Shown one piece after another: positions 1 through 55,834 of a stretch of 55,834 nucleotides of DNA (positions are counted from its first letter, which is position 1; each line of letters starts with the position of its first letter). Origin of the DNA: an uncultured Candidatus Saccharibacteria bacterium (GTDB taxonomy: Bacteria > Patescibacteriota > Minisyncoccia > Phycocordibacterales > UBA9973); assembly GCA_964450735.1 (NCBI GenBank), contig CAYVDC010000009.1, forward strand, positions 1 to 55,834, given 5' to 3'. Below the pieces are notes generated by a model, which was not told the DNA's origin, made no database searches, and saw only the letters and a program-made list of their open reading frames with translations. The translations under genes and the position numbers were made by a program.

Positions 1-649
1 GGACAAGTTTGACGCCAAGTTCTTTTGCGAGTGTTTCTGCTTTTGCTTTTGCATTGTTGATAGCTTCAGTGCGTGCCTGTGACTTGATTGAATCATCATT
101 GTCGATGGTAAAGTTTGGACCATTCACATTTGTTACGCCAATCGCGCCAAGACCAGTAACGATAGCTCCTGCTTGTTCAGTCTTTCGAATCTTGACGCTG
201 ATTGTCTGGCTTGCAGTGTAGCCGACAAGAACATTTGTTCCGTTCGGTTGAGGACATGGCACTGTGATGCACATAATAGTCTTGGTCTGGTATTCGTACT
301 TAGGATACGCATTGTAATCCTCAGTCTTAATATCCTTTTCAGCGATTCCTTGTGCCTTGAGATAATCAAGGGCTTTTTTTGCTGTCTCTGTTATAGATGA
401 CTGCGCTTCCTGCATTGTCTTTGCATCTTTGCTTACTGTGAAGCTAATAGTTGCAATGTCAGCTACAGCGAATGCCTCGCCCTCTCCTGAAACAGAGATA
501 ACATTAGTTGCGGTTGTGCCGCTGCCGATAAATTTGTATTCCTTGATAGCCTGCACTCCTTTGACGAGCAAGAAGATCGAAAGGATGGCGAGCATGACTG
601 CGAACGCGCGAGCTACCTTGGGTGTATAGTCTCCAAATAATGGTTGCAT
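1..649 (-). CDS. SIMPL/DUF541-domain protein (YggE-like), truncated by the window edge
   Basis: Absent from the ORF track because the frame stays open to position 1. Hand translation from the ATG at 649-647 gives MQPLFGDYTPKVARAFAVMLAILSIFLLVKG (signal anchor) ...VSGEGEAFAVADIATISFTV...GYTASQTISVKIRK...NGPNFTIDNDDSIKSQARTEAINNAKAKAETLAKELGVKLV. No stop occurs over 216 codons, and the layout is typical of SIMPL/DUF541. Confidence 0.6.
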   Translation of the reverse strand, partial: MQPLFGDYTPKVARAFAVMLAILSIFLLVKGVQAIKEYKFIGSGTTATNVISVSGEGEAFAVADIATISFTVSKDAKTMQEAQSSITETAKKALDYLKAQGIAEKDIKTEDYNAYPKYEYQTKTIMCITVPCPQPNGTNVLVGYTASQTISVKIRKTEQAGAIVTGLGAIGVTNVNGPNFTIDNDDSIKSQARTEAINNAKAKAETLAKELGVKLV

Positions 650-769
650 ATGATTTTACTTAATTAAACTACTAATATACTTATGGTGACGGGCGACCAA
701 GCACTTTATTACACTATAAGTATAGCAAATTTAGTCACACAATGATGTAGGAAAATAGCAAGGGTTTGG

Positions 770-2023
770 TTACTCCGCGCGCAATGCTTCAATTGGATCT
801 AAACGTGCAGCATTGCGCGCGGGTAAGACCCCAAAGATAAGTCCAATGACTCCTGAAACACCTACGCCAATGATGACGCCTGAAATTGGAACTATGAAAT
901 CCCATGCCATACCAAATGACTGTGCTGCTTTGGCAACACCGAACGAAAGCAGTATGCCGAAAACAACACCGATCACACCGCCAAGCAGCGTCAGCAATAT
1001 TGCTTCGAATAAAAATTCATAGAGTATGTCATTTGGTTTTGCACCAAGCGCTTTTTTGAGACCGATTTCTGAAATGCGTTCAGTGACAGCAACATACATA
1101 ATGTTCATTACACCCACTCCCCCGACAATAAGTGAAATAGCGGCAATAGCAATCAAAAGAAACGTGATAGCAGAGAGTATGGTATTGAACGTGCTTAGGT
1201 TTTCAGCTTGCGTCTGAACTTTGAAATCATCTTTGAGTGGATCATCGATGCGATGATTGTTACGAAGCGTTTCTTCAACATCGAGTGCGCTCACATCAGC
1301 CTTGTCCTTATCAATAAGTTCGACAACGCCGTAAAACAAGTGATCGATGCCAACTATCTTTTTTTGAAGCGTAGTTACCGGCATAAATACCTGCTCATCA
1401 TCATTAGAAAATCCTCCGCTTCCTCGCGGTTCATATACTCCTACAACAATAAAGTTAAGATTGCCAATTCTCACCATTTTTCCGATTGGATCATTTTCTC
1501 CAAAGAGATCGACGGCGATATCATGGCCAAGAACTGCAACTTGCGCGAGGGACGTATTTTCTTCTTCAGTATATGGCCGACCCTTTTCAACAACCCCTTT
1601 ATCAATATCAAAACGGCTCGCATCGGCTCCAAAGAGCATTGTTGATTTGCTTTTTTGTGAATATGAAACTATCTCTTGGCCAATAACTGCGCCGTATGCA
1701 TTTCGTACGTTAGGAAGCCGTTTAATGTCTGAAATATCTTTGTTCTTGAGCGTATTTATTTGCACGGCTTGGCTTGCTGAATCCCCGCCAGATTTTGCTC
1801 CATTTGCGATTGCCTTGGTGGACGGAGGCACCTGTGTTTCGATCGTAAGCGTATTTGTTCCAAGCTGTGCGATTTGCGCATTGATGTAGCTTTTGAATCC
1901 AGCTCCAGCAGAAAGAACCATGATCACCACGGCAATGCCGATAACGATGCCGAGAATCGTCAAAAATGTTCTTGAGGGAGAAGCTCGGAGGCCTTTGTAT
2001 GCTTGTTTGATATACAGATTCAT
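770..2023 (-). CDS. MacB/FtsX-family ABC transporter permease
   Basis: ORF 770..2092. It has an N-terminal TM helix, a large periplasmic domain and a C-terminal FtsX-type 3-TM bundle (RISEIGLKKALGAKPNDILYEFLFEA). The start was moved to M24 (ATG at 2023) so it does not overlap the upstream paralog that ends at 2028. Confidence 0.85.
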   Translation of the reverse strand: MNLYIKQAYKGLRASPSRTFLTILGIVIGIAVVIMVLSAGAGFKSYINAQIAQLGTNTLTIETQVPPSTKAIANGAKSGGDSASQAVQINTLKNKDISDIKRLPNVRNAYGAVIGQEIVSYSQKSKSTMLFGADASRFDIDKGVVEKGRPYTEEENTSLAQVAVLGHDIAVDLFGENDPIGKMVRIGNLNFIVVGVYEPRGSGGFSNDDEQVFMPVTTLQKKIVGIDHLFYGVVELIDKDKADVSALDVEETLRNNHRIDDPLKDDFKVQTQAENLSTFNTILSAITFLLIAIAAISLIVGGVGVMNIMYVAVTERISEIGLKKALGAKPNDILYEFLFEAILLTLLGGVIGVVFGILLSFGVAKAAQSFGMAWDFIVPISGVIIGVGVSGVIGLIFGVLPARNAARLDPIEALRAE

Positions 2024-2027
2024 ATAA

Positions 2028-3275
2028 TTACTCGTATCGGAGCGCTTCAATTGGATCAAGTTTCGACGCCTTGATTGCAGGATAGAGTCCAAATGTCACG
2101 CCGGTCAAAACAGAAACACCGAGGGCAAGCATGATTGCAACCGGTGAAATAATAAACGCCCAATCATATCCTGCATACCGAGCTCCAAGCGCGATGGCAT
2201 ACGAAACCGCTCCTCCGGCAAGTATTCCTGCTAGTCCACCGATTGATGTAAGCAAGATCGCTTCGATCAAGAATTGATTTCGTATTGCCTGTGGAGTAGC
2301 GCCGATCGCTTTACGAAGTCCGATCTCACGAGTTCGCTCAGAGACTGTAACCAGCATGATATTCATGATACCAATACCGCCCACTATGAGCGAAATACCT
2401 GCCATAAGAGCAAGGAACAACTGGAGTCCATTGGTAATGTTCGTCAAAATTTTTACTGCGTCAGCAAGATCGCGGACTGAAAAATCATCATCAGATTCGT
2501 TGCGGATTTTGTGCTCTTCGCGAAGCACTGTTTTGATATCTTCAATCGTCGGCTTCACATGCTCTGTAGTATCAACTTTTACTCTGACGAACTGTAAATG
2601 ATTTATACCGAGTAATTGCTTTTGGGCGATCGCAAGTGGGATGACGATCTGGTCGTCTTGGTTTTGAAACGCAACTGTTCCCTGCTTGCTCATGACGCCG
2701 ACAATGCGGAGCGGAACTTGTTTGATTTTAACAACTTTGCCAAGTGGATTTTCTCCGTTTGGGAAAAGCTGCTCATACACATCCCAGCCAAGGACAGTTA
2801 CATTTGCACCCGTTGCTCCTTCTGATTGATCAAAAAAAGTTCCGTATGCCAAAGGCACATTCTGAACAACAGGAAAATCGGCAGTGGTTCCTGTAAACGA
2901 AGTATCTACGCTTTTGTTTCCATAAGTCACTGTTCCTGACCCGTTTGCAAACGGAGCAATGGCGACAGCGTTTGGAACGCGGGCCTTGTTACTCATTGCC
3001 TGCACATCGCGGAGATTGAGCGTAGTGATCTGAACTCCAAAGACCGCAGCCGGCGGACCAGACTCATCGCTTTTGCCAGGCAAGATGCCGATCATGTTTG
3101 AGCCGAGCTTGGTTATTTGTCCGAGAACGAGAGATTGCGCGCCTGCGCCGAGAGACACAATAATGATCACACCAGAAACTCCGATAATAATACCGAGCAT
3201 GGTCATAAGCGATCGAGCTTTTCGGGCACGAAGGTTTCGAAAGGCGTAATAGATTTGTGTGCCGAGGTTTTTCAT
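2028..3275 (-). CDS. MacB/FtsX-family ABC transporter permease (paralog)
   Basis: 415 aa with the same architecture (RTREIGLRKAIGATPQAIRNQFLIEA). It sits in tandem with the 770..2023 gene. Confidence 0.85.
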   Translation of the reverse strand: MKNLGTQIYYAFRNLRARKARSLMTMLGIIIGVSGVIIIVSLGAGAQSLVLGQITKLGSNMIGILPGKSDESGPPAAVFGVQITTLNLRDVQAMSNKARVPNAVAIAPFANGSGTVTYGNKSVDTSFTGTTADFPVVQNVPLAYGTFFDQSEGATGANVTVLGWDVYEQLFPNGENPLGKVVKIKQVPLRIVGVMSKQGTVAFQNQDDQIVIPLAIAQKQLLGINHLQFVRVKVDTTEHVKPTIEDIKTVLREEHKIRNESDDDFSVRDLADAVKILTNITNGLQLFLALMAGISLIVGGIGIMNIMLVTVSERTREIGLRKAIGATPQAIRNQFLIEAILLTSIGGLAGILAGGAVSYAIALGARYAGYDWAFIISPVAIMLALGVSVLTGVTFGLYPAIKASKLDPIEALRYE

Positions 3276-3292
3276 TATTTCAGTTAATGCAA

Positions 3293-4012
3293 TTATTCTT
3301 CCTCATGCTTTACAGCACGGCGTCGCTTGGACACTTTCTCGTCAGAATCAATACGTCCGTCTTTGATACGTACAATGCGTGTTGCATGTTCTGCAGTAGC
3401 AAGATCGTGAGTAACGAGAATGATCGTGCTGCCTTCATCATTTAATTTCTGAAGAATAGACATGACGGTGGCTCCAGATTTTGAGTCCAAGTTTCCAGTT
3501 GGTTCGTCGGCAAAAATAACTGCGGGGTCGTTTACCAACGCGCGAGCAATGGCGACACGCTGTTTTTGTCCTCCTGAAATCTGGTTAGTCATATGGGACA
3601 TACGATGCGAAAGCCCGACGGAATCAAGCGCTTTTTCTGCGCGGCCTTTTCGGTCGCGCTCGCTTCGCGTGCTATAGAGTAGCGGCAGCTCGACGTTTTC
3701 AAGCACTGTCGTTCGCGGAAGCAAGTTGAATGCCTGAAAAACGAAGCCGATGCGGCGATTGCGAAGATCAGCTAATTTTTCATCATCGAACCCAGACACA
3801 TTTTTCCCTTCAAACAGGTACTCTCCAGATGTAAGCCTATCGAGGAATCCAATGATATGCATGAGCGTAGATTTTCCTGATCCAGATGGGCCCATTACTG
3901 CAACGAACTCCCCTTCTTCAATTGCTAGGTTAATGTCGAAAAGGACGGGTGTTGCCACTCCGTCATTTTCGTACGATTTATACAGGTGCTGGATGTCGAT
4001 TAATTTCTTCAT
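3293..4012 (-). CDS. ABC transporter ATP-binding protein (MacB/LolD type)
   Basis: Walker [10 protein letters not shown], signature [15 protein letters not shown] and Walker [12 protein letters not shown] are all present. Confidence 0.9.
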
Positions 4013-4014
4013 TA

Positions 4015-5580
4015 TTATTTTGCGGTTGAGCTTGAAAGGACCACGATCTTTTGACCCGCTGAAAGTCCAGAGATGATTTCAGTGCCATCATCGCCCTGAA
4101 GTCCTACCGTTACTGGGGTTTCAACGTAGGCGCCTTTCTTTTCGTCGGTAACGACGCGAACAATCTTGCCTGACGTTCCATCGAGCACAGCGCGTGATGG
4201 GATCACCAATACTTGTTTTTTGTCAGCTGTGACGATAGTCATGTTCGCTGTCATGCCAGGGCGAACCGTAGCAACATCACCTTGTATCTCAGCTTTGATC
4301 TTGTAGTTCACTACTCCTGAAACAACAGTGCTTGCAGGATCGATGTGCGAAAGTGTTGCAGGATATTTTTGGTCTGGACCGAATGCATCGAGTGTAACTT
4401 CTACCGGCTGTCCGATAACTAAACTTGAAATGTCCGCTTCGTTGATGTTTGCTTCAAGATAAAGATGCGAGACATCTTGGAGAACCATAACGGCTTTTTG
4501 CGCTGTTGCGAGTTCACCAACCTTGATATCTACGCCTGTAATAGTTCCGTCAGCTGGAGCGCGGACTATTGTATCGTTATATGCAGCTAAAGCGCTCTGA
4601 ACATGGCCTTGGGCTGAGAGAACATTTGCTTCTGCGGCCTCAACATCTGCAGATCGTGCTGATGCTTTTTTGTAATTAAGGTCTGCTTGTCGTGCATTTA
4701 CTACTGCTTCTGCACTGGCAATTGCACTTTTCTCATTGCTCTGTGCAGTCGTGTATGCATTCTGTGCAGTGAGATACGTAGCTGCTTCAGTATTTGGAAT
4801 TGTTACTACCCAGTTCATATCACTCATGTTAGTAAAACCTGTTGGGAAAGTAAGATACAGTCCCCGAACACCGAGCGGTATTGCGTTGGTGGTGATCGAA
4901 GTGCTTGCGCCTGTTTCAAGTCCTGAATAATTCATATATCCTGCGCTTCCCCCTCGTGTTGTTATGTAATACGTTCCTGCTTCTGTTCCTGTGTAAGTAC
5001 CAGAGAGCGTCGGTGTATATGCAGGAGTAATTGAGCTTCCAGGAGCAGGCTTAATCGCAAGGCCGGCATTCAACATCGATCGAAGAGCATTAGCTACCAA
5101 ACTTGCTTGGCTTATTTTTGTATTTGCGAGATCAACTTTCGCACCAGCGAGAGCAGTTTCGGCAATTGCAGTCTCTTCGTTTGTCGCTCCTTGAAGAAGT
5201 TTATTCAACGCAGCCTGTGCTGATTTCAAAGAACCTTGTGCTTGGGTAAGCGCACCGAGCTGGCTTTGGTTCGAAAGTGTTGCAAGGGTCTGTCCCTTGG
5301 TTACCTTGTCTCCCACCTTTACTTGAACACTCGAAACCATACCAGATGAAGCAAACGAGAGATTGAGATCGGTCGTCGAAGTTACCGTTCCAGTGGCAAG
5401 AACAGTTGATCGGAGATCACGCAGGGCAACTGTATCAGTTACCAGTGTCGCGGGTTTCTTGCCAGCGCTCAAGGCAATCAGAAGAATAATAATGACAACA
5501 ACAGTAATTGCAATAGTTGTTTTCACATGTGTCTTGATCCAAGACCAGACGGATTTTAGTTTTTCGGTGATTGTATTCAT
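4015..5580 (-). CDS. HlyD/MacA-family periplasmic adaptor (membrane fusion protein)
   Basis: It has an N-terminal TM helix, a lipoyl-like segment (VKVGDKVTKGQTLATL), long coiled-coil Ala/Gln-rich segments and a C-terminal beta-barrel region. It is adjacent to the ABC ATPase and permeases. Confidence 0.8.
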   Translation of the reverse strand: MNTITEKLKSVWSWIKTHVKTTIAITVVVIIILLIALSAGKKPATLVTDTVALRDLRSTVLATGTVTSTTDLNLSFASSGMVSSVQVKVGDKVTKGQTLATLSNQSQLGALTQAQGSLKSAQAALNKLLQGATNEETAIAETALAGAKVDLANTKISQASLVANALRSMLNAGLAIKPAPGSSITPAYTPTLSGTYTGTEAGTYYITTRGGSAGYMNYSGLETGASTSITTNAIPLGVRGLYLTFPTGFTNMSDMNWVVTIPNTEAATYLTAQNAYTTAQSNEKSAIASAEAVVNARQADLNYKKASARSADVEAAEANVLSAQGHVQSALAAYNDTIVRAPADGTITGVDIKVGELATAQKAVMVLQDVSHLYLEANINEADISSLVIGQPVEVTLDAFGPDQKYPATLSHIDPASTVVSGVVNYKIKAEIQGDVATVRPGMTANMTIVTADKKQVLVIPSRAVLDGTSGKIVRVVTDEKKGAYVETPVTVGLQGDDGTEIISGLSAGQKIVVLSSSTAK

Positions 5581-5581
5581 A

Positions 5582-6220
5582 TTAATTATGCGCAGCTAGA
5601 AGTTCAACTTTAAAGACAAGCGTTTCGTCGGGGCCAATTGATGCTCCTGCTCCACGGCTGCCGTATGCAAGGTTCGATGGAATATAAAACATATAGGTTG
5701 ATCCGACAGGCATAAGCTGCAATCCTTCTACCCAGCCTTTGATGACCTGAGTTACGCCGAATTCGATTGGTTCGCCTCGCTTGTAGGAGCTGTCAAAAAT
5801 AGTTCCGTCAATCAATGTTCCTTCGTAGTTAACCTTTACTGTCTGTGATGCTGTTGGTTTTGGGCCAGTTCCCTGTGTAATGATCTTGTACTGTAGACCG
5901 CTTGGGAGTACGATAACGCCCGGCTTCTTTGCATTTTCTGTCAAAAACGCGTTTCCTTTTTCTAATGCTGTTTGTGGTTCCATAGATGATGTTGATGAAT
6001 TATTGTTAGTAACTGATGTTGATGAAGGCTCTTTTGTCGAGCTCGTTGTCGACTGACTAGTGCCCATGGCTTTATTTTCTGCCGTTGCCCACGAATCAGG
6101 GCCAGTCGTTGTATCATTTTTCGCAGGACGTGTCAGTGCAAATGCGATTATGCCGGCAATAAGCACGAAAACGATAATAATGCTTACAATAAGTTTTGTA
6201 TCTGTTTTTGTTTCTTCCAT
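5582..6220 (-). CDS. FKBP-type peptidyl-prolyl cis-trans isomerase, membrane anchored
   Basis: The C-terminal FKBP domain reads LPSGLQYKIITQGTGPKP...VKVNYEGTLIDGTIFDSSYKRGEPIEFGVTQVIKGWVEGLQLMPVGS...IPSNLAYG. The start was set at M82 of ORF 5582..6463 (MEETKTD, followed by a TM helix), because the upstream extension looks like non-coding read-through. Confidence 0.85.
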   Translation of the reverse strand: MEETKTDTKLIVSIIIVFVLIAGIIAFALTRPAKNDTTTGPDSWATAENKAMGTSQSTTSSTKEPSSTSVTNNNSSTSSMEPQTALEKGNAFLTENAKKPGVIVLPSGLQYKIITQGTGPKPTASQTVKVNYEGTLIDGTIFDSSYKRGEPIEFGVTQVIKGWVEGLQLMPVGSTYMFYIPSNLAYGSRGAGASIGPDETLVFKVELLAAHN

Positions 6221-6272
6221 ATGTCTAAGTATACCATACGAGACGAGCTCAAAAAAATGATATACTTCGGGA

Positions 6273-7379
6273 ATGCGCTCACCCATTATTTTCATTTTCT
6301 TGGCAGTCTTTTTAGCTCTTATTGGCGGAGCTTCTGTGTTTATTGTAAGCAGCATTCGCCAAGTACTTCCCATGAGCGCCCATTTTATACATTCATATCT
6401 ATGGGTTCCATTCGTATTTTTCCCCGTTATTTTGGTGGTACTTACAGTAATCAGCAATCTCACATATATCGCATGGACGCGCCCATTTTATATTGTTTCT
6501 TCATTATGGTTGCCTGCACTTATCTATCTTTTCATAGGAGCATTGTTGCTGCGAATATATCTTGCACTTGGAACGAACCTGCAAATCATTCCAGCGCAGC
6601 TCTTTGCACTCCTACTTTCAGCAATCATCGTAATAGCAATGATCTATGGAATTTGGAAAGCCAATACATTTAAAGTAATTACCTCTGAAATAGACGCTCC
6701 AGCCCTGCATGAAGCTTGGCACGACAAAACAATCGTTCTGTTTTCTGATTCGCATCTCGGACTGACTCGGAGCAAAGCATTCATGGCCAAAATAGTAACT
6801 GCAATAAACGAACTCTCTGCTGATGCAGTATTTATTGCTGGAGACTTGATCGATGGCCCGGTATTCCCGTACGAACGAGACCTCGCTCCCCTCGCAGAGC
6901 TCAAAACAACCTACGGAACTTTCTATGCCGCCGGGAATCATGATGAATACAATCGTCAACAATTACAGTATCTCAACGCACTCAGCCCGCTCATAACAGT
7001 TCTCAATGACAAAAAAGTGCTCGTGAACCAGACGCAGATAATCGGAATCGAGTTCGCCGCTGAATCATTTGATTCAACCAAAGCTCGACTGACTAAAACT
7101 GGATATGACGCAACAATCCCAAGCATTGTCATTCTCCATGATCCCAAAAACGTGCCAGCGCTAGCCGAAGCAGGCGTGACTCTTTCATTTTCTGGACACA
7201 CCCATGGAGGACAATTCTGGCCATTCACGTTGCTGGTAAATGGTATCTACAAAAATCTCACCAAAGGCGCCGCATACATCGGCAATCATGCGCATTTTAC
7301 AACTGTTGGAGTTGGAACCTGGGGACCGTTGTTCAGACTCGGAACGCAGCCGGAGATCGTAATAATAAAAATTAAATAA
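6273..7379 (+). CDS. Membrane-bound calcineurin-like metallophosphoesterase
   Basis: N-terminal TM helices are followed by the motifs FSDSHLG, GDLIDG, GNHD and GHTHGGQ. Confidence 0.8.
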   Translation: MRSPIIFIFLAVFLALIGGASVFIVSSIRQVLPMSAHFIHSYLWVPFVFFPVILVVLTVISNLTYIAWTRPFYIVSSLWLPALIYLFIGALLLRIYLALGTNLQIIPAQLFALLLSAIIVIAMIYGIWKANTFKVITSEIDAPALHEAWHDKTIVLFSDSHLGLTRSKAFMAKIVTAINELSADAVFIAGDLIDGPVFPYERDLAPLAELKTTYGTFYAAGNHDEYNRQQLQYLNALSPLITVLNDKKVLVNQTQIIGIEFAAESFDSTKARLTKTGYDATIPSIVILHDPKNVPALAEAGVTLSFSGHTHGGQFWPFTLLVNGIYKNLTKGAAYIGNHAHFTTVGVGTWGPLFRLGTQPEIVIIKIK

Positions 7380-7384
7380 CCAAT

Positions 7385-7421
7385 AAAAAATCCCTTCCTC
7401 GATTGAGAGAAGGGATTTATA
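7385..7421. terminator. Bidirectional rho-independent terminator
   Basis: A 10-bp stem pairs aaatcccttc (7388-7397) with gaagggattt (7409-7418). It is flanked by an A-run on the left and a T-rich tract on the right, and lies between convergent genes. Confidence 0.6.
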
Positions 7422-7442
7422 GTTTCATACTAGGGCACTAGT

Positions 7443-7925
7443 TTATTTCTTTTTCTTTTTTTTAGTAAAGTAAAGAAATTGTGTACCTTTGTAGTACTGC
7501 GTGGCATCATCCATGCGATCACAAAATTCAACATGCCACATTTTGTCGTAGTAGGTAAGAAATACGCTACATATAGTTGCACCACCGGTTGAAGTTTCCA
7601 ATAGGTAATTTGTTCTTTTTTTAAGCTCAACTCCTAATAGTTGCTTGCCCAGTGCTGGGTTTCTAATCAGCAAATACATAACCGGCAAAAACAACTTTTC
7701 CTTCATAAACTGGTAGTTCTTCGCATTTTTGCGAATAACATCATAGGTCAGTTCTCCAGGTGACTCATATACCTCAAGCTTGGGTAAGTCTTCCTGCAAG
7801 GTAATTGTTTGGTGTCTATTTGGTTTTACAAATCTCTGGTACGCAAGTGAATTGAAATCAATCGTATCGCCGTCCTGAAAATGTTCGCCAAATTTAAACG
7901 TTACTGTGGTGTCTGCGTTCTGCAT
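7443..7925 (-). CDS. Hypothetical protein (160 aa, poly-Lys C-terminus)
   Basis: A long ORF with no competing frame and no motif I recognise. It ends in KKKKKK, encoded by a homopolymer-rich tract. Confidence 0.5.
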   Translation of the reverse strand: MQNADTTVTFKFGEHFQDGDTIDFNSLAYQRFVKPNRHQTITLQEDLPKLEVYESPGELTYDVIRKNAKNYQFMKEKLFLPVMYLLIRNPALGKQLLGVELKKRTNYLLETSTGGATICSVFLTYYDKMWHVEFCDRMDDATQYYKGTQFLYFTKKKKKK

Positions 7926-7964
7926 TTTTATTTGCCATCTACTTTACTTGATGGGCTTTTTTGG

Positions 7965-8020
7965 TTAAGAAAAAACAATGAATTCCAAAAATACTTGAAA
8001 TACATTGTTTTTTCTTAACA
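7965..8020. repeat. Perfect 17-bp inverted repeat with 22-nt spacer
   Basis: gttaagaaaaaacaatg (7965-7981) is the exact reverse complement of cattgttttttcttaac (8004-8020). The repeat lies in the intergenic region between two minus-strand genes. Confidence 0.7.
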
Positions 8021-8101
8021 TTTCTTAAAGAATATACAATATATATTATAGCATAGAAATATGCTATTTGTCAATGATACCCTTGTATTCAGTGACTAGG
8101 A

Positions 8102-8716
8102 TTACCAAAAAATAATGGAGAGAGCTGTTCCAAACACAAGATAAAATAAAATATGAGGAACCAAAATGGCGGTAATATCATGGCCCTTTTGAGCAAACCA
8201 GCGTATGCTCACATAACTAATAACGAGTGCGCCGAGCACAATAATCCCCGCTCGAAGCGTTGGTTCAGTAATAAACAGCGGCACATGTAGCGCGGCAAAA
8301 GAGATTGAGAGCCATATCTGAACTTTTTTGTCCGACAATTGCTTCAAAAGAGTTACTAGCATCACTGCGATCACTAAATCCTGAAAGATAATTTCTACTA
8401 TCTTTACTGAGCGAGCAATTAAATTTGCCGAAGGCATAGAAGAAGCAAGTCCGATGAGAATCAAGCTGACTACGGCGATTATTCCATATTTTGAAAACGT
8501 AACGGATTTGGTTGAAAGCGGCGTAAACTTTTCTACAAGTACAAATCCAAAAATGAGCCAGATGATATTTATGATCGGGTTTGCTGCATATGTCAGTCCT
8601 ACTGGTGTAAACACAAAAGTTGATACACCCAAGATGAGAGCAAAAAGTGCGAACAATACCATAACCGTTGTAAAAGTTTCTGAAGGTATATGAAATAGTG
8701 ATGCAATTCTTCGCAT
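8102..8716 (-). CDS. Hypothetical polytopic membrane protein
   Basis: 204 aa with about 6 hydrophobic helices. No diagnostic motif was seen. Confidence 0.5.
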   Translation of the reverse strand: MRRIASLFHIPSETFTTVMVLFALFALILGVSTFVFTPVGLTYAANPIINIIWLIFGFVLVEKFTPLSTKSVTFSKYGIIAVVSLILIGLASSMPSANLIARSVKIVEIIFQDLVIAVMLVTLLKQLSDKKVQIWLSISFAALHVPLFITEPTLRAGIIVLGALVISYVSIRWFAQKGHDITAILVPHILFYLVFGTALSIIFW

Positions 8717-8719
8717 ATA

Positions 8720-9583
8720 TTAGCTATTCCATCTCGCAAAAATTCCACACGGAAGTAATCGCTCAGTTTTTGCTTCTTCGATCGAGAGCTCGCCGATTTC
8801 TATCTCTCCACCGTATTTTTCTACGAGCGATAAGAGGTTATTTTGGTATGCAATTGGCGAATAGCCTGAAGCGTATCCATTGACGAGGAAAAAGAGCGGC
8901 TTGTCGGAAAGTACAGCTTTGCACAGTGTAAGTAATTCATCGAAATTTTCTTCGATCTTCCATACTTCCCCTTTTGGTCCGTGGCCAAAGGCTGGTGGGT
9001 CGAGCAAAATTCCATCGTATTTATTTCCGCGCTTTACTTCGCGCTTAAGAAATGCGACAGCGTCATCGAGGATCCAGCGAATTGGCTTTTCTGCAAGGCC
9101 AGAGAGTTCCTGATTTTTGCGAGCCCATGAGAGGGCCATTTTTGATCCATCAACATGGCAGACCTCCGCTCCAGCCTTTGCACATGCAAGCGATGCACCG
9201 CCGGTATAGCCGAAGAGATTAAGTACTTTGATCTCGCGTTTCGAATTTCGGACAAGACGTTCCATCCAGATCCAGTTCTGCATTTGTTCAGGAAAGAGTC
9301 CGGTGTGCTTGAATGTCGTCGGACGAATTTCAAATGTCAGCCCGCCGAAATCAATGTTCCATGATTCAGGAAGCCGCTGTTTCTTCTTCCATTCCACTTC
9401 TTTTCCTTTGCGGATGAAAACCGCGTCGGCTTTGTTCCATTCCGAGTATGACAAATGCGGCTTCCAGAGAGACTGCGGATCAGGACGGAATAATACAAAA
9501 TCGCCATAGCGCTCGAGCTTCTTGCCGTCGCCGCTGTCGATAAGTTCATAGTCTTTTTGGGGTGTGAGTTTCAGGAGTGCCAT
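8720..9583 (-). CDS. Class I SAM-dependent methyltransferase (RlmI/RlmK-like rRNA methyltransferase fold)
   Basis: It carries the SAM motif VLNLFGYTGGASLACAKAGA, then VCHVDGSK and ILLDPPAFG. Confidence 0.75.
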   Translation of the reverse strand: MALLKLTPQKDYELIDSGDGKKLERYGDFVLFRPDPQSLWKPHLSYSEWNKADAVFIRKGKEVEWKKKQRLPESWNIDFGGLTFEIRPTTFKHTGLFPEQMQNWIWMERLVRNSKREIKVLNLFGYTGGASLACAKAGAEVCHVDGSKMALSWARKNQELSGLAEKPIRWILDDAVAFLKREVKRGNKYDGILLDPPAFGHGPKGEVWKIEENFDELLTLCKAVLSDKPLFFLVNGYASGYSPIAYQNNLLSLVEKYGGEIEIGELSIEEAKTERLLPCGIFARWNS

Positions 9584-9584
9584 A

Positions 9585-9896
9585 TTATTTTTTTATTTCA
9601 GTATTGCGGAGAACTCGGGCAAGTACCAATGTAATAACCACTGCAATAAGCGTAATCAAAACAGAATACAGGAGCTTTGCATCAAGCGAATCCCCTGCTC
9701 CAAAGATGGCGTGGAAAAGCGATTTGAGCGTGTCATCCCATGCAAGTGCCGTCGTAAGACCAAGTGATGCGATAATGAGCGTAATGACGCGGTTTGAAAA
9801 TTGATCAGCAACAGCAGAGACCTTGAGCTCTTTCAAAAGCTCCTTAGTTTCCTCAAAGCTGATATGCTGCGATACTCCTTCTTTGTTTTCGTCCAT
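9585..9896 (-). CDS. Small membrane protein
   Basis: 103 aa with two hydrophobic helices (VITLIIASLGLTTALAW, LLYSVLITLIAVVITLVLA). It sits 1 nt from the downstream gene. Confidence 0.5.
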   Translation of the reverse strand: MDENKEGVSQHISFEETKELLKELKVSAVADQFSNRVITLIIASLGLTTALAWDDTLKSLFHAIFGAGDSLDAKLLYSVLITLIAVVITLVLARVLRNTEIKK

Positions 9897-9962
9897 ATGC
9901 GGATACTATATCACAAAACCCGCCAGATGGCGGGTTTTGCTTGTTACGTATTCCACTATATA

Positions 9963-10967
9963 TTATTCCGATTTTGCTTCTTTTTTGTCTGAGTGTCCGT
10001 GCGCATCTACTTCATACGCAGTATTCTGCGCTTCGAAGAAGTTGACGAGTTCGTACACGTCAGTCGCGCCAGTCATCCACTTTGCTGGGTTGGTGGCGTT
10101 GTAATGCTTCGGCATTCCCAATTCTTCGAGACGTCGGTCAGCGACGTATTTAACGTACTGGTTTACGTATTCAGCATTGAGACCAAGAATTCCTGTTGGG
10201 AACAAATCCTGGTTGTACGCTACTTCGAGTTCAACACCGTCGATGATAATCTGTCGGATTTCGTCAGCGAATTCTGCTGTGAGCAATTCTGGATTTTCTT
10301 CGAGGATGTTCATGATTAAGTTCATGCCGAACTTGAGGTGCAGTGATTCATCGCGGATAACCCAGTTGATCATTGAAGCGAAGTTGCGGAGCTTGTTTCG
10401 CTGTCGGAATGAAAGCACCACCATGAAGCCTGAGTAGAACCAGATACCTTCCATGACGATGTTTGTAGCAACGAGGTTTCGAATGAAATCCTTCTTGCCT
10501 TCAGCTGTTGTGATATCAAGCGTAACTTCTGTCATACGCTTGAGGTAGTTGGTGATGAATGCCTCTTTCTTGATCATTGAATCAGTTTCCGTGTGGATCT
10601 GGTAGATAGTATCGCGATCCATCGGGAATGTTTCGAGAACGTATTCAAAGGCTACACAGTGGTTCGCTTCTTCCCACATTTGTTTTGCGAGATAGAGGTG
10701 GCATTCCGGTGATTTGATATATGGATAGACACCAAGCGCGAGCGATCGGTTAACGATCAATTCACCTGGGTTAAAGAATGACATCAAAAACTTCACCGCA
10801 TGTCGCTCGTCTTCGGTCATGTCTTCCCAGTCTTTCAAATCTTCTCCGAGCGGGATTTCGTGTGGGAACCAAGTGTTTCGAACTGCTTGGTTATACAGTT
10901 CATATGCCCACTTGTAATGCATGGGGTGCAGGCTTGTATCTTCAGGGGTGGCTTTTCCGATAAGCAT
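9963..10967 (-). CDS. nrdB: Ribonucleotide reductase, class I beta subunit
   Basis: Ferritin-like di-iron motifs are present (EEANHCVAFEYV, VMEGIWFYSGF, RDESLHL). It is adjacent to the alpha subunit gene. Confidence 0.9.
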   Translation of the reverse strand: MLIGKATPEDTSLHPMHYKWAYELYNQAVRNTWFPHEIPLGEDLKDWEDMTEDERHAVKFLMSFFNPGELIVNRSLALGVYPYIKSPECHLYLAKQMWEEANHCVAFEYVLETFPMDRDTIYQIHTETDSMIKKEAFITNYLKRMTEVTLDITTAEGKKDFIRNLVATNIVMEGIWFYSGFMVVLSFRQRNKLRNFASMINWVIRDESLHLKFGMNLIMNILEENPELLTAEFADEIRQIIIDGVELEVAYNQDLFPTGILGLNAEYVNQYVKYVADRRLEELGMPKHYNATNPAKWMTGATDVYELVNFFEAQNTAYEVDAHGHSDKKEAKSE

Positions 10968-10998
10968 AAGGTAACTCGTACGTTAGTGGTTTAAATAA

Positions 10999-13704
10999 TT
11001 ACTGACATCCATCACACAATAGTGCGTCCATCGGATCTTCCGGTCCATGAACCACTACTTTTGCCCGGTTCGGGGGTGGAGCGACTGGCTTAGCCTTTGC
11101 CATTTCTGAAAGCGGCATATATGAGGCTTTTGTCTTTGCTTGCTGCTGAACTGCTTGGGGCTTTGCTTCAGTAGCAGCGGCGACTGGCTGTGGCTTCTTT
11201 TCTTCTGCTGCAGCAAATACTTGGCTGAAGTTTTGGACAGGGCTTACAACCGTTTCCTTGATATCAACTTTTTCAACTTGTGTTGGAGTAGTGATTTCAA
11301 CTTCAACTTCTGTCTGTTTTACCTGGAACAATCCGGAGAATCCTTTCTGTCCCTGGGCTGCTGATTTGTTAACGGTTGTTGTTGACTGCTCAGCCGTGTG
11401 TTTTGGCTTCATGTGGAGGTAGTACGTAGTCTTGAGTCCCTTCTCCCATGCAGTTGAGTAAATCTTCATGACATCGTTGATGTCTCGAGTCTCGAGGTAC
11501 ATGTTTCGTGAGATGGCCTGGTCTACCCATTTCTGAGCACGAGCGGCGATTTCAATGAAAGCGTATGGAGATGTTGAGAATGATGTCTTGTAGATATTTT
11601 TGACATGCTCAGGAATCTCAGCGATGTCTTCGAGGTTTCCGTGATTTTCGAGGATCTGTTCTCGAGTCTTGTCCCAGAGCTCGAGGGCACGGAGATCAGC
11701 GACGAGGTTAGGGTTGATCTCCAGGTATTTTCCTGAGATTTTGTTTCGTGAGAACATCTGAGCAAATCGTGGGTCGATACCTGGTGATGTTCCTGCTACG
11801 AGACCGATGTTTGCGTTTGGAGCGATAGCGAGCACTGTTGCGTTTCGAACTCCCTTGCGAACTTTTTTGCGGAGAAGATCCCAATCAAGTTCAGGAATTC
11901 CCTTTAAGCTTCCAGTTGGAATTGTGAGGGCGATATTTCGCTCAGTTTCGAGTTTCTTGATGGTATCAATTGGAACCTGTCCTTTTGACCAGCCTGAACC
12001 TTCGAAGTTCTTGTAGCTGCCGCGCTCTGCAGCGAGGATGGTGCTTTCATCAATAGCCATGTAGCTGATGAATTCAAATACTTTGTCAGTAAGATCGTGT
12101 GCTGCTTCGTCTTCGTATGAAAGTCCGAGCTGTTCGATCGCGTCTGAAAGTCCCATGAGACCGAGACCGACTGCGCGGTTCTCTGAGTCGGCTTTGATTG
12201 CTTCAGGGATTGGGAGCTTGTTTACGTCGATAAGGTTATCGAGCTGGCGGATTGAAAGACGAGCTGATTCTTCGAGACGGTGCCAGTCGATCTGCTTTGC
12301 AATAATGTGTTTTGCGAGGTTGATTGAAATAAGGTTACAAACAGCAACGTTTTCTCGGTTCTGAGGAAGCGTGACCTCAGTACAGAGGTTAGATGCGTGA
12401 ATAGTACCTGTGTTGTTGTTGAGGGCACGTACGTTAATAGCGTCCTTCCAGGTGAGCCATGGGTGTGAGGTTGTTTCGAGGGAAACGAGGATGTTCTTGT
12501 ATTGCTGTCGAGCAGGCAATTTCTTCCACATTTTGATCTCTCCCCGTTCTGCCATGTCGCAGTACTCCTGGTAGCGTTTTGAAAACGCAGTACCGTAGAG
12601 TTCGACAAGGTCAATAACTTCTTTTGGATCAAAGAGATACCAGTCTTTGTCTTCGCGAACACGGTTCATGAATTCGTCTGAGAGATACACTGCAATGTTC
12701 GCAGTTCGAGTTCGGCGATAGTCATCACCAGCGTTTTGCTTGAGGTCGATGAAGTCCTGGAAGTCGAGGTGCCAGTTTTCCATATAGAAACACAGAGCGC
12801 CTTTCTTTTTTCCTCCACGCTGAACAGCACGAACAGCTGAGTCGATAATATGCATGAATGGAATTGGTCCAGATGAAACAGTATTGTTTGATTTGAGAAC
12901 TGAGCCGCTTGCACGGAGTTTGGTAACTGAAAGTCCGATTCCTCCTGTTGCCTTTGAAAGCATGAGGACATCTGAAACAGTTTTACCGATGTGTTCCATG
13001 TCATCTTCGAGCTGCATCAAGAAACAGTTTGAAAGTGAAGGTCGTGTTGTTCCCGCTCCGATGTTTGTTGAGCCTGCTGAGAGGTACTCAAGTCGTGACA
13101 TCTTGTCGTAAAACTTGATAGCCCACTCAGTTGGATTTTTCTCTTTGAGAGACATGCCCATGGCAACACGCATCCAGAAGTACTGCGGTGTTTCGAGTGG
13201 AGACTGCTTTGAATCTTTGGTGAGGTATCGGTCCTTCATTGTTGAAAGGCCGGAGTATTTGTAGAGGTCGTCGCGTTCAAGCTTGAGGGCTTTGGAAAGC
13301 TCTTCGAGGTCAAATTTTTCGTTTAGGCGTTTATCGAGAAGTCCAAGCTCTACACCAAGGCGGATGTAGTGCTGGAAGTGGCCGCGGTGAAGCGTTGCCA
13401 ATTCTTCCTTGGTGTCGTAAGAACCAAGAACTTTTTTGTAGATCGTTTTGATGAGAAGTCGTGTAGCGATCTTGTCGTAGTCGAGATCGTACTGTGCGTT
13501 TTGAAGCGCAGCGTTGATCGTAGCTTCATCCATTTCTTCTGAGGTAATACCATCGTACAGCGTAAGATGGGTCTCAGTAGCAATCTGCGTAACTTTTTCA
13601 ATCGGATTTGGAATACCGTAACAAGCGTTCTCAATCGAACGATTGATGCGATCTGCGTTAAATGGTTCGCGCGTTCCGTCGCGCTTGGTGATGGATGTTG
13701 TCAT
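10999..13704 (-). CDS. nrdA: Ribonucleotide reductase, class I alpha subunit with ATP-cone
   Basis: The N-terminal ATP-cone reads ITKRDGTREPFNADRINRSIENA. The catalytic core contains LSNCFL and NLCTEV. A TTYYL motif is followed by a long low-complexity tail ending in CDGCQ. Confidence 0.9.
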   Translation of the reverse strand: MTTSITKRDGTREPFNADRINRSIENACYGIPNPIEKVTQIATETHLTLYDGITSEEMDEATINAALQNAQYDLDYDKIATRLLIKTIYKKVLGSYDTKEELATLHRGHFQHYIRLGVELGLLDKRLNEKFDLEELSKALKLERDDLYKYSGLSTMKDRYLTKDSKQSPLETPQYFWMRVAMGMSLKEKNPTEWAIKFYDKMSRLEYLSAGSTNIGAGTTRPSLSNCFLMQLEDDMEHIGKTVSDVLMLSKATGGIGLSVTKLRASGSVLKSNNTVSSGPIPFMHIIDSAVRAVQRGGKKKGALCFYMENWHLDFQDFIDLKQNAGDDYRRTRTANIAVYLSDEFMNRVREDKDWYLFDPKEVIDLVELYGTAFSKRYQEYCDMAERGEIKMWKKLPARQQYKNILVSLETTSHPWLTWKDAINVRALNNNTGTIHASNLCTEVTLPQNRENVAVCNLISINLAKHIIAKQIDWHRLEESARLSIRQLDNLIDVNKLPIPEAIKADSENRAVGLGLMGLSDAIEQLGLSYEDEAAHDLTDKVFEFISYMAIDESTILAAERGSYKNFEGSGWSKGQVPIDTIKKLETERNIALTIPTGSLKGIPELDWDLLRKKVRKGVRNATVLAIAPNANIGLVAGTSPGIDPRFAQMFSRNKISGKYLEINPNLVADLRALELWDKTREQILENHGNLEDIAEIPEHVKNIYKTSFSTSPYAFIEIAARAQKWVDQAISRNMYLETRDINDVMKIYSTAWEKGLKTTYYLHMKPKHTAEQSTTTVNKSAAQGQKGFSGLFQVKQTEVEVEITTPTQVEKVDIKETVVSPVQNFSQVFAAAEEKKPQPVAAATEAKPQAVQQQAKTKASYMPLSEMAKAKPVAPPPNRAKVVVHGPEDPMDALLCDGCQ

Positions 13705-13875
13705 ACGACTTCTCGATAAACTATGGTAATAAAATTATGAATAAAGGTGCCTAAACGAGACCTGTCATCGGGCGTCAAAGACGGCACACTCTTCCGAGCG
13801 TTCCGTTAGACCTTTAAGCAGCCGCACAACCGATTTCGTTCCCTTATTTTAGCATAAAAAAAATATCAAATACCC

Positions 13876-13884
13876 TGTGGATAG
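13876..13884 (-). promoter_or_regulatory. DnaA-box-like 9-mer upstream of nrdA
   Basis: tgtggatag is the reverse complement of CTATCCACA, one mismatch from TTATCCACA. It lies about 170 nt upstream of the nrdA start. It is a single site only. Confidence 0.3.
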
Positions 13885-14032
13885 GTATCAATTTCAGGCA
13901 AAGAACACGACACAAAGTCAGGGTCAATTAGGAGAAATTTTTAGGCAAAAACTGAATGAAAATATAAGGCTCTTTCTGCTGTTGACAGGATTACTGCAAG
14001 TAGTATGCTGAAATTAAATAAATCTTTAATCT

Positions 14033-14581
14033 ATGGGTATAGCATTCTCCTTGGGAGTAATCATTGTCCTTGGTCTTTGGATATTTTTTGGATACATCTG
14101 GGACTATCCACTACGGAAGATTCGTGAACTATCACCCGCGAAGCTTCATCTTATGTTTGCTTGCATTCTGCCAATACTACTGCTCTCTATTTTCTTTCCG
14201 CAGTGGCTGTCAGAGATGCTGTCGAAACTGATTCCTACATCACGGGCTGCGCTTCGCATTGAAGCAGTTACACTTACAGGCACCCTTTCTTTTATATTTC
14301 AATACGCTTCATACATCCATGAGCAGGCATTGGAAAAAAATCACAAAAAAACAAACGCAACAGTGGTACGTTCACACCTTATTCTTGTTGTACTTTGTAC
14401 CTGTATGATTGCCCTGTTAATGATACTATTACACAATGCATTAAGCATGCATTGGCTACCTGCTCTCTTACTTTCTGTTTGGCTTGGCACCTCAAGTCAA
14501 GTCATCATAAGAATTGAGACCGAAATATTTTCTGATGCTACCAAGCATTCACGAAAGAAAAAAACAGCTAAAACAAAATGA
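14033..14581 (+). CDS. Hypothetical membrane protein
   Basis: 182 aa with about 5 TM helices and a basic C-terminus. Confidence 0.5.
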   Translation: MGIAFSLGVIIVLGLWIFFGYIWDYPLRKIRELSPAKLHLMFACILPILLLSIFFPQWLSEMLSKLIPTSRAALRIEAVTLTGTLSFIFQYASYIHEQALEKNHKKTNATVVRSHLILVVLCTCMIALLMILLHNALSMHWLPALLLSVWLGTSSQVIIRIETEIFSDATKHSRKKKTAKTK

Positions 14582-14615
14582 ACGAAAGCCTTCGGCTTTC
14601 GTTCATTTTTCTTTT
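14580..14615. terminator. Rho-independent terminator between convergent genes
   Basis: A 10-bp stem pairs aacgaaagcc (14581-14590) with ggctttcgtt (14594-14603), with loop ttc, and is followed by a T-rich tract. Confidence 0.55.
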
Positions 14616-15325
14616 TATCCATTTACGAAATGCGATACTCCGTTCAAAATGTCATCGATGCTGTCAGTGATGACAAACAATTCTTCGTCCCACATATCGA
14701 TATATTCAAATGGCTCAATATGATTTTTTACAAATTCGAGAATTGGCGACCAGTAGTCAGTGCCAAACAGATAAATTGGAGCGGGCGGGACTTTCTTTGT
14801 TTGGATAAGCGTGAGAAATTCAAAAAATTCATCAAGCGTTCCATATCCTCCAGGAAAATAAATAAACGCTCGTGATGAATATGTCATGATCACTTTTCGG
14901 GTAAAGAAGAAGTGGAAATTCATCGAACCCGTAACATACTCATTGAACTTTTGTTCAGATGGAAGTTTGATGCCGATACCAATCGAAATACCATCGGCCT
15001 CGCGTGCGCCTCGGTTTGCTGCTTCCATGATACCAGGACCTCCACCAGTCGTAACAACCATGCCGTGCTCTTTTGCAAAACGATAGCCAAGTTCTCGGGC
15101 TTTTTCATAATAAAAATCTCCCTCGGGAGTACGAGCAGAACCAAGCACAGTAACCATATTTGGATACTCCTTGATGAAATCAAATCCCTGACCTAGCTCT
15201 TCTTCTACAACGCAGAGCATTTGCTTTTCTCGATCTGACGGGGCGATGCCGCGGCAGATTTTTTTTATTTCCTCGGTTGTTAGACCTACAGTAGAGGTGG
15301 TTCGCACATCAGGGTTGGGATTCAT
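14615..15325 (-). CDS. LOG-family protein (TIGR00730 / cytokinin riboside 5'-monophosphate phosphoribohydrolase-like)
   Basis: The motifs VVTTGGGPGIMEAANRGA and YFPGGYGTLDEFFE are present. Confidence 0.85.
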   Translation of the reverse strand: MNPNPDVRTTSTVGLTTEEIKKICRGIAPSDREKQMLCVVEEELGQGFDFIKEYPNMVTVLGSARTPEGDFYYEKARELGYRFAKEHGMVVTTGGGPGIMEAANRGAREADGISIGIGIKLPSEQKFNEYVTGSMNFHFFFTRKVIMTYSSRAFIYFPGGYGTLDEFFEFLTLIQTKKVPPAPIYLFGTDYWSPILEFVKNHIEPFEYIDMWDEELFVITDSIDDILNGVSHFVNG

Positions 15326-15354
15326 ATATGCATGAGTATATCATATCGCGCTTC

Positions 15355-15903
15355 CTATTTCCCGCTCGCTCTACGAAGGAGTTCTTGCTCAAGGGCTGCG
15401 GCAGTAGCAGTATCAAGAATAGGCAGATCTCCCCAGCTTTTTGCGCTGTGGGCGTCATTTGTACCGGCAGTTTCAACAATCACTCGAGTAATTCCCCATG
15501 TTTTTTCATTGAAAGATTGTGCGTGGTTTACCGTTTGAATTTGACGATATGGCATTGCAATCTCAGATTTTGAAATAAGGCCAGAGCTCACATGAAAAGC
15601 AAATTCATCAAACATAAAAGTGACGGAAGAGTATTGGATATACGAAGTAAGGACAATAAAAAGCAACACCAAGACTCCAAACGTCACAAGACCTGGTACA
15701 CCATATGAGGAAATAAGCTTTGGATCAAACGGAATATATCCCGCTAACTGAGGACTGTTTACTATGAATTTTTCCAAGAATGAAATCGCGACGGCGATGA
15801 TACCACACGCAATTACAACAGGAATAAAACGCGTAGTAATAAAGTAGATCAATACTTTTTTGCCTGGCTTGTAATAAAGACCATTCTCAAATGTAGGTTG
15901 CAT
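15355..15903 (-). CDS. Membrane protein with bacterial PH (bPH_2/YdbT-like) domain
   Basis: Two to three N-terminal TM helices are followed by a soluble C-terminal domain (ISKSEIAMPYRQIQTVN...GITRVIVETAG), resembling DUF304/bPH. Confidence 0.55.
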   Translation of the reverse strand: MQPTFENGLYYKPGKKVLIYFITTRFIPVVIACGIIAVAISFLEKFIVNSPQLAGYIPFDPKLISSYGVPGLVTFGVLVLLFIVLTSYIQYSSVTFMFDEFAFHVSSGLISKSEIAMPYRQIQTVNHAQSFNEKTWGITRVIVETAGTNDAHSAKSWGDLPILDTATAAALEQELLRRASGK

Positions 15904-15954
15904 ATACAGCCATTATCTCCCGAATACATAGGGAGTGCAATAGTAGCACTATTT

Positions 15955-17688
15955 TTATTTCCTTTGATCAAATTTTTTCCTGTCAGGAAAGAGTACCCGC
16001 GCTAAACGCAATTCATTGTAGGTGTATTTTTCATTGAAGTATTCATGCACGGGACCAAGCCAAATAGTTTCAAGCTTTGAAAAAGCACTATGGATTTTCG
16101 GGAGGTCTTTTTCTAATGCTGGCGAAACATAATTAAGCACATCTTCGAGACTCAGCTTGCCTTCATCAAAGAGACGCTCAATATGGCCAAATATTGTTTG
16201 GTCTGAAAAACCTCTCTCTTTGGCAATATCCGAAATTTTCTTGCCAGCCTTGATGAGCTCAAGCGTCGCAGCATACGTATCCCCTTTTTTTGCTTTTGGT
16301 GATCCAACTGGTTTTGTTTTTTGAACTTTTTTAATTTTTTTCTTGAGGGTACCGCCGCTGCCGAGTATGAAGTTTTCATGCATCGTTTCGAGTTCAGGCT
16401 GAGGGAGTGCATTGAAAGCGGTACGAGCTGCTTCTGACTTTTCCTTGAACTCGTTATCAACTTCCAAAATCTCTGGATGAACTTGGAGTGATTTTTCATT
16501 CCATCCAAGAAGATACAATCCCTTGAGCGTTCGTACTCGCGAAAGCGCCACATATCCCTGGCCGTATTCAAATGACGCTGAAAGATCCATGACTGCAGCG
16601 TCCAAGCTCATGCCTTGGCTTTTGTGTACTGTCATTGCCCATGCGAGACGAAGCGGTACTTGCACAATGCGCGCGCGTACTTTGCCATTCTCTTCGATTG
16701 CCCATTCCATTGGTTCAGCGGTAATAGTTCGTCCATCGCGAGTCTCAACAACTGGATTACTTGAATACGGATCAAAGCCGATTACGATGCCGAGCGTTCC
16801 GTTTGCGTATCCCACATTGGGATTGTTTTTGGTAAACATCACCGCAGCACCCACTTTAAGTGTTAGCGTTTCCGGCGACAAACAACTTCGAGTAAGTGAA
16901 GCGACAAGCGCGGCAGCTCCCTCACCTTCCATTTGATATGTATGGCTGTCTGTCTGTAATTGGCCGAGAGCGCGGTCATTTAATAGATCAACATTCGCAT
17001 TATGTGGAAATAGTTTTGGAACGTCTTCGGGAAGATCATCATAATGCGAGATGCGCGCAGTTAAAACATCAAAATGTTCCTCTTCTAAAGTGTTGGTTCG
17101 CAGCGCAGAAAGGAATGACAAAAAGATTGGGTCTTCTTGGCGGTGCTGTTCGTGCAAATAGCAGATAACTGGGTTGAGCGATTTCCATGCTTCAGAAATA
17201 AATGCGAATTTTGTTTGGCTGTTTTCTTCCCGATTGATAGGCGGCAACTGAAAAAAATCTCCGACGAGAATTGTCTGTATGCCCCCGAATGGCTCATCGC
17301 TTCGTTTGATCTCGCGACAAACACGGTCAACCATATCTAGCGTTGTGCTATCGAGCATTGATATCTCGTCGATGATCAAAACCTTTGTCTTGCCGACACG
17401 GCGCACAACATACTCGTTTGTCGCAATAGTATCAAGATCATGGTCACTCAAAAATTTCTTTATGCCGATGCCGCTCCATGAGTGAATCGTCATGCCATGG
17501 ATATGAGTTGCAGCTATGCCAGTGGAAGCCGTAATAGCAGGCTCAATTCCATGCTCCTGTAAATACCGTACATATGTGCCGATGGTATAGCTTTTGCCCG
17601 AACCAGGCTCCCCTGTCAGATATACGTTCGCGCCTGTTTTGAGAATAGTAAGTGCCTCGGCCTGGGTCATGGAACCAGTATACCTCAA
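15955..17688 (-). CDS. PIF1/RecD-like SF1 ATP-dependent DNA helicase with C-terminal helix-turn-helix region
   Basis: Walker A is LTGEPGSGKSY and Walker B is LIIDEISM. The motifs VGDFFQLPP and TVHKSQG are also present. The alternative start M7 (17670) is equally plausible. Confidence 0.8.
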   Translation of the reverse strand: MRYTGSMTQAEALTILKTGANVYLTGEPGSGKSYTIGTYVRYLQEHGIEPAITASTGIAATHIHGMTIHSWSGIGIKKFLSDHDLDTIATNEYVVRRVGKTKVLIIDEISMLDSTTLDMVDRVCREIKRSDEPFGGIQTILVGDFFQLPPINREENSQTKFAFISEAWKSLNPVICYLHEQHRQEDPIFLSFLSALRTNTLEEEHFDVLTARISHYDDLPEDVPKLFPHNANVDLLNDRALGQLQTDSHTYQMEGEGAAALVASLTRSCLSPETLTLKVGAAVMFTKNNPNVGYANGTLGIVIGFDPYSSNPVVETRDGRTITAEPMEWAIEENGKVRARIVQVPLRLAWAMTVHKSQGMSLDAAVMDLSASFEYGQGYVALSRVRTLKGLYLLGWNEKSLQVHPEILEVDNEFKEKSEAARTAFNALPQPELETMHENFILGSGGTLKKKIKKVQKTKPVGSPKAKKGDTYAATLELIKAGKKISDIAKERGFSDQTIFGHIERLFDEGKLSLEDVLNYVSPALEKDLPKIHSAFSKLETIWLGPVHEYFNEKYTYNELRLARVLFPDRKKFDQRK

Positions 17689-17815
17689 GAAAAGTAAATT
17701 TATACTGAAAACTTTATAAATTCTTTATCTCCAATTTGTATACTCCATACGCCTGCAAATGGCCTTATTAACTAACGAGCTTTCTACTCACCTGAAAAGC
17801 TCATGCAAATCTAGT

Positions 17816-18487
17816 ATGCGTATACTTGTAGTAGAAGACGATGTGGAGGTGCGCCTCGCTCTCGTTGAAAATTTAAAGTCAGCTTCGTTTGCCGTCGATG
17901 CCACGAACTGCGGAGAAAAAGGCTCATACATGGCTCGAGCGAACGACTATGATCTTATAGTGCTTGATTACATGCTTCCCAAAAAAGACGGCCACCGAGT
18001 TTGCCGTGACATACGCGAAAGCCAAAAAGGCACGCCCATCATCATGCTCTCAGTGCGCGGTGCCGTTGATGACAAGATCGACATGCTTAACTCTGGCGCT
18101 GACGACTATTTGGCAAAACCATTTTCATTTGAGGAATTGCATGCCCGCATCAAAGCTATCACTCGCCGACCGCGGGAGGTTCGCAATCCTGTCATCGTTG
18201 CATCAGACATCACGATCGATTCAGATAAACAGTCAGTCCTCAGGGGAAACAAAGAAATCTATCTAACCCGCAAAGAATTTAGCTTGCTGCAATATCTCGC
18301 CAGCAACAAAGGCCGTGTCGTTTCGCGCGGACAAATCATGGAACATGTCTGGGATCTCGGCAGCGATCCGTTTTCAAACACCATTGAAGCGCATATTCTC
18401 AACCTGCGTAAAAAGCTCGGCGTGCGCAAGCAAAAATTAATTCATACTGTTCCGGGCAGAGGTTATAAATTTGATACGCAAGGATAA
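17816..18487 (+). CDS. OmpR-family response regulator
   Basis: The receiver domain reads MRILVVEDD...DLIVLDYMLPKKDG, and the winged-helix output reads TRKEFSLLQYL...TVPGRGYKF. The start was set at M20 of ORF 17759..18487. Confidence 0.85.
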   Translation: MRILVVEDDVEVRLALVENLKSASFAVDATNCGEKGSYMARANDYDLIVLDYMLPKKDGHRVCRDIRESQKGTPIIMLSVRGAVDDKIDMLNSGADDYLAKPFSFEELHARIKAITRRPREVRNPVIVASDITIDSDKQSVLRGNKEIYLTRKEFSLLQYLASNKGRVVSRGQIMEHVWDLGSDPFSNTIEAHILNLRKKLGVRKQKLIHTVPGRGYKFDTQG

Positions 18488-18689
18488 AAGTTTTATTCAA
18501 AATTCATCTTTACTTCAGACAAGATCGGCATACTTGTATCGAAGCGGCCATTGGTCGATGGGCCAAGCTTCACGATATATGAGTACCGCTTTCGCTGGCG
18601 TCACAGGCGACGAATCGCATATGGATAGCATCTATATGATTACCGCATATTCTCATCGAGATGCTGTCCATATCCCCGGTTTGCAGTGC

Positions 18690-19694
18690 TTACATACCAG
18701 ACAATTTAAGAGCAAGCGTATCAATCAGTAGCAGCCACAGATCCCGGTGGTGCTTTTTTATTTTCATCTCGCGGACAATTCTGACAGCTTCCACGAAGTC
18801 TTTCCTAATAGATTCTTTTTCATGCTCCACTGCGCCGGTTGCCCAGGCAAGCCCGCGAATAGTTTCGATATCAGCGCGCGTAAGCGACCGAGCCATAAAA
18901 GTTTCAAATCGCATTCTTGTTTCTGGTGTTCCGCGAATGCGGATAAAGTTTGAGATGTGCGTACTTTTGCCGGTTTCAACATCACGGCAAGATTTCTTGC
19001 CCGAATCTGCATCCTGACAGAGAATATCGGAAAGATCATCAAGACGTTGGAACGCTCTGCCAAGCGCCACCCCAAGTGGAATGCTGTGTGGCTCAGGCTT
19101 TGCTGCCCCAGCAAGCGATCGACCAAGCAGCATTGGATAGATAAATGTATAGCGCGATGTTTTAAGCTGTATGACATGGTCAAGGAATGCATCAGCAGAA
19201 AATTCGTCTTCTGGTCCTGCAATATCAAGCAGCTGGCCGATCATTGTTTCTTGAGCCATCAGCGTAAATAGCGTTCTTGTTTCGAACGAGCAAGCCTCAG
19301 ACATAATTGCTTCATACGCGAGCGACATAATGTAATCTCCCCAAATAATAGCCTGCTCTTTACCGAAGAGAACATGGAATGATTGAATGCCATGGCGTAC
19401 TGGCGAATCGTCAACAATATCATCATGAATAATTGCAAAAAGATGGAAAAGTTCAAGCGAAAATAAGAGCGGAATAATGTTTGCCGGTATTCGTGGTTCT
19501 GCGCTTTCAAAAGCAAGGGCGGCTACATATGGACGTATGCGTTTGCCACCTTGTGCAAGCAAAAGCACATGCTCTATGTGGCGATGGCTTCTTGCATCAG
19601 CACCGCAGGCAAAAAACCGCTCATGCAGTTTTTCTTCTAAGTGCGGGATGAATAATAGATCGAACTGTGTTTTGAAATCAGCAAGTGTTGTCAT
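18690..19694 (-). CDS. Polyprenyl diphosphate synthase (trans-isoprenyl diphosphate synthase family)
   Basis: The first Asp-rich motif is IIHDDIVDD and the second is RLDDLSD. Confidence 0.8.
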   Translation of the reverse strand: MTTLADFKTQFDLLFIPHLEEKLHERFFACGADARSHRHIEHVLLLAQGGKRIRPYVAALAFESAEPRIPANIIPLLFSLELFHLFAIIHDDIVDDSPVRHGIQSFHVLFGKEQAIIWGDYIMSLAYEAIMSEACSFETRTLFTLMAQETMIGQLLDIAGPEDEFSADAFLDHVIQLKTSRYTFIYPMLLGRSLAGAAKPEPHSIPLGVALGRAFQRLDDLSDILCQDADSGKKSCRDVETGKSTHISNFIRIRGTPETRMRFETFMARSLTRADIETIRGLAWATGAVEHEKESIRKDFVEAVRIVREMKIKKHHRDLWLLLIDTLALKLSGM

Positions 19695-19754
19695 ACGCTC
19701 ATACTAAAAAATCGAAATGAAGGGATGGTGAATATGATTAAAATAAAAAATAAA

Positions 19755-19783
19755 ATGCGGGACGGGCGAAGCCCGTCCCGCAT
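19755..19783 (-). terminator. Rho-independent terminator of the 19811..20119 gene
   Basis: A 13-bp GC-rich stem pairs atgcgggacgggc with gcccgtcccgcat around loop gaa. A T-run follows on the minus strand (A-run 19741-19754 on the plus strand). Confidence 0.7.
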
Positions 19784-19810
19784 CATGTTGTTTTGTATTC
19801 CCTAACACTC

Positions 19811-20119
19811 TCAGTCCAAATACGATATCCTTGCTTCCTTCAAAGCTACCTGGCTACCAAAAATTGTCCCCAGGTTTGCAAAATATTCTCCGATCGAACC
19901 GAGCTCGTCTGCATCACCAACGATCTGCTGGAATTTGTCATTGAGCTCCTTGGCGGCTTGATAAAAAATGCTCGAGTTCTCATTCATGCCGTTTCTGACA
20001 AATGCTTCATGGAGCACTTCGAGCGTATACGCCTGCCCTGCCAGGAAAGCTAAGCGGGTTTTCTGAGTCGGATCAAGCGGAAGCTTGCTCACGATGCCGT
20101 GTATTTCAAGTATGTTCAT
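19811..20119 (-). CDS. Hypothetical protein (102 aa)
   Basis: An ORF with a downstream terminator and no recognisable motif. Confidence 0.45.
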   Translation of the reverse strand: MNILEIHGIVSKLPLDPTQKTRLAFLAGQAYTLEVLHEAFVRNGMNENSSIFYQAAKELNDKFQQIVGDADELGSIGEYFANLGTIFGSQVALKEARISYLD

Positions 20120-20296
20120 TGGTTATGGTTTTAAATTAATAATGTCGCACACGAAGTGCTTTACGGTACTGTATACCCGGCCAATGAAGACTTTCTGAAG
20201 TAAAAATAAACCCGAGTCGGCAAAACTGGATTTTAAAGGGATTTTTTGATAGACTGGCCGTGTCCGGTTGAAACGTCTTTGACCGGCCAATCACAT

Positions 20297-20369
20297 GGTG
20301 CCTATAGTGTAATGGTTAGCACTAGAGTTTGTGGAACTCTCAGTCTGGGTTCAAATCCCAGTAGGCACC
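20297..20369 (+). tRNA. tRNA-His (anticodon GTG) with encoded G-1
   Basis: A cloverleaf folded by hand. The acceptor pairs GTGCCTA with TAGGCAC, plus G-1:C73. The anticodon stem pairs AGAGT with ACTCT around loop TTGTGGA. The T-arm is CTGGG-TTCAAAT-CCCAG. Confidence 0.9.
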
Positions 20370-20445
20370 CACTAATTTTGTTTTTATATACCAAGTCTGT
20401 AGGAATAACCCTATCAGGATTTAAACTTTTGTGTATACTAATGAC

Positions 20446-21411
20446 ATGAAAAGTTTTATGGAGGGTCCTCAGAGAAGCCTTAATCCTGACCAAGCAGGAG
20501 GGGGTTTAGAAAACAAAAAAAATCTTGAAGAGTTAGCTTTCATCGGCTATGCATATCGTAGTTTTATTCAAGATGTAATCAATGGTTCAGTAAAAGAAAA
20601 ATTTAATACAGGTGTTTCTCAGGAATGGTATGAGAAACTTAAAAAAGTTACTGAACCAATGCTTGCTGAAAATAAGCAAATCTTCGAAGAGAAAAATCTC
20701 GATAAAGTGAAACTTCTCCAACAAGTAAGATCATTGCAAGACAAGAGTCAGCTGGTTGAAGATTTAAAAGACCAGATAGAGTTTGAAGAAAAAGTTCCTG
20801 GTTTTTTTGTGCTCAAGATTAACCGACCACTGTTCCAGAAACTTCACCCTGGCGCAGCAGCTTTTGCGTATGTAGGCAAAGAGGGTGCAACTTTTATAGC
20901 ATTGCAAACGCTAACTGAAAATGAAGTTTTTAATAAGAAGGAATATGAAAGTAATGTTCCTCATGAACTTTCACACTTAGTATGGAAAGAAATAAAGAAA
21001 AACAATCTAGTTGAAAATAGAGAACAAAAGGAGGATCTTTTTGAAGCTTTTGCAATGTATAGAGACGAAGTTGTTGCGAGAATAAATGGCGGGCAAAGAG
21101 CTATGGGATATGCTTCGCCGCCCGGTGTTGGCAACAGACATGATAATACTCTTTGGTATTTGCAACCTCATATTACAGAACAAGTGGGCGGACTAAATGA
21201 GCTTCTTACTGAAAAAATTCATCCTCTCCTTAAACAACTTAAACTTTCACCTGATCCTATTTTAGGCATGTGCCTGACTAGTAAAAATTTCTCGGAACTC
21301 AGAGCAAATTTTCTTGAACTTCATACTCGGTTAGAAAAAGCTGCGGGGAAAATTGTACCACAAAAAGAAGAACCCCCGAGTGATATTTCGTCTTGTGTGA
21401 TAGAGCCTTAG
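20446..21411 (+). CDS. Hypothetical protein with HExxH zinc-metallopeptidase-like motif
   Basis: The motif is NVPHELSHLVWKE. The start was set at ATG 20446, which has TATACT 6 nt upstream; the ORF-track start 20431 is a GTG lying inside that -10-like box. Confidence 0.5.
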   Translation: MKSFMEGPQRSLNPDQAGGGLENKKNLEELAFIGYAYRSFIQDVINGSVKEKFNTGVSQEWYEKLKKVTEPMLAENKQIFEEKNLDKVKLLQQVRSLQDKSQLVEDLKDQIEFEEKVPGFFVLKINRPLFQKLHPGAAAFAYVGKEGATFIALQTLTENEVFNKKEYESNVPHELSHLVWKEIKKNNLVENREQKEDLFEAFAMYRDEVVARINGGQRAMGYASPPGVGNRHDNTLWYLQPHITEQVGGLNELLTEKIHPLLKQLKLSPDPILGMCLTSKNFSELRANFLELHTRLEKAAGKIVPQKEEPPSDISSCVIEP

Positions 21412-21540
21412 TGGAATTAGGACTTGGTGGTGGCACCAACTAACTCCAGCTGAATTACTCTACGTTTACAGTACAAATTCTCCCCACACCCCTTCTCAAT
21501 CTATATTTTCTTATCCAAAATAAGGTATACTTTGTCGTAT

Positions 21541-22401
21541 ATGGAAAGCCATTTAAACCCACAAAACTCTCAATATCTTTTGTCCAAAAATACAACAGAA
21601 AAAGATGTCACGAGCGTAAAGAAGCTCGGAGAAACCAACCCCAAACAGGCTGATGCAATACTGGCTTCTTGGGCAAAAGAAATACTAAAAAAGGTAGAGA
21701 AAATTCCTTCCCTTCCGGAAAACAAAGACGAAAATTTTGATAAGCAAGAAATGGAATTATTACTCAATTCAATAGAGCAAAAATTCGATGGTTACCTTGC
21801 TGAAGCAATAGCCGACATAAACAATCTTACCAAGTCAACACAGAATCTTTACCTAAGTGAAAAATTAGACAACATAGAATTTTTGATCGACACAAGCAAG
21901 ACTGGTATTTCAATAAAGCTTGCATTCCCTAACATGAACGGTTCTGTGGAATACGAACTATATAAAGACACGCAATTGGACGAAGATGGAGCTTATGTGA
22001 CGCTTACCAATGCACATCGCGAAGTATCACCAAACATGAGAGGATATGGAATTGCAAAATGGCTTGAAAAAAACATTTCAAAAGCTGCAAAGAATGCCGA
22101 GATCAAGGAACTTTATTTCCAATCACGAGACAAATATAATAGCGTTGTCTTCCCTTTGACTCAGGGATATGAATGTAACGACCAAAAAGACAGAGAGCAG
22201 GCAATCGATATCCTTAAATATCTCTACGATCATCCTGAAGAATATAACAATGAAAGACGAGAAGAATCTTTTTTGAATCTAATTTATTTCAAAAAACGTT
22301 TTACTCCTCAAAATAAACCCCCACTGAAATCCGTACAAGAGGGCGATTCATTGCATAATATTCTTGAGCAGAAGTTGAAGAACCTAAAGAAGAATACTTA
22401 A
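21541..22401 (+). CDS. Hypothetical protein with C-terminal GNAT-like acetyltransferase motif
   Basis: VSPNMRGYGIAKWLEKNI matches GNAT motif A (V-x-P-x-x-R-G-x-G-I). ATG 21541 was preferred over the TTG at 21532. Confidence 0.5.
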   Translation: MESHLNPQNSQYLLSKNTTEKDVTSVKKLGETNPKQADAILASWAKEILKKVEKIPSLPENKDENFDKQEMELLLNSIEQKFDGYLAEAIADINNLTKSTQNLYLSEKLDNIEFLIDTSKTGISIKLAFPNMNGSVEYELYKDTQLDEDGAYVTLTNAHREVSPNMRGYGIAKWLEKNISKAAKNAEIKELYFQSRDKYNSVVFPLTQGYECNDQKDREQAIDILKYLYDHPEEYNNERREESFLNLIYFKKRFTPQNKPPLKSVQEGDSLHNILEQKLKNLKKNT

Positions 22402-22437
22402 TTTAATAAAACTAGGATTGAATCCAGACCCAACAAC

Positions 22438-23367
22438 ATGAAACCCACCATTATCACCTCCGGCCAAGCTTTCACCGACATCGACGCTCTCGCCTGCGCT
22501 GTTTCCTATGCTGAACTTCTTCACTTAGAAGGCGTAGACGCTGAGGTTGTCCTACCAGGCCCGCTCAATCACAGTATTACTCCGACTATCAAGTCGTGGG
22601 ATTTTACATACGTCACGGAGCCCACAGTGCAAGAGTATCAATCCGTCCTCGTCGATGTTTCCGAAGAAAGCCATTTTGCAAAATGCGCTCAGCCTGAGAC
22701 GATCACTGAGGTCTTTGATCATCGGTATGGTTTTCAGGATTATTGGAACGCAACACTTGGAAGTGGATCACATATCGAACTTGTCGGATCATGCGCCACC
22801 TTGATATGGGAAGAATTCATCAAACGAGGACAATCAGAAAGAATAAGCGCCACTTCTGCAAATCTCCTTCTCGTCGCTATTGTTTCCAATACACTTTGCT
22901 TCAAGGCGCAGATTACTCACCAAAGAGACATCAAAGCTTTTAATGAACTACAGAAATACATTTCTTTGCCAAGTGATTGGCAAGAAACATATTTCACTGA
23001 ACAAGAGGCCGATGTATTCGCAGATATTCAATCAGCAATTATTTCCGACACAAAGGTACTAGAAATTCCAGGCCTTGGCTTCCCTATTGTTATGGGCCAG
23101 CTCGAATTATGGGACGGCAATTCATTTATTGAAAAGCACCAGAGCGAGATAGAATCTGCTCTAACGAGCTTTAAATATGAGTATTGGTTCATGAGCGTAC
23201 CGTCGATCAAAGAAGGTATAAATTATTTCTATACAAAAAATGAACAACTGAAGCGTTTACTAGAAAAATATACCCAAGCGGTTTTTATTGGCGACACAGG
23301 CACCACCTCAAAGCTCTGGCTTCGCAAAGAAGTCCGGGCTGAACTTCTAAAAGGCACCGGAAATTAA
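22438..23367 (+). CDS. DHH-family phosphoesterase-like protein (family II pyrophosphatase/PPX1-like fold, atypical motifs)
   Basis: The N-terminus IITSGQAFTDIDALACAVSYAELL parallels GHxNPDxDAxxSAxAY. VLVDVSE, VFDHRYG (DHR instead of DHH/DHN) and VGSCATLIWEEF are also present. Confidence 0.45.
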   Translation: MKPTIITSGQAFTDIDALACAVSYAELLHLEGVDAEVVLPGPLNHSITPTIKSWDFTYVTEPTVQEYQSVLVDVSEESHFAKCAQPETITEVFDHRYGFQDYWNATLGSGSHIELVGSCATLIWEEFIKRGQSERISATSANLLLVAIVSNTLCFKAQITHQRDIKAFNELQKYISLPSDWQETYFTEQEADVFADIQSAIISDTKVLEIPGLGFPIVMGQLELWDGNSFIEKHQSEIESALTSFKYEYWFMSVPSIKEGINYFYTKNEQLKRLLEKYTQAVFIGDTGTTSKLWLRKEVRAELLKGTGN

Positions 23368-23386
23368 ACTTTGCTATACTTACTTT

Positions 23387-24553
23387 ATGGAATTTATACC
23401 AATGCATCGATCACCCGAAGATAGTACGGGCGGATTGCGAAACAACAAAAAGACTGAGGAATCTACTGAAAAGAAGGATGCCGCTCAGGAAAACACCGAG
23501 AATACCCCTGCTTCCGAATGGACTGATCCTCCAGTAGATACTTTGCTCCGTATTAACGCGGAACTCGAAAAATACGAAGACGAAAATTGGGAAATTCGTG
23601 AAATTCCTGAGCTCTTTGGATTGGATGGAAAACTTAACAAAGACTTGTTTGCAGGACTTGTAATGTACAAAGCTCCGCAGTATTTGCTCTATGGAACAGA
23701 AGGTGCGCGCGAAGCAATCGACTTTCTTGAAAAGCTAGATGCAAGGCTACAGGATGAAGAGCTCGCGAACACTATTGTATTTTTGAAGGAACAGCTTCCC
23801 TACTTGGATGAAGCTATGGTTATCTCAGACAAAGCTTTCGATGAACTCAACATCGTTCTTGAAAAGGCAAGCCGAGGCAAGCATTGGTTCGACGATATGA
23901 AAGAAAAAGCGGATGCTTCGCTCGCTGGATCAAAAGCAAACTTACTCCGAGCAAAAGTGGAGATCGCTGTTACTGAAATGATTAACAAAACATACGAAGG
24001 ATTGTGGAAGAAGTATCTTGTTGAAGGATACACTAAGGAATCAATTCGTGCTTTGCCAACAAACGAAGAAAATAATTCTGAGTGGATGAAAAGCCCGATT
24101 AAGGAAGCGTACTCACTCTTGAATGCACACACTCCCCTTGAACTGAACAATTTCTACACTGCTGAAGATCAGAAATTATTTAAATCAGGTTCTTGGGATT
24201 ACGCCAATCCTGAACTGGTAATAAATAAAGTAAAAACAATTCTTGAATCAGCTAGTGAAGATGGCATGAGCGATGAAGAAAAAGAATGGAGAAAAGAAAT
24301 CTTGTGGTTTTGGTATCACCATGCGATCAGCTGTGCGATTTTTAAATATAAAGATAAAGAAGCGGCAAAAGAATACTCTCAAATTGCTTTGCAGTATAAA
24401 GCGATAGATCATCCAAACAAAATAACCGATATACTCAATTTACTATTAGATGGCAACATTTCCGCAGCCGAAGAATTGGCACAGATCCTCGAGACTGATA
24501 AAGAAACAGCACTTGGATTGATCGAAGACTACAAGCAAGGAGGAATGATATAA
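23387..24553 (+). CDS. Hypothetical protein (388 aa, acidic, helical)
   Basis: A long ORF with TATACT 6 nt upstream of the ATG. No catalytic motif was recognised. Confidence 0.5.
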   Translation: MEFIPMHRSPEDSTGGLRNNKKTEESTEKKDAAQENTENTPASEWTDPPVDTLLRINAELEKYEDENWEIREIPELFGLDGKLNKDLFAGLVMYKAPQYLLYGTEGAREAIDFLEKLDARLQDEELANTIVFLKEQLPYLDEAMVISDKAFDELNIVLEKASRGKHWFDDMKEKADASLAGSKANLLRAKVEIAVTEMINKTYEGLWKKYLVEGYTKESIRALPTNEENNSEWMKSPIKEAYSLLNAHTPLELNNFYTAEDQKLFKSGSWDYANPELVINKVKTILESASEDGMSDEEKEWRKEILWFWYHHAISCAIFKYKDKEAAKEYSQIALQYKAIDHPNKITDILNLLLDGNISAAEELAQILETDKETALGLIEDYKQGGMI

Positions 24554-24560
24554 TACTCCC

Positions 24561-25520
24561 ATGCCTCTTCATATCACTTTCACCAACACTCCTCCCCTCC
24601 GCGACTGGATGTCAGAAGGTGAAAAAGAATTCCGATCCAAAGCGGCGGAGCAGCTTACAACCATCATGTCTGAGAGTACTTTTTTTACCGAAAGCCCTGT
24701 TGAGATAAGCTTTTTCCAAGAAGGCACTGCTTCAGTGGTTGCATTGATCAAGCAAGATGGGAAACAATATGTTTTCAAAACCTGCTTCAAGCCAGAACGG
24801 GCGCTCATGGAAGCCCAATCATTTCTTCATTGGAACAAAGCCGGGGTTCGGACACCGAACATACTTTTGCAAGGAACAAACAATGGGTATGCTTATTTTA
24901 TAATGGAGTATATAGATGTTCCTGTGGTAAAAAATATACTGGAAAAAGATCCTTCGAAATATTCTCAATTCTACTCAGAAATGGGCCACATCTTTTATAA
25001 ACTGCACTCTCAAGAAATTACTGGTTTCGGGCAGCTTGAATTCCGTAACGGACTTCTTGCTGGAAAATATTCTTCTCTTCGCGACACACTGCATGTTGAA
25101 GTGACGCCTGCCATCCAAGAAGCGCTTGATATCGTAACGACAAGCGGACAAAAGAGTGTTATTGGACATTTTGACTTCAGCACCAATCATTTCTTTGCAA
25201 CCGAACCGCTTACTATTTTTGACCCAGATCCAGAAGCGACCTATCCAAGTATTGATCTGGCATTCTTTTTCCTACTACCAAGAAGTATTGAAGATGAGCG
25301 GCTCATTGAAATGCGAAAAACGGTCGTGCAAGCATATATGGAGGATTCGGAACCGATTGATCCAAACGTATTGGCAGCTAGCATCGTCATCAAAGCTCAT
25401 GAAAAAGCGTATGCTCTCAGACTTCTCCCGAGTGCAGACAGAGAACGACGCGCAAAGCATATGATTGATACTGTGGGGACAGTTGCTGATGCATTGATCT
25501 ATCTACAGAAATATCTTTAG
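24561..25520 (+). CDS. Aminoglycoside/choline-kinase-type phosphotransferase (APH family fold)
   Basis: VIGHFDFSTNHFF matches the HGDxxxxN catalytic-loop pattern, and IFDPDPEATYPSIDLAFF matches the D-x-D...DLA region of the APH family. Confidence 0.65.
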   Translation: MPLHITFTNTPPLRDWMSEGEKEFRSKAAEQLTTIMSESTFFTESPVEISFFQEGTASVVALIKQDGKQYVFKTCFKPERALMEAQSFLHWNKAGVRTPNILLQGTNNGYAYFIMEYIDVPVVKNILEKDPSKYSQFYSEMGHIFYKLHSQEITGFGQLEFRNGLLAGKYSSLRDTLHVEVTPAIQEALDIVTTSGQKSVIGHFDFSTNHFFATEPLTIFDPDPEATYPSIDLAFFFLLPRSIEDERLIEMRKTVVQAYMEDSEPIDPNVLAASIVIKAHEKAYALRLLPSADRERRAKHMIDTVGTVADALIYLQKYL

Positions 25521-25533
25521 TAATCAGTAAACC

Positions 25534-26319
25534 ATGCTAGAAAAAATATATTCAAAAGGCAGTGAAATTTCTTTTTCTACTTCTCGCGGCGGAATGATTA
25601 CGTCGCTGAAGCTTAATGGCACAGAAATTACATATTTAGACAAAGAGACATTTGAAAATCCTACCCTAAGTGTCCGCGGCGGCATTCCAATTCTTTTTCC
25701 GAATGCTGGAGAAATTAATGACCCGAAGTTTCCTGGATTGCAGCGACACGGGTTTGCACGCAGTTCTTCGGCTTGGACAGGTGAAGAATATTCGAATGGT
25801 TTCAAAGAGACACTGGTTTCAAACGTCGAAACGATTAAGCAGTTTCCTTTCGATTTTAAATTAACAATTGAAGGAATTCTAGAAGAAGGTGGAACATGTA
25901 CTCTCAAGCAGAAAGTAGAAAATCTCGAAACTGAAAAAGACCTTCCCTTATCTATGGGACTGCATCCCTATTTCAAAGTTCCAAACGAAGAAAAGAAAAA
26001 TATTAGATTTAATTTTGAAGGCGGAAAGTTTATTGATGAACACGCTTCACAGTGGATGAATGGCGAAACTGTTATTATCGATAATCCGAAACTGAAGGAC
26101 CCCAAAGCTGTGCTTGAAATCGTTATTCCCACTCTCGGCACACTTATTATGGACGTATCCGCGGAATATAAAAAGATCTGGATCTGGTCAGAGCCAGGAA
26201 AGGACTTTATCTGTATTGAGCCTGCCATGCGCGGCATCGGAGGACTGGTGAATGATCCGGAAATGATAGGACCAGGAGAAATAATTACTGCATCCGTAAC
26301 TTTCAGTCTCACCAGATAA
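25534..26319 (+). CDS. Aldose 1-epimerase family protein (YeaD/glucose-6-phosphate 1-epimerase-like)
   Basis: The motifs RGGIPILFPNAG, QRHGFAR, GLHPYFKV and FICIEP are present. Confidence 0.8.
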   Translation: MLEKIYSKGSEISFSTSRGGMITSLKLNGTEITYLDKETFENPTLSVRGGIPILFPNAGEINDPKFPGLQRHGFARSSSAWTGEEYSNGFKETLVSNVETIKQFPFDFKLTIEGILEEGGTCTLKQKVENLETEKDLPLSMGLHPYFKVPNEEKKNIRFNFEGGKFIDEHASQWMNGETVIIDNPKLKDPKAVLEIVIPTLGTLIMDVSAEYKKIWIWSEPGKDFICIEPAMRGIGGLVNDPEMIGPGEIITASVTFSLTR

Positions 26320-26369
26320 CCGTTGGCACAATTTGCCATCATTTATACATACGCTATACTCAGACGTAT

Positions 26370-26693
26370 ATGCCAATGATCACCATCAAATACGACGATG
26401 CTCGAGTGCCTGCCGAAGAAGTTACCGTGCTCGGCCATGTCCTCAAGCAGATAGTCCAGAAAGCAACGCAGATTCCAGAGGTCTTCGTATACGCAGACAG
26501 TCCCCGCATCAAGATCGATGTTGCTCCTATCGAAGTCTTTGTGGAAATGAGCGCGAGCAAGATTGCCGACAAAGACACTTTGTTTCGCGACATAAAAGCC
26601 CGCTTTGTTTCCTGGAAACAAGAAGCAGGATTCAGCCACCCAGTAACGATCACACTTACGCCGATGGAATGGATATTTGAGACGGGACTCTAA
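26370..26693 (+). CDS. Small tautomerase-superfamily-like protein
   Basis: The protein starts MPMITIKY, consistent with a Pro-1 beta-alpha-beta unit. At 107 aa it fits a two-unit tautomerase-like size. This rests on weak motif-level evidence only. Confidence 0.4.
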   Translation: MPMITIKYDDARVPAEEVTVLGHVLKQIVQKATQIPEVFVYADSPRIKIDVAPIEVFVEMSASKIADKDTLFRDIKARFVSWKQEAGFSHPVTITLTPMEWIFETGL

Positions 26694-26713
26694 ACTAAAT
26701 AAAGCGATCCACT

Positions 26714-26745
26714 GGCCGGCGCCTTTGGCGCCGGCCTTTTGTTTT
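26714..26745 (+). terminator. Rho-independent terminator ending the plus-strand block
   Basis: A 10-bp GC stem pairs ggccggcgcc (26714-26723) with ggcgccggcc (26727-26736) around loop ttt, followed by ttttgtttt. Confidence 0.75.
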
Positions 26746-26837
26746 CCCCAACTACGCTAGTCATTTTAAAAAAATGGTGTATGATGGGTACAGGCCGAAT
26801 ATTAAATTTATATTAACATTTAACAAAGTACTATCTT

Positions 26838-26990
26838 ATGCTTACTACAATTGCAGTCATCTTATTGATCCTTTGGCTCTTGGGTCTTGTTACCGGTTAC
26901 ACGATCGGATACTTTATTCACATCCTTTTGGTAGTTGCCATCGTGCTCTTCCTCATCCGCATCATCCGCGGCGAAAATCCAGTTAAATAA
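26838..26990 (+). CDS. Small membrane protein (50 aa, lmo0937-like)
   Basis: It is below the ORF-track size cutoff. Hand translation gives MLTTIAVILLILWLLGLVTGYTIGYFIHILLVVAIVLFLIRIIRGENPVK, and a terminator follows. Confidence 0.55.
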   Translation: MLTTIAVILLILWLLGLVTGYTIGYFIHILLVVAIVLFLIRIIRGENPVK

Positions 26991-27014
26991 AACTGCCAAT
27001 ATTCTACACTCATA

Positions 27015-27047
27015 CAAAAGCGAGAGGCGTACCGCCTCTCGCTTTTG
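27015..27047. terminator. Bidirectional rho-independent terminator
   Basis: An 11-bp stem pairs agcgagaggcg (27019-27029) with cgcctctcgct (27033-27043). A-run and T-run flanks lie on either side, and the site sits between convergent genes. Confidence 0.7.
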
Positions 27048-27060
27048 TTATTTATAGATA

Positions 27061-27417
27061 TTACAGCGGCCGGACCATCCACAATCCGTTTATCTCTGCT
27101 GCGACGATAAAATCGTTCTCGGTCAGTCCCCCGACAGAATGAGTAGAGAGCTCAAGCTTTACATGATTGTACGAAATAAAAATATCAGGATGATGCCCAG
27201 CAGTTTCAGCGACGTCGGCTACCTGGTCTACAAAGGCCATTGCTTTAACAAAATCAAGAAAGGTAAATTCTTTTTCAATCGCCTTTCCTCGCTTGACCAT
27301 TTTCCAGCCTTTTACTTTAGGCAAATACTCTTTTGTTTTCTTGAGAGTAAAGACATCCTTTTTCGTGGCCTTCTCGCATGGCTCGCATTTTGGTTTAGCT
27401 TTTGATGTTGGTGTCAT
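27061..27417 (-). CDS. Pterin-4-alpha-carbinolamine dehydratase (PCD/DCoH family)
   Basis: The sequence EFTFLDFVKAMAFVDQVADVAETAGHHPDIFISYNHVKLELSTH contains the canonical HHPD...TH signature. Confidence 0.85.
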   Translation of the reverse strand: MTPTSKAKPKCEPCEKATKKDVFTLKKTKEYLPKVKGWKMVKRGKAIEKEFTFLDFVKAMAFVDQVADVAETAGHHPDIFISYNHVKLELSTHSVGGLTENDFIVAAEINGLWMVRPL

Positions 27418-27419
27418 GA

Positions 27420-29519
27420 CTATTTACATTCTGCGCCAGTTGGAAGTGCTGCCAAAGATACGATAGCTCCTTTAGCATCGATACATGAAACTCCTGACTG
27501 AGTTGCTAAGCTTGCGGCGACAGCATATCCACGAGCAGTAGCGGCACAATATGGCGACTGAGCTAATACTTGAGACGACATCGCATCGAACAAATCTTTC
27601 AATCCTTTTGGATCAGTACAAAGTCCGAGGTACGTGCGCTTTGATGAATAATATATTTCTGCAGCGGGAGGAACTGAGGTCAACATTGCCTTGATCGCTG
27701 AATCCTGGGCCTTGTTGCGGGCATCTTGGAAAAGTACGGTGAACGGCTTTGCAGAGACAGGAGCTGTAATAGTTACTGGCTCGTTGAGTGCATCAAGCGT
27801 TATGTCGACCTTGATGTCTTTTACAAAGTCGGTGCTTTGAGGCTTCAAGGTAAATGTTATGCGGTATGGCTTTCGGTCCCAAACGCCAACCCAGAGCTCT
27901 CCGTCAGTAACAGTAAGTCCGCTCAACAATTCATTAGGAGAAAACGAATCTGGATTTGCTTCGAACGCAGAATTTCCAAACGAATCTTGGAGGGCCTTCA
28001 CAAGTGCCTGCTGATCGACTGAAAACTGGTAGCGATGAACTGATTTGCCGGCGTATGTTTCCTTGGAAAGTTCAATAGTAGGGATGAGGACGTTAGTAGA
28101 AAAAAGCGCTTTGGTGAATTTCCCTTGAGCTTCGGGAGTAAGACCGCTTGTTGCAATAGAGATGCCGGAGAGGTCCTCTGCAGTTTCTGCGTCAGACTTT
28201 GCAAACGATACCCAATCCCCTGGCAAGAACGCTCCACTATTTCCTCCAAGCAAATCAGTAAGAAATCCGAGGTCTGGGACCTTGGCATACAAAACTGAAT
28301 CAATGTATTTTGTCTGGAAAGAAATTGTAAGTGGTGCAGCAGTAGTTGTAACGGTAATGGTTGCATCGCTCTTTGCATTGGCAGCATTGGTACGATCAAA
28401 AGTTCCATCAACAACCAATGTTGCCTGTGCGCTAGTATCTTCGGATATTGGAACTCCGCCTGTCCCCGCTCCTGGAGCAACAGCTGCGCTCAGTGAACCT
28501 ATGATTGATTTATCAAAGGCAGCAACCGCTGTTGCTTTGAAATGGCCAGTCTGTGCAGATGAAATACGAGGAAGGATGTAATTAAAAGCTGTCTTTGGAG
28601 ATGGATTCAAATAAAAGAAATATCCATAAGCAGCTGCGCCGCCAAGAATAACAACCAAGAGAACAGCAAAAATAATCAACGCAATTTTTTTGCCAGTTGA
28701 GCGAGTTGTAACTATTGGCTGATTGCTCTGCATGCCGACAAAATGAGGAGTTTCGTCTGAGTGAGTTGGCTGATAGAGCGAGCTTGTCGTTGGTGGCTGA
28801 ATATCGTTGATTGCCATTGAAGATGGTAGAGGTGAAATTGCAGAAGGTGTTGTCATGGTCGGCTTGATGCCAGTAACCATAACAGGCTCAATGATAGGCG
28901 GCATTTCAAAAGTCTTAGGAGCTTCTACTGGAACAGGAGTTGGTTGTGTGACAGGCATAGGTGGAGTAACAGAGCTAGAAGGAGGCATTACTGGAGTTTC
29001 CGTTGGACGCGGAGCAAATGGGTTCGGCATTGCTTGTGATTGCTCAGGCTGAGAAATACTAGCTGCTGCAGTAGCCGCTATTGATGCAGCTGCTTGTGGA
29101 GCAATAGGAGCTGGTGTAGGTGTAAGAACTGGAGCAGCAACTGGGCGTGGTGCTACGATCTCAGGTGATTGAGAAATAAGAGTTGTACCTGGCTGACGAA
29201 TAGCGCTTGGTGCAGGCTTTGGAGCCATAGTAGGTTGCTGTTGTACTGGAGTAACTGGAGACGGTGTAGGTGCAACTGGTTGTACTGGAGAAAGAGGCTT
29301 CTGTGGTTGAGGTTGAACCTGAGAAACCATAGGCTGCTGTATTGGCGCAGGGGCAGGTGCCGCTGTCTGTGGAAGCGGATTTTGAACACTTCGAATTGCT
29401 TCATCAACATCGTTTGCACGCCATCCTCCACGTGCCATCAGGATTTCTTTGATGATAACTTCCGGAGTACCGGCTGCAAGCTGAGCTTGAATATAGAGAG
29501 CTAGTTCTTTGTTGATCAT
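27420..29519 (-). CDS. Hypothetical single-pass membrane protein with long Pro/Ala/Thr/Gln-rich linker
   Basis: 699 aa. A short N-terminal helical domain is followed by a low-complexity linker of about 230 aa, a TM helix (IALIIFAVLLVVILGGAAAYGYFFY) and a large C-terminal domain with 4 Cys near the end. Confidence 0.55.
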   Translation of the reverse strand: MINKELALYIQAQLAAGTPEVIIKEILMARGGWRANDVDEAIRSVQNPLPQTAAPAPAPIQQPMVSQVQPQPQKPLSPVQPVAPTPSPVTPVQQQPTMAPKPAPSAIRQPGTTLISQSPEIVAPRPVAAPVLTPTPAPIAPQAAASIAATAAASISQPEQSQAMPNPFAPRPTETPVMPPSSSVTPPMPVTQPTPVPVEAPKTFEMPPIIEPVMVTGIKPTMTTPSAISPLPSSMAINDIQPPTTSSLYQPTHSDETPHFVGMQSNQPIVTTRSTGKKIALIIFAVLLVVILGGAAAYGYFFYLNPSPKTAFNYILPRISSAQTGHFKATAVAAFDKSIIGSLSAAVAPGAGTGGVPISEDTSAQATLVVDGTFDRTNAANAKSDATITVTTTAAPLTISFQTKYIDSVLYAKVPDLGFLTDLLGGNSGAFLPGDWVSFAKSDAETAEDLSGISIATSGLTPEAQGKFTKALFSTNVLIPTIELSKETYAGKSVHRYQFSVDQQALVKALQDSFGNSAFEANPDSFSPNELLSGLTVTDGELWVGVWDRKPYRITFTLKPQSTDFVKDIKVDITLDALNEPVTITAPVSAKPFTVLFQDARNKAQDSAIKAMLTSVPPAAEIYYSSKRTYLGLCTDPKGLKDLFDAMSSQVLAQSPYCAATARGYAVAASLATQSGVSCIDAKGAIVSLAALPTGAECK

Positions 29520-29564
29520 GATACGTATATTGTATCACTAAAAAAAAATTCTGACAGCGGAAAA

Positions 29565-30128
29565 CTAGAACTCGTAGATGAATATCTTTCGTCCGAGATG
29601 GTAGTTCTTGCGTTGTAGATTGATCACCTCAACTGGCTGCTTATCTTTGAATTTAAAATCGCAAGAAATAACGCGAGTACCAGGTTTGAGTTCTTTTTGA
29701 AGCTTAGGTAAAAGTGCGTTCATAAGACCAGGAAGCAAATACATGAATATATGCGTTGCGTCACCAACTGGAACGTTAAAAAAATTGGCTCGAACAAAAT
29801 GAGCATTGCGAACTCCTTTTCGCTTCTTTTCAATATGAGAAATAAGATATGGGACAACCGAACGCTCTACGCCAATCGCCTTTGATGTTGGCTGAGAAAG
29901 CGCAGCGGCAAAAACAACTCGCCCATCGCCAGAGCCGAGGTCGTATACAATGCTTCCCTCTTTGAGCTTGAGTGCCTGCACGATGTCGTCCATTACATCA
30001 CGTGAGATTGGAATGAACGGCGCGCGACCGCTAACATCTTGAACAAGATGGATAATTAAAAAAACCGCGAGCGTCGCAAAGAAAATAAGTGCGAGCGTTG
30101 TAAGTATGAGTTGAAGTAAGACTGGCAT
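29565..30128 (-). CDS. Membrane-anchored class I SAM-dependent methyltransferase
   Basis: It has an N-terminal TM helix, SAM motif I VYDLGSGDGRVV, and a downstream IGVERS. Confidence 0.7.
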   Translation of the reverse strand: MPVLLQLILTTLALIFFATLAVFLIIHLVQDVSGRAPFIPISRDVMDDIVQALKLKEGSIVYDLGSGDGRVVFAAALSQPTSKAIGVERSVVPYLISHIEKKRKGVRNAHFVRANFFNVPVGDATHIFMYLLPGLMNALLPKLQKELKPGTRVISCDFKFKDKQPVEVINLQRKNYHLGRKIFIYEF

Positions 30129-30181
30129 GGGATTAGTATATCATTCTTTTTTCCAAAGAATCGAATATCGGTCTAGCGAAA

Positions 30182-31036
30182 TTATAAGCGAATAAGTATA
30201 ACTCCGATAACGGAAAGCACCGCCCCGATCAGGCGTTCACGAATGTTAGTACGTTCATTGAGAAAGAACATGCCCGCAAGCGCAGCTGTAATTGTGACTA
30301 ATTGGATACTAGGATACACCACGGTAAAAGGAAGCAATACGTATGCCTTGAGCATCAGATAAAAGCTCATGCACTGAAGGGTGCTCGCAATGATGGCGAT
30401 TATTAACGTTCTACGATTAAACTCTTTTAGTTGTGATCCTTTCCATGGAAGCTGCGTTGCCAAGAAAACGGCTGGAACTCCGAACACCAAAAATGTATAG
30501 AGCAAGCTAGGAAATACCGAAGCGTTTATCTTGTCGAAAGCAGAAACAAGGGCAAACAAAAAGGATGAAGCCACTACCAACAATATACCCTCGTCGTGAA
30601 ATGACCTGTACCACGCGCGTCCAGTGCGAAAAACAGTCAAAAATGAGGCGAGGAAGATGATTGCCACTCCTACATATTGAAGGACTGTTGTGGCTTCATG
30701 GAGCAAGAACAATCCAATAAAAAACCCAAAGAGCGTGCGGAATTGCGAGAGCGGTTCGCGTACGCTCATCTCTGTTTTTTGAATTGTCTTATTGCCCAGA
30801 TATGCGAGAAATGTCCAAAGCAAACAAGACGCTGCCAACCCTGCATACTCGATCCAACCAAGACTACCAAAATCAAAATGCCGTTCAGTAAAAGCAAACG
30901 GCAAGAAAATAAGCGCGGCACTTACCTCGTTTACAAATGCAAAACTGAATGCGCTCACCTTTTGAAGTGTTTTCCGAATAAGCAGTTTGGAAACAGTGAG
31001 GAATACAATTATCAGTCCAATATATATCCAAGCCAT
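30182..31036 (-). CDS. EamA/DMT-family transporter
   Basis: About 10 TM helices form two repeated halves. The start was set at M17 (31036) so it does not overlap the upstream gene ending at 31041. Confidence 0.7.
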   Translation of the reverse strand: MAWIYIGLIIVFLTVSKLLIRKTLQKVSAFSFAFVNEVSAALIFLPFAFTERHFDFGSLGWIEYAGLAASCLLWTFLAYLGNKTIQKTEMSVREPLSQFRTLFGFFIGLFLLHEATTVLQYVGVAIIFLASFLTVFRTGRAWYRSFHDEGILLVVASSFLFALVSAFDKINASVFPSLLYTFLVFGVPAVFLATQLPWKGSQLKEFNRRTLIIAIIASTLQCMSFYLMLKAYVLLPFTVVYPSIQLVTITAALAGMFFLNERTNIRERLIGAVLSVIGVILIRL

Positions 31037-31040
31037 AGTA

Positions 31041-31631
31041 TTACTGTGTTGTAGTGTCGTGAGATTTCTTAAGCAGCGATGCAAATATCTGGCTTCCAGC
31101 TACAGCGCACAACACAAGTCCGACATATATAGTAAGAGCCTGCCATGTGGTGACCGGTATCGAACGAATTGAACCAAGGATAAAAACAGTAAACCAAGAG
31201 ACCATCGAGAGTCCACCTGAAGCAAATGCCAGCCGTCGCAATATGCGCATGCGTCGGGAACGGTGAAGCGTCATAGAATCATTATTGAACGAAAGCTTGA
31301 CCAAGTACGGAGAAATAAGAATATTCAGTACGACTCCGTTTATCACGATAACCGCAAACACAACAAGCTTAGCGACGAATTTTGATTTGGCGAGATATTC
31401 TAATGGCGCTGACATATATAACACTGCCCCAGTAACAAACAAAAGCGTAGTAGCGCCCCAAATGACCTTTGAAATGGTATCAAGCGTATCTGACTCCTTG
31501 CGTGAAATTCGATAGTCTTTGAGGAACTTAAAAAAAAGCGCATCAGTGGTAACGACTGCTCCAAGCCCAAATGCCGCAGAAATGGCGTGAAGGACAACAA
31601 CGATAGGTTTTATTTGTGTAAAAATTTCCAT
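31041..31631 (-). CDS. Hypothetical membrane protein
   Basis: 196 aa with about 5 TM helices. Confidence 0.5.
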   Translation of the reverse strand: MEIFTQIKPIVVVLHAISAAFGLGAVVTTDALFFKFLKDYRISRKESDTLDTISKVIWGATTLLFVTGAVLYMSAPLEYLAKSKFVAKLVVFAVIVINGVVLNILISPYLVKLSFNNDSMTLHRSRRMRILRRLAFASGGLSMVSWFTVFILGSIRSIPVTTWQALTIYVGLVLCAVAGSQIFASLLKKSHDTTTQ

Positions 31632-31772
31632 ATATATGAGTATGCCCTATTACCTCCGAACGAGCAACAAAGCACAAATAAAAACTCCGCTGTTTGCGGA
31701 GTTTTTATGTTTTGAGAAAATGCGAGAAATATGAGAGATAGATGAAGTTGTGTTGTAGTTGTAGGGCGAAGG

Positions 31773-31931
31773 CTATTCAGAGTCTTCTGATGAAGATGAT
31801 CCTGAAGAACCAGCACCTGATTCATTTTCTGAATCGCGTGAAGATCCACCATTTGAACCCTGTCCGCCTTCGTTGCGGATAGCCTTCTTGTTGTCCCAGT
31901 TATTTACCTGGCCATTGTTGTTTGTATTCAT
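31773..31931 (-). CDS. Possible small hydrophilic low-complexity protein (52 aa)
   Basis: Hand translation gives MNTNNNGQVNNWDNKKAIRNEGGQGSNGGSSRDSENESGAGSSGSSSSEDSE. A terminator-like hairpin lies downstream at about 31681-31710. Coding status is uncertain. Confidence 0.25.
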   Translation of the reverse strand: MNTNNNGQVNNWDNKKAIRNEGGQGSNGGSSRDSENESGAGSSGSSSSEDSE

Positions 31932-32062
31932 AGAATTGTTACTCAATTATATTTTTAATAAATACACGAGAATTATATGCGTGACGCACAATTTTTTAAT
32001 TGTTTGCGCGCCACGCGATGCCTGTCATTGAGCGAGAGCAAAAACGATATAGCAATTTCTTC

Positions 32063-32389
32063 TTACTGTAAAATAAGAAGCAACTGAACCAAATTCCCTA
32101 CTGCGCCGATTGTGATCGGAGCGGCCTGTGTACCTAAGCGCTGTATGTGTGCAGGCTTATCATTCTGGTTCACAGAAGCAACCCCACTGTTTGCATACAT
32201 ATATGCTTCGTTTCCTCGTGACACCAAGCTTGTTCCATCAAGAGAGATGTTGCTGTTGTCGGCTTGGATAGAAGACGAAGAGCCTATGTTTGCAGAAATC
32301 GTGCTATTTCCTAATGCAGTTGCTGTTGAGAAATAAATCCCAGAAGCAAGGGCGATCAGAAGCACGAATTGTAGTTTGGTGTTTTTCAT
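32063..32389 (-). CDS. Small secreted protein (signal peptide)
   Basis: MKNTKLQFVLLIALASGIYFSTATA looks like a Sec signal peptide. The mature part is rich in Ser, Asn and Gly. Confidence 0.45.
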   Translation of the reverse strand: MKNTKLQFVLLIALASGIYFSTATALGNSTISANIGSSSSIQADNSNISLDGTSLVSRGNEAYMYANSGVASVNQNDKPAHIQRLGTQAAPITIGAVGNLVQLLLILQ

Positions 32390-32510
32390 AGAGATTGCGT
32401 CAGTTAGTTATAATATCTTTGTACTCATTCACTTGATCGGCCTTGATTAAATAACCTAAATTATTTAATCTAATCTTAATATAGTAAATATCCTGGTATT
32501 GGTCAATCAG

Positions 32511-32530
32511 AAAAACCCCGTTTCGGGGCT
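32511..32530 (-). terminator. Short rho-independent terminator after the histidine kinase gene
   Basis: The stem ccccg/cgggg with loop ttt is followed by a T-run on the minus strand. Confidence 0.45.
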
Positions 32531-32558
32531 AAACCTGTGGATAACTTTTAATCTATTT

Positions 32559-33794
32559 TTAATCTTTGTTTAGTGGCAATATGATAGTAAATGTACTTCC
32601 TTTTCCTTTAGTACTTTTAACGGAAACAGAACCTCCATGGAGTTCTGCTGCCATTTTTACAATGGCCAATCCGAGGCCTGTTCCCTCTTGTTCTTCGGTA
32701 TGCGTACTTGTCGCACGGTAAAAACGCTCAAAGATATGCGGTAGGTCTTTTTCGCCGATGCCAATGCCTGTGTCAGAAATAGAGATCGATACTGCGTCTT
32801 TTGTTTTTTTCATGGTGATGTCAGTGTGCCCGCCTGGTGATCCATAGATAATTGAATTCTTTACCAGGTTGATTATCATCTTTTCCAAATACAATTCATT
32901 GCCAGAAATTTTTGTCTCCGGCAATTTTGCAACAACGAGAGAGATCTTTTTCTTTTTTGCGAGCACTTCGCATCGGTGAACAATATCAAGTATCAAATCG
33001 CCAAGCGATATCGTCGCCTGCCCTACGGAACTGGTCGTTTGTTCGTCTTGAGGAGTAAGAAGGGTAAGATCAGAAAGAATACCCGAGAGATGCTTTACCT
33101 CATTTTTAACTGCCTGGAGTGCTTCTATGTATTCGCTAACTTTTTTGGGTTTGCCGCTCAACGCAAGCTCGACATTTCCCTGTATGATTGCAATCGGCGT
33201 CCGAAGCTCATGATTAGCATCAGCGACAGAGCGGATCTTTCTGCGTTCTTCTTCGAGAAGCCATTCTGTACGCTCATCTGAAATAAGACGGCTAATGGTG
33301 ATAGTCTGCGCAACGCTGTTACCAATGAAGAAGCTCAAGGTCTTTTTTTCTACTGGAAACGATTCAGGCTTGTCGAAACAAAATACCATGCTTCCGTAGG
33401 CAGAGTTCTTGTACACGAGCGGAATAATTACGAAGCTTGAAATAAAGTCTTTGACATAGTCTGCATCGGGTACTTTGCTCGTGTCAGTAATAAAATCAGG
33501 CTTTGAATTTTTGATAGCTCCATAATTTCTGCCGTCTTTCCGAGGCTCATGAGGAGTAAATGGCAAGTTGGGGCTTTTATAGACAAGCTTTAGCTCCGGC
33601 GATGAAAAGCTGTTAAGCCACACAAACCCATGATCTGCGGAGAGTACTTTCATTCCAGCATTACAAAAAGCCGTGGCGATTTTGATTTCGTCATTTTCGT
33701 TCAGCGACTCGAGGGTCACTTCATTGAGGATGGTAATTTGGTCTGCGAGCATGTGTTGTACCCCAAGGATATAAAAAAGACAGGTAGATAGCAA
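32559..33794 (-). CDS. Cytoplasmic sensor histidine kinase (GAF-like N-terminus, HisKA, HATPase_c)
   Basis: The H-box is ANHELRTPIAIIQG. The N box is KNSIIYG, G1 is DTGIGI, and G2 is GTGLGLAIVK. The alternative start M15 (33752) is possible. Confidence 0.8.
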   Translation of the reverse strand: MLSTCLFYILGVQHMLADQITILNEVTLESLNENDEIKIATAFCNAGMKVLSADHGFVWLNSFSSPELKLVYKSPNLPFTPHEPRKDGRNYGAIKNSKPDFITDTSKVPDADYVKDFISSFVIIPLVYKNSAYGSMVFCFDKPESFPVEKKTLSFFIGNSVAQTITISRLISDERTEWLLEEERRKIRSVADANHELRTPIAIIQGNVELALSGKPKKVSEYIEALQAVKNEVKHLSGILSDLTLLTPQDEQTTSSVGQATISLGDLILDIVHRCEVLAKKKKISLVVAKLPETKISGNELYLEKMIINLVKNSIIYGSPGGHTDITMKKTKDAVSISISDTGIGIGEKDLPHIFERFYRATSTHTEEQEGTGLGLAIVKMAAELHGGSVSVKSTKGKGSTFTIILPLNKD

Positions 33795-33829
33795 TAGCCA
33801 TCTCCTGTCGTATGTTTTTGTAGGTCGTA

Positions 33830-34759
33830 CTAAGCTGCCATAAATGAAACAGCTCTATATACCTGTGTGCCAAAATAAAGGTATGTGTTACCAAGTACCG
33901 CTTTAACGGGACGTGATGCGCCAATGCTCAAATGAGCGGCCAAATCATCGATCATATAGAGCTTGCTGCTCTTGCCTACTCTCGTTGGATTGTCGTCCTT
34001 AAAAGCAGAAATAATCTCGATGCGTTTGGATTTGAATGGGTCGGAATTTTCCGAGAGTGAAGCTTCTCCTAACAATTTCAATACAATAGGTGCTGATTTT
34101 TTAGCCAAGCAAGTAAACGTTCGGCAAAAGTACCAAATTGAAACATCGCGCGGGTTAAACGGCGGTGCTGTAACGCTGCTCGGGTCGGCAAGTATTGTTT
34201 GAATCTCGCCATGATACACGACAGGTTCAAGCTTTGCAGCTTTCCAACTATCGTCCGTATTTATCATTCGCTGGCACAGAACTCTCAAACGCTTGAGAGC
34301 TACTTTGCAAGCAACTTCTGAAACATCAATCCACCATGGATGAAAGCCCGCAGATATTGCATACTTTGTCCAATCCAAATCATAACCTTTGCCGGAACCG
34401 ACTGCAGCTATAATTTCTTTGGCGATGATTCTATCAGAAGGTGTGTGAGTTGTAAGAGCCTCGGCAAAAACTGCTTGCATATGTTCTTTGACAAATGCAG
34501 CCAATTTTTCGTTTTCAGCATACGACTCCGCTTCTGAAGTAATTTCACGTAGTTCATACGGAGTAAAAGCAATGGGGTCGGTGTTAACCTTGTTCCAATG
34601 TTTTTGCAGCCGCGTTTGCTGGTACAAGCTTAGTTTAAGAGCTTGGTTTTGGTTTAGTTTCTGCGTAAAACGTTGTGTATGTTGGGGGTTAGTTTCATTT
34701 CTCTCATTAGGTATTCTCATTGTCATGGTAGCTTTTTTGCTACTATAGAACACATCCAA
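33830..34759 (-). CDS. Hypothetical protein, possible SAM-dependent methyltransferase fold
   Basis: IIAAVGSGKGYDLDW resembles SAM motif I, and WWIDVSEVACKVA resembles motif II. The evidence is weak. The gene sits between the kinase and regulator genes. Confidence 0.35.
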   Translation of the reverse strand: MDVFYSSKKATMTMRIPNERNETNPQHTQRFTQKLNQNQALKLSLYQQTRLQKHWNKVNTDPIAFTPYELREITSEAESYAENEKLAAFVKEHMQAVFAEALTTHTPSDRIIAKEIIAAVGSGKGYDLDWTKYAISAGFHPWWIDVSEVACKVALKRLRVLCQRMINTDDSWKAAKLEPVVYHGEIQTILADPSSVTAPPFNPRDVSIWYFCRTFTCLAKKSAPIVLKLLGEASLSENSDPFKSKRIEIISAFKDDNPTRVGKSSKLYMIDDLAAHLSIGASRPVKAVLGNTYLYFGTQVYRAVSFMAA

Positions 34760-34791
34760 TGATATGTAAAGGACGAGAAGAGCTGAGAAAA

Positions 34792-35460
34792 TTATTCTTT
34801 GATGACGAAACCAACGCCGCGCACAGTTCGGATAAGTGACTTGTGCTTTTTGCCGTCGATTTTGCGTCGAAGATATCGGATATGCACATTGAGTTCGTTG
34901 CCGGATTCTTTAAATGAAGGACCCCAGGCCGAAGAGATGAGCTTTTCACGAGGAATTGCTTCGCCTTGGTTTGAGAGCATTATGTTGAGGAGCTTGTATT
35001 CCTTTGGAGTGAGGTCGATGACCTTTCCTGCGCGAGTCACTTCATGCTTTTTTCGATCCATTGAAAGATCGCCGAGAGAGATGATATCTGCATCAGTTGT
35101 CTTGCGGCGTCGCAAAATCGCGCGGATGCGCGCAAACAATTCTGAGAGTTCAAATGGCTTGGTGAGATAATCATCAGCGCCAGAATCAAGTCCTTCGACA
35201 CGGTCGTTGGTGACAGTGCGGGCAGTGAGCATGATGATTGGCGTATGGATTTGTTTTGCGCGAAGCTCTTTTGCAACCGCAAAACCATCTTTGCCAGGAA
35301 GCATGACGTCGAGCAAAATTGCCGAGTATGGATTATTGAGGGCTTTTTGCAAGCCTTCTTCCCCTGTATAAGCAACGTCTACAGAGTACCGTTCGCTCTT
35401 GAGGGCTTTTTGTAAAATCTCTACCAGCTTCTTTTCGTCTTCAATAATTAAAATTGCCAT
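34792..35460 (-). CDS. OmpR-family response regulator
   Basis: The receiver domain reads MAILIIEDE...ILLDVMLPGKDG, and the winged helix reads TPKEYKLLNIM...TVRGVGFV. Confidence 0.85.
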   Translation of the reverse strand: MAILIIEDEKKLVEILQKALKSERYSVDVAYTGEEGLQKALNNPYSAILLDVMLPGKDGFAVAKELRAKQIHTPIIMLTARTVTNDRVEGLDSGADDYLTKPFELSELFARIRAILRRRKTTDADIISLGDLSMDRKKHEVTRAGKVIDLTPKEYKLLNIMLSNQGEAIPREKLISSAWGPSFKESGNELNVHIRYLRRKIDGKKHKSLIRTVRGVGFVIKE

Positions 35461-35544
35461 GATTTTGGTAGTATATCATCTTAATTAAAAATTAACAGGG
35501 GGGCGTTTAATCTATTTAGTAGTTCGTAAAAATACAGACGTTAT

Positions 35545-35592
35545 AAACAAAAAACCGAGCTCAGATTTCCTGAACTCGGTCTTATATTGTGC
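35545..35592. repeat. Left copy of a 48-nt imperfect direct repeat (terminator-like), candidate island boundary
   Basis: aaacaaaaaaccgagctcagatttcctgaactcggtcttatattgtgc matches 52041-52088 at 39/48 positions by hand alignment, and at 23/24 over the right-hand 24 nt. It contains a hairpin (35554-35564 with 35570-35580) followed by a T-run on the minus strand. Confidence 0.6.
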
Positions 35593-35698
35593 TCCCAACT
35601 AGACGACGTTAGGACCTGTTTTGTTAATAACCCTGACCATACGTGGTTCCCTATCGTGGATATTTGGAGAGCTGAGAAAACATCGTCAGTATCGTAAT
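35587..35698. repeat. 112-nt imperfect-palindromic repeat, copy A
   Basis: It matches 42770-42881 at 97/112 positions without gaps (hand alignment). The arms gctcccaa...ttaggacc and ggttcccta...ttggagagc are inverted relative to each other. It lies exactly between a stop codon (35699) and a terminator. Confidence 0.8.
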
Positions 35699-36100
35699 TT
35701 ATATAAAATTCACCGAAAAATTATACATTCCCATCCCACATACTCCTTGTAATGGCTCACCTATTTTAGGGATACCAATATCAATGGTTTCTTCTCCAGT
35801 CTGTGGAAGAATCTTCTGATAGCCGATCGAGTGGATGGCAAGGGATGATGAGCAATCGTAAGTACCGTTTGTTTTGACGACGAGCTTTGTGGGGATCCCC
35901 GCCTTTGCTTCACTCACTTTTGGTGAATAGCCGGCTTTCGCATCAATCGTAATGTACTGAATGCCGTCTTTAACTTCAACATTTTGGACTGGCTGATTCG
36001 AGGCCACAGTATTGTCTTTTGATTTTGAACCACCAAAGAAAACAATGCCGAGTGCAACGACAAGCCCGAGAGTAATAATAATTGAAGCAGTTTTGTTCAT
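35699..36100 (-). CDS. Membrane-anchored cupredoxin-like metal-binding protein
   Basis: An N-terminal TM helix is followed by a beta-rich domain with Cys, His and Met candidates (TYDCSSSLAIHSIG...GVCGMGMY). It is the last gene of the metal operon. Confidence 0.5.
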   Translation of the reverse strand: MNKTASIIITLGLVVALGIVFFGGSKSKDNTVASNQPVQNVEVKDGIQYITIDAKAGYSPKVSEAKAGIPTKLVVKTNGTYDCSSSLAIHSIGYQKILPQTGEETIDIGIPKIGEPLQGVCGMGMYNFSVNFI

Positions 36101-36118
36101 ATATAAATTATATCAAAA

Positions 36119-37132
36119 TTAAATATTAAATAATGGATTGATAATGCCAAGTCCCGCAAGACCCGCAAGAAGTGCGAAGATTCCAAGACCAATCACCACG
36201 ATGCCAGCTGATTTAAAGAATAGTGGTGCATGCTTTGAGTGAGCAAACGATACTGATCCAAAAGAAAGGAGTGCGAGCACCGGAAGCGTACCGAGAGCAA
36301 ATGAAAGCATGATGAGAAATCCAGATGTGAATGATCCGCTCGAGAGTGCAGCGATCTGCATTGCTTGCGTAAATCCGCACGGCAGAAAGAATGTACCAAT
36401 ACCAATGAGGATCGGGGCAAGCGTTGAATGTTCCACTTTTCTGAAATAGGCAAAGATCCCGGTCGGCAGAGCTACTTTATTCTTCTTGATGATACCTACC
36501 AGATTAAGGCCGAGCAGTATCATCACACTCGAAGCAATAATTCCCAATATCGCAGAAAAAGTAAAACTCACACCAATAGCTTTACCAACCAATCCAAGCA
36601 GTCCACCGAGGACTGCAAAACCGAGAAGTCGGCCACCGTGAAAAAGGAAAAACTGTTTTTTGCTTGTGGTAGTGCTTTCATCCTGCGCGACTTTTGCAGA
36701 GAGCGAGAGGATTAAACCGCCTACAATGGCAAGACAACTCGATACAGATGCAATGAGACCAATGATAAAACTCGTCACCGGAGTAGTCGCACCACCTATG
36801 CCTAGATTAAGGATACCGGACTTTTGAAGTATGAAAAAAAGAATTAGGAATACAAGGCCGATTGGAAGTGCTTTCCAGATGAGATCGTCAGACTTTTTTT
36901 CCTGAATGACTTTCTCTACCGACAGCGTGTATCCGTTCGGTTTTACCTTACTTGTGAGAAGCTCGGCCATTGCTTCAATACTTTGGTCGCTATCGGTTTC
37001 AATCGTAACTGTTTCCTTTTTCAGATCAACTACTGATTTCTTAATATCTTTCTGCTCGCTCAATATATCCTCGATCAATATTTTGCATGAGGCGCAGTGC
37101 GTACCCGAAACGTGAAATGTGTATGTTTTCAT
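36119..37132 (-). CDS. HMA-domain fusion to a DsbD_2/TauE-like polytopic membrane protein
   Basis: The N-terminal heavy-metal-associated motif is FHVSGTHCASCKILIE. About 6 TM helices follow, containing FFLPCGFTQAMQ. Confidence 0.65.
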   Translation of the reverse strand: MKTYTFHVSGTHCASCKILIEDILSEQKDIKKSVVDLKKETVTIETDSDQSIEAMAELLTSKVKPNGYTLSVEKVIQEKKSDDLIWKALPIGLVFLILFFILQKSGILNLGIGGATTPVTSFIIGLIASVSSCLAIVGGLILSLSAKVAQDESTTTSKKQFFLFHGGRLLGFAVLGGLLGLVGKAIGVSFTFSAILGIIASSVMILLGLNLVGIIKKNKVALPTGIFAYFRKVEHSTLAPILIGIGTFFLPCGFTQAMQIAALSSGSFTSGFLIMLSFALGTLPVLALLSFGSVSFAHSKHAPLFFKSAGIVVIGLGIFALLAGLAGLGIINPLFNI

Positions 37133-37149
37133 AAATTATTTTGCTATTC

Positions 37150-39105
37150 CTAACAATTACTGCAGGTTCCATCAGAATGGTGATCTATTACTCTCACGCC
37201 ATCATACTGATAGAGACGCAATGAATTTATTACTACGAAGATAGTTACCCCAACATCAGCTACAATCGCCATAACAAGATTAGCGTTACCAGAAACGGCA
37301 AGCCCAAGAAATCCAATTTTAGTAATCAAAGCAAACGCGATATTGAAGCGAATAATGCCGTTTGATTTTTGTGCGATTGATATAAGTTCTGGTAATGCCG
37401 AAAGTTTATCGTTCATTATGGCAATATCTGCATTCTCAATTGCAACATCTGAGCCGGCAGAAGCCATCGCTATCCCGACGGAAGCGGTAGCCAACGCAGG
37501 AGCGTCGTTGACCCCGTCCCCAACCATAGCAACTGACCCATACTTCTTTTTGATTTCCTGAATTCGTGCAACTTTATCTTCAGGTAAAAGTGATGCGTAA
37601 ACTTCTTCGATGCCAACATTATTTGCAACTGCTTGTGCCGGAGCAGCGGTATCACCGGTGAGCATGATAGGTGTAATACCTATTTTTTTGAGTTCGGCGA
37701 TTGCACGTGCGCTATCTTTCTTGATTTCATCACTAACCCCCACGATTCCTTTAATTTCTTTTCCATTAGAAACGAAGATAATAGTCTTGCCTTGGTTTTC
37801 AAGTTCCCCTGCTTTTTTAGTGATACTATCATCGATCGCTCCATGTTCATCTCTCATATAGGCAAGTGTGCCTGCGCAACGGTGACTGTCAGTACATACG
37901 AGGCAAACTCCCTCTACTCCCTTGCCTGAAGTAGCTTTATAAGAATCGAATGTGTGTAAATTCAATTTCTTCTCGGCCGCATAGGCAATAATACTTTTTG
38001 AAATCGGGTGTTCAGAAAATGTTTCAAGCCCTGAAAGACATGAGATAACATCCTGCTCAGTATTATCGCCAAAAGGAATGACATCGGTCACAATCGGTGT
38101 ACCTTTGGTAATAGTACGAGTCTTATCGAAAGCTATCGCTTTGATTTTTCCCATTTCCTCCAGAAAGCGACCACCTTTGATAACAACCCCTTTACGCGAG
38201 GCATTGCCTACAGCTGAGAATACACTGACGGGAGTAGAAATGACTAAGGCGCATGGGCAGGAAATAATAAGGAGTGTTAACGCTTGAATAAACCACTTTT
38301 GGAATGGCTCATGAAAAATGAAAACGGGAATCACCACCAAAAGTATAGAAGAGAGCAAGATAAGTGGTGTATAATACTGAGCAAATTTTTCAATAAATGC
38401 TTGAGCATTTGATTTCCGCTCAGCTGCGTCATATGTAAGATTTATTATTTTCTGTAAAGTGCTTTCACTTGAGAGTTTCGTGACTTTTACTTCAAGATAT
38501 CCGTCACTTGCCACACTTCCTGCAAATACAGCATCACCAATTATTTTTGTTTTTGGAAGTGGCTCTCCGGTGATCGATGATTCATCTACTAGCGAATTGC
38601 CTGAAACAATCGTACCGTCAACTGGAATGATATCTCCATGCTTTACGATGATGATCATATCTATTACTAGTTCAGTTAATGACACAACTGTTCCGTTTTT
38701 AAGAGTTGCTTGTTTTGGTGTTTTGTTTACCAAATCTTGAAGCGAAGATTTACTACGGGAAATTCCAAAATCCTCAAGAACGTTTCCAAGAGAGAAAAGA
38801 ATTATCACAATCGCAGCTTCTTCAAGCTCGCCGATTGCGACTGCGCCAATAACGGCAATAGTCATTAAAAGATTGATGCTTGAAAAGCGAAGTTCCCACA
38901 GGCTCATGAGCCCTTTCTTAAAGACATCTCTGCCGAAAATAACGACAATGAGCCCTAACGCTGCAAGTTCTATGAGATATGGTAGATGTTTCCCAGAAAG
39001 AGACAGAGCCTCGAACGGAATAACCGCTACAAGAGCGATGAGCAAGTATTTAAATTTTTTATTTTGTATGAGTTCTTTAAACATAATTATTTTTCGTATC
39101 TCCAA
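37150..39105 (-). CDS. Heavy-metal-translocating P1B-type ATPase lacking an N-terminal HMA domain, with atypical DKTRT phosphorylation motif
   Basis: The motifs are TGEPLP, the CPC motif SCPCALVISTP, SEHPISK, MLTGD and [11 protein letters not shown]. The phosphorylation site reads AFDKTRTIT instead of DKTGT. The C-terminal tail is HHSDGTCSNC. Confidence 0.85.
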   Translation of the reverse strand: MEIRKIIMFKELIQNKKFKYLLIALVAVIPFEALSLSGKHLPYLIELAALGLIVVIFGRDVFKKGLMSLWELRFSSINLLMTIAVIGAVAIGELEEAAIVIILFSLGNVLEDFGISRSKSSLQDLVNKTPKQATLKNGTVVSLTELVIDMIIIVKHGDIIPVDGTIVSGNSLVDESSITGEPLPKTKIIGDAVFAGSVASDGYLEVKVTKLSSESTLQKIINLTYDAAERKSNAQAFIEKFAQYYTPLILLSSILLVVIPVFIFHEPFQKWFIQALTLLIISCPCALVISTPVSVFSAVGNASRKGVVIKGGRFLEEMGKIKAIAFDKTRTITKGTPIVTDVIPFGDNTEQDVISCLSGLETFSEHPISKSIIAYAAEKKLNLHTFDSYKATSGKGVEGVCLVCTDSHRCAGTLAYMRDEHGAIDDSITKKAGELENQGKTIIFVSNGKEIKGIVGVSDEIKKDSARAIAELKKIGITPIMLTGDTAAPAQAVANNVGIEEVYASLLPEDKVARIQEIKKKYGSVAMVGDGVNDAPALATASVGIAMASAGSDVAIENADIAIMNDKLSALPELISIAQKSNGIIRFNIAFALITKIGFLGLAVSGNANLVMAIVADVGVTIFVVINSLRLYQYDGVRVIDHHSDGTCSNC

Positions 39106-39120
39106 TTAAGATCCATTTCT

Positions 39121-39342
39121 TTAAATCATTTCTCCTTTCTCTTCAAGCTTCATATGATGAATAGTTGAAATAGCGATCCAAATTGCGATCAACATAAGTA
39201 ATCCTGAACAAAAGAGCATATGCTCGCGGTTAATTCCCCAAACCAAAGAATCTGCACCCATCGAAACAGCAATTAATGCAACAATGATACCAGCGAGGCC
39301 GACGATAACATTTGCTACGTGAAATATTTTTGATAGTTTCAT
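39121..39342 (-). CDS. Small two-TM membrane protein
   Basis: 73 aa with two hydrophobic helices, located inside the metal operon. Confidence 0.4.
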   Translation of the reverse strand: MKLSKIFHVANVIVGLAGIIVALIAVSMGADSLVWGINREHMLFCSGLLMLIAIWIAISTIHHMKLEEKGEMI

Positions 39343-39373
39343 AAATTTTATAAAATTAATTTAGACTAATAAT

Positions 39374-39559
39374 CTAACTCTTTAAATTTTCTGCAGGTAC
39401 GAGATTCATTCCACAATCCGGACAACTGCCCGGTTCATTCTTTTTTACATTAGGATGCATCGGACAAGTATATGAGCCGCTTTTTGACTTCATTGGAGTC
39501 TCGTCAGCACCACAACATCCACCTTCATGGGCACTATCTTTTGTATTATCCTGATTCAT
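39374..39559 (-). CDS. Small heavy-metal-binding domain protein (Cys4 zinc-ribbon-like HMBD)
   Basis: [24 protein letters not shown] matches the YTCPMHP...CPxCGM motif seen at the N-termini of Cus/Cop proteins. There is also a CC pair near the N-terminus. Confidence 0.6.
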
Positions 39560-39570
39560 ATTTAATATAA

Positions 39571-40053
39571 TTAATTACTAATAATATTTTTACTCAAAAA
39601 CCAGAACATTACACCAGTCCATATTGATATAAAGCCAAAAAGGAATATCAACCCAGAAAACGCATAAGTTACGATCCCAAGATTTAATGCAGTCGTTAAT
39701 GCTGTCGCAGTTACCCAAATATCTCGATTGACATTGGGTACCATTACAGCTTTTCCACTTTCATCAAAAACTGGTTTAGTATTTTGATCTACTTTTTGAA
39801 TTTGGCGTGGCATTTCTGAGTATGTTTTACCATCTGTAATTTTAAGGGTATGCTCTCTAATAATATCTGCTTGCGATTTTAGCGTCCATGGCCCGCGCAC
39901 TAGAACATTAGGAATAGAAGCGTCCGGAGGTGTTGTAATATTTTCCTTCACTACATTTTTATATGTAAAAGAAATTCCCCATAATCCACCAAGAACCATA
40001 ACGATTCCTGCTACAACTGCGAGTAAGGAAGAAAATATAAGTAATTTTTTCAT
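39571..40053 (-). CDS. Hypothetical two-TM membrane protein
   Basis: 160 aa with an N-terminal and a C-terminal TM helix flanking a soluble domain, located inside the metal operon. Confidence 0.45.
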
Positions 40054-40055
40054 AA

Positions 40056-42377
40056 CTATAATTTCATTGATTTAATTCGTAATGAATTACCGACCACACT
40101 CACACTACTCATCGCCATCGCGAATCCTGCAAATACTGGAGAGAGGAGCCAGCCAAAAATCGGAAAAAAGATTCCGGATGCAAGTGGAATGCCCACTATG
40201 TTGTAGATGAATGCCCAGAAAAGATTTTGCTTGATACCTCTCATTGTGATTTTGGAAAGTCTAATAGCTTTCACCAGTTTTGAAATATCTCCGCCAAGAA
40301 GAGTAATTCCTGCTGATTCGATAGCAACATCGGTCCCGGTTCCCATAGCAATACCTACATCAGCTTGTGCGAGGGCCGGGGCGTCGTTGACGCCATCGCC
40401 CGCCATTGCGACGATGTGTCCCTGTGACTGAAGCTCTTTTATTTTCTCTAGCTTATTCTCCGGCAGAACATGTGCAATTACTTCATCAATACCGACCAGT
40501 GAGGCGATATGCTTTGCGGCTTTCTCGTCGTCTCCAGTGAGCATGATAACTTTTATTCCCATCTTATGAAGCTGCGTTACTGCTTCCTTTGACTCAGGCT
40601 TTACTTCGTCGGCGACCATGACGAACCCAATTACTTTTTCTTTGGTGGCCAGAATGACTGGAGTTTTTCCTTGCGCTGTAAACTTTTCGATTGCCGTACT
40701 GTCGAATGAAATTCCAAGCTCCGTAATCAGCTTCGCATTACCTGCAAAATATTCCTTGCCCATGATTGAGCCCTTTACTCCCTTGCCTTGGATACCTTCA
40801 AAATGAGAGAGATCAGATACGGAAATATTTTTATCCTTGGCGTAACTCACGACCGCATGGGCAATCGGATGCTCTGATTTCTTTTCAAGTGATGCCAATA
40901 TGGATATCAATTCTTCATTCTTTAAATTCGAGAGGTTAACTATATCGACAAGCGTTGGTTTCCCTATCGTGATCGTTCCCGTTTTGTCGACGATAACAAT
41001 ATCGGCTTTATGAAGCTTCTCTAAGGTTGCTGCGTCTTTAATTAAGATTCCTTCTTTTGCACCTTTGCCTACGCCGACAATAATTGCAGTTGGTGTCGCA
41101 AGTCCGAGTGCGCATGGACAAGCAATGACTAGAACACCAACAAACGAGACGAGTCCGTATGAAAGCGCTTGCGGAAATCCGAGCGGTCCAATACCCAAGA
41201 AAAGCCATAAACCGAGTGATAGAAAAGCGATGACAAGAACAACGGGGACAAAAACTGCTGAGATTTTGTCAGCAAGTGCCTGAATCGGTGCTTTGCTTCC
41301 TTGTGCTTCTTCAACCATTTTGATGATCTGAGCGAGCAAAGTTTCCGATCCAACTTTTGTCGCTTTGAATGTAAACGATCCGCTTGTATTCATTGTTCCC
41401 GCTACAACACTGTCGCCAACTTTCTTTTGAGCAGGCATCGGCTCTCCGGTTACCATCGATTCATCTACATATGAGGAACCCTCAGTGATTATGCCGTCAA
41501 CGGGAATTTTTGCTCCCGGCTTCATAATAATGAGATCACCATGCTTCACTTCGTTCACAGATATTTCCATTTCCTTTCCGTCTCGAATAACTAGAGCAGT
41601 TTTCGCCTGAAGATTGAGAAGCTTTTCAATCGCATCACCTGTTTTGAGCTTTGAGCGGGATTCAAGATATTTTCCGAGAGCAATAAATGTGATGACTACA
41701 ATCGTCACATCATAATAGGTATGATCCACGTTAAGGAATGGCCGTAACACATCTTCGAAAGCTGTGACTGCAAAACTATATAGGTATGCGGCAACAGTTC
41801 CGATACCGATGAGTGTGTCCATATTTGCCTTGCCGTAGCGGAGAAAACGATAGAAGCCAAGAAGATAGGGCTTTCCGACAACGAAGAGCGTGTATGTCGC
41901 CATGAGTGGCAAAAGATGATGGAAAAATTCTTTGACTGTGTAACTCATAGCAGGGACCGCATGATATTGAGCCAGGATATCCCACGCCATAACAAAAATG
42001 CTGAAGATCGCAAGTGGAATCGCAGACATGACTTTTGTTTTCATATCTTTTATTTCAGAGAGTTTTTCCTCTTTTGATTGATTTAGTCCAAGATGCTCCG
42101 CATGCTCATTTTCGCTCATACCCATTTCAGTTGCGCTCATGTTATGCATGCTGTAATCCATAGGAGCAGGTACTACGAGGCTGTATCCCAGTGGTTCTAA
42201 CTTTTTATTGAAAGATTCGGGATTCGTTTTTGTCTCATCAAAAGATATTTTTGCATTTTCTGTGCCGTTGTTTACGGAAATTTCTTCAACACCGTCAACC
42301 TTTTTAATAGTGCGTTCAATGATGCTTGAACATGAAGCGCAATGCATTCCTTTTACTTTGTATGTTTTGGTATGCAT
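40056..42377 (-). CDS. copA: Copper-translocating P1B-type ATPase
   Basis: The N-terminal HMA motif is [20 protein letters not shown], the CPC motif [31 protein letters not shown] and [11 protein letters not shown] are all present. Confidence 0.9.
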
Positions 42378-42381
42378 AGAA

Positions 42382-42657
42382 TTATTTACGCTTTAATTTG
42401 TAAACCTTTAAAACTTCCTCCTTTGCTTTACCGACCTGTCCTGAAGACATTTGATGCTGCACGCAATGACCAAGGTGGTTTTCCAGAAGGGCATCTTCAA
42501 TACTCGAAAGCCCTTGCTTTACAGCAGAGGTCTGAGTGATCACGTCAATGCAATAGGTATCGTTCTCGATTAACTTCTGCAGTCCCCGAACTTGTCCCTC
42601 AATGAGCTTGAGGCGACGAACTATCTTTGCCTTATCTTTTTCATCCATGTATTTCAT
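42382..42657 (-). CDS. csoR: CsoR-family metal-sensing transcriptional repressor
   Basis: [33 protein letters not shown]...HLGHCV shows the C...H...C ligand pattern of Cu(I) CsoR. The start was set at M23 (MKYMDEK), 10 nt downstream of the operator palindrome. Confidence 0.8.
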
Positions 42658-42666
42658 AAAACGAGT

Positions 42667-42687
42667 ATATACCCCTAGGGGGTATAT
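42667..42687. promoter_or_regulatory. CsoR-type operator (GC-tract palindrome)
   Basis: atatacccctagggggtatat is a near-perfect palindrome of the TACCC-N-GGGTA type known for CsoR operators. It lies immediately upstream of csoR-copA. Confidence 0.7.
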
Positions 42688-42733
42688 GTCAAGAAAACAG
42701 TAATGTGTCCTCGGTCCAAACATTAAAATTGTA

Positions 42734-42767
42734 TAAAAAAATAGCCTTACAATGTAAGACTATTTTT
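42734..42767 (-). terminator. Hairpin with flanking A/T runs (terminator-like) downstream of repeat copy B
   Basis: tagccttac-aat-gtaagacta forms a 9-bp stem with one mismatch. It is flanked by aaaaaaa on the left and ttttt on the right. Confidence 0.45.
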
Positions 42768-42769
42768 CG

Positions 42770-42881
42770 TTGTGCTCCCTACTAGAGGACGTTAGGAACT
42801 GTTTTATAGAGAATCCTGACCATACATGGTTCCCTATAGTAGATATATGGAGAACTGAAAAAATATCGTCAGTATCGTAAT
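42770..42881. repeat. 112-nt imperfect-palindromic repeat, copy B
   Basis: It matches copy A at 97/112 positions and has the same context, lying between the stop of the 42890 gene and a terminator-like hairpin. Confidence 0.8.
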
Positions 42882-42889
42882 AATGGATT

Positions 42890-43489
42890 CTATTGAGGAG
42901 CACACGCAATCCAAACTTCTTGTATTTTTGAAAGTTCTGCTATTTCTCCTGTATCAGAGCCCCACTTTTCTAAGAATTTTTTTGCTAACCCTTTCAATTG
43001 AACCTCTCTTTCTTCTAAAGGAAGATTTCTAAGTTCTTGATTTACTCTCATTAAAAAATGCCATGCAACAAACCTGTGATTACCATCTACAACAGCATAC
43101 TTACCTTCTTTTAATAATAAACATATTGGCTTAGGGAACATTCCTGTTTCTAAGAGATACCGAGCAGCATTTAACCAACGATTCCTCCCAGACTCCCCCA
43201 TAGTCATACCAAAATACGTTTCCTCAGGTTTTTTTGTGTATCCATCAAACATTTCCTTAAAAACCTTAGACCACTCCTCGGAGTATGGAATAGTACTTAG
43301 ATCTAGAAATTCCTTTCTCCATTCAACCTTCTGCCAAAATTCAAAATTCTCAGTAAACAGAACTCCGTTCCAGTTCTCTACGGGAGGCCAACCATGTTTC
43401 TCATAATAAGGTTCAATCCAATCTTTTATTATGTCGTCAGGAAAATTGGGTAAATCTTTCTTAATATGCTCAAACTTATTTATTTCCAT
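42890..43489 (-). CDS. ParB/Srx-fold (ParB-like nuclease domain) protein, third gene of the SIR2-HerA operon
   Basis: It carries the signature KYAVVDGNHRFVAWHF (DGxHR). Its ATG at 43489 overlaps the HerA stop (ATGGAAATAA). Confidence 0.55.
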   Translation of the reverse strand: MEINKFEHIKKDLPNFPDDIIKDWIEPYYEKHGWPPVENWNGVLFTENFEFWQKVEWRKEFLDLSTIPYSEEWSKVFKEMFDGYTKKPEETYFGMTMGESGRNRWLNAARYLLETGMFPKPICLLLKEGKYAVVDGNHRFVAWHFLMRVNQELRNLPLEEREVQLKGLAKKFLEKWGSDTGEIAELSKIQEVWIACAPQ

Positions 43490-45375
43490 TTGTCAGTTAG
43501 AGTTATTGTTTTATTTTTAGGTTCAAACTTTGAAGGTTCAATTCTACCGACATCTAGAACAATTGGCACGCTAGCAAGAAGTCCGGCAAGTATGCATGTA
43601 CCAGTTGGCAAGAGGGGTAAATACTCAAATGAAACTTTATCCAGATAAGAAATTGTTTGTTTTACAGAATTAATATCCTCAGTATTAATAAGCCTATGTA
43701 GAAAATAGTTATGTAACTGAGAAATGATTGTTGGTGAGATATCAGATGGACGCTGGCTTGCTAGAGTAAGAAAAACTCCAAACTTACGACCTTCTTTAAT
43801 GATTTCTTCGAAGGTTTCCAAACGATAGTCTTTCCATTGCTCGCTCTCTCGTTCTGAATTTTCAGAAAGTATATTATGAGCCTCATCAATTATAATGTTC
43901 AAATATTTCTGATCATCGTTTTGATTTTTTTTATCATTGTAAAGTTTTTTACACATAAGTAATGGGAGAATTTTCCTCATGTGCATATTAACGTCCTTCA
44001 AAGAAACAACAGTGATCCCCTTACTAGCATTAATTTCATCGGCAGTCTTAATTTCAATCACCTTTTTTATATCATCGATTCTTCTATCTAGTCTTTTAAT
44101 TAAAGGAGCTAAATGCTCTTTATTTGAAAAGCCTCGAATAATGTCACTGTAATATTGAATTACAATTTGCAACCTAATTTCATCTATAGGGGTAATTCTA
44201 GCTACATCAATTTGAAGCGCATTAACCTTAGTATCAATAATTTTATCTCGAAAATCTGCTACATCACTATAAATCCTCGAAGTATCTGAAGACACGTAAT
44301 AATACTTATTATTTTGTGCCCCATGGAACTTTAAATGATCGTTATAGTCCCCTAATAGAGTTGTAATACTAGGATTCCCACCAAGTGCATCGTTCAGTTC
44401 TTTGAGAAAGTTAAATACAATTGTTTTTTCAACGTTTCTATCGCTCTCAGTTGTAGCTTCAAATATCATTTGTCCAATAAGTTGTTTTAGTTCAAGTTCA
44501 TTTTTTATTTTTGGAGCTAGGTATGAATTATCAACTGAACGGCGCAAAAAAGGCATCTGAGTCTTTTCTGTAGCTTCTAAGAAAACAACCCAAAAATCTG
44601 GATCATTCAATGTGTCTCTTGTAACAGGAAATTTATCCTTTGGAGTACGAGTCGAGAGTTGATAAATATTTTTATAACTTTTTTCGATAATTACATCATC
44701 ACTATTCTCTTGGTCACTATTTACATATTCTCCGTTAAAATCAATGAAGAAAAAACGGGCGTTCTGCTTAAATTTATCTTCATCCTTATATTTTAGGAAA
44801 AGTTCATGATAGATTTTTGCTAGTGTATAAGATTTACCACTTCCCGTATTACCAAATATTCCAATATGACTCGCCATTAAGCCGTTAACCCCTACTCTTA
44901 TATCTTGCCCCTTTTCAAACGACAAAGTACCTATCGTGATTGGATCGTCACCATTTCGTATGAAATCATGAATTTGCTCAAACTCCTTCTTGTGCAGTAA
45001 GAAACACTCGTTATCTATCAACGGTAATTCCTTTATTCCACGCTCAAATTGTTGCTCCTTAAAGAAACCCAGTAAGCTTACTGTCAAAACTCTATTGATT
45101 TTTTCCTTTACACTTACGTAACCTTTCTTTTTTATATATGTTTTGTCTTCTATGACTACTTCACCTTCTACCTTGCCAATTATTACAGTAAATCCTTTGA
45201 TTATTTTTACATAACCACCTACGGATATATTTTTAAGCAGTTCACCTTTATATAAAAGATGTGAAGTATTTTTTGTTTTATCAACTTTTACTTCTATTGT
45301 TCTACCCTTTACAGATATAACTTTACCGATAGTAAAAATTGAATCTTCAGATATTTGTTCAATACTTGTCGGCAT
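43480..45375 (-). CDS. HerA-like (FtsK/HerA superfamily) ATPase
   Basis: The N-terminal barrel-like segment reads IGKVISVKGRTIEVKV. Walker A is GIFGNTGSGKSYTLAK and Walker B is LNIIIDEAHNILS. VFLTLASQRPSDIS is also present. Confidence 0.8.
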   Translation of the reverse strand: MPTSIEQISEDSIFTIGKVISVKGRTIEVKVDKTKNTSHLLYKGELLKNISVGGYVKIIKGFTVIIGKVEGEVVIEDKTYIKKKGYVSVKEKINRVLTVSLLGFFKEQQFERGIKELPLIDNECFLLHKKEFEQIHDFIRNGDDPITIGTLSFEKGQDIRVGVNGLMASHIGIFGNTGSGKSYTLAKIYHELFLKYKDEDKFKQNARFFFIDFNGEYVNSDQENSDDVIIEKSYKNIYQLSTRTPKDKFPVTRDTLNDPDFWVVFLEATEKTQMPFLRRSVDNSYLAPKIKNELELKQLIGQMIFEATTESDRNVEKTIVFNFLKELNDALGGNPSITTLLGDYNDHLKFHGAQNNKYYYVSSDTSRIYSDVADFRDKIIDTKVNALQIDVARITPIDEIRLQIVIQYYSDIIRGFSNKEHLAPLIKRLDRRIDDIKKVIEIKTADEINASKGITVVSLKDVNMHMRKILPLLMCKKLYNDKKNQNDDQKYLNIIIDEAHNILSENSERESEQWKDYRLETFEEIIKEGRKFGVFLTLASQRPSDISPTIISQLHNYFLHRLINTEDINSVKQTISYLDKVSFEYLPLLPTGTCILAGLLASVPIVLDVGRIEPSKFEPKNKTITLTDKWK

Positions 45376-45380
45376 AAGTA

Positions 45381-46559
45381 TTACTCATTTGTTCCTTCAT
45401 TAGTAGGTTCTTTTTCTGAGATATCTTCGCAGTTTATCTTATGAAGCAAAACATCGATAATTTTTTTATTTATCGTTGGAAAATCATATTTAAACTCATC
45501 TTTTTTCAATCCATCACTTCCATCTATTTGTTCTGGGGAAATAATTTCAATATTATTATTTTTTATATTATTCTTACCGAATCTTTCTCCTATTTCCTTC
45601 TTAGCTTTAGCACTGTGAGCAATAACATAAATCATGAGTGTAGGATTTGAGTTTGCTGCTCTTAATGTTATTTCACATATATGTTCATCAGAAAAAGAGA
45701 ATCCCATTACAAAAAGAACTGTGTTTTCTTTTTCAAGCTCGTTTGAGTATAAACGCAATAGCTCATAATATGTTTGATTCATAAGAGTATGTTTGAATTT
45801 CTCTTTAGTTGGATTAACAACTATTAAGAGACTCTCATAGGCTTCCATGAATATATCTAGCGAGGGATCCACCGCCATACCTGTAGCTGCCGCAATAAGA
45901 GTGTCGATTGTTGAAGTATCTGAAATAGGTAATATCTTACTGCTATCAATATTCTTTCCTGCTACTTTTTTTATATGTTCTAGTCCGTATGAAAAAATAA
46001 CATCGTTGTTTTTTATTTCCCACGACAAGGATCCGTGCAACTTTGAGAGATTGAACACGGGGAGCTCAGCTGTATTATCATAATGTAAACTTTTTTTGAA
46101 GTGGGATTTTTTAAAATTACTTAGACTGAATTTAGGTTCAAATCTACCATTAAATCCATCGTTATACTCGAGGTTTAAATCCTCCAACGCTTTTTCTAAA
46201 AAAATATCAACATTTGTAGTAAATATATTAGCTTCTTTACTCAGTAAAGTAACTTTCCTTTTAAGGAGAATGGAATTTAAAGCTTTAAGGAAAAACCTAT
46301 ACTGTTCAAGAACCACAAGCACATCTGCGTCAGGTATTAATATATTTGGATTTTTTTCAATTACTTCGTCAAAGTACTTTTTATAAAGCGAGGCTCTAAT
46401 AATTTTTTTAACGCCAGAATCAAGCTCTCCCCGCTTTTCAAGTTCGCTAAGCAAGGTCTCAATACTACCTAGAGTTTTAAGATAAGGCGAAGAAAGCCCT
46501 GAGCCCATCAGGAAATTAATATTACAATCTTGAATTATATCTTTGATTTTATCGTGCAT
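45381..46559 (-). CDS. SIR2-like (SIR2_2-type) NAD-binding domain protein
   Basis: The motifs NFLMGSGLSSPYL (GxGxS), FNLSKLHGSLSW (catalytic-His context) and LFVMGFSFSDEHI are present. The gene lies 5 nt upstream of the HerA gene. Confidence 0.75.
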   Translation of the reverse strand: MHDKIKDIIQDCNINFLMGSGLSSPYLKTLGSIETLLSELEKRGELDSGVKKIIRASLYKKYFDEVIEKNPNILIPDADVLVVLEQYRFFLKALNSILLKRKVTLLSKEANIFTTNVDIFLEKALEDLNLEYNDGFNGRFEPKFSLSNFKKSHFKKSLHYDNTAELPVFNLSKLHGSLSWEIKNNDVIFSYGLEHIKKVAGKNIDSSKILPISDTSTIDTLIAAATGMAVDPSLDIFMEAYESLLIVVNPTKEKFKHTLMNQTYYELLRLYSNELEKENTVLFVMGFSFSDEHICEITLRAANSNPTLMIYVIAHSAKAKKEIGERFGKNNIKNNNIEIISPEQIDGSDGLKKDEFKYDFPTINKKIIDVLLHKINCEDISEKEPTNEGTNE

Positions 46560-46838
46560 ATTTTATATGAATCCATTCTAAGTTTCGTAAGTCTTGAAGC
46601 AAGAAGACACGAAGGGCATCAAATAGAGAAATATGATGGATTAAAGCATTAAATAGCACAATTATCAAATTAAATCTGATTTTAAAGTTTAGAAAAACTT
46701 TAAGTTTCTGAAAGACAGGAACATTAAAATCTACTCTTTTAAATGAAGCTTTGTTTACTTACATAACATAGTCCAAAATGAATTATAAATCATTAATCAA
46801 TTTGTTTAAAAAAACAAAAAAACATTCTTATGGAAGGT

Positions 46839-46991
46839 CTAATTTGCCTTTTTGCTAATTTTTTTACTTGTTACCTCCTGCAAAACCTTATTCTTCGTCT
46901 TAATATACTTACCTAGCGCCTCACTAGCCTCCTTTCTTATTTGTTTTAGGGTTTTTCCCTGAGTGCTTATTAAAAACATTAGTCTTTTCAT
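46839..46991 (-). CDS. Possible small basic protein (50 aa)
   Basis: Hand translation gives MKRLMFLISTQGKTLKQIRKEASEALGKYIKTKNKVLQEVTSKKISKKAN. It lies 15 nt downstream of the 47007..47438 gene. Coding status is uncertain. Confidence 0.25.
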   Translation of the reverse strand: MKRLMFLISTQGKTLKQIRKEASEALGKYIKTKNKVLQEVTSKKISKKAN

Positions 46992-47006
46992 TTTTATAAC
47001 TTTGGG

Positions 47007-47438
47007 TTAATTTCTCATAAGCCTAACCTTTTTTAAAAACAGCTTTTTAGTCTTTTGGTAAATTTCTCCTTTATTACCTGCGGAATCTTCAAAACCTTCT
47101 TCTTTAAGGGTTCGGGTAATTTTTGTACACAAACCATCTATTGCTGAGTAATTGATTACATTACCATCAGTAATAATCTCTTTGAGATCTTCAGGATTTT
47201 GATATTTGATTAAATCTTGTATTCTATTTTCTAATCGGAGATCTTTAATGTAATGATAAGTAACAAAACTCAAAACTAGAATTCCGCAAAAACCTGCGCC
47301 GACCTCTAACCCAAGTAATTTTTCAAATAGATTCGCGAGCAGAAAGATTAATACCAGAAAGCCAACATATAAGGCAATTAACCCCAATCTCGGGATAAAG
47401 ACGTCCATTAACCAAACTATTATTTTTTCTGTTTTCAT
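47007..47438 (-). CDS. Hypothetical two-TM membrane protein with soluble C-terminal domain
   Basis: 143 aa with the helices LGLIALYVGFLVLIFLLANLF and GAGFCGILVLSFVTYHYI. Confidence 0.45.
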   Translation of the reverse strand: MKTEKIIVWLMDVFIPRLGLIALYVGFLVLIFLLANLFEKLLGLEVGAGFCGILVLSFVTYHYIKDLRLENRIQDLIKYQNPEDLKEIITDGNVINYSAIDGLCTKITRTLKEEGFEDSAGNKGEIYQKTKKLFLKKVRLMRN

Positions 47439-47465
47439 AAAATCAAATTATGTAAATTAAATACA

Positions 47466-47640
47466 AAAAGCCCACCACATGGAGTTGAGGGCTTTTACAC
47501 CCTCCCTACCTGTTTCCAAGTAGGGCCTGCAAAGACAAATCTCCATAATGATGGGTTCTTTATGTCTTTGCAGGACTCGCTTCACCATGCCGCCGATTAC
47601 TCGAGGGTTTAGGCTACTCTATTAAGTTGTAACCCTACGA
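47466..47640 (-). ncRNA. Candidate structured small RNA (minus strand) in the primase upstream region
   Basis: Four hairpins are present. The first is a perfect 12-bp stem pairing 47526-47537 with 47563-47574. The second is a 6-bp stem pairing 47504-47509 with 47520-47525. The third is a 6-bp stem pairing 47604-47609 with 47631-47636. The fourth is a terminal hairpin pairing 47466-47473 with 47489-47496, followed by a T-run on the minus strand. No ORF is present. Strand and extent are inferred only. Confidence 0.25.
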
Positions 47641-47726
47641 TACCATTTTTGAGCAATTTGTCTAACGAGATTTGCACTTGCATTATTTTTCTATAAGTTC
47701 TAAACTGCCGACAGCAGTAATGCTTT

Positions 47727-47831
47727 CAGATAATTTTTAAGATAACATTACCTTTTACTCGCAGAGAATACACCCGATAATTTCTAAGATAATATTTCAG
47801 ATAATTTAAAGATAAACGCTCGTTTATCTTT
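47727..47831. repeat. Iteron-like array (six direct [ac][ag]GATAA units plus an 11-bp inverted repeat), candidate replication origin or Rep-binding region
   Basis: The direct units are cagataattt (47727), aagataac (47739), cgataattt (47775), aagataat (47786), cagataattt (47798) and aagataaac (47809). The inverted repeat pairs aaagataaacg (47808-47818) with cgtttatcttt (47821-47831). Confidence 0.55.
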
Positions 47832-47978
47832 TTTGCTTTTAAATTCACAAATTCGAGTGTAATTTCCGAACGTTACTAAGTAGTCCATTGCTTACTTGGC
47901 AGGTCTCGCCTATTGGCGTTCGGAAAACCTACCAAGTAAGGAGTGGATTTTCTTATTGGCTTAAGAAGATTACATAAC

Positions 47979-50213
47979 ATGAATAAATTAGTGATTGCTG
48001 AGGCGCTTAAACTGCATGCCCTTGGTTGGAGTATCATCCCGGTTGGAAAAGATAAGCGTCCATTACTAGCGTGGAAAGAGTTTCAAGAGCGGGTATCTAC
48101 GATAGATGAAATAAAATTATGGTTTAGTACTTGGCCGGATGCAAATATAGCAGTTGTGACTGGTCCAATATCAGGGATAGTAGTTCTCGATATTGATGCC
48201 AAACATAATCGTTCGATAAAAGAGTTTCAGATTCCACCTACCATAATTTCAAAAACTGGAGGAGGTGGATCTCATGTTTTCTTCAAATATCCAGGTAAAC
48301 TAGTGCCGAACTCAAACGGTTCTCTATTGGGTGTAGGTGTCGATATTAAGGGAGATGCGGGGTATGCAATACTACCTCCCTCCTCACATGCGTCAGGGAA
48401 TAACTACGCATGGCAAGAACTTTGTGCTCCAGGAGAAATGGAACTAGGGGAAATTCCTGAATGGTTAAGTAAAAAACTATTCTCTAGCAATCAAAGTCAT
48501 ACCCCTAAATTATGGGAAAAAGATCCTTCAGAAATAATTGAAGGAGGAAGAAATGAGGCGGCCGCATCTATGGCAGGAAAAATTATGAGCTTGGTACCAC
48601 CCAATCAGCTAGATACTGTTGGCTGGGATAGATTTGGCTTTTGGAACCACCGTTTACCTAGTCCTCTACCACCAAAGGAACTTAGAGCAGTATGGGAGAG
48701 TATTAAAAAATATCAGGCGGCTGATTCCAAGGAAATTAAAGATAAAAATGAATCCATCTCACAAAAAATTATAAACATAATATTGAATGAATCTGATGCA
48801 ATGCTATTTCATAACGAACAAAGTGATGCATATATATGTATAAAAATCCTAAACAGATGGGAGGTGTGGCCGTGCAGAAGTAAAAATATAAAACGTCTGT
48901 TATCTAGTATCGCTTGGCAAAAATTAAAAAACCCCTTAGGATCTGAAGCTCTAAAAAGTATTATCGCTGTACTTGAAGGAAAAGCGATTTTTGAAGGACC
49001 TAAAATAAAATTAAGTAATAGAGCTGCTCTCCATGAGAATGAACTTTGGTACGACTTAACTAACGAAAAATGGCAGGCGGTAAGAATAAATAAAGACGGC
49101 TGGAATATTATAGAGAAACCGCCTATTCTTTTTACTAGGTACTCACATAATAAATCACAGGTGATGCCTAGCAAGGAAGGAGATGTAAAATTATTCTTAA
49201 ACTACATCAATATAACTGACGCAGAACAACGATTACTTCTTTTAGTATTTTTAGTTAGCAGTTTTATTCCTGATTATCCTCATGTAATGTTGATAATTTT
49301 TGGATCTCAAGGTTCTTCCAAATCTACATTATCGAAACTAATGAGGCTTATTATCGATCCCTCAACAATTGAAGTCGCCAGTCTACCAAGTAGAAATAAT
49401 GAACTGATCCAGATGCTCGCACATCACTATTTCATTTTTTTTGATAATTTGTCTTATATCAATGACGAGCAGTCCGACACTATATGTAAAGCAATTACTG
49501 GAAGTGGTTTTGCAAAACGGGAATTATATGAGAATGATGAGGATATAATTTATAGCTTCATGCGACGTTTAGGAATAAACGGTATAAATCTTGTGGCTAA
49601 TCGTGCCGATCTATTAGAACGAAGCCTATTAATAGAACTTCAAAGAATAGACCCTAGAAACAGAAAATCAGAGCGTGAACTATATGAAAATTTCTACAGA
49701 GATCTACCGGCAATCATAGGTGGAGTATTCGAAGTATTAGTTAAAGCATTAAAAATTAAACCTACTATAGAATCAGAATCTCTTCCCAGAATGGCAGATT
49801 GGACTCTTTGGGGTTGTGCAATTGCCGAAGCAATGGGGTATACGAAAGAAAAATTCCTATATGCTTATGAAAATAATATAAAACGCCAGACGGAAATGCT
49901 CTTAAATGAAAACATTGTCGCCACTGCAATTATCACGTTTATGGAAGATAAAGATAAGTGGCGATCTACACCTACAGATTTATTAACCAATCTAGTAAAT
50001 CAGGCTAGTTTTACAAATATTGATACCCGTGAAAAGTATTGGCCTAAAGGAGCGGGTGCACTATCTAGGAGGTTGAATGAATTAAGTACTCCTTTAAAAC
50101 AAATGGGATTTCTAGTAACAATCAGTACTTCTGGAACAGAGCGTTGGATCGAAATACAAAAAACAACTAAATTAAAACCTGACGATACTGACAGTATTTC
50201 TCAGACAATATAA
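47979..50213 (+). CDS. Bifunctional primase-polymerase (Prim-Pol) with PriCT-like segment and C-terminal P-loop (SF3/D5-like) NTPase
   Basis: The Prim-Pol motifs are GWSIIPVGKDKRPLLAWKEFQ, VVLDIDAKH and GGGGSHVFF. The PriCT-like segment is EGGRNEAAASMAGKI. Walker A is FGSQGSSKSTLSKL and Walker B is FIFFDNLS. The ORF-track start 47943 (GTG) overlaps an AAGGAG, so ATG 47979 is used here, but the true start is uncertain. Confidence 0.85.
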   Translation: MNKLVIAEALKLHALGWSIIPVGKDKRPLLAWKEFQERVSTIDEIKLWFSTWPDANIAVVTGPISGIVVLDIDAKHNRSIKEFQIPPTIISKTGGGGSHVFFKYPGKLVPNSNGSLLGVGVDIKGDAGYAILPPSSHASGNNYAWQELCAPGEMELGEIPEWLSKKLFSSNQSHTPKLWEKDPSEIIEGGRNEAAASMAGKIMSLVPPNQLDTVGWDRFGFWNHRLPSPLPPKELRAVWESIKKYQAADSKEIKDKNESISQKIINIILNESDAMLFHNEQSDAYICIKILNRWEVWPCRSKNIKRLLSSIAWQKLKNPLGSEALKSIIAVLEGKAIFEGPKIKLSNRAALHENELWYDLTNEKWQAVRINKDGWNIIEKPPILFTRYSHNKSQVMPSKEGDVKLFLNYINITDAEQRLLLLVFLVSSFIPDYPHVMLIIFGSQGSSKSTLSKLMRLIIDPSTIEVASLPSRNNELIQMLAHHYFIFFDNLSYINDEQSDTICKAITGSGFAKRELYENDEDIIYSFMRRLGINGINLVANRADLLERSLLIELQRIDPRNRKSERELYENFYRDLPAIIGGVFEVLVKALKIKPTIESESLPRMADWTLWGCAIAEAMGYTKEKFLYAYENNIKRQTEMLLNENIVATAIITFMEDKDKWRSTPTDLLTNLVNQASFTNIDTREKYWPKGAGALSRRLNELSTPLKQMGFLVTISTSGTERWIEIQKTTKLKPDDTDSISQTI

Positions 50214-50218
50214 TTTAT

Positions 50219-50374
50219 ATGGCAATCTCACCAGAACAACTGGAGAGATTCATTAAACTGTATTCTAACGAGTATGGGGTTATTTTGAGCGAAGAAAAAG
50301 CTATTAGCGAAATAAACAAATTAGCCCAACTCTATAGAGCTGTATATCGAAATAAACAAGGCAATACGGTATAA
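50219..50374 (+). CDS. Possible small protein (51 aa) between primase and recombinase
   Basis: Hand translation gives MAISPEQLERFIKLYSNEYGVILSEEKAISEINKLAQLYRAVYRNKQGNTV. It starts 6 nt after the primase stop and is below the ORF-track cutoff. Confidence 0.35.
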   Translation: MAISPEQLERFIKLYSNEYGVILSEEKAISEINKLAQLYRAVYRNKQGNTV

Positions 50375-50381
50375 TATCCAG

Positions 50382-50479
50382 GCTACACGTTGGATTATCA
50401 TTAATCGTTTTAAGCTCAGGAGAGGGGCTGACAGAGTCTTACGTGTAGCAACTTAAGACGATTAACTGTCATCCCCTCT
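50382..50479 (+). promoter_or_regulatory. Three interleaved inverted repeats upstream of the recombinase gene
   Basis: S1 pairs 50382-50390 with 50441-50449 (9 bp, perfect). S2 pairs 50401-50414 with 50452-50465 (14 bp, one T:G). S3 pairs 50421-50434 with 50466-50479 (14 bp, one mismatch). The order is S1 S2 S3 S1' S2' S3'. Confidence 0.5.
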
Positions 50480-50501
50480 TTTGAGTTTTTAACCAAATAT
50501 T

Positions 50502-52142
50502 ATGCAAGCAATTAAAGCGACAAAATACATCGCATATCTCCGTAAATCTACAGACGACAAAGAGAAGCAGATGCTTTCATTAGAAAGCCAAGCGGAGGTT
50601 ATAAAAAGACTCCAGGTACTTCATGATGTTACCATCATAGAAACAATAGAGGAAAAGCAATCCGCAAAAATGCCAGGACGACCGGGGTTCGACAAAATGA
50701 TGAATATGATCGAAAAAGGGAAAGCAGACGGAATCATTACTTGGCAGATTAGTCGCCTTTCCAGAAACATGAAGGACTCTGGACAGATGATGTATCTTAC
50801 TGACTGCGGACTACTTAAAACAGTAATTACAGAACAAACAACATACTCTAAAGATTCCATGGAACAATTTATGTTTGGACTTCAATCACTTACTGCCAAA
50901 CTTGAAAATGATAGGACTGCTTATAATGTTAAAACCGGAATGACCACATGTGCTCGTAAAGGAATTTATCCTGCTTGCCCACCTCTTGGTTATTTAACAG
51001 ATCGTGGAGGTATTAAAGGCGCACGAAAAAGAGAAATTGATCCCATTCGCTTTCCTATTATTCGAAGAATGTGGGACCTAATGCTCACGGGAAGTTACAC
51101 ACCTTATGAAATACTTAACAAGGCTACAGAATTATGGGGATTAAGAAATCGTAACAATATAAAACTTTGTAAGTCACAGATTTATAATATTTTTAATAAT
51201 ACTTTTTACTATGGTGAATTTGAATGGCCGATTGGTAGCGGAGATACCTACAAAGGAATTCATCAACCGATGGTAACGCGGGACGAATTTGATCGAGTTC
51301 AAAAAATGATTGGAAAAACGGGACGCTCCCGCCCTTTAAAACACCACTTCCCTTTTGCAGGCTGTTCTTTATCTTGCAGTGAATGTGAATCCGCTATTTC
51401 AGGATATGAAAAATTCAAAACACAAAAGAATGGGAACAAACACCAATATCGTTATTATGGTTGCAACAAAAGAAAGAAAACAATTTGCACTCAAAAACCA
51501 ATGAGGGAAGATATGTTGGATGAGCAGATAGAAATAGTGTTGAAATCCATTCAGATTCCCGAAGGCGTCCACGAACTATTAATGGAAATCATTAGAGATG
51601 AGAACAAAGTCCAGTTCGAAGCTATATACGCCCAGAATGAGGCCAATAAACAAGCATACGGCCTTATGCTAAAAAAGATTGATGGGCTTATTGATATGCG
51701 AGCTACGGGCCTTATAGACGATACCCAGTTTCAAAGTAGGAGAATAGAAGCTGAAAAGGAACGAGACCGCTTGAGAGAACTAATTAAGAACACAGATCAG
51801 AATGTAACGGGTTGGATTGATACTGCAGACAAGATGTTTACATTTGCTGAACATGCAGTAAATCGCTTCAAAGGTGCTGACAATAATACTAAACGAGAGA
51901 TACTCACTAGTTTAGGTTGGAACCTGTCTATAAAGGAAAGAAAGCTAGATTTATCAAGGGAAAACTGGATTGTACCAGTTCAAAGTATGGCAAAAGTGAT
52001 AAATGAAAATCTAGCTCGGTTGGAACCTATTTCACCCATAAAACAAAAGACCGAATCCAGAAAATCTGAACTCGGTCTTATACTGTGCACGGGAGAAGAC
52101 TTGAACTTCCATTCCCTTGCGGGAGCTACCACCTCAAGGTAG
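50502..52142 (+). CDS. Large serine recombinase (resolvase/invertase N-terminal domain, recombinase domain, zinc-ribbon)
   Basis: The N-terminus is YLRKSTDDKEKQMLSLESQ. GIITWQISRLSRN is also present, and the Cys-rich ribbon reads CSECESAISG...YRYYGCNKRKKTIC. The last 57 nt overlap the antisense tRNA-Leu. Confidence 0.9.
   Translation: MQAIKATKYIAYLRKSTDDKEKQMLSLESQAEVIKRLQVLHDVTIIETIEEKQSAKMPGRPGFDKMMNMIEKGKADGIITWQISRLSRNMKDSGQMMYLTDCGLLKTVITEQTTYSKDSMEQFMFGLQSLTAKLENDRTAYNVKTGMTTCARKGIYPACPPLGYLTDRGGIKGARKREIDPIRFPIIRRMWDLMLTGSYTPYEILNKATELWGLRNRNNIKLCKSQIYNIFNNTFYYGEFEWPIGSGDTYKGIHQPMVTRDEFDRVQKMIGKTGRSRPLKHHFPFAGCSLSCSECESAISGYEKFKTQKNGNKHQYRYYGCNKRKKTICTQKPMREDMLDEQIEIVLKSIQIPEGVHELLMEIIRDENKVQFEAIYAQNEANKQAYGLMLKKIDGLIDMRATGLIDDTQFQSRRIEAEKERDRLRELIKNTDQNVTGWIDTADKMFTFAEHAVNRFKGADNNTKREILTSLGWNLSIKERKLDLSRENWIVPVQSMAKVINENLARLEPISPIKQKTESRKSELGLILCTGEDLNFHSLAGATTSR
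52041..52088. repeat. Right copy of the 48-nt imperfect direct repeat (tRNA-Leu terminator plus the last 3 nt of the tRNA)
   Basis: aaacaaaagaccgaatccagaaaatctgaactcggtcttatactgtgc matches 35545-35592 at 39/48 positions. It contains the minus-strand terminator hairpin (52049-52060 with 52066-52077). Confidence 0.6.
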
Positions 52143-52169
52143 TGCGTCTACCAGTTTCGCCACCCGTGC
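52086..52169 (-). tRNA. tRNA-Leu (anticodon GAG), class II with long variable arm
   Basis: The reverse complement folds as a cloverleaf. The acceptor pairs GCACGGG with CCCGTGC. The anticodon stem pairs CTACC with GGTAG around loop TTGAGGT. The variable arm is TCCC-GCAA-GGGA, and the T-arm is GGAAG-TTCAAGT-CTTCT. Confidence 0.9.
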
Positions 52170-52204
52170 ATATGCGCCGTAATGTAGATTACTGCGCGAG
52201 AGAA

Positions 52205-52597
52205 CTATTCTGCTTCTTCGGTTGCCGCTTCGTCTCCGTCAACGTTCGTGACGCTCTTCATCTTGCGACGAATATCGCGAACCGCCTTTTCTCGGACGTA
52301 GTAAAGCTTTGATCGTCGAGCGCGGGCCTTTTTGACGATTTCGATCTTGTCTACGAGAGGAGAAAAAAGAGGAAAGATGCGCTCTACGCCAACGCTGTTT
52401 GAGACTTTGCGTACAGTGAAAGTGCCGCCCATTGTTGAGCCGTGCTTTCGGGCCAAAACGATGCCTTCAAAAGCTTGGAGGCGGTATTTACCCTTATCTT
52501 CGATCTTTGACCAGACACGAACAGTATCGCCTGATGAGAAATCAAGTTTCTTGCGGGCTTCAATGTCGACTGGAGTAAATTTCAGTGCTGTTTTCAT
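52205..52597 (-). CDS. rplS: 50S ribosomal protein L19
   Basis: The sequence GDTVRVWSKIEDKGKYRLQAFEGIVLARKHGSTMGGTFTVRKVSNSVGVERIFPLFSPLVDKIEIV is characteristic of L19. The start was set at M41 of ORF 52205..52717. Confidence 0.9.
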   Translation of the reverse strand: MKTALKFTPVDIEARKKLDFSSGDTVRVWSKIEDKGKYRLQAFEGIVLARKHGSTMGGTFTVRKVSNSVGVERIFPLFSPLVDKIEIVKKARARRSKLYYVREKAVRDIRRKMKSVTNVDGDEAATEEAE

Positions 52598-52730
52598 ATA
52601 CGGGGCATACTTTAGCATACAAATATTGACTTTGCAACCTGCATGTTGGTCTTGTTTGACAAACTCCAAAAGTAATGTAATATGCAGATAAATTCGGCCA
52701 CGAGGCCCTAACAACAAAATACCCTATTAT

Positions 52731-53690
52731 ATGAATAGTACTACCTCTATTGATTTGAACGAAGTAGAAAAGCAAATCAAAGAAACAACAACGGTGGCTG
52801 CCATACGATCAGTTACGGATATTCTAAACAATTTGATATTCGATATTTTGAGCGACAAAAAGAACACATATACTTTTGAATATTCTTCTTTGGCGTTTTT
52901 CCTCTCTGGAAAAGCTTTTGTCAGAGAAGGCATGCTGCTTGAGAAAGAGCTTGCTATCGCCTTCCAGACAGGATCGATTCAGGCACAAAACAAAGCATTG
53001 AAAAGCTTAGGCGAATTCCTTATTGGACGGCCGCTAAGAACTTATGAGTTTACTGACCTTTGCGGAAAAATTATTTTTTCATCCAAAGGAAGACTTGGAG
53101 ATAAAGTTGCCGCCCACTTTGGAGAAACATGGAACTTCAAGGAACGAATACGATTCCAGGGTTATTTCAAACTGTGGAAGCATATGGTAGTTGCAAACAA
53201 CCATCATATTGCAACAAACTCATTCGTTCCATTGTTTGTTGAATTCGTAAATGGAATGTATCAATCACTTGATAAGTTTAATTACGAGAACGAAGAGGAT
53301 GCCTGGAACCTACTGCGGCCAAAATTTACTTTGACCATCGAATACGAGCTACGGTTTTTATTCTATTGCCGGTTCAGCGTATTTGGAAAGTTTCAAAGGG
53401 ATATGATGAAAATCAGGCCTGAGGTCGCGGTTGTAAGAGAGGATGTGTTGGCGCGCCGCATTCCGGCACTCGTCATCAATAGACTAAAAGACAACAAAGA
53501 CATTTCGGCTATCGCTTTTTCTCTCTCCAAATTTGCAGATACGTTCGATTTTCAGAAAAATAAGCTCAACGGCAAACGCGTAACTCCGATTCTTGAGGAG
53601 ATAAAAACGTTACTGCCTAAACTTAAAGATAAAGAACTCTATCCACTTGTAGCACAAAAGCTATTAGATATAGATATAAGTCATCAATAA
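52731..53690 (+). CDS. Hypothetical protein (319 aa)
   Basis: A long ORF with no recognisable motif. Confidence 0.5.
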   Translation: MNSTTSIDLNEVEKQIKETTTVAAIRSVTDILNNLIFDILSDKKNTYTFEYSSLAFFLSGKAFVREGMLLEKELAIAFQTGSIQAQNKALKSLGEFLIGRPLRTYEFTDLCGKIIFSSKGRLGDKVAAHFGETWNFKERIRFQGYFKLWKHMVVANNHHIATNSFVPLFVEFVNGMYQSLDKFNYENEEDAWNLLRPKFTLTIEYELRFLFYCRFSVFGKFQRDMMKIRPEVAVVREDVLARRIPALVINRLKDNKDISAIAFSLSKFADTFDFQKNKLNGKRVTPILEEIKTLLPKLKDKELYPLVAQKLLDIDISHQ

Positions 53691-53735
53691 ATACATTTCA
53701 AGCATGGATTGTCCTCGGGCGTCCATGCTTGTTTT

Positions 53736-54485
53736 TTATTTTGCTAGGCCGAATGATTTTCGAGCGTTTTCAAAATCGGTTGGATATGGAGCGGTAACGG
53801 TAATTTGTTTTCCACTTGGAAGTGCGAACTCGATCGCTCGCGCATGGAGTGCCAGTCGCTCGAACCCAAGCGCTTTTTCTCGTCCGCTTGCGTAAAGATT
53901 GTCGGCAATGATGGGATGATTGAGCGATCGAAAATGCACGCGGAGCTGATGCGTGCGGCCGGTCTTAGGTTTTGCTTCTACATAACTAAATACACCCTCT
54001 TCTGTGCTTCCTTTTCCTTCGACTGCGCCGATAGTAGCTAGAATTTCATAGTGCGTAATCGCTTCTCGCAATTCTCCTCGAGCCCCGCGGCCGACGGTCC
54101 ACTTGCGGACATTTTCTTTTGATCGGCCGATTGCTTCGCTAATCGTTCCCTTTCGTTCTTTGGGAACTCCGTACAAACATGCATGATATGTTTTTTGGAT
54201 CGTGTGATCTTGAAATTGTTTTTTAAAAAACAGAAAGCTCTCTTGAGTTTTGGCGATAATGAGACAGCCAGATGTTTCTTTGTCGAGACGATGTACAATT
54301 CCTGGACGCTTAATCTCTTTTCCTTCCAACGTCATGGGTTCGCCTACATCGGAAAGCTCCGGCCGCTCGCGCAAAAGTATCTCTGAGAGGGTCTCAAAGT
54401 CGCCTCGGCCGTCTGGATGGACGACAAGGCCTGCTGGCTTGTCTATGACGAGGACGTCTTGGTCTTCATAGAGAATTGGGGGCAT
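53736..54485 (-). CDS. RluA-family pseudouridine synthase
   Basis: The catalytic motif is HRLDKETSGCLIIAK, and RTHQLRVH is also present. There is no S4 domain. Confidence 0.85.
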   Translation of the reverse strand: MPPILYEDQDVLVIDKPAGLVVHPDGRGDFETLSEILLRERPELSDVGEPMTLEGKEIKRPGIVHRLDKETSGCLIIAKTQESFLFFKKQFQDHTIQKTYHACLYGVPKERKGTISEAIGRSKENVRKWTVGRGARGELREAITHYEILATIGAVEGKGSTEEGVFSYVEAKPKTGRTHQLRVHFRSLNHPIIADNLYASGREKALGFERLALHARAIEFALPSGKQITVTAPYPTDFENARKSFGLAK

Positions 54486-54557
54486 ATATAGGCGTACTAT
54501 AGCATGCCAGTTGATTTCGTGAAGGAAATACAGTACTATGGCTTCACAACCAAATAT

Positions 54558-54633
54558 GCGCGATTAGCTCAGTTGGTAGAGCAATCCGTTTACACCGGAA
54601 AGGTCGGGGGTTCGAGTCCCTCATCGCGCACCA
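54558..54633 (+). tRNA. tRNA-Val (anticodon TAC), CCA encoded
   Basis: The acceptor pairs GCGCGAT with ATCGCGC. The D-arm is GCTC-AGTTGGTA-GAGC, the anticodon loop is TTTACAC, and the T-arm is GGGGG-TTCGAGT-CCCTC. The gene ends in ACCA. Confidence 0.92.
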
Positions 54634-54635
54634 AA

Positions 54636-54666
54636 AGAAAAAACCGCCTGAGGCGGTTTTTTCTTT
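54636..54666 (+). terminator. Rho-independent terminator after tRNA-Val
   Basis: The hairpin aaaaaaccgcc-tga-ggcggtttttt is followed by a T-run. Confidence 0.75.
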
Positions 54667-54780
54667 TGGTACGCGATAGCGAGCGGACTGCTCCGCTCGC
54701 GTGAGGGACTCGAAAGGCTTTTCGATGTCTCGGCTCTGCGAGACCGAAAAGCACCAGCGACGGTAGTCGAGAGTCCCTTC
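54667..54780. repeat. Inverted partial copy of the tRNA-Val 3' end, interrupted by and followed by GC-rich hairpins
   Basis: 54667-54677 (tggtacgcgat) and 54703-54714 (gagggactcgaa) are the reverse complement of the tRNA 3' end at 10/11 and 12/12 positions. They are split by a 25-nt hairpin (9-bp stem pairing 54679-54687 with 54692-54700). A further hairpin pairs 54717-54732 with 54739-54752. An outer pairing joins 54705-54713 with 54767-54777. Confidence 0.6.
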
Positions 54781-54781
54781 T

Positions 54782-55330
54782 TTACATATTCTCCAAAAAC
54801 TCCCGTATCTCCCCTATCTTTTTTATCCTCAAATACGTCTCCAGATTTTCCTCCGGCGTCATCTCTGCTCGAGTGATCGTAAATCCTTCCGGAATAAAAA
54901 TCTTGTCCCAGCCATAGCCATTCTCCCCTCGCGGCTCAGTGGCAATTTCACCAGGAGCAGCGCCTTCGAAATACGTCATCTCTTTTCCATCGAAATATGC
55001 AAAGATACACCGGGCAATTGCCTTTCTATTTCCATCGCTGATCATGTCACAGACTTTTTGCTGCGGGACTTCTTCTACAAAGAATTTGATAAATGTCCCA
55101 GGCAATCCATTCAAACTTTCAAACTCCAGCGATACGTCCTCAACAAGCACCGGTGATTTGAGTATTTCAAATGCATGCTGAGCTTTGTACTCAACGATCT
55201 CTTTCAAGCTCAACGACTGCGGTTCATGCAAATCGACTTTCTGGTGTTTTACTTTCAGTCCCAAAAGTTTCTCTAGATATTCAGCTTTTTTCGGACTTCC
55301 AGTAACGAAGGTGACGTCGATTTCTTTCAT
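54782..55330 (-). CDS. RdgB/HAM1-family non-canonical purine NTP pyrophosphatase
   Basis: The motifs VTFVTGSPKKAEY, LHEPQS, EDVSLEFESLNGLPGTFIKFF and GYGWDKIFIPEGFTITRAEM are present. The start was set at M32 of ORF 54782..55423. Confidence 0.8.
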   Translation of the reverse strand: MKEIDVTFVTGSPKKAEYLEKLLGLKVKHQKVDLHEPQSLSLKEIVEYKAQHAFEILKSPVLVEDVSLEFESLNGLPGTFIKFFVEEVPQQKVCDMISDGNRKAIARCIFAYFDGKEMTYFEGAAPGEIATEPRGENGYGWDKIFIPEGFTITRAEMTPEENLETYLRIKKIGEIREFLENM

Positions 55331-55425
55331 ACGATAATCATAGCATTTTGGAAAATAAACTCGAGCGACTTTGAAAAACAAGCATAAAATGCTACTTTTG
55401 ATGGTACGGGACGAGATTCCCAAAA

Positions 55426-55497
55426 GCCCCTGTAGTTAAATGGATATAACTGCGGACTTCTAAGCCGTTATTGTAGGTTCGATTCCTACCGGGGGCA
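55426..55497 (+). tRNA. tRNA-Arg (anticodon TCT)
   Basis: The acceptor pairs GCCCCTG with CGGGGGC, the anticodon loop is CTTCTAA, and the T-arm is GTAGG-TTCGATT-CCTAC. There is one A:G mismatch closing the anticodon stem, and CCA is not encoded. Confidence 0.8.
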
Positions 55498-55505
55498 CAT
55501 GAGAC

Positions 55506-55536
55506 AAAACCGAGCAAACTGCTTTGCTCGGTTTTG
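55506..55536 (+). terminator. Rho-independent terminator after tRNA-Arg
   Basis: A 10-bp stem pairs accgagcaaa (55509-55518) with tttgctcggt (55523-55532) around loop ctgc, followed by a T-run. Confidence 0.7.
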
Positions 55537-55729
55537 CGTATGTGCGGCCGGAGCCATGTCGCTCTGCGACGGGCGAGGCGGGGTCGCGAGTACTTAGTCC
55601 GCACAATCCGAGCGAAGCGAAGAGATGAGCAGACTTAGTAACTCGTGACACAGTGATACAACCGAGCAATAAAAAACCCCGCGGTGTTTTGCGGGGTTTA
55701 AAAAATTAGGACGGTGTTGAGGTTACTTG

Positions 55730-55834
55730 TTAACCAAACAGCTGCACTGGACCATTATTGTCTGTGCGGTAAAAATCTGTAACAAGCTTTTCCAAATCCA
55801 ATGTAATGTCAAAATTTTCGTTTCCCGGTTGCTC
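55730..55834 (-). CDS. C-terminal fragment of an unidentified gene entering from the right window edge
   Basis: The minus-strand frame is open from 55834 and reads EQPGNENFDITLDLEKLVTDFYRTDNNGPVQLFG before a stop at 55732-55730. A hairpin with A/T runs at about 55672-55705 follows. Only 34 codons are visible. Confidence 0.3.
   Translation of the reverse strand, partial: EQPGNENFDITLDLEKLVTDFYRTDNNGPVQLFG

Follow-up and report, generated by a model that had tools for sequence, protein, structure and literature searches.

A probable two-module array at the 3' end of tRNA-Leu(GAG) in a Saccharibacteria bacterium, with a large serine recombinase gene split by integration

Organization of the locus

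The region 35545–52169 of the window (the whole stretch of DNA analysed, 55,834 nt) raises the question of how two pairs of imperfect repeats, a large serine recombinase (LSR) gene, a metal-resistance operon and a defence operon came to lie together beside one tRNA-Leu gene. Most probably, the region is a two-module array at the 3' end of tRNA-Leu(GAG), in which integration has split the LSR gene. The array reads B0, tail_A, metal module, hairpin X, tail_B, SIR2–HerA, Prim-Pol, LSR 5' part and tRNA-Leu; the insert spans 35593–52088, with module A at 35593–42775 and module B at 42776–52088. A slash below marks a junction, and the features are as follows.

35545–35592, minus strand: B0, left 48-nt copy, displaced host terminator of tRNA-Leu; left arm of outer junction J1
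35588–35592, strand not assigned: core TGTGC of J1 (putative outer attL-type junction)
35590–35697, plus strand: tail_A, detached LSR 3' end (Cys codon, 34 codons, TAA); core of the first 112-nt repeat
35699–42723, minus strand: module A cargo, metal resistance (Pfam matches)
35699–36100, minus strand: cupredoxin (Pfam)
36119–37132, minus strand: HMA/DsbD_2 (Pfam)
37150–39105, minus strand: P-type ATPase (Pfam)
39121–39342, minus strand: 73-aa protein, module A cargo
39374–39559, minus strand: HMBD (Pfam)
39571–40053, minus strand: 160-aa protein, module A cargo
40056–42377, minus strand: CopA-type ATPase (Pfam)
42382–42650/42723, minus strand: CsoR, operator palindrome near 42668–42686
42726–42770, minus strand: X, hairpin terminator; left arm of inner junction J2
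42771–42775, strand not assigned: core TGTGC of J2 (putative attL of module B)
42773–42880, plus strand: tail_B, detached LSR 3' end (Cys codon, 34 codons, TAA); core of the second 112-nt repeat
42890–46559, minus strand: module B cargo (SIR2, HerA, 199-aa protein; PADLOC, Pfam)
42890–43489, minus strand: 199-aa protein, co-oriented, overlapping the HerA 3' end
43480–45375, minus strand: HerA (PADLOC 9.4e-173; Pfam DUF87)
45381–46559, minus strand: SIR2 (PADLOC 6.2e-61; Pfam SIR2_2)
47943–50213, plus strand: Prim-Pol primase, C-terminal NTPase region (Pfam Prim-Pol 8.2e-30)
50502–52088, plus strand: LSR gene 5' part, codons 1–529, ending ...LGLILC at the core (Pfam Resolvase, Recombinase, Zn_ribbon_recom)
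52041–52088, strand not assigned: P arm, right 48-nt copy; codes LSR residues 514–529 (plus) and an intrinsic terminator (minus)
52089–52142, plus strand: integration-specific LSR ORF end, 17 codons (TGEDLNFHSLAGATTSR) and stop, antisense of tRNA-Leu
52085–52169, minus strand: tRNA-Leu(GAG) (ARAGORN); 3' end is the right arm of the attachment site

The Pfam and PADLOC matches bear out the gene content described in the sequence-only reading, i.e., a metal operon, a defence operon, a Prim-Pol and an LSR. The AT-richness of the island, which that reading had proposed to check against the flanks, was evident in the GC and GC3 profile: GC was 43.5% and 44.7% in the flanks, 41.1% in module A and 34.8% in module B, and GC3 was 0.25–0.34 in module B genes (0.25–0.30 in the SIR2–HerA cargo) versus 0.43–0.50 in most host genes sampled. 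The Prim-Pol, which is the element's replication module, is kept next to the LSR in L003, L008 and L014, and module B, with tail_B, the SIR2–HerA defence operon, Prim-Pol and LSR, would be autonomous.

The island-free arrangement that the sequence-only reading had suggested looking for was found in L030, where the order is RR, one gene, a B0-type terminator, tRNA-Leu and L19, and it upholds 35593–52088 as DNA inserted beside tRNA-Leu. L030 is only a moderately close relative (90.9% identity on the tRNA/L19 side, 75% in the RR region) and carries the extra gene between RR and B0.

Repeat search recovered both repeat pairs reported before, the 48-nt pair 35545–35592/52041–52088 at 81% (39/48), with its 23/24 block adjoining TGTGC in both copies, and the 112-nt pair 35587–35698/42770–42881 at 87%. 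TGTGC was present at all three window junctions (35588–35592, 42771–42775 and 52084–52088), as well as at junctions of L012, L013, L044 and L046. Since tRNA-Leu occupies 52085–52169, the right 48-nt copy overlaps the last 4 nt of the tRNA delimited by ARAGORN. Crossover would occur within this 5-bp core at the tRNA-Leu(GAG) 3' end, the core on the tRNA strand corresponding to the last two acceptor-stem bases, the discriminator base and the two bases after it; B0/tail_A and X/tail_B would be attL-type junctions and P/tRNA attR-type. With an actual core of 5 bp, and with extended attB/attP similarity absent from the family members L012 and L014, the former caveat that LSRs do not generate long direct repeats falls away.

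A recombinase gene divided by its own attachment site

The LSR ORF (50502–52142) crosses the right 48-nt copy and continues, antisense to the tRNA, for a further 57 nt, a feature that had previously been missed. As integrated, it encodes 546 aa, comprising codons 1–529 and 17 codons of tRNA antisense. When position 52088 is joined to 42776 or 35593, the LSR frame continues for 34 codons and meets a TAA exactly at the end of each 112-nt repeat, while the remaining two frames across the joined tails contain stops; the join to 42776 yields a 563-aa ORF.

The homologues fall into two classes. The first ends ...LC/[TAS]GEDLN...ATTSR followed by a stop, in tRNA-Leu antisense, and the same tRNA-antisense ending as in the window LSR was found in P0002–P0007, P0024 and P0031. 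The second runs uninterrupted through ...MC/SLLQDVRNSFINNPDRTWFPIVDQW..., matching the peptides coded by the window repeats; tail_A matches the uninterrupted C-termini of P0011–P0019, and an unsplit P–core–tail sequence is present in L052. Convergence of tRNA-Leu with the LSR was also observed in L001, L003, L008 and L012, and in L012, where the LSR likewise extends into tRNA-Leu, a tail is located 4.9 kb upstream of it.

Judged by their substitutions, the detached tails are evolving as coding DNA. Pairwise dN/dS was 0.05–0.29 and pooled pN/pS 0.23, the variable sites numbered 12, 8 and 21 at codon positions 1, 2 and 3, respectively, and tail_A gave dN/dS of 0.12–0.26 against other tails. The continuity of the frame, the uninterrupted tails in relatives and this coding-type evolution together place attP inside the LSR ORF, and because of this location the 112-nt unit represents the split-off 3' end of the LSR. 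The 112-nt repeat opens each module; it is not a generic element arm, being the last 34 codons and stop of the LSR.

With the attachment site 34 codons before the stop, integration cuts the gene: codons 1–529 would remain tRNA-proximal, whereas the last 34 codons and stop would move to the tRNA-distal end of the insert. Excision would rejoin both parts into the 563-aa ORF. Depending on which attL recombines with attR, module B would be freed by itself or modules A and B together, and the LSR gene would be completed by whichever tail is joined. In an AF2 model of an intact relative, which matches the SPbeta, phiC31, Bxb1 and LI integrase structures, the crossover falls between helix 515–525 and the last two helices, 528–542 and 551–563 (pLDDT ~75–86). 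Exchanging the last two predicted helices for a tRNA-derived peptide may alter LSR activity or directionality, and the integrated 546-aa form of the window LSR may lack activity.

Terminators at the junctions and the 48-nt likeness

On the tRNA strand, B0 forms a hairpin of −22.6 kcal/mol followed by UUUUUUGUUU. Its counterpart in L030 (87.8% identity) lies directly beside tRNA-Leu, and between the two a compensatory G-C to T-A change keeps the stem. Because L030 lacks the island and has this terminator next to tRNA-Leu, the host terminator that was displaced is the left 48-nt copy. Its right counterpart, formerly taken for the native one, is element-borne and codes LSR residues 514–529; on the minus strand the P arm has a hairpin of −22.0 kcal/mol and UCUUUUGUUUU directly after tRNA-Leu. 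Its stem is kept in L001 through a compensatory C-G to A-U change, and L003 and L014 have different hairpins at this position. The last 16 LSR codons before the core double as an opposite-strand intrinsic terminator, which would replace the one displaced from the tRNA.

On the tRNA strand, X folds into a hairpin of −14.6 kcal/mol that is followed by a U-run. L044 has related hairpins, ending TTTTCGTTGTGC, at its two internal junctions, L041 has one immediately beside tRNA-Leu, and in L013 the same hairpin has the variant end TTTTTTAATTGTGC. A hairpin and U-run directly 3' of the tRNA are found in the B0 arm, the X arms of the window, L013 and L044, and several P arms, but not in the X-type arm of L041.

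The likeness of B0 and P scores 8.3 SD over shuffled controls in global alignment. That attP mimics attB, as had been suggested, is one of two possible explanations. In the other, to which we give not quite an even chance, B0 is no mimicked host sequence; it is the fossil P arm (last 48 nt) of an older, decayed element of the same lineage, kept as the tRNA terminator. The hairpin common to B0 and P is confined to a single LSR lineage (window, L013 and L001), other lineages having different hairpins or none, the decay route is directly visible in L013, and there is no known mechanism for the copying of a host arm by an LSR element. The LSR-frame reading of B0, KQKTELRFPELGLILC against KQKTESRKSELGLILC in the LSR, also favors a fossil, although agreement with Lys/Asn codons in the A-rich first part of the 48 nt could come from composition alone. 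Also against a fossil, the left boundary of B0 is the same in the window and L030 with no further LSR remnant upstream, and the identity is uneven (23/24 in the inner half, 16/24 in the outer), a pattern better explained by a functional constraint or by copying than by uniform decay.

Module A and its origin

Module A carries no recombinase and is bounded by a tail of its own (tail_A) at the start and by the hairpin terminator X at the end. The same metal operon, bounded by tail and hairpin, was found in L044 and L046 (in L046 the tail follows the cupredoxin gene), and its DsbD_2 is 75–93% identical across many CPR contigs. The Saccharibacteria genome of L014/L044 contains three tails delimiting three modules in the same array design, one with this operon. 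The earlier proposal that the metal element had lost its recombinase and primase is not borne out. In another genome, two different cargoes have the same layout of tail, operon and hairpin ending TTTTCGTTGTGC, likewise with no recombinase. From these recurrences, module A may have been a recombinase-less mobilisable module from the start.

That module A is instead a full element whose LSR and Prim-Pol were deleted is unlikely. Such decay does occur, with the L013 LSR reduced to its last 133 nt beside the tRNA, and tail_A is a genuine LSR 3' end whose divergence is of the coding type. However, X is not LSR-derived: read in the LSR frame it meets a TAA six codons short of the core, and it resembles none of the P arms. 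Module B has no X-like site between cargo and backbone. Two different recombinase-less modules of L044 and that of the window also share their right end, a related hairpin then TTTTCGTTGTGC at the core, which independent deletions would not yield.

Assembly and mobility of the array

Both modules use the same recombination system, as each tRNA-distal end consists of TGTGC and then the 112-nt unit. The former view of two related elements is thereby retained, and tandem accretion next to tRNA-Leu is supported; its succession of events is less firm, the arrival order of modules A and B being something we infer. X would have been the sequence beside tRNA-Leu before module B arrived.

It is also possible, though we consider it somewhat the weaker prospect, that a pre-formed composite circle (LSR 5' part, tail_A, metal module, X/tail_B, B cargo) integrated once at B0/tRNA-Leu, X/tail_B being a relic from an earlier host. 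The metal module lies directly tRNA-distal of the LSR module in three genomes (window, L014/L044 and L003/L046) with LSR and L19 identities of ~70%, the CsoR–X–tail stretch is contiguous and 80.6% identical in L014, and the inner 24 nt of B0, but not X, match the P arm (23/24), which fits B0/tRNA as the LSR's preferred target. Arrival in one step is, however, at odds with L013, which carries X/tail without the metal module, and with the X-type arm of L041, showing that X/tRNA exists as a target; the 87% identity of tail_A and tail_B implies separate module histories in any case.

To our knowledge, canonical LSRs do not take attR-type sites as targets, so repeated insertion beside one tRNA would require that differing left arms be accepted, as the range of arms found suggests they may be. 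Excision presumably still occurs. In the collections scanned, which include no reads, we found no circular junction or restored attB from the window's strain, and the viral-contig scan gave no relatives. Some copies are probably immobile, given broken tails next to LSR-bearing modules (L044_t1 with a 1-nt deletion and the degenerate tail of L003).

These broken tails, the lack of circular forms, and LSR divergence that follows L19 divergence across hosts (~70–79% nt) would suit a fixed, vertically inherited array with repeats as mere scars. We regard such a relic as very improbable, since cargo differs wholly between hosts while the backbone is kept, module B lies 9 GC points under its host, and both window tails and the LSR 5' part remain intact ORFs. 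Furthermore, content at the site differs in L030 and in the strain-level relative L013, whose left flank is 96.5% identical and which has an X/tail junction and a decayed LSR.

Comparison with known systems

The LSR resembles the phiC31, Bxb1, SPbeta and LI integrases in domain set, fold, short att sites and small crossover core. Canonical phage large serine integrases, so far as is known, have attP outside the int ORF, and their directionality depends on a separate RDF, none being identified in the island. The 2014 Islander paper (PMC4383910) states that tRNA genes were not among the known targets of serine integrases.

Integrons resemble the array in layout alone: recombinase-less cargo units, each with a conserved hairpin-bearing recombination end, stand beside a single recombinase gene, the units in integrons being promoter-proximal. 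IntI is a tyrosine recombinase acting on folded single-stranded attC without tRNA anchoring, and independent cassette excision is putative here. In composite SCCmec, with Ccr serine recombinases, a recombinase-less att-flanked element likewise stands in tandem with an autonomous one and co-excision is possible; SCC elements use CcrAB or CcrC at rlmH, and integration does not split the recombinase gene. ICE/CIME accretion in the ICESt1 family, so far as cited within PMC3146451, presents the same tandem at one chromosomal site with possible co-excision, differing in its tyrosine recombinase, identical core repeats and a recombinase gene not split by integration.

Further parallels are phage Mx8 IntP/IntX, whose tyrosine integrase gene contains attP (PMC6070905), and mycobacteriophage integration-dependent immunity, where attP lies in the repressor gene (PMC4557955). 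In both, as here, integration replaces the 3' end of an element gene, so that free and integrated states code different proteins; unlike here, the recombinases are tyrosine recombinases, arrays are absent and no recombinase-less modules carry a detached tail for reuse.

The closest known case is that of the Dehalococcoides tandem islands at ssrA with the LSR DsiB (McMurdie et al. 2011, PMC3146451). These also accumulate in tandem at a tDNA 3' end, with the LSR gene at the island edge beside the tDNA, its 3' end overlapping att and its stop in neighboring DNA, and some lack an integration module and were proposed to be cis-mobilisable and gained through accretion. The target there is tmRNA rather than tRNA-Leu, the direct repeat is 20 bp of tDNA rather than a 5-bp core, and the host is Dehalococcoides rather than a CPR bacterium (Saccharibacteria); the small DsiA-type partner recombinase had no match among the module B proteins scanned with Pfam. 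The authors reported the LSR C-terminal part as divergent and speculated that a complete integrase might exist only in the circular form or beside an island with "the requisite 3' gene fragment". Here, that LSR 3' fragment is identified; it is conserved, shows coding-type evolution and marks every module.

Layout and composition of the island

The principal features of the island, on which the following analyses rely, are listed by their position in the window.

Features of the island beside tRNA-Leu
35545-35592, left copy of the 48-nt repeat (B0)
35587-35698, first copy of the 112-nt repeat (core, tail_A)
35593-42775, module A, with metal-resistance genes
42726-42770, hairpin X
42770-42881, second copy of the 112-nt repeat (core, tail_B)
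42776-52088, module B, with defence genes, Prim-Pol and recombinase
50502-52142, plus strand, ORF of the large serine recombinase (LSR)
52041-52088, right copy of the 48-nt repeat (P arm)
52085-52169, minus strand, tRNA-Leu(GAG), convergent with the LSR ORF

Both direct repeats described in the sequence-only reading were recovered, the 48-nt pair being 81% identical (8.3 SD above shuffled controls) and the 112-nt pair 87% identical, as was the TGTGC motif at all three junctions (35588, 42771 and 52084). The gene content that it had listed (metal resistance, defence, Prim-Pol and large serine recombinase) was matched by Pfam and PADLOC searches, and its impression of an AT-richer island was borne out by GC contents of 41.1% in module A and 34.8% in module B versus 43.5% and 44.7% in the flanks. 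The tRNA-Leu 3' end, used to scan metagenomes, retrieved 16 contexts, and the empty site that the same reading had proposed to look for in relatives was found at one of the compared loci (L030), where the segment comprising the 48-nt unit, tRNA-Leu and L19 (the gene on the tRNA-Leu side) is 90.9% identical to the window and holds no island; the response-regulator gene lies about 1 kb away, across one kinase-like gene. In the window array, module A has no LSR and module B carries one. The proposed tandem accretion of two elements beside tRNA-Leu is supported in outline, and the island is, as predicted from its sequence, an array built by a split-gene LSR. The only nucleotides common to all junctions are the five of TGTGC, which are also all that the tRNA shares with J1 (B0/tail_A) and J2 (X/tail_B), and the boundary marker is instead the LSR tail.

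The 112-nt repeat as the split 3' end of the recombinase gene

The window recombinase is an LSR by its catalytic, Recombinase and zinc-ribbon/coiled-coil features. Pfam searches detected an N-terminal resolvase catalytic domain (PF00239, 2.7e-21, residues 10-154), a Recombinase domain (PF07508, 6.5e-08) and a zinc ribbon (PF13408, 3.6e-06), and the protein carries the motif YLRKST, with S16 invariant in alignment A1. In the AF2 model of the intact homologue P0018, long helices (356-403 and 409-460) form an inserted coiled coil between the zinc-ribbon strands, and the best Foldseek matches of this model were the SPbeta, phiC31, Bxb1 and LI integrases (E 8e-19 to 1e-9). Scanning the IMG/VR viral contigs with the LSR alignment yielded no relatives, so the element is not recognisably phage in that collection.

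The LSR ORF has no stop before the tRNA; it crosses the right 48-nt copy and then runs 57 nt into the antisense strand of tRNA-Leu. When position 52088 is joined to 42776 or to 35593, right after TGTGC, the frame stays open for 34 codons more, and its closing TAA coincides with the end of the 112-nt repeat in each case, while both other frames of the repeats contain stops. The joined protein, used as a query, retrieved 120 homologues, among which one class (P0001-P0007, P0024 and P0031) ends as ...LC/[TAS]GEDLN...ATTSR-stop, a tRNA-Leu antisense peptide, and another (P0008, P0011-P0019 and others) runs unbroken as ...MC/SLLQDVRNSFINNPDRTWFPIVDQW..., matching the peptides coded by the window repeats (CSLLEDVRNCFIENPDHTWFPIVDIWRTEKISSVS and CSQLDDVRTCFVNNPDHTWFPIVDIWRAEKTSSVS). 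Across seven detached tails from five loci, pairwise dN/dS ranged from 0.05 to 0.29, pooled pN/pS was 0.23, and the first, second and third codon positions had 12, 8 and 21 variable sites, respectively. Taken together, the frame continuity, the homologue classes and the coding-type divergence of the tails identify the 112-nt repeat as the recombinase gene's 3' end, split off from the rest, which places the predicted attP inside the LSR ORF; by these substitution ratios, the missing piece is conserved and under purifying selection. The repeat had been regarded as a conserved element arm, of which the repeat itself and its marking of both modules stand and the generic arm gives way to a gene end. 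An intact relative was modelled with AF2 (pLDDT 82.6), and the break maps to the stretch between helix 515-525 and the final helix pair (528-542 and 551-563).

In about 56 of the 120 homologues, the C-terminus has the hallmarks of tRNA antisense. These termini suggest that the split design is widespread among CPR LSRs targeting many different tRNAs, and a large CPR clade seems to split its LSR genes at tRNAs as a rule. Within P0033-P0120 (35-40% identity), most proteins end like an antisense tRNA T-arm/acceptor (…DLDSNQD…, …QDSNLRP…, …GIEPR…), and a minority has an unbroken (D/E)DVRT tail. The closest relative with an unsplit gene (P0008, L052:808-2511) is nested within the tRNA-Leu clade, on a 5.9-kb contig that also encodes a TraD/VirD4-like ATPase fragment, an NYN nuclease, an HTH protein and a DNA methylase. 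This contig may come from an element of this type in its extrachromosomal or conjugative state; checked as a free circle, the contig showed no terminal overlap.

Terminators and the origin of the 48-nt likeness

The terminator of the island-free locus L030 aligned with a score of 33 to the left 48-nt copy versus 24 to the right copy, and its stem is kept through a compensatory pair change. This comparison indicates that B0 is the displaced host terminator and that the right copy is element DNA, contrary to the earlier description of the right copy as the native-looking terminator of tRNA-Leu. The alternative in which the left copy is merely an LSR remnant and X the sole native terminator was overturned by the B0-type arm found beside tRNA-Leu in L030.

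The right copy codes LSR residues 514-529 and, on the tRNA strand, yields a hairpin of -22 kcal/mol followed by a U-run. The stem of the P arm is kept by compensatory change in L001, and the same position is occupied by different hairpins in L003 and L014 and by no hairpin in L008 and L012. Because the P arm folds as a terminator inside the LSR gene, the element would supply a predicted replacement terminator, and a coding sequence that doubles as the terminator of the target tRNA would constitute dual coding.

The likeness between the two 48-nt copies is confined to one LSR lineage (the window, L013 and L001). The identity is unevenly distributed, at 23/24 in the inner half and 16/24 in the outer half, and the left boundary of B0 is the same in the window and in L030. 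One possibility is that an older element decayed and left its P arm behind as the fossil B0, which was retained as the tRNA terminator; the other is that the P arm of this lineage was copied from a host arm. Aligned under compensated-frameshift descent, the latter P arm scored only 0.8-3 SD above shuffles against the P arms of other lineages.

The inner junction and recombinase-less modules

X is a predicted hairpin terminator; in the LSR frame it meets a stop six codons ahead of the core, it has no likeness to any P arm, and it is not LSR-derived. The stretch from CsoR through X to the tail is contiguous and 80.6% identical in L014, related hairpins ending in TTTTCGTTGTGC close both recombinase-less modules of L044, and the same motif stands directly beside tRNA-Leu in L041, where the preceding sequence has no comparable hairpin fold. 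These observations point to X/tail_B as the attL of module B and to X as the right end of module A. Exact copies of TTTTCGTTGTGC occur only at module junctions and at the L041 tRNA-Leu. With up to one mismatch allowed, module B contains no internal X-like site between cargo and backbone, and the alternative of backbone drop-out, in which the backbone excises and the cargo stays, was rejected on this ground. The design common to the three recombinase-less modules speaks for mobilisable modules as a class and against three deletions of similar outcome. Looking for a motif common to the two right arms by sliding the tail arm along the tRNA arm through every offset gave at most 12/28 matches.

Related arrays in other genomes

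Three tails, and hence three modules, were found in a Candidatus Saccharibacteria MAG (L014/L044), two of them without and one with an LSR.

Modules of L044, from the host side to tRNA-Leu
Module 1, after the host: tail, GT/HAD + Na_Ca_ex, hairpin-TTTTCGTTGTGC
Module 2: tail, cupredoxin-DsbD_2-CopA-CsoR, hairpin-TTTTCGTTGTGC
Module 3: tail (1-nt deletion), HigB-M78-Beta_protein-P4cII-Prim-Pol-LSR, then tRNA-Leu

The tail beside the LSR module (L044:7014-6919, equal to L014:1979-2074) reads TCCCTTTAGAC versus TCCCTATTAGAC and meets a stop after three codons, both outer tails being intact; a full LSR is restorable there only by joint excision of two or three modules. The LSR of L012 (GCA_040384245.1) reads into tRNA-Leu, and a tail is found 4.9 kb upstream of it; TGTGC stands at both joints, and attL and attR are not otherwise alike. 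This locus has a second, shorter LSR (15359-16756) of 465 aa, whose domains are Resolvase, Recombinase and Zn ribbon; it is found 3.7 kb past the L19 side and adjoins no tRNA. The metal module of L046, on the same contig as L003, also begins with a tail. In L013, the left flank is 96.5% identical to the window over 10.7 kb (strain level), and X/tail is followed by two genes and then by only the last 133 nt of the LSR beside the tRNA, which makes it a decayed copy.

An LSR at the island edge, convergent with the tDNA and with its 3' end overlapping the att site, was also found in L001, L003, L008, L012, L021 and L022, the last two at other tRNAs.

More distant CPR LSR genes ending inside other tRNAs
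L021, 7482-9059, ends inside convergent tRNA-Glu (9021-9093)
L022, 9860-11557, ends inside convergent tRNA-Pro (11538-11612)

Among island-free tRNA-Leu contexts, L032, L038 and L042 (in all three about 60-100 nt from tRNA-Leu) as well as L028 and L039 carry an inverted partial tRNA 3' end just past the terminator (…TTCAAGTCTTCTCC…, …CTCCCGTGCAC…), which could be a convergent tRNA or the scar of another integration system.

Cargo of the modules

Module A contains CsoR/CopA-type genes with a cupredoxin, HMA/DsbD_2, a second P-type ATPase and HMBD, including a CsoR-family repressor (PF02583, 9.9e-24) and a P1B-type ATPase with E1-E2_ATPase, Hydrolase and HMA domains, and is predicted to carry a CsoR/CopA-type metal-resistance operon. 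Just upstream of csoR, every copy of the operon has the conserved palindrome ATACCCCTAGGGGGTAT, which presumably serves as CsoR operator.

Positions of the csoR palindrome
Window, 42668-42686
L014, 1866-1884
L003, 3380-3400
L047, about 6740

The operon also occurs without a tail, in L047 and L049 (DsbD_2 87-92% identical), which rules out a universal LSR tail on it; on these sequence comparisons, it is promiscuous cargo, not intrinsically tied to the LSR-tail system. The L047 copy (6341-11780, DsbD_2 87% identical) lies at tRNA-Ser(TGA) on a 609-kb contig, bracketed by repeats of the tRNA-Ser 3' end (ATGCGGAGGCGGTGAGATTC) and lacking an LSR tail, so that a different integration system seems to carry the same cargo. 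The tail-less contig of L049 also bears tRNA-Met/Asp genes.

In module B, adjacent and co-oriented genes matched HerA (9.4e-173) and SIR2 (6.2e-61) in PADLOC and are predicted to form a SIR2-HerA anti-phage system, accompanied by Prim-Pol, the LSR and a 199-aa protein (42890-43489, minus strand). The gene for the latter overlaps the HerA 3' end, and the protein has no Pfam or PADLOC match; its motif VVDGNHRF is, we presume, reminiscent of ParB/sulfiredoxin-type nuclease domains, and it may be a third component of the operon. Elsewhere in the window, five co-oriented ORFs (289-388 aa, no Pfam match) occupy 20298-25520, directly after tRNA-His(GTG), and GC content from 20298 to about 26.7 kb is 40.5%, below the surroundings; this may be another variable region.

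Proposed mechanism and order of arrival

Three junctions carry the 5-bp core, two of attL type (B0/tail_A and X/tail_B) and one of attR type (P/tRNA), and recombination of attR with either attL restores the LSR ORF on paper. Excision would release B alone or A and B together, the enzyme being completed by tail_B or tail_A. Recognition of the target would depend chiefly on its tRNA side; the left arms (B0, X-type, L012, L044_t3 and L046) are unrelated except as terminators, and such variety combined with tRNA-side recognition would explain repeated insertion at one tRNA. Exchange of the last two helices for a 17-residue tRNA-derived peptide would change activity or direction, and an LSR with such an integration-dependent C-terminus is a testable candidate for RDF-independent direction control in genome engineering.

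The two modules may have come in together as a composite formed beforehand, which is favored by the recurrence of a metal module with an LSR module in three distant hosts, or they may have inserted one after the other at tRNA-Leu, in line with the existence of X/tRNA sites (L041) and of X/tail without a metal module (L013). A broader reading, which we consider improbable as a whole, would treat these loci as tRNA-anchored, LSR-driven cassette arrays with the C-terminus swap as a switch. Modules composed of LSR tail, operon and hairpin-TTTTCGT-TGTGC would be excised and inserted independently by the LSR, at sites set mainly by the right arm (tail or tRNA), and each event would re-end the LSR with the full tail or the tRNA-derived peptide, providing a built-in activity/direction switch without a separate RDF.

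Comparison with known systems

The array, whose activity is predicted from sequence only, is relevant to specialists in mobile elements and recombinases, and it would offer the very small CPR genomes a route for exchanging metal-resistance operons and defence systems at a single hotspot. The detached tail provides a simple marker for delimiting islands and arrays in CPR genomes; with a repeat of only 5 bp, they would escape tools that rely on tDNA repeats. Our literature search found no published description of a split-LSR array system in CPR bacteria. An attP inside the integrase gene is known for the Mx8 tyrosine enzyme (PMC6070905), and mycobacteriophages have one inside a repressor gene (PMC4557955). 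According to the Islander paper of 2014, tRNA genes were not known as targets of serine integrases (PMC4383910); the LSRs described here do target them, and the homologue C-termini suggest that this is common in CPR bacteria.

Unlike integrons, which rely on the tyrosine recombinase IntI and attI/attC sites, the array has a serine enzyme, and the Pfam scan detected no tyrosine recombinase in 35-52 kb. The nearest published case is that of the tandem ssrA islands of Dehalococcoides (ssrA-GI type), which likewise have an LSR at the island edge, convergent with the tDNA and with its 3' end over the att site, in arrays mixing autonomous and recombinase-less islands (as in the window and L044). Here, in contrast, the LSR targets a tRNA, the repeated sequence measures just 5 bp rather than the roughly 20 bp of the tDNA direct repeat, and no second Resolvase-domain protein resembling the small DsiA/CcrA-like partner was detected by Pfam among module B proteins of at least 143 aa. 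The 3' fragment here is also demonstrably conserved, coding and present on every module, which provides a sequence-level answer to the question raised in 2011 for the Dehalococcoides islands, namely whether the att-overlapping LSR gene is completed on the circle.
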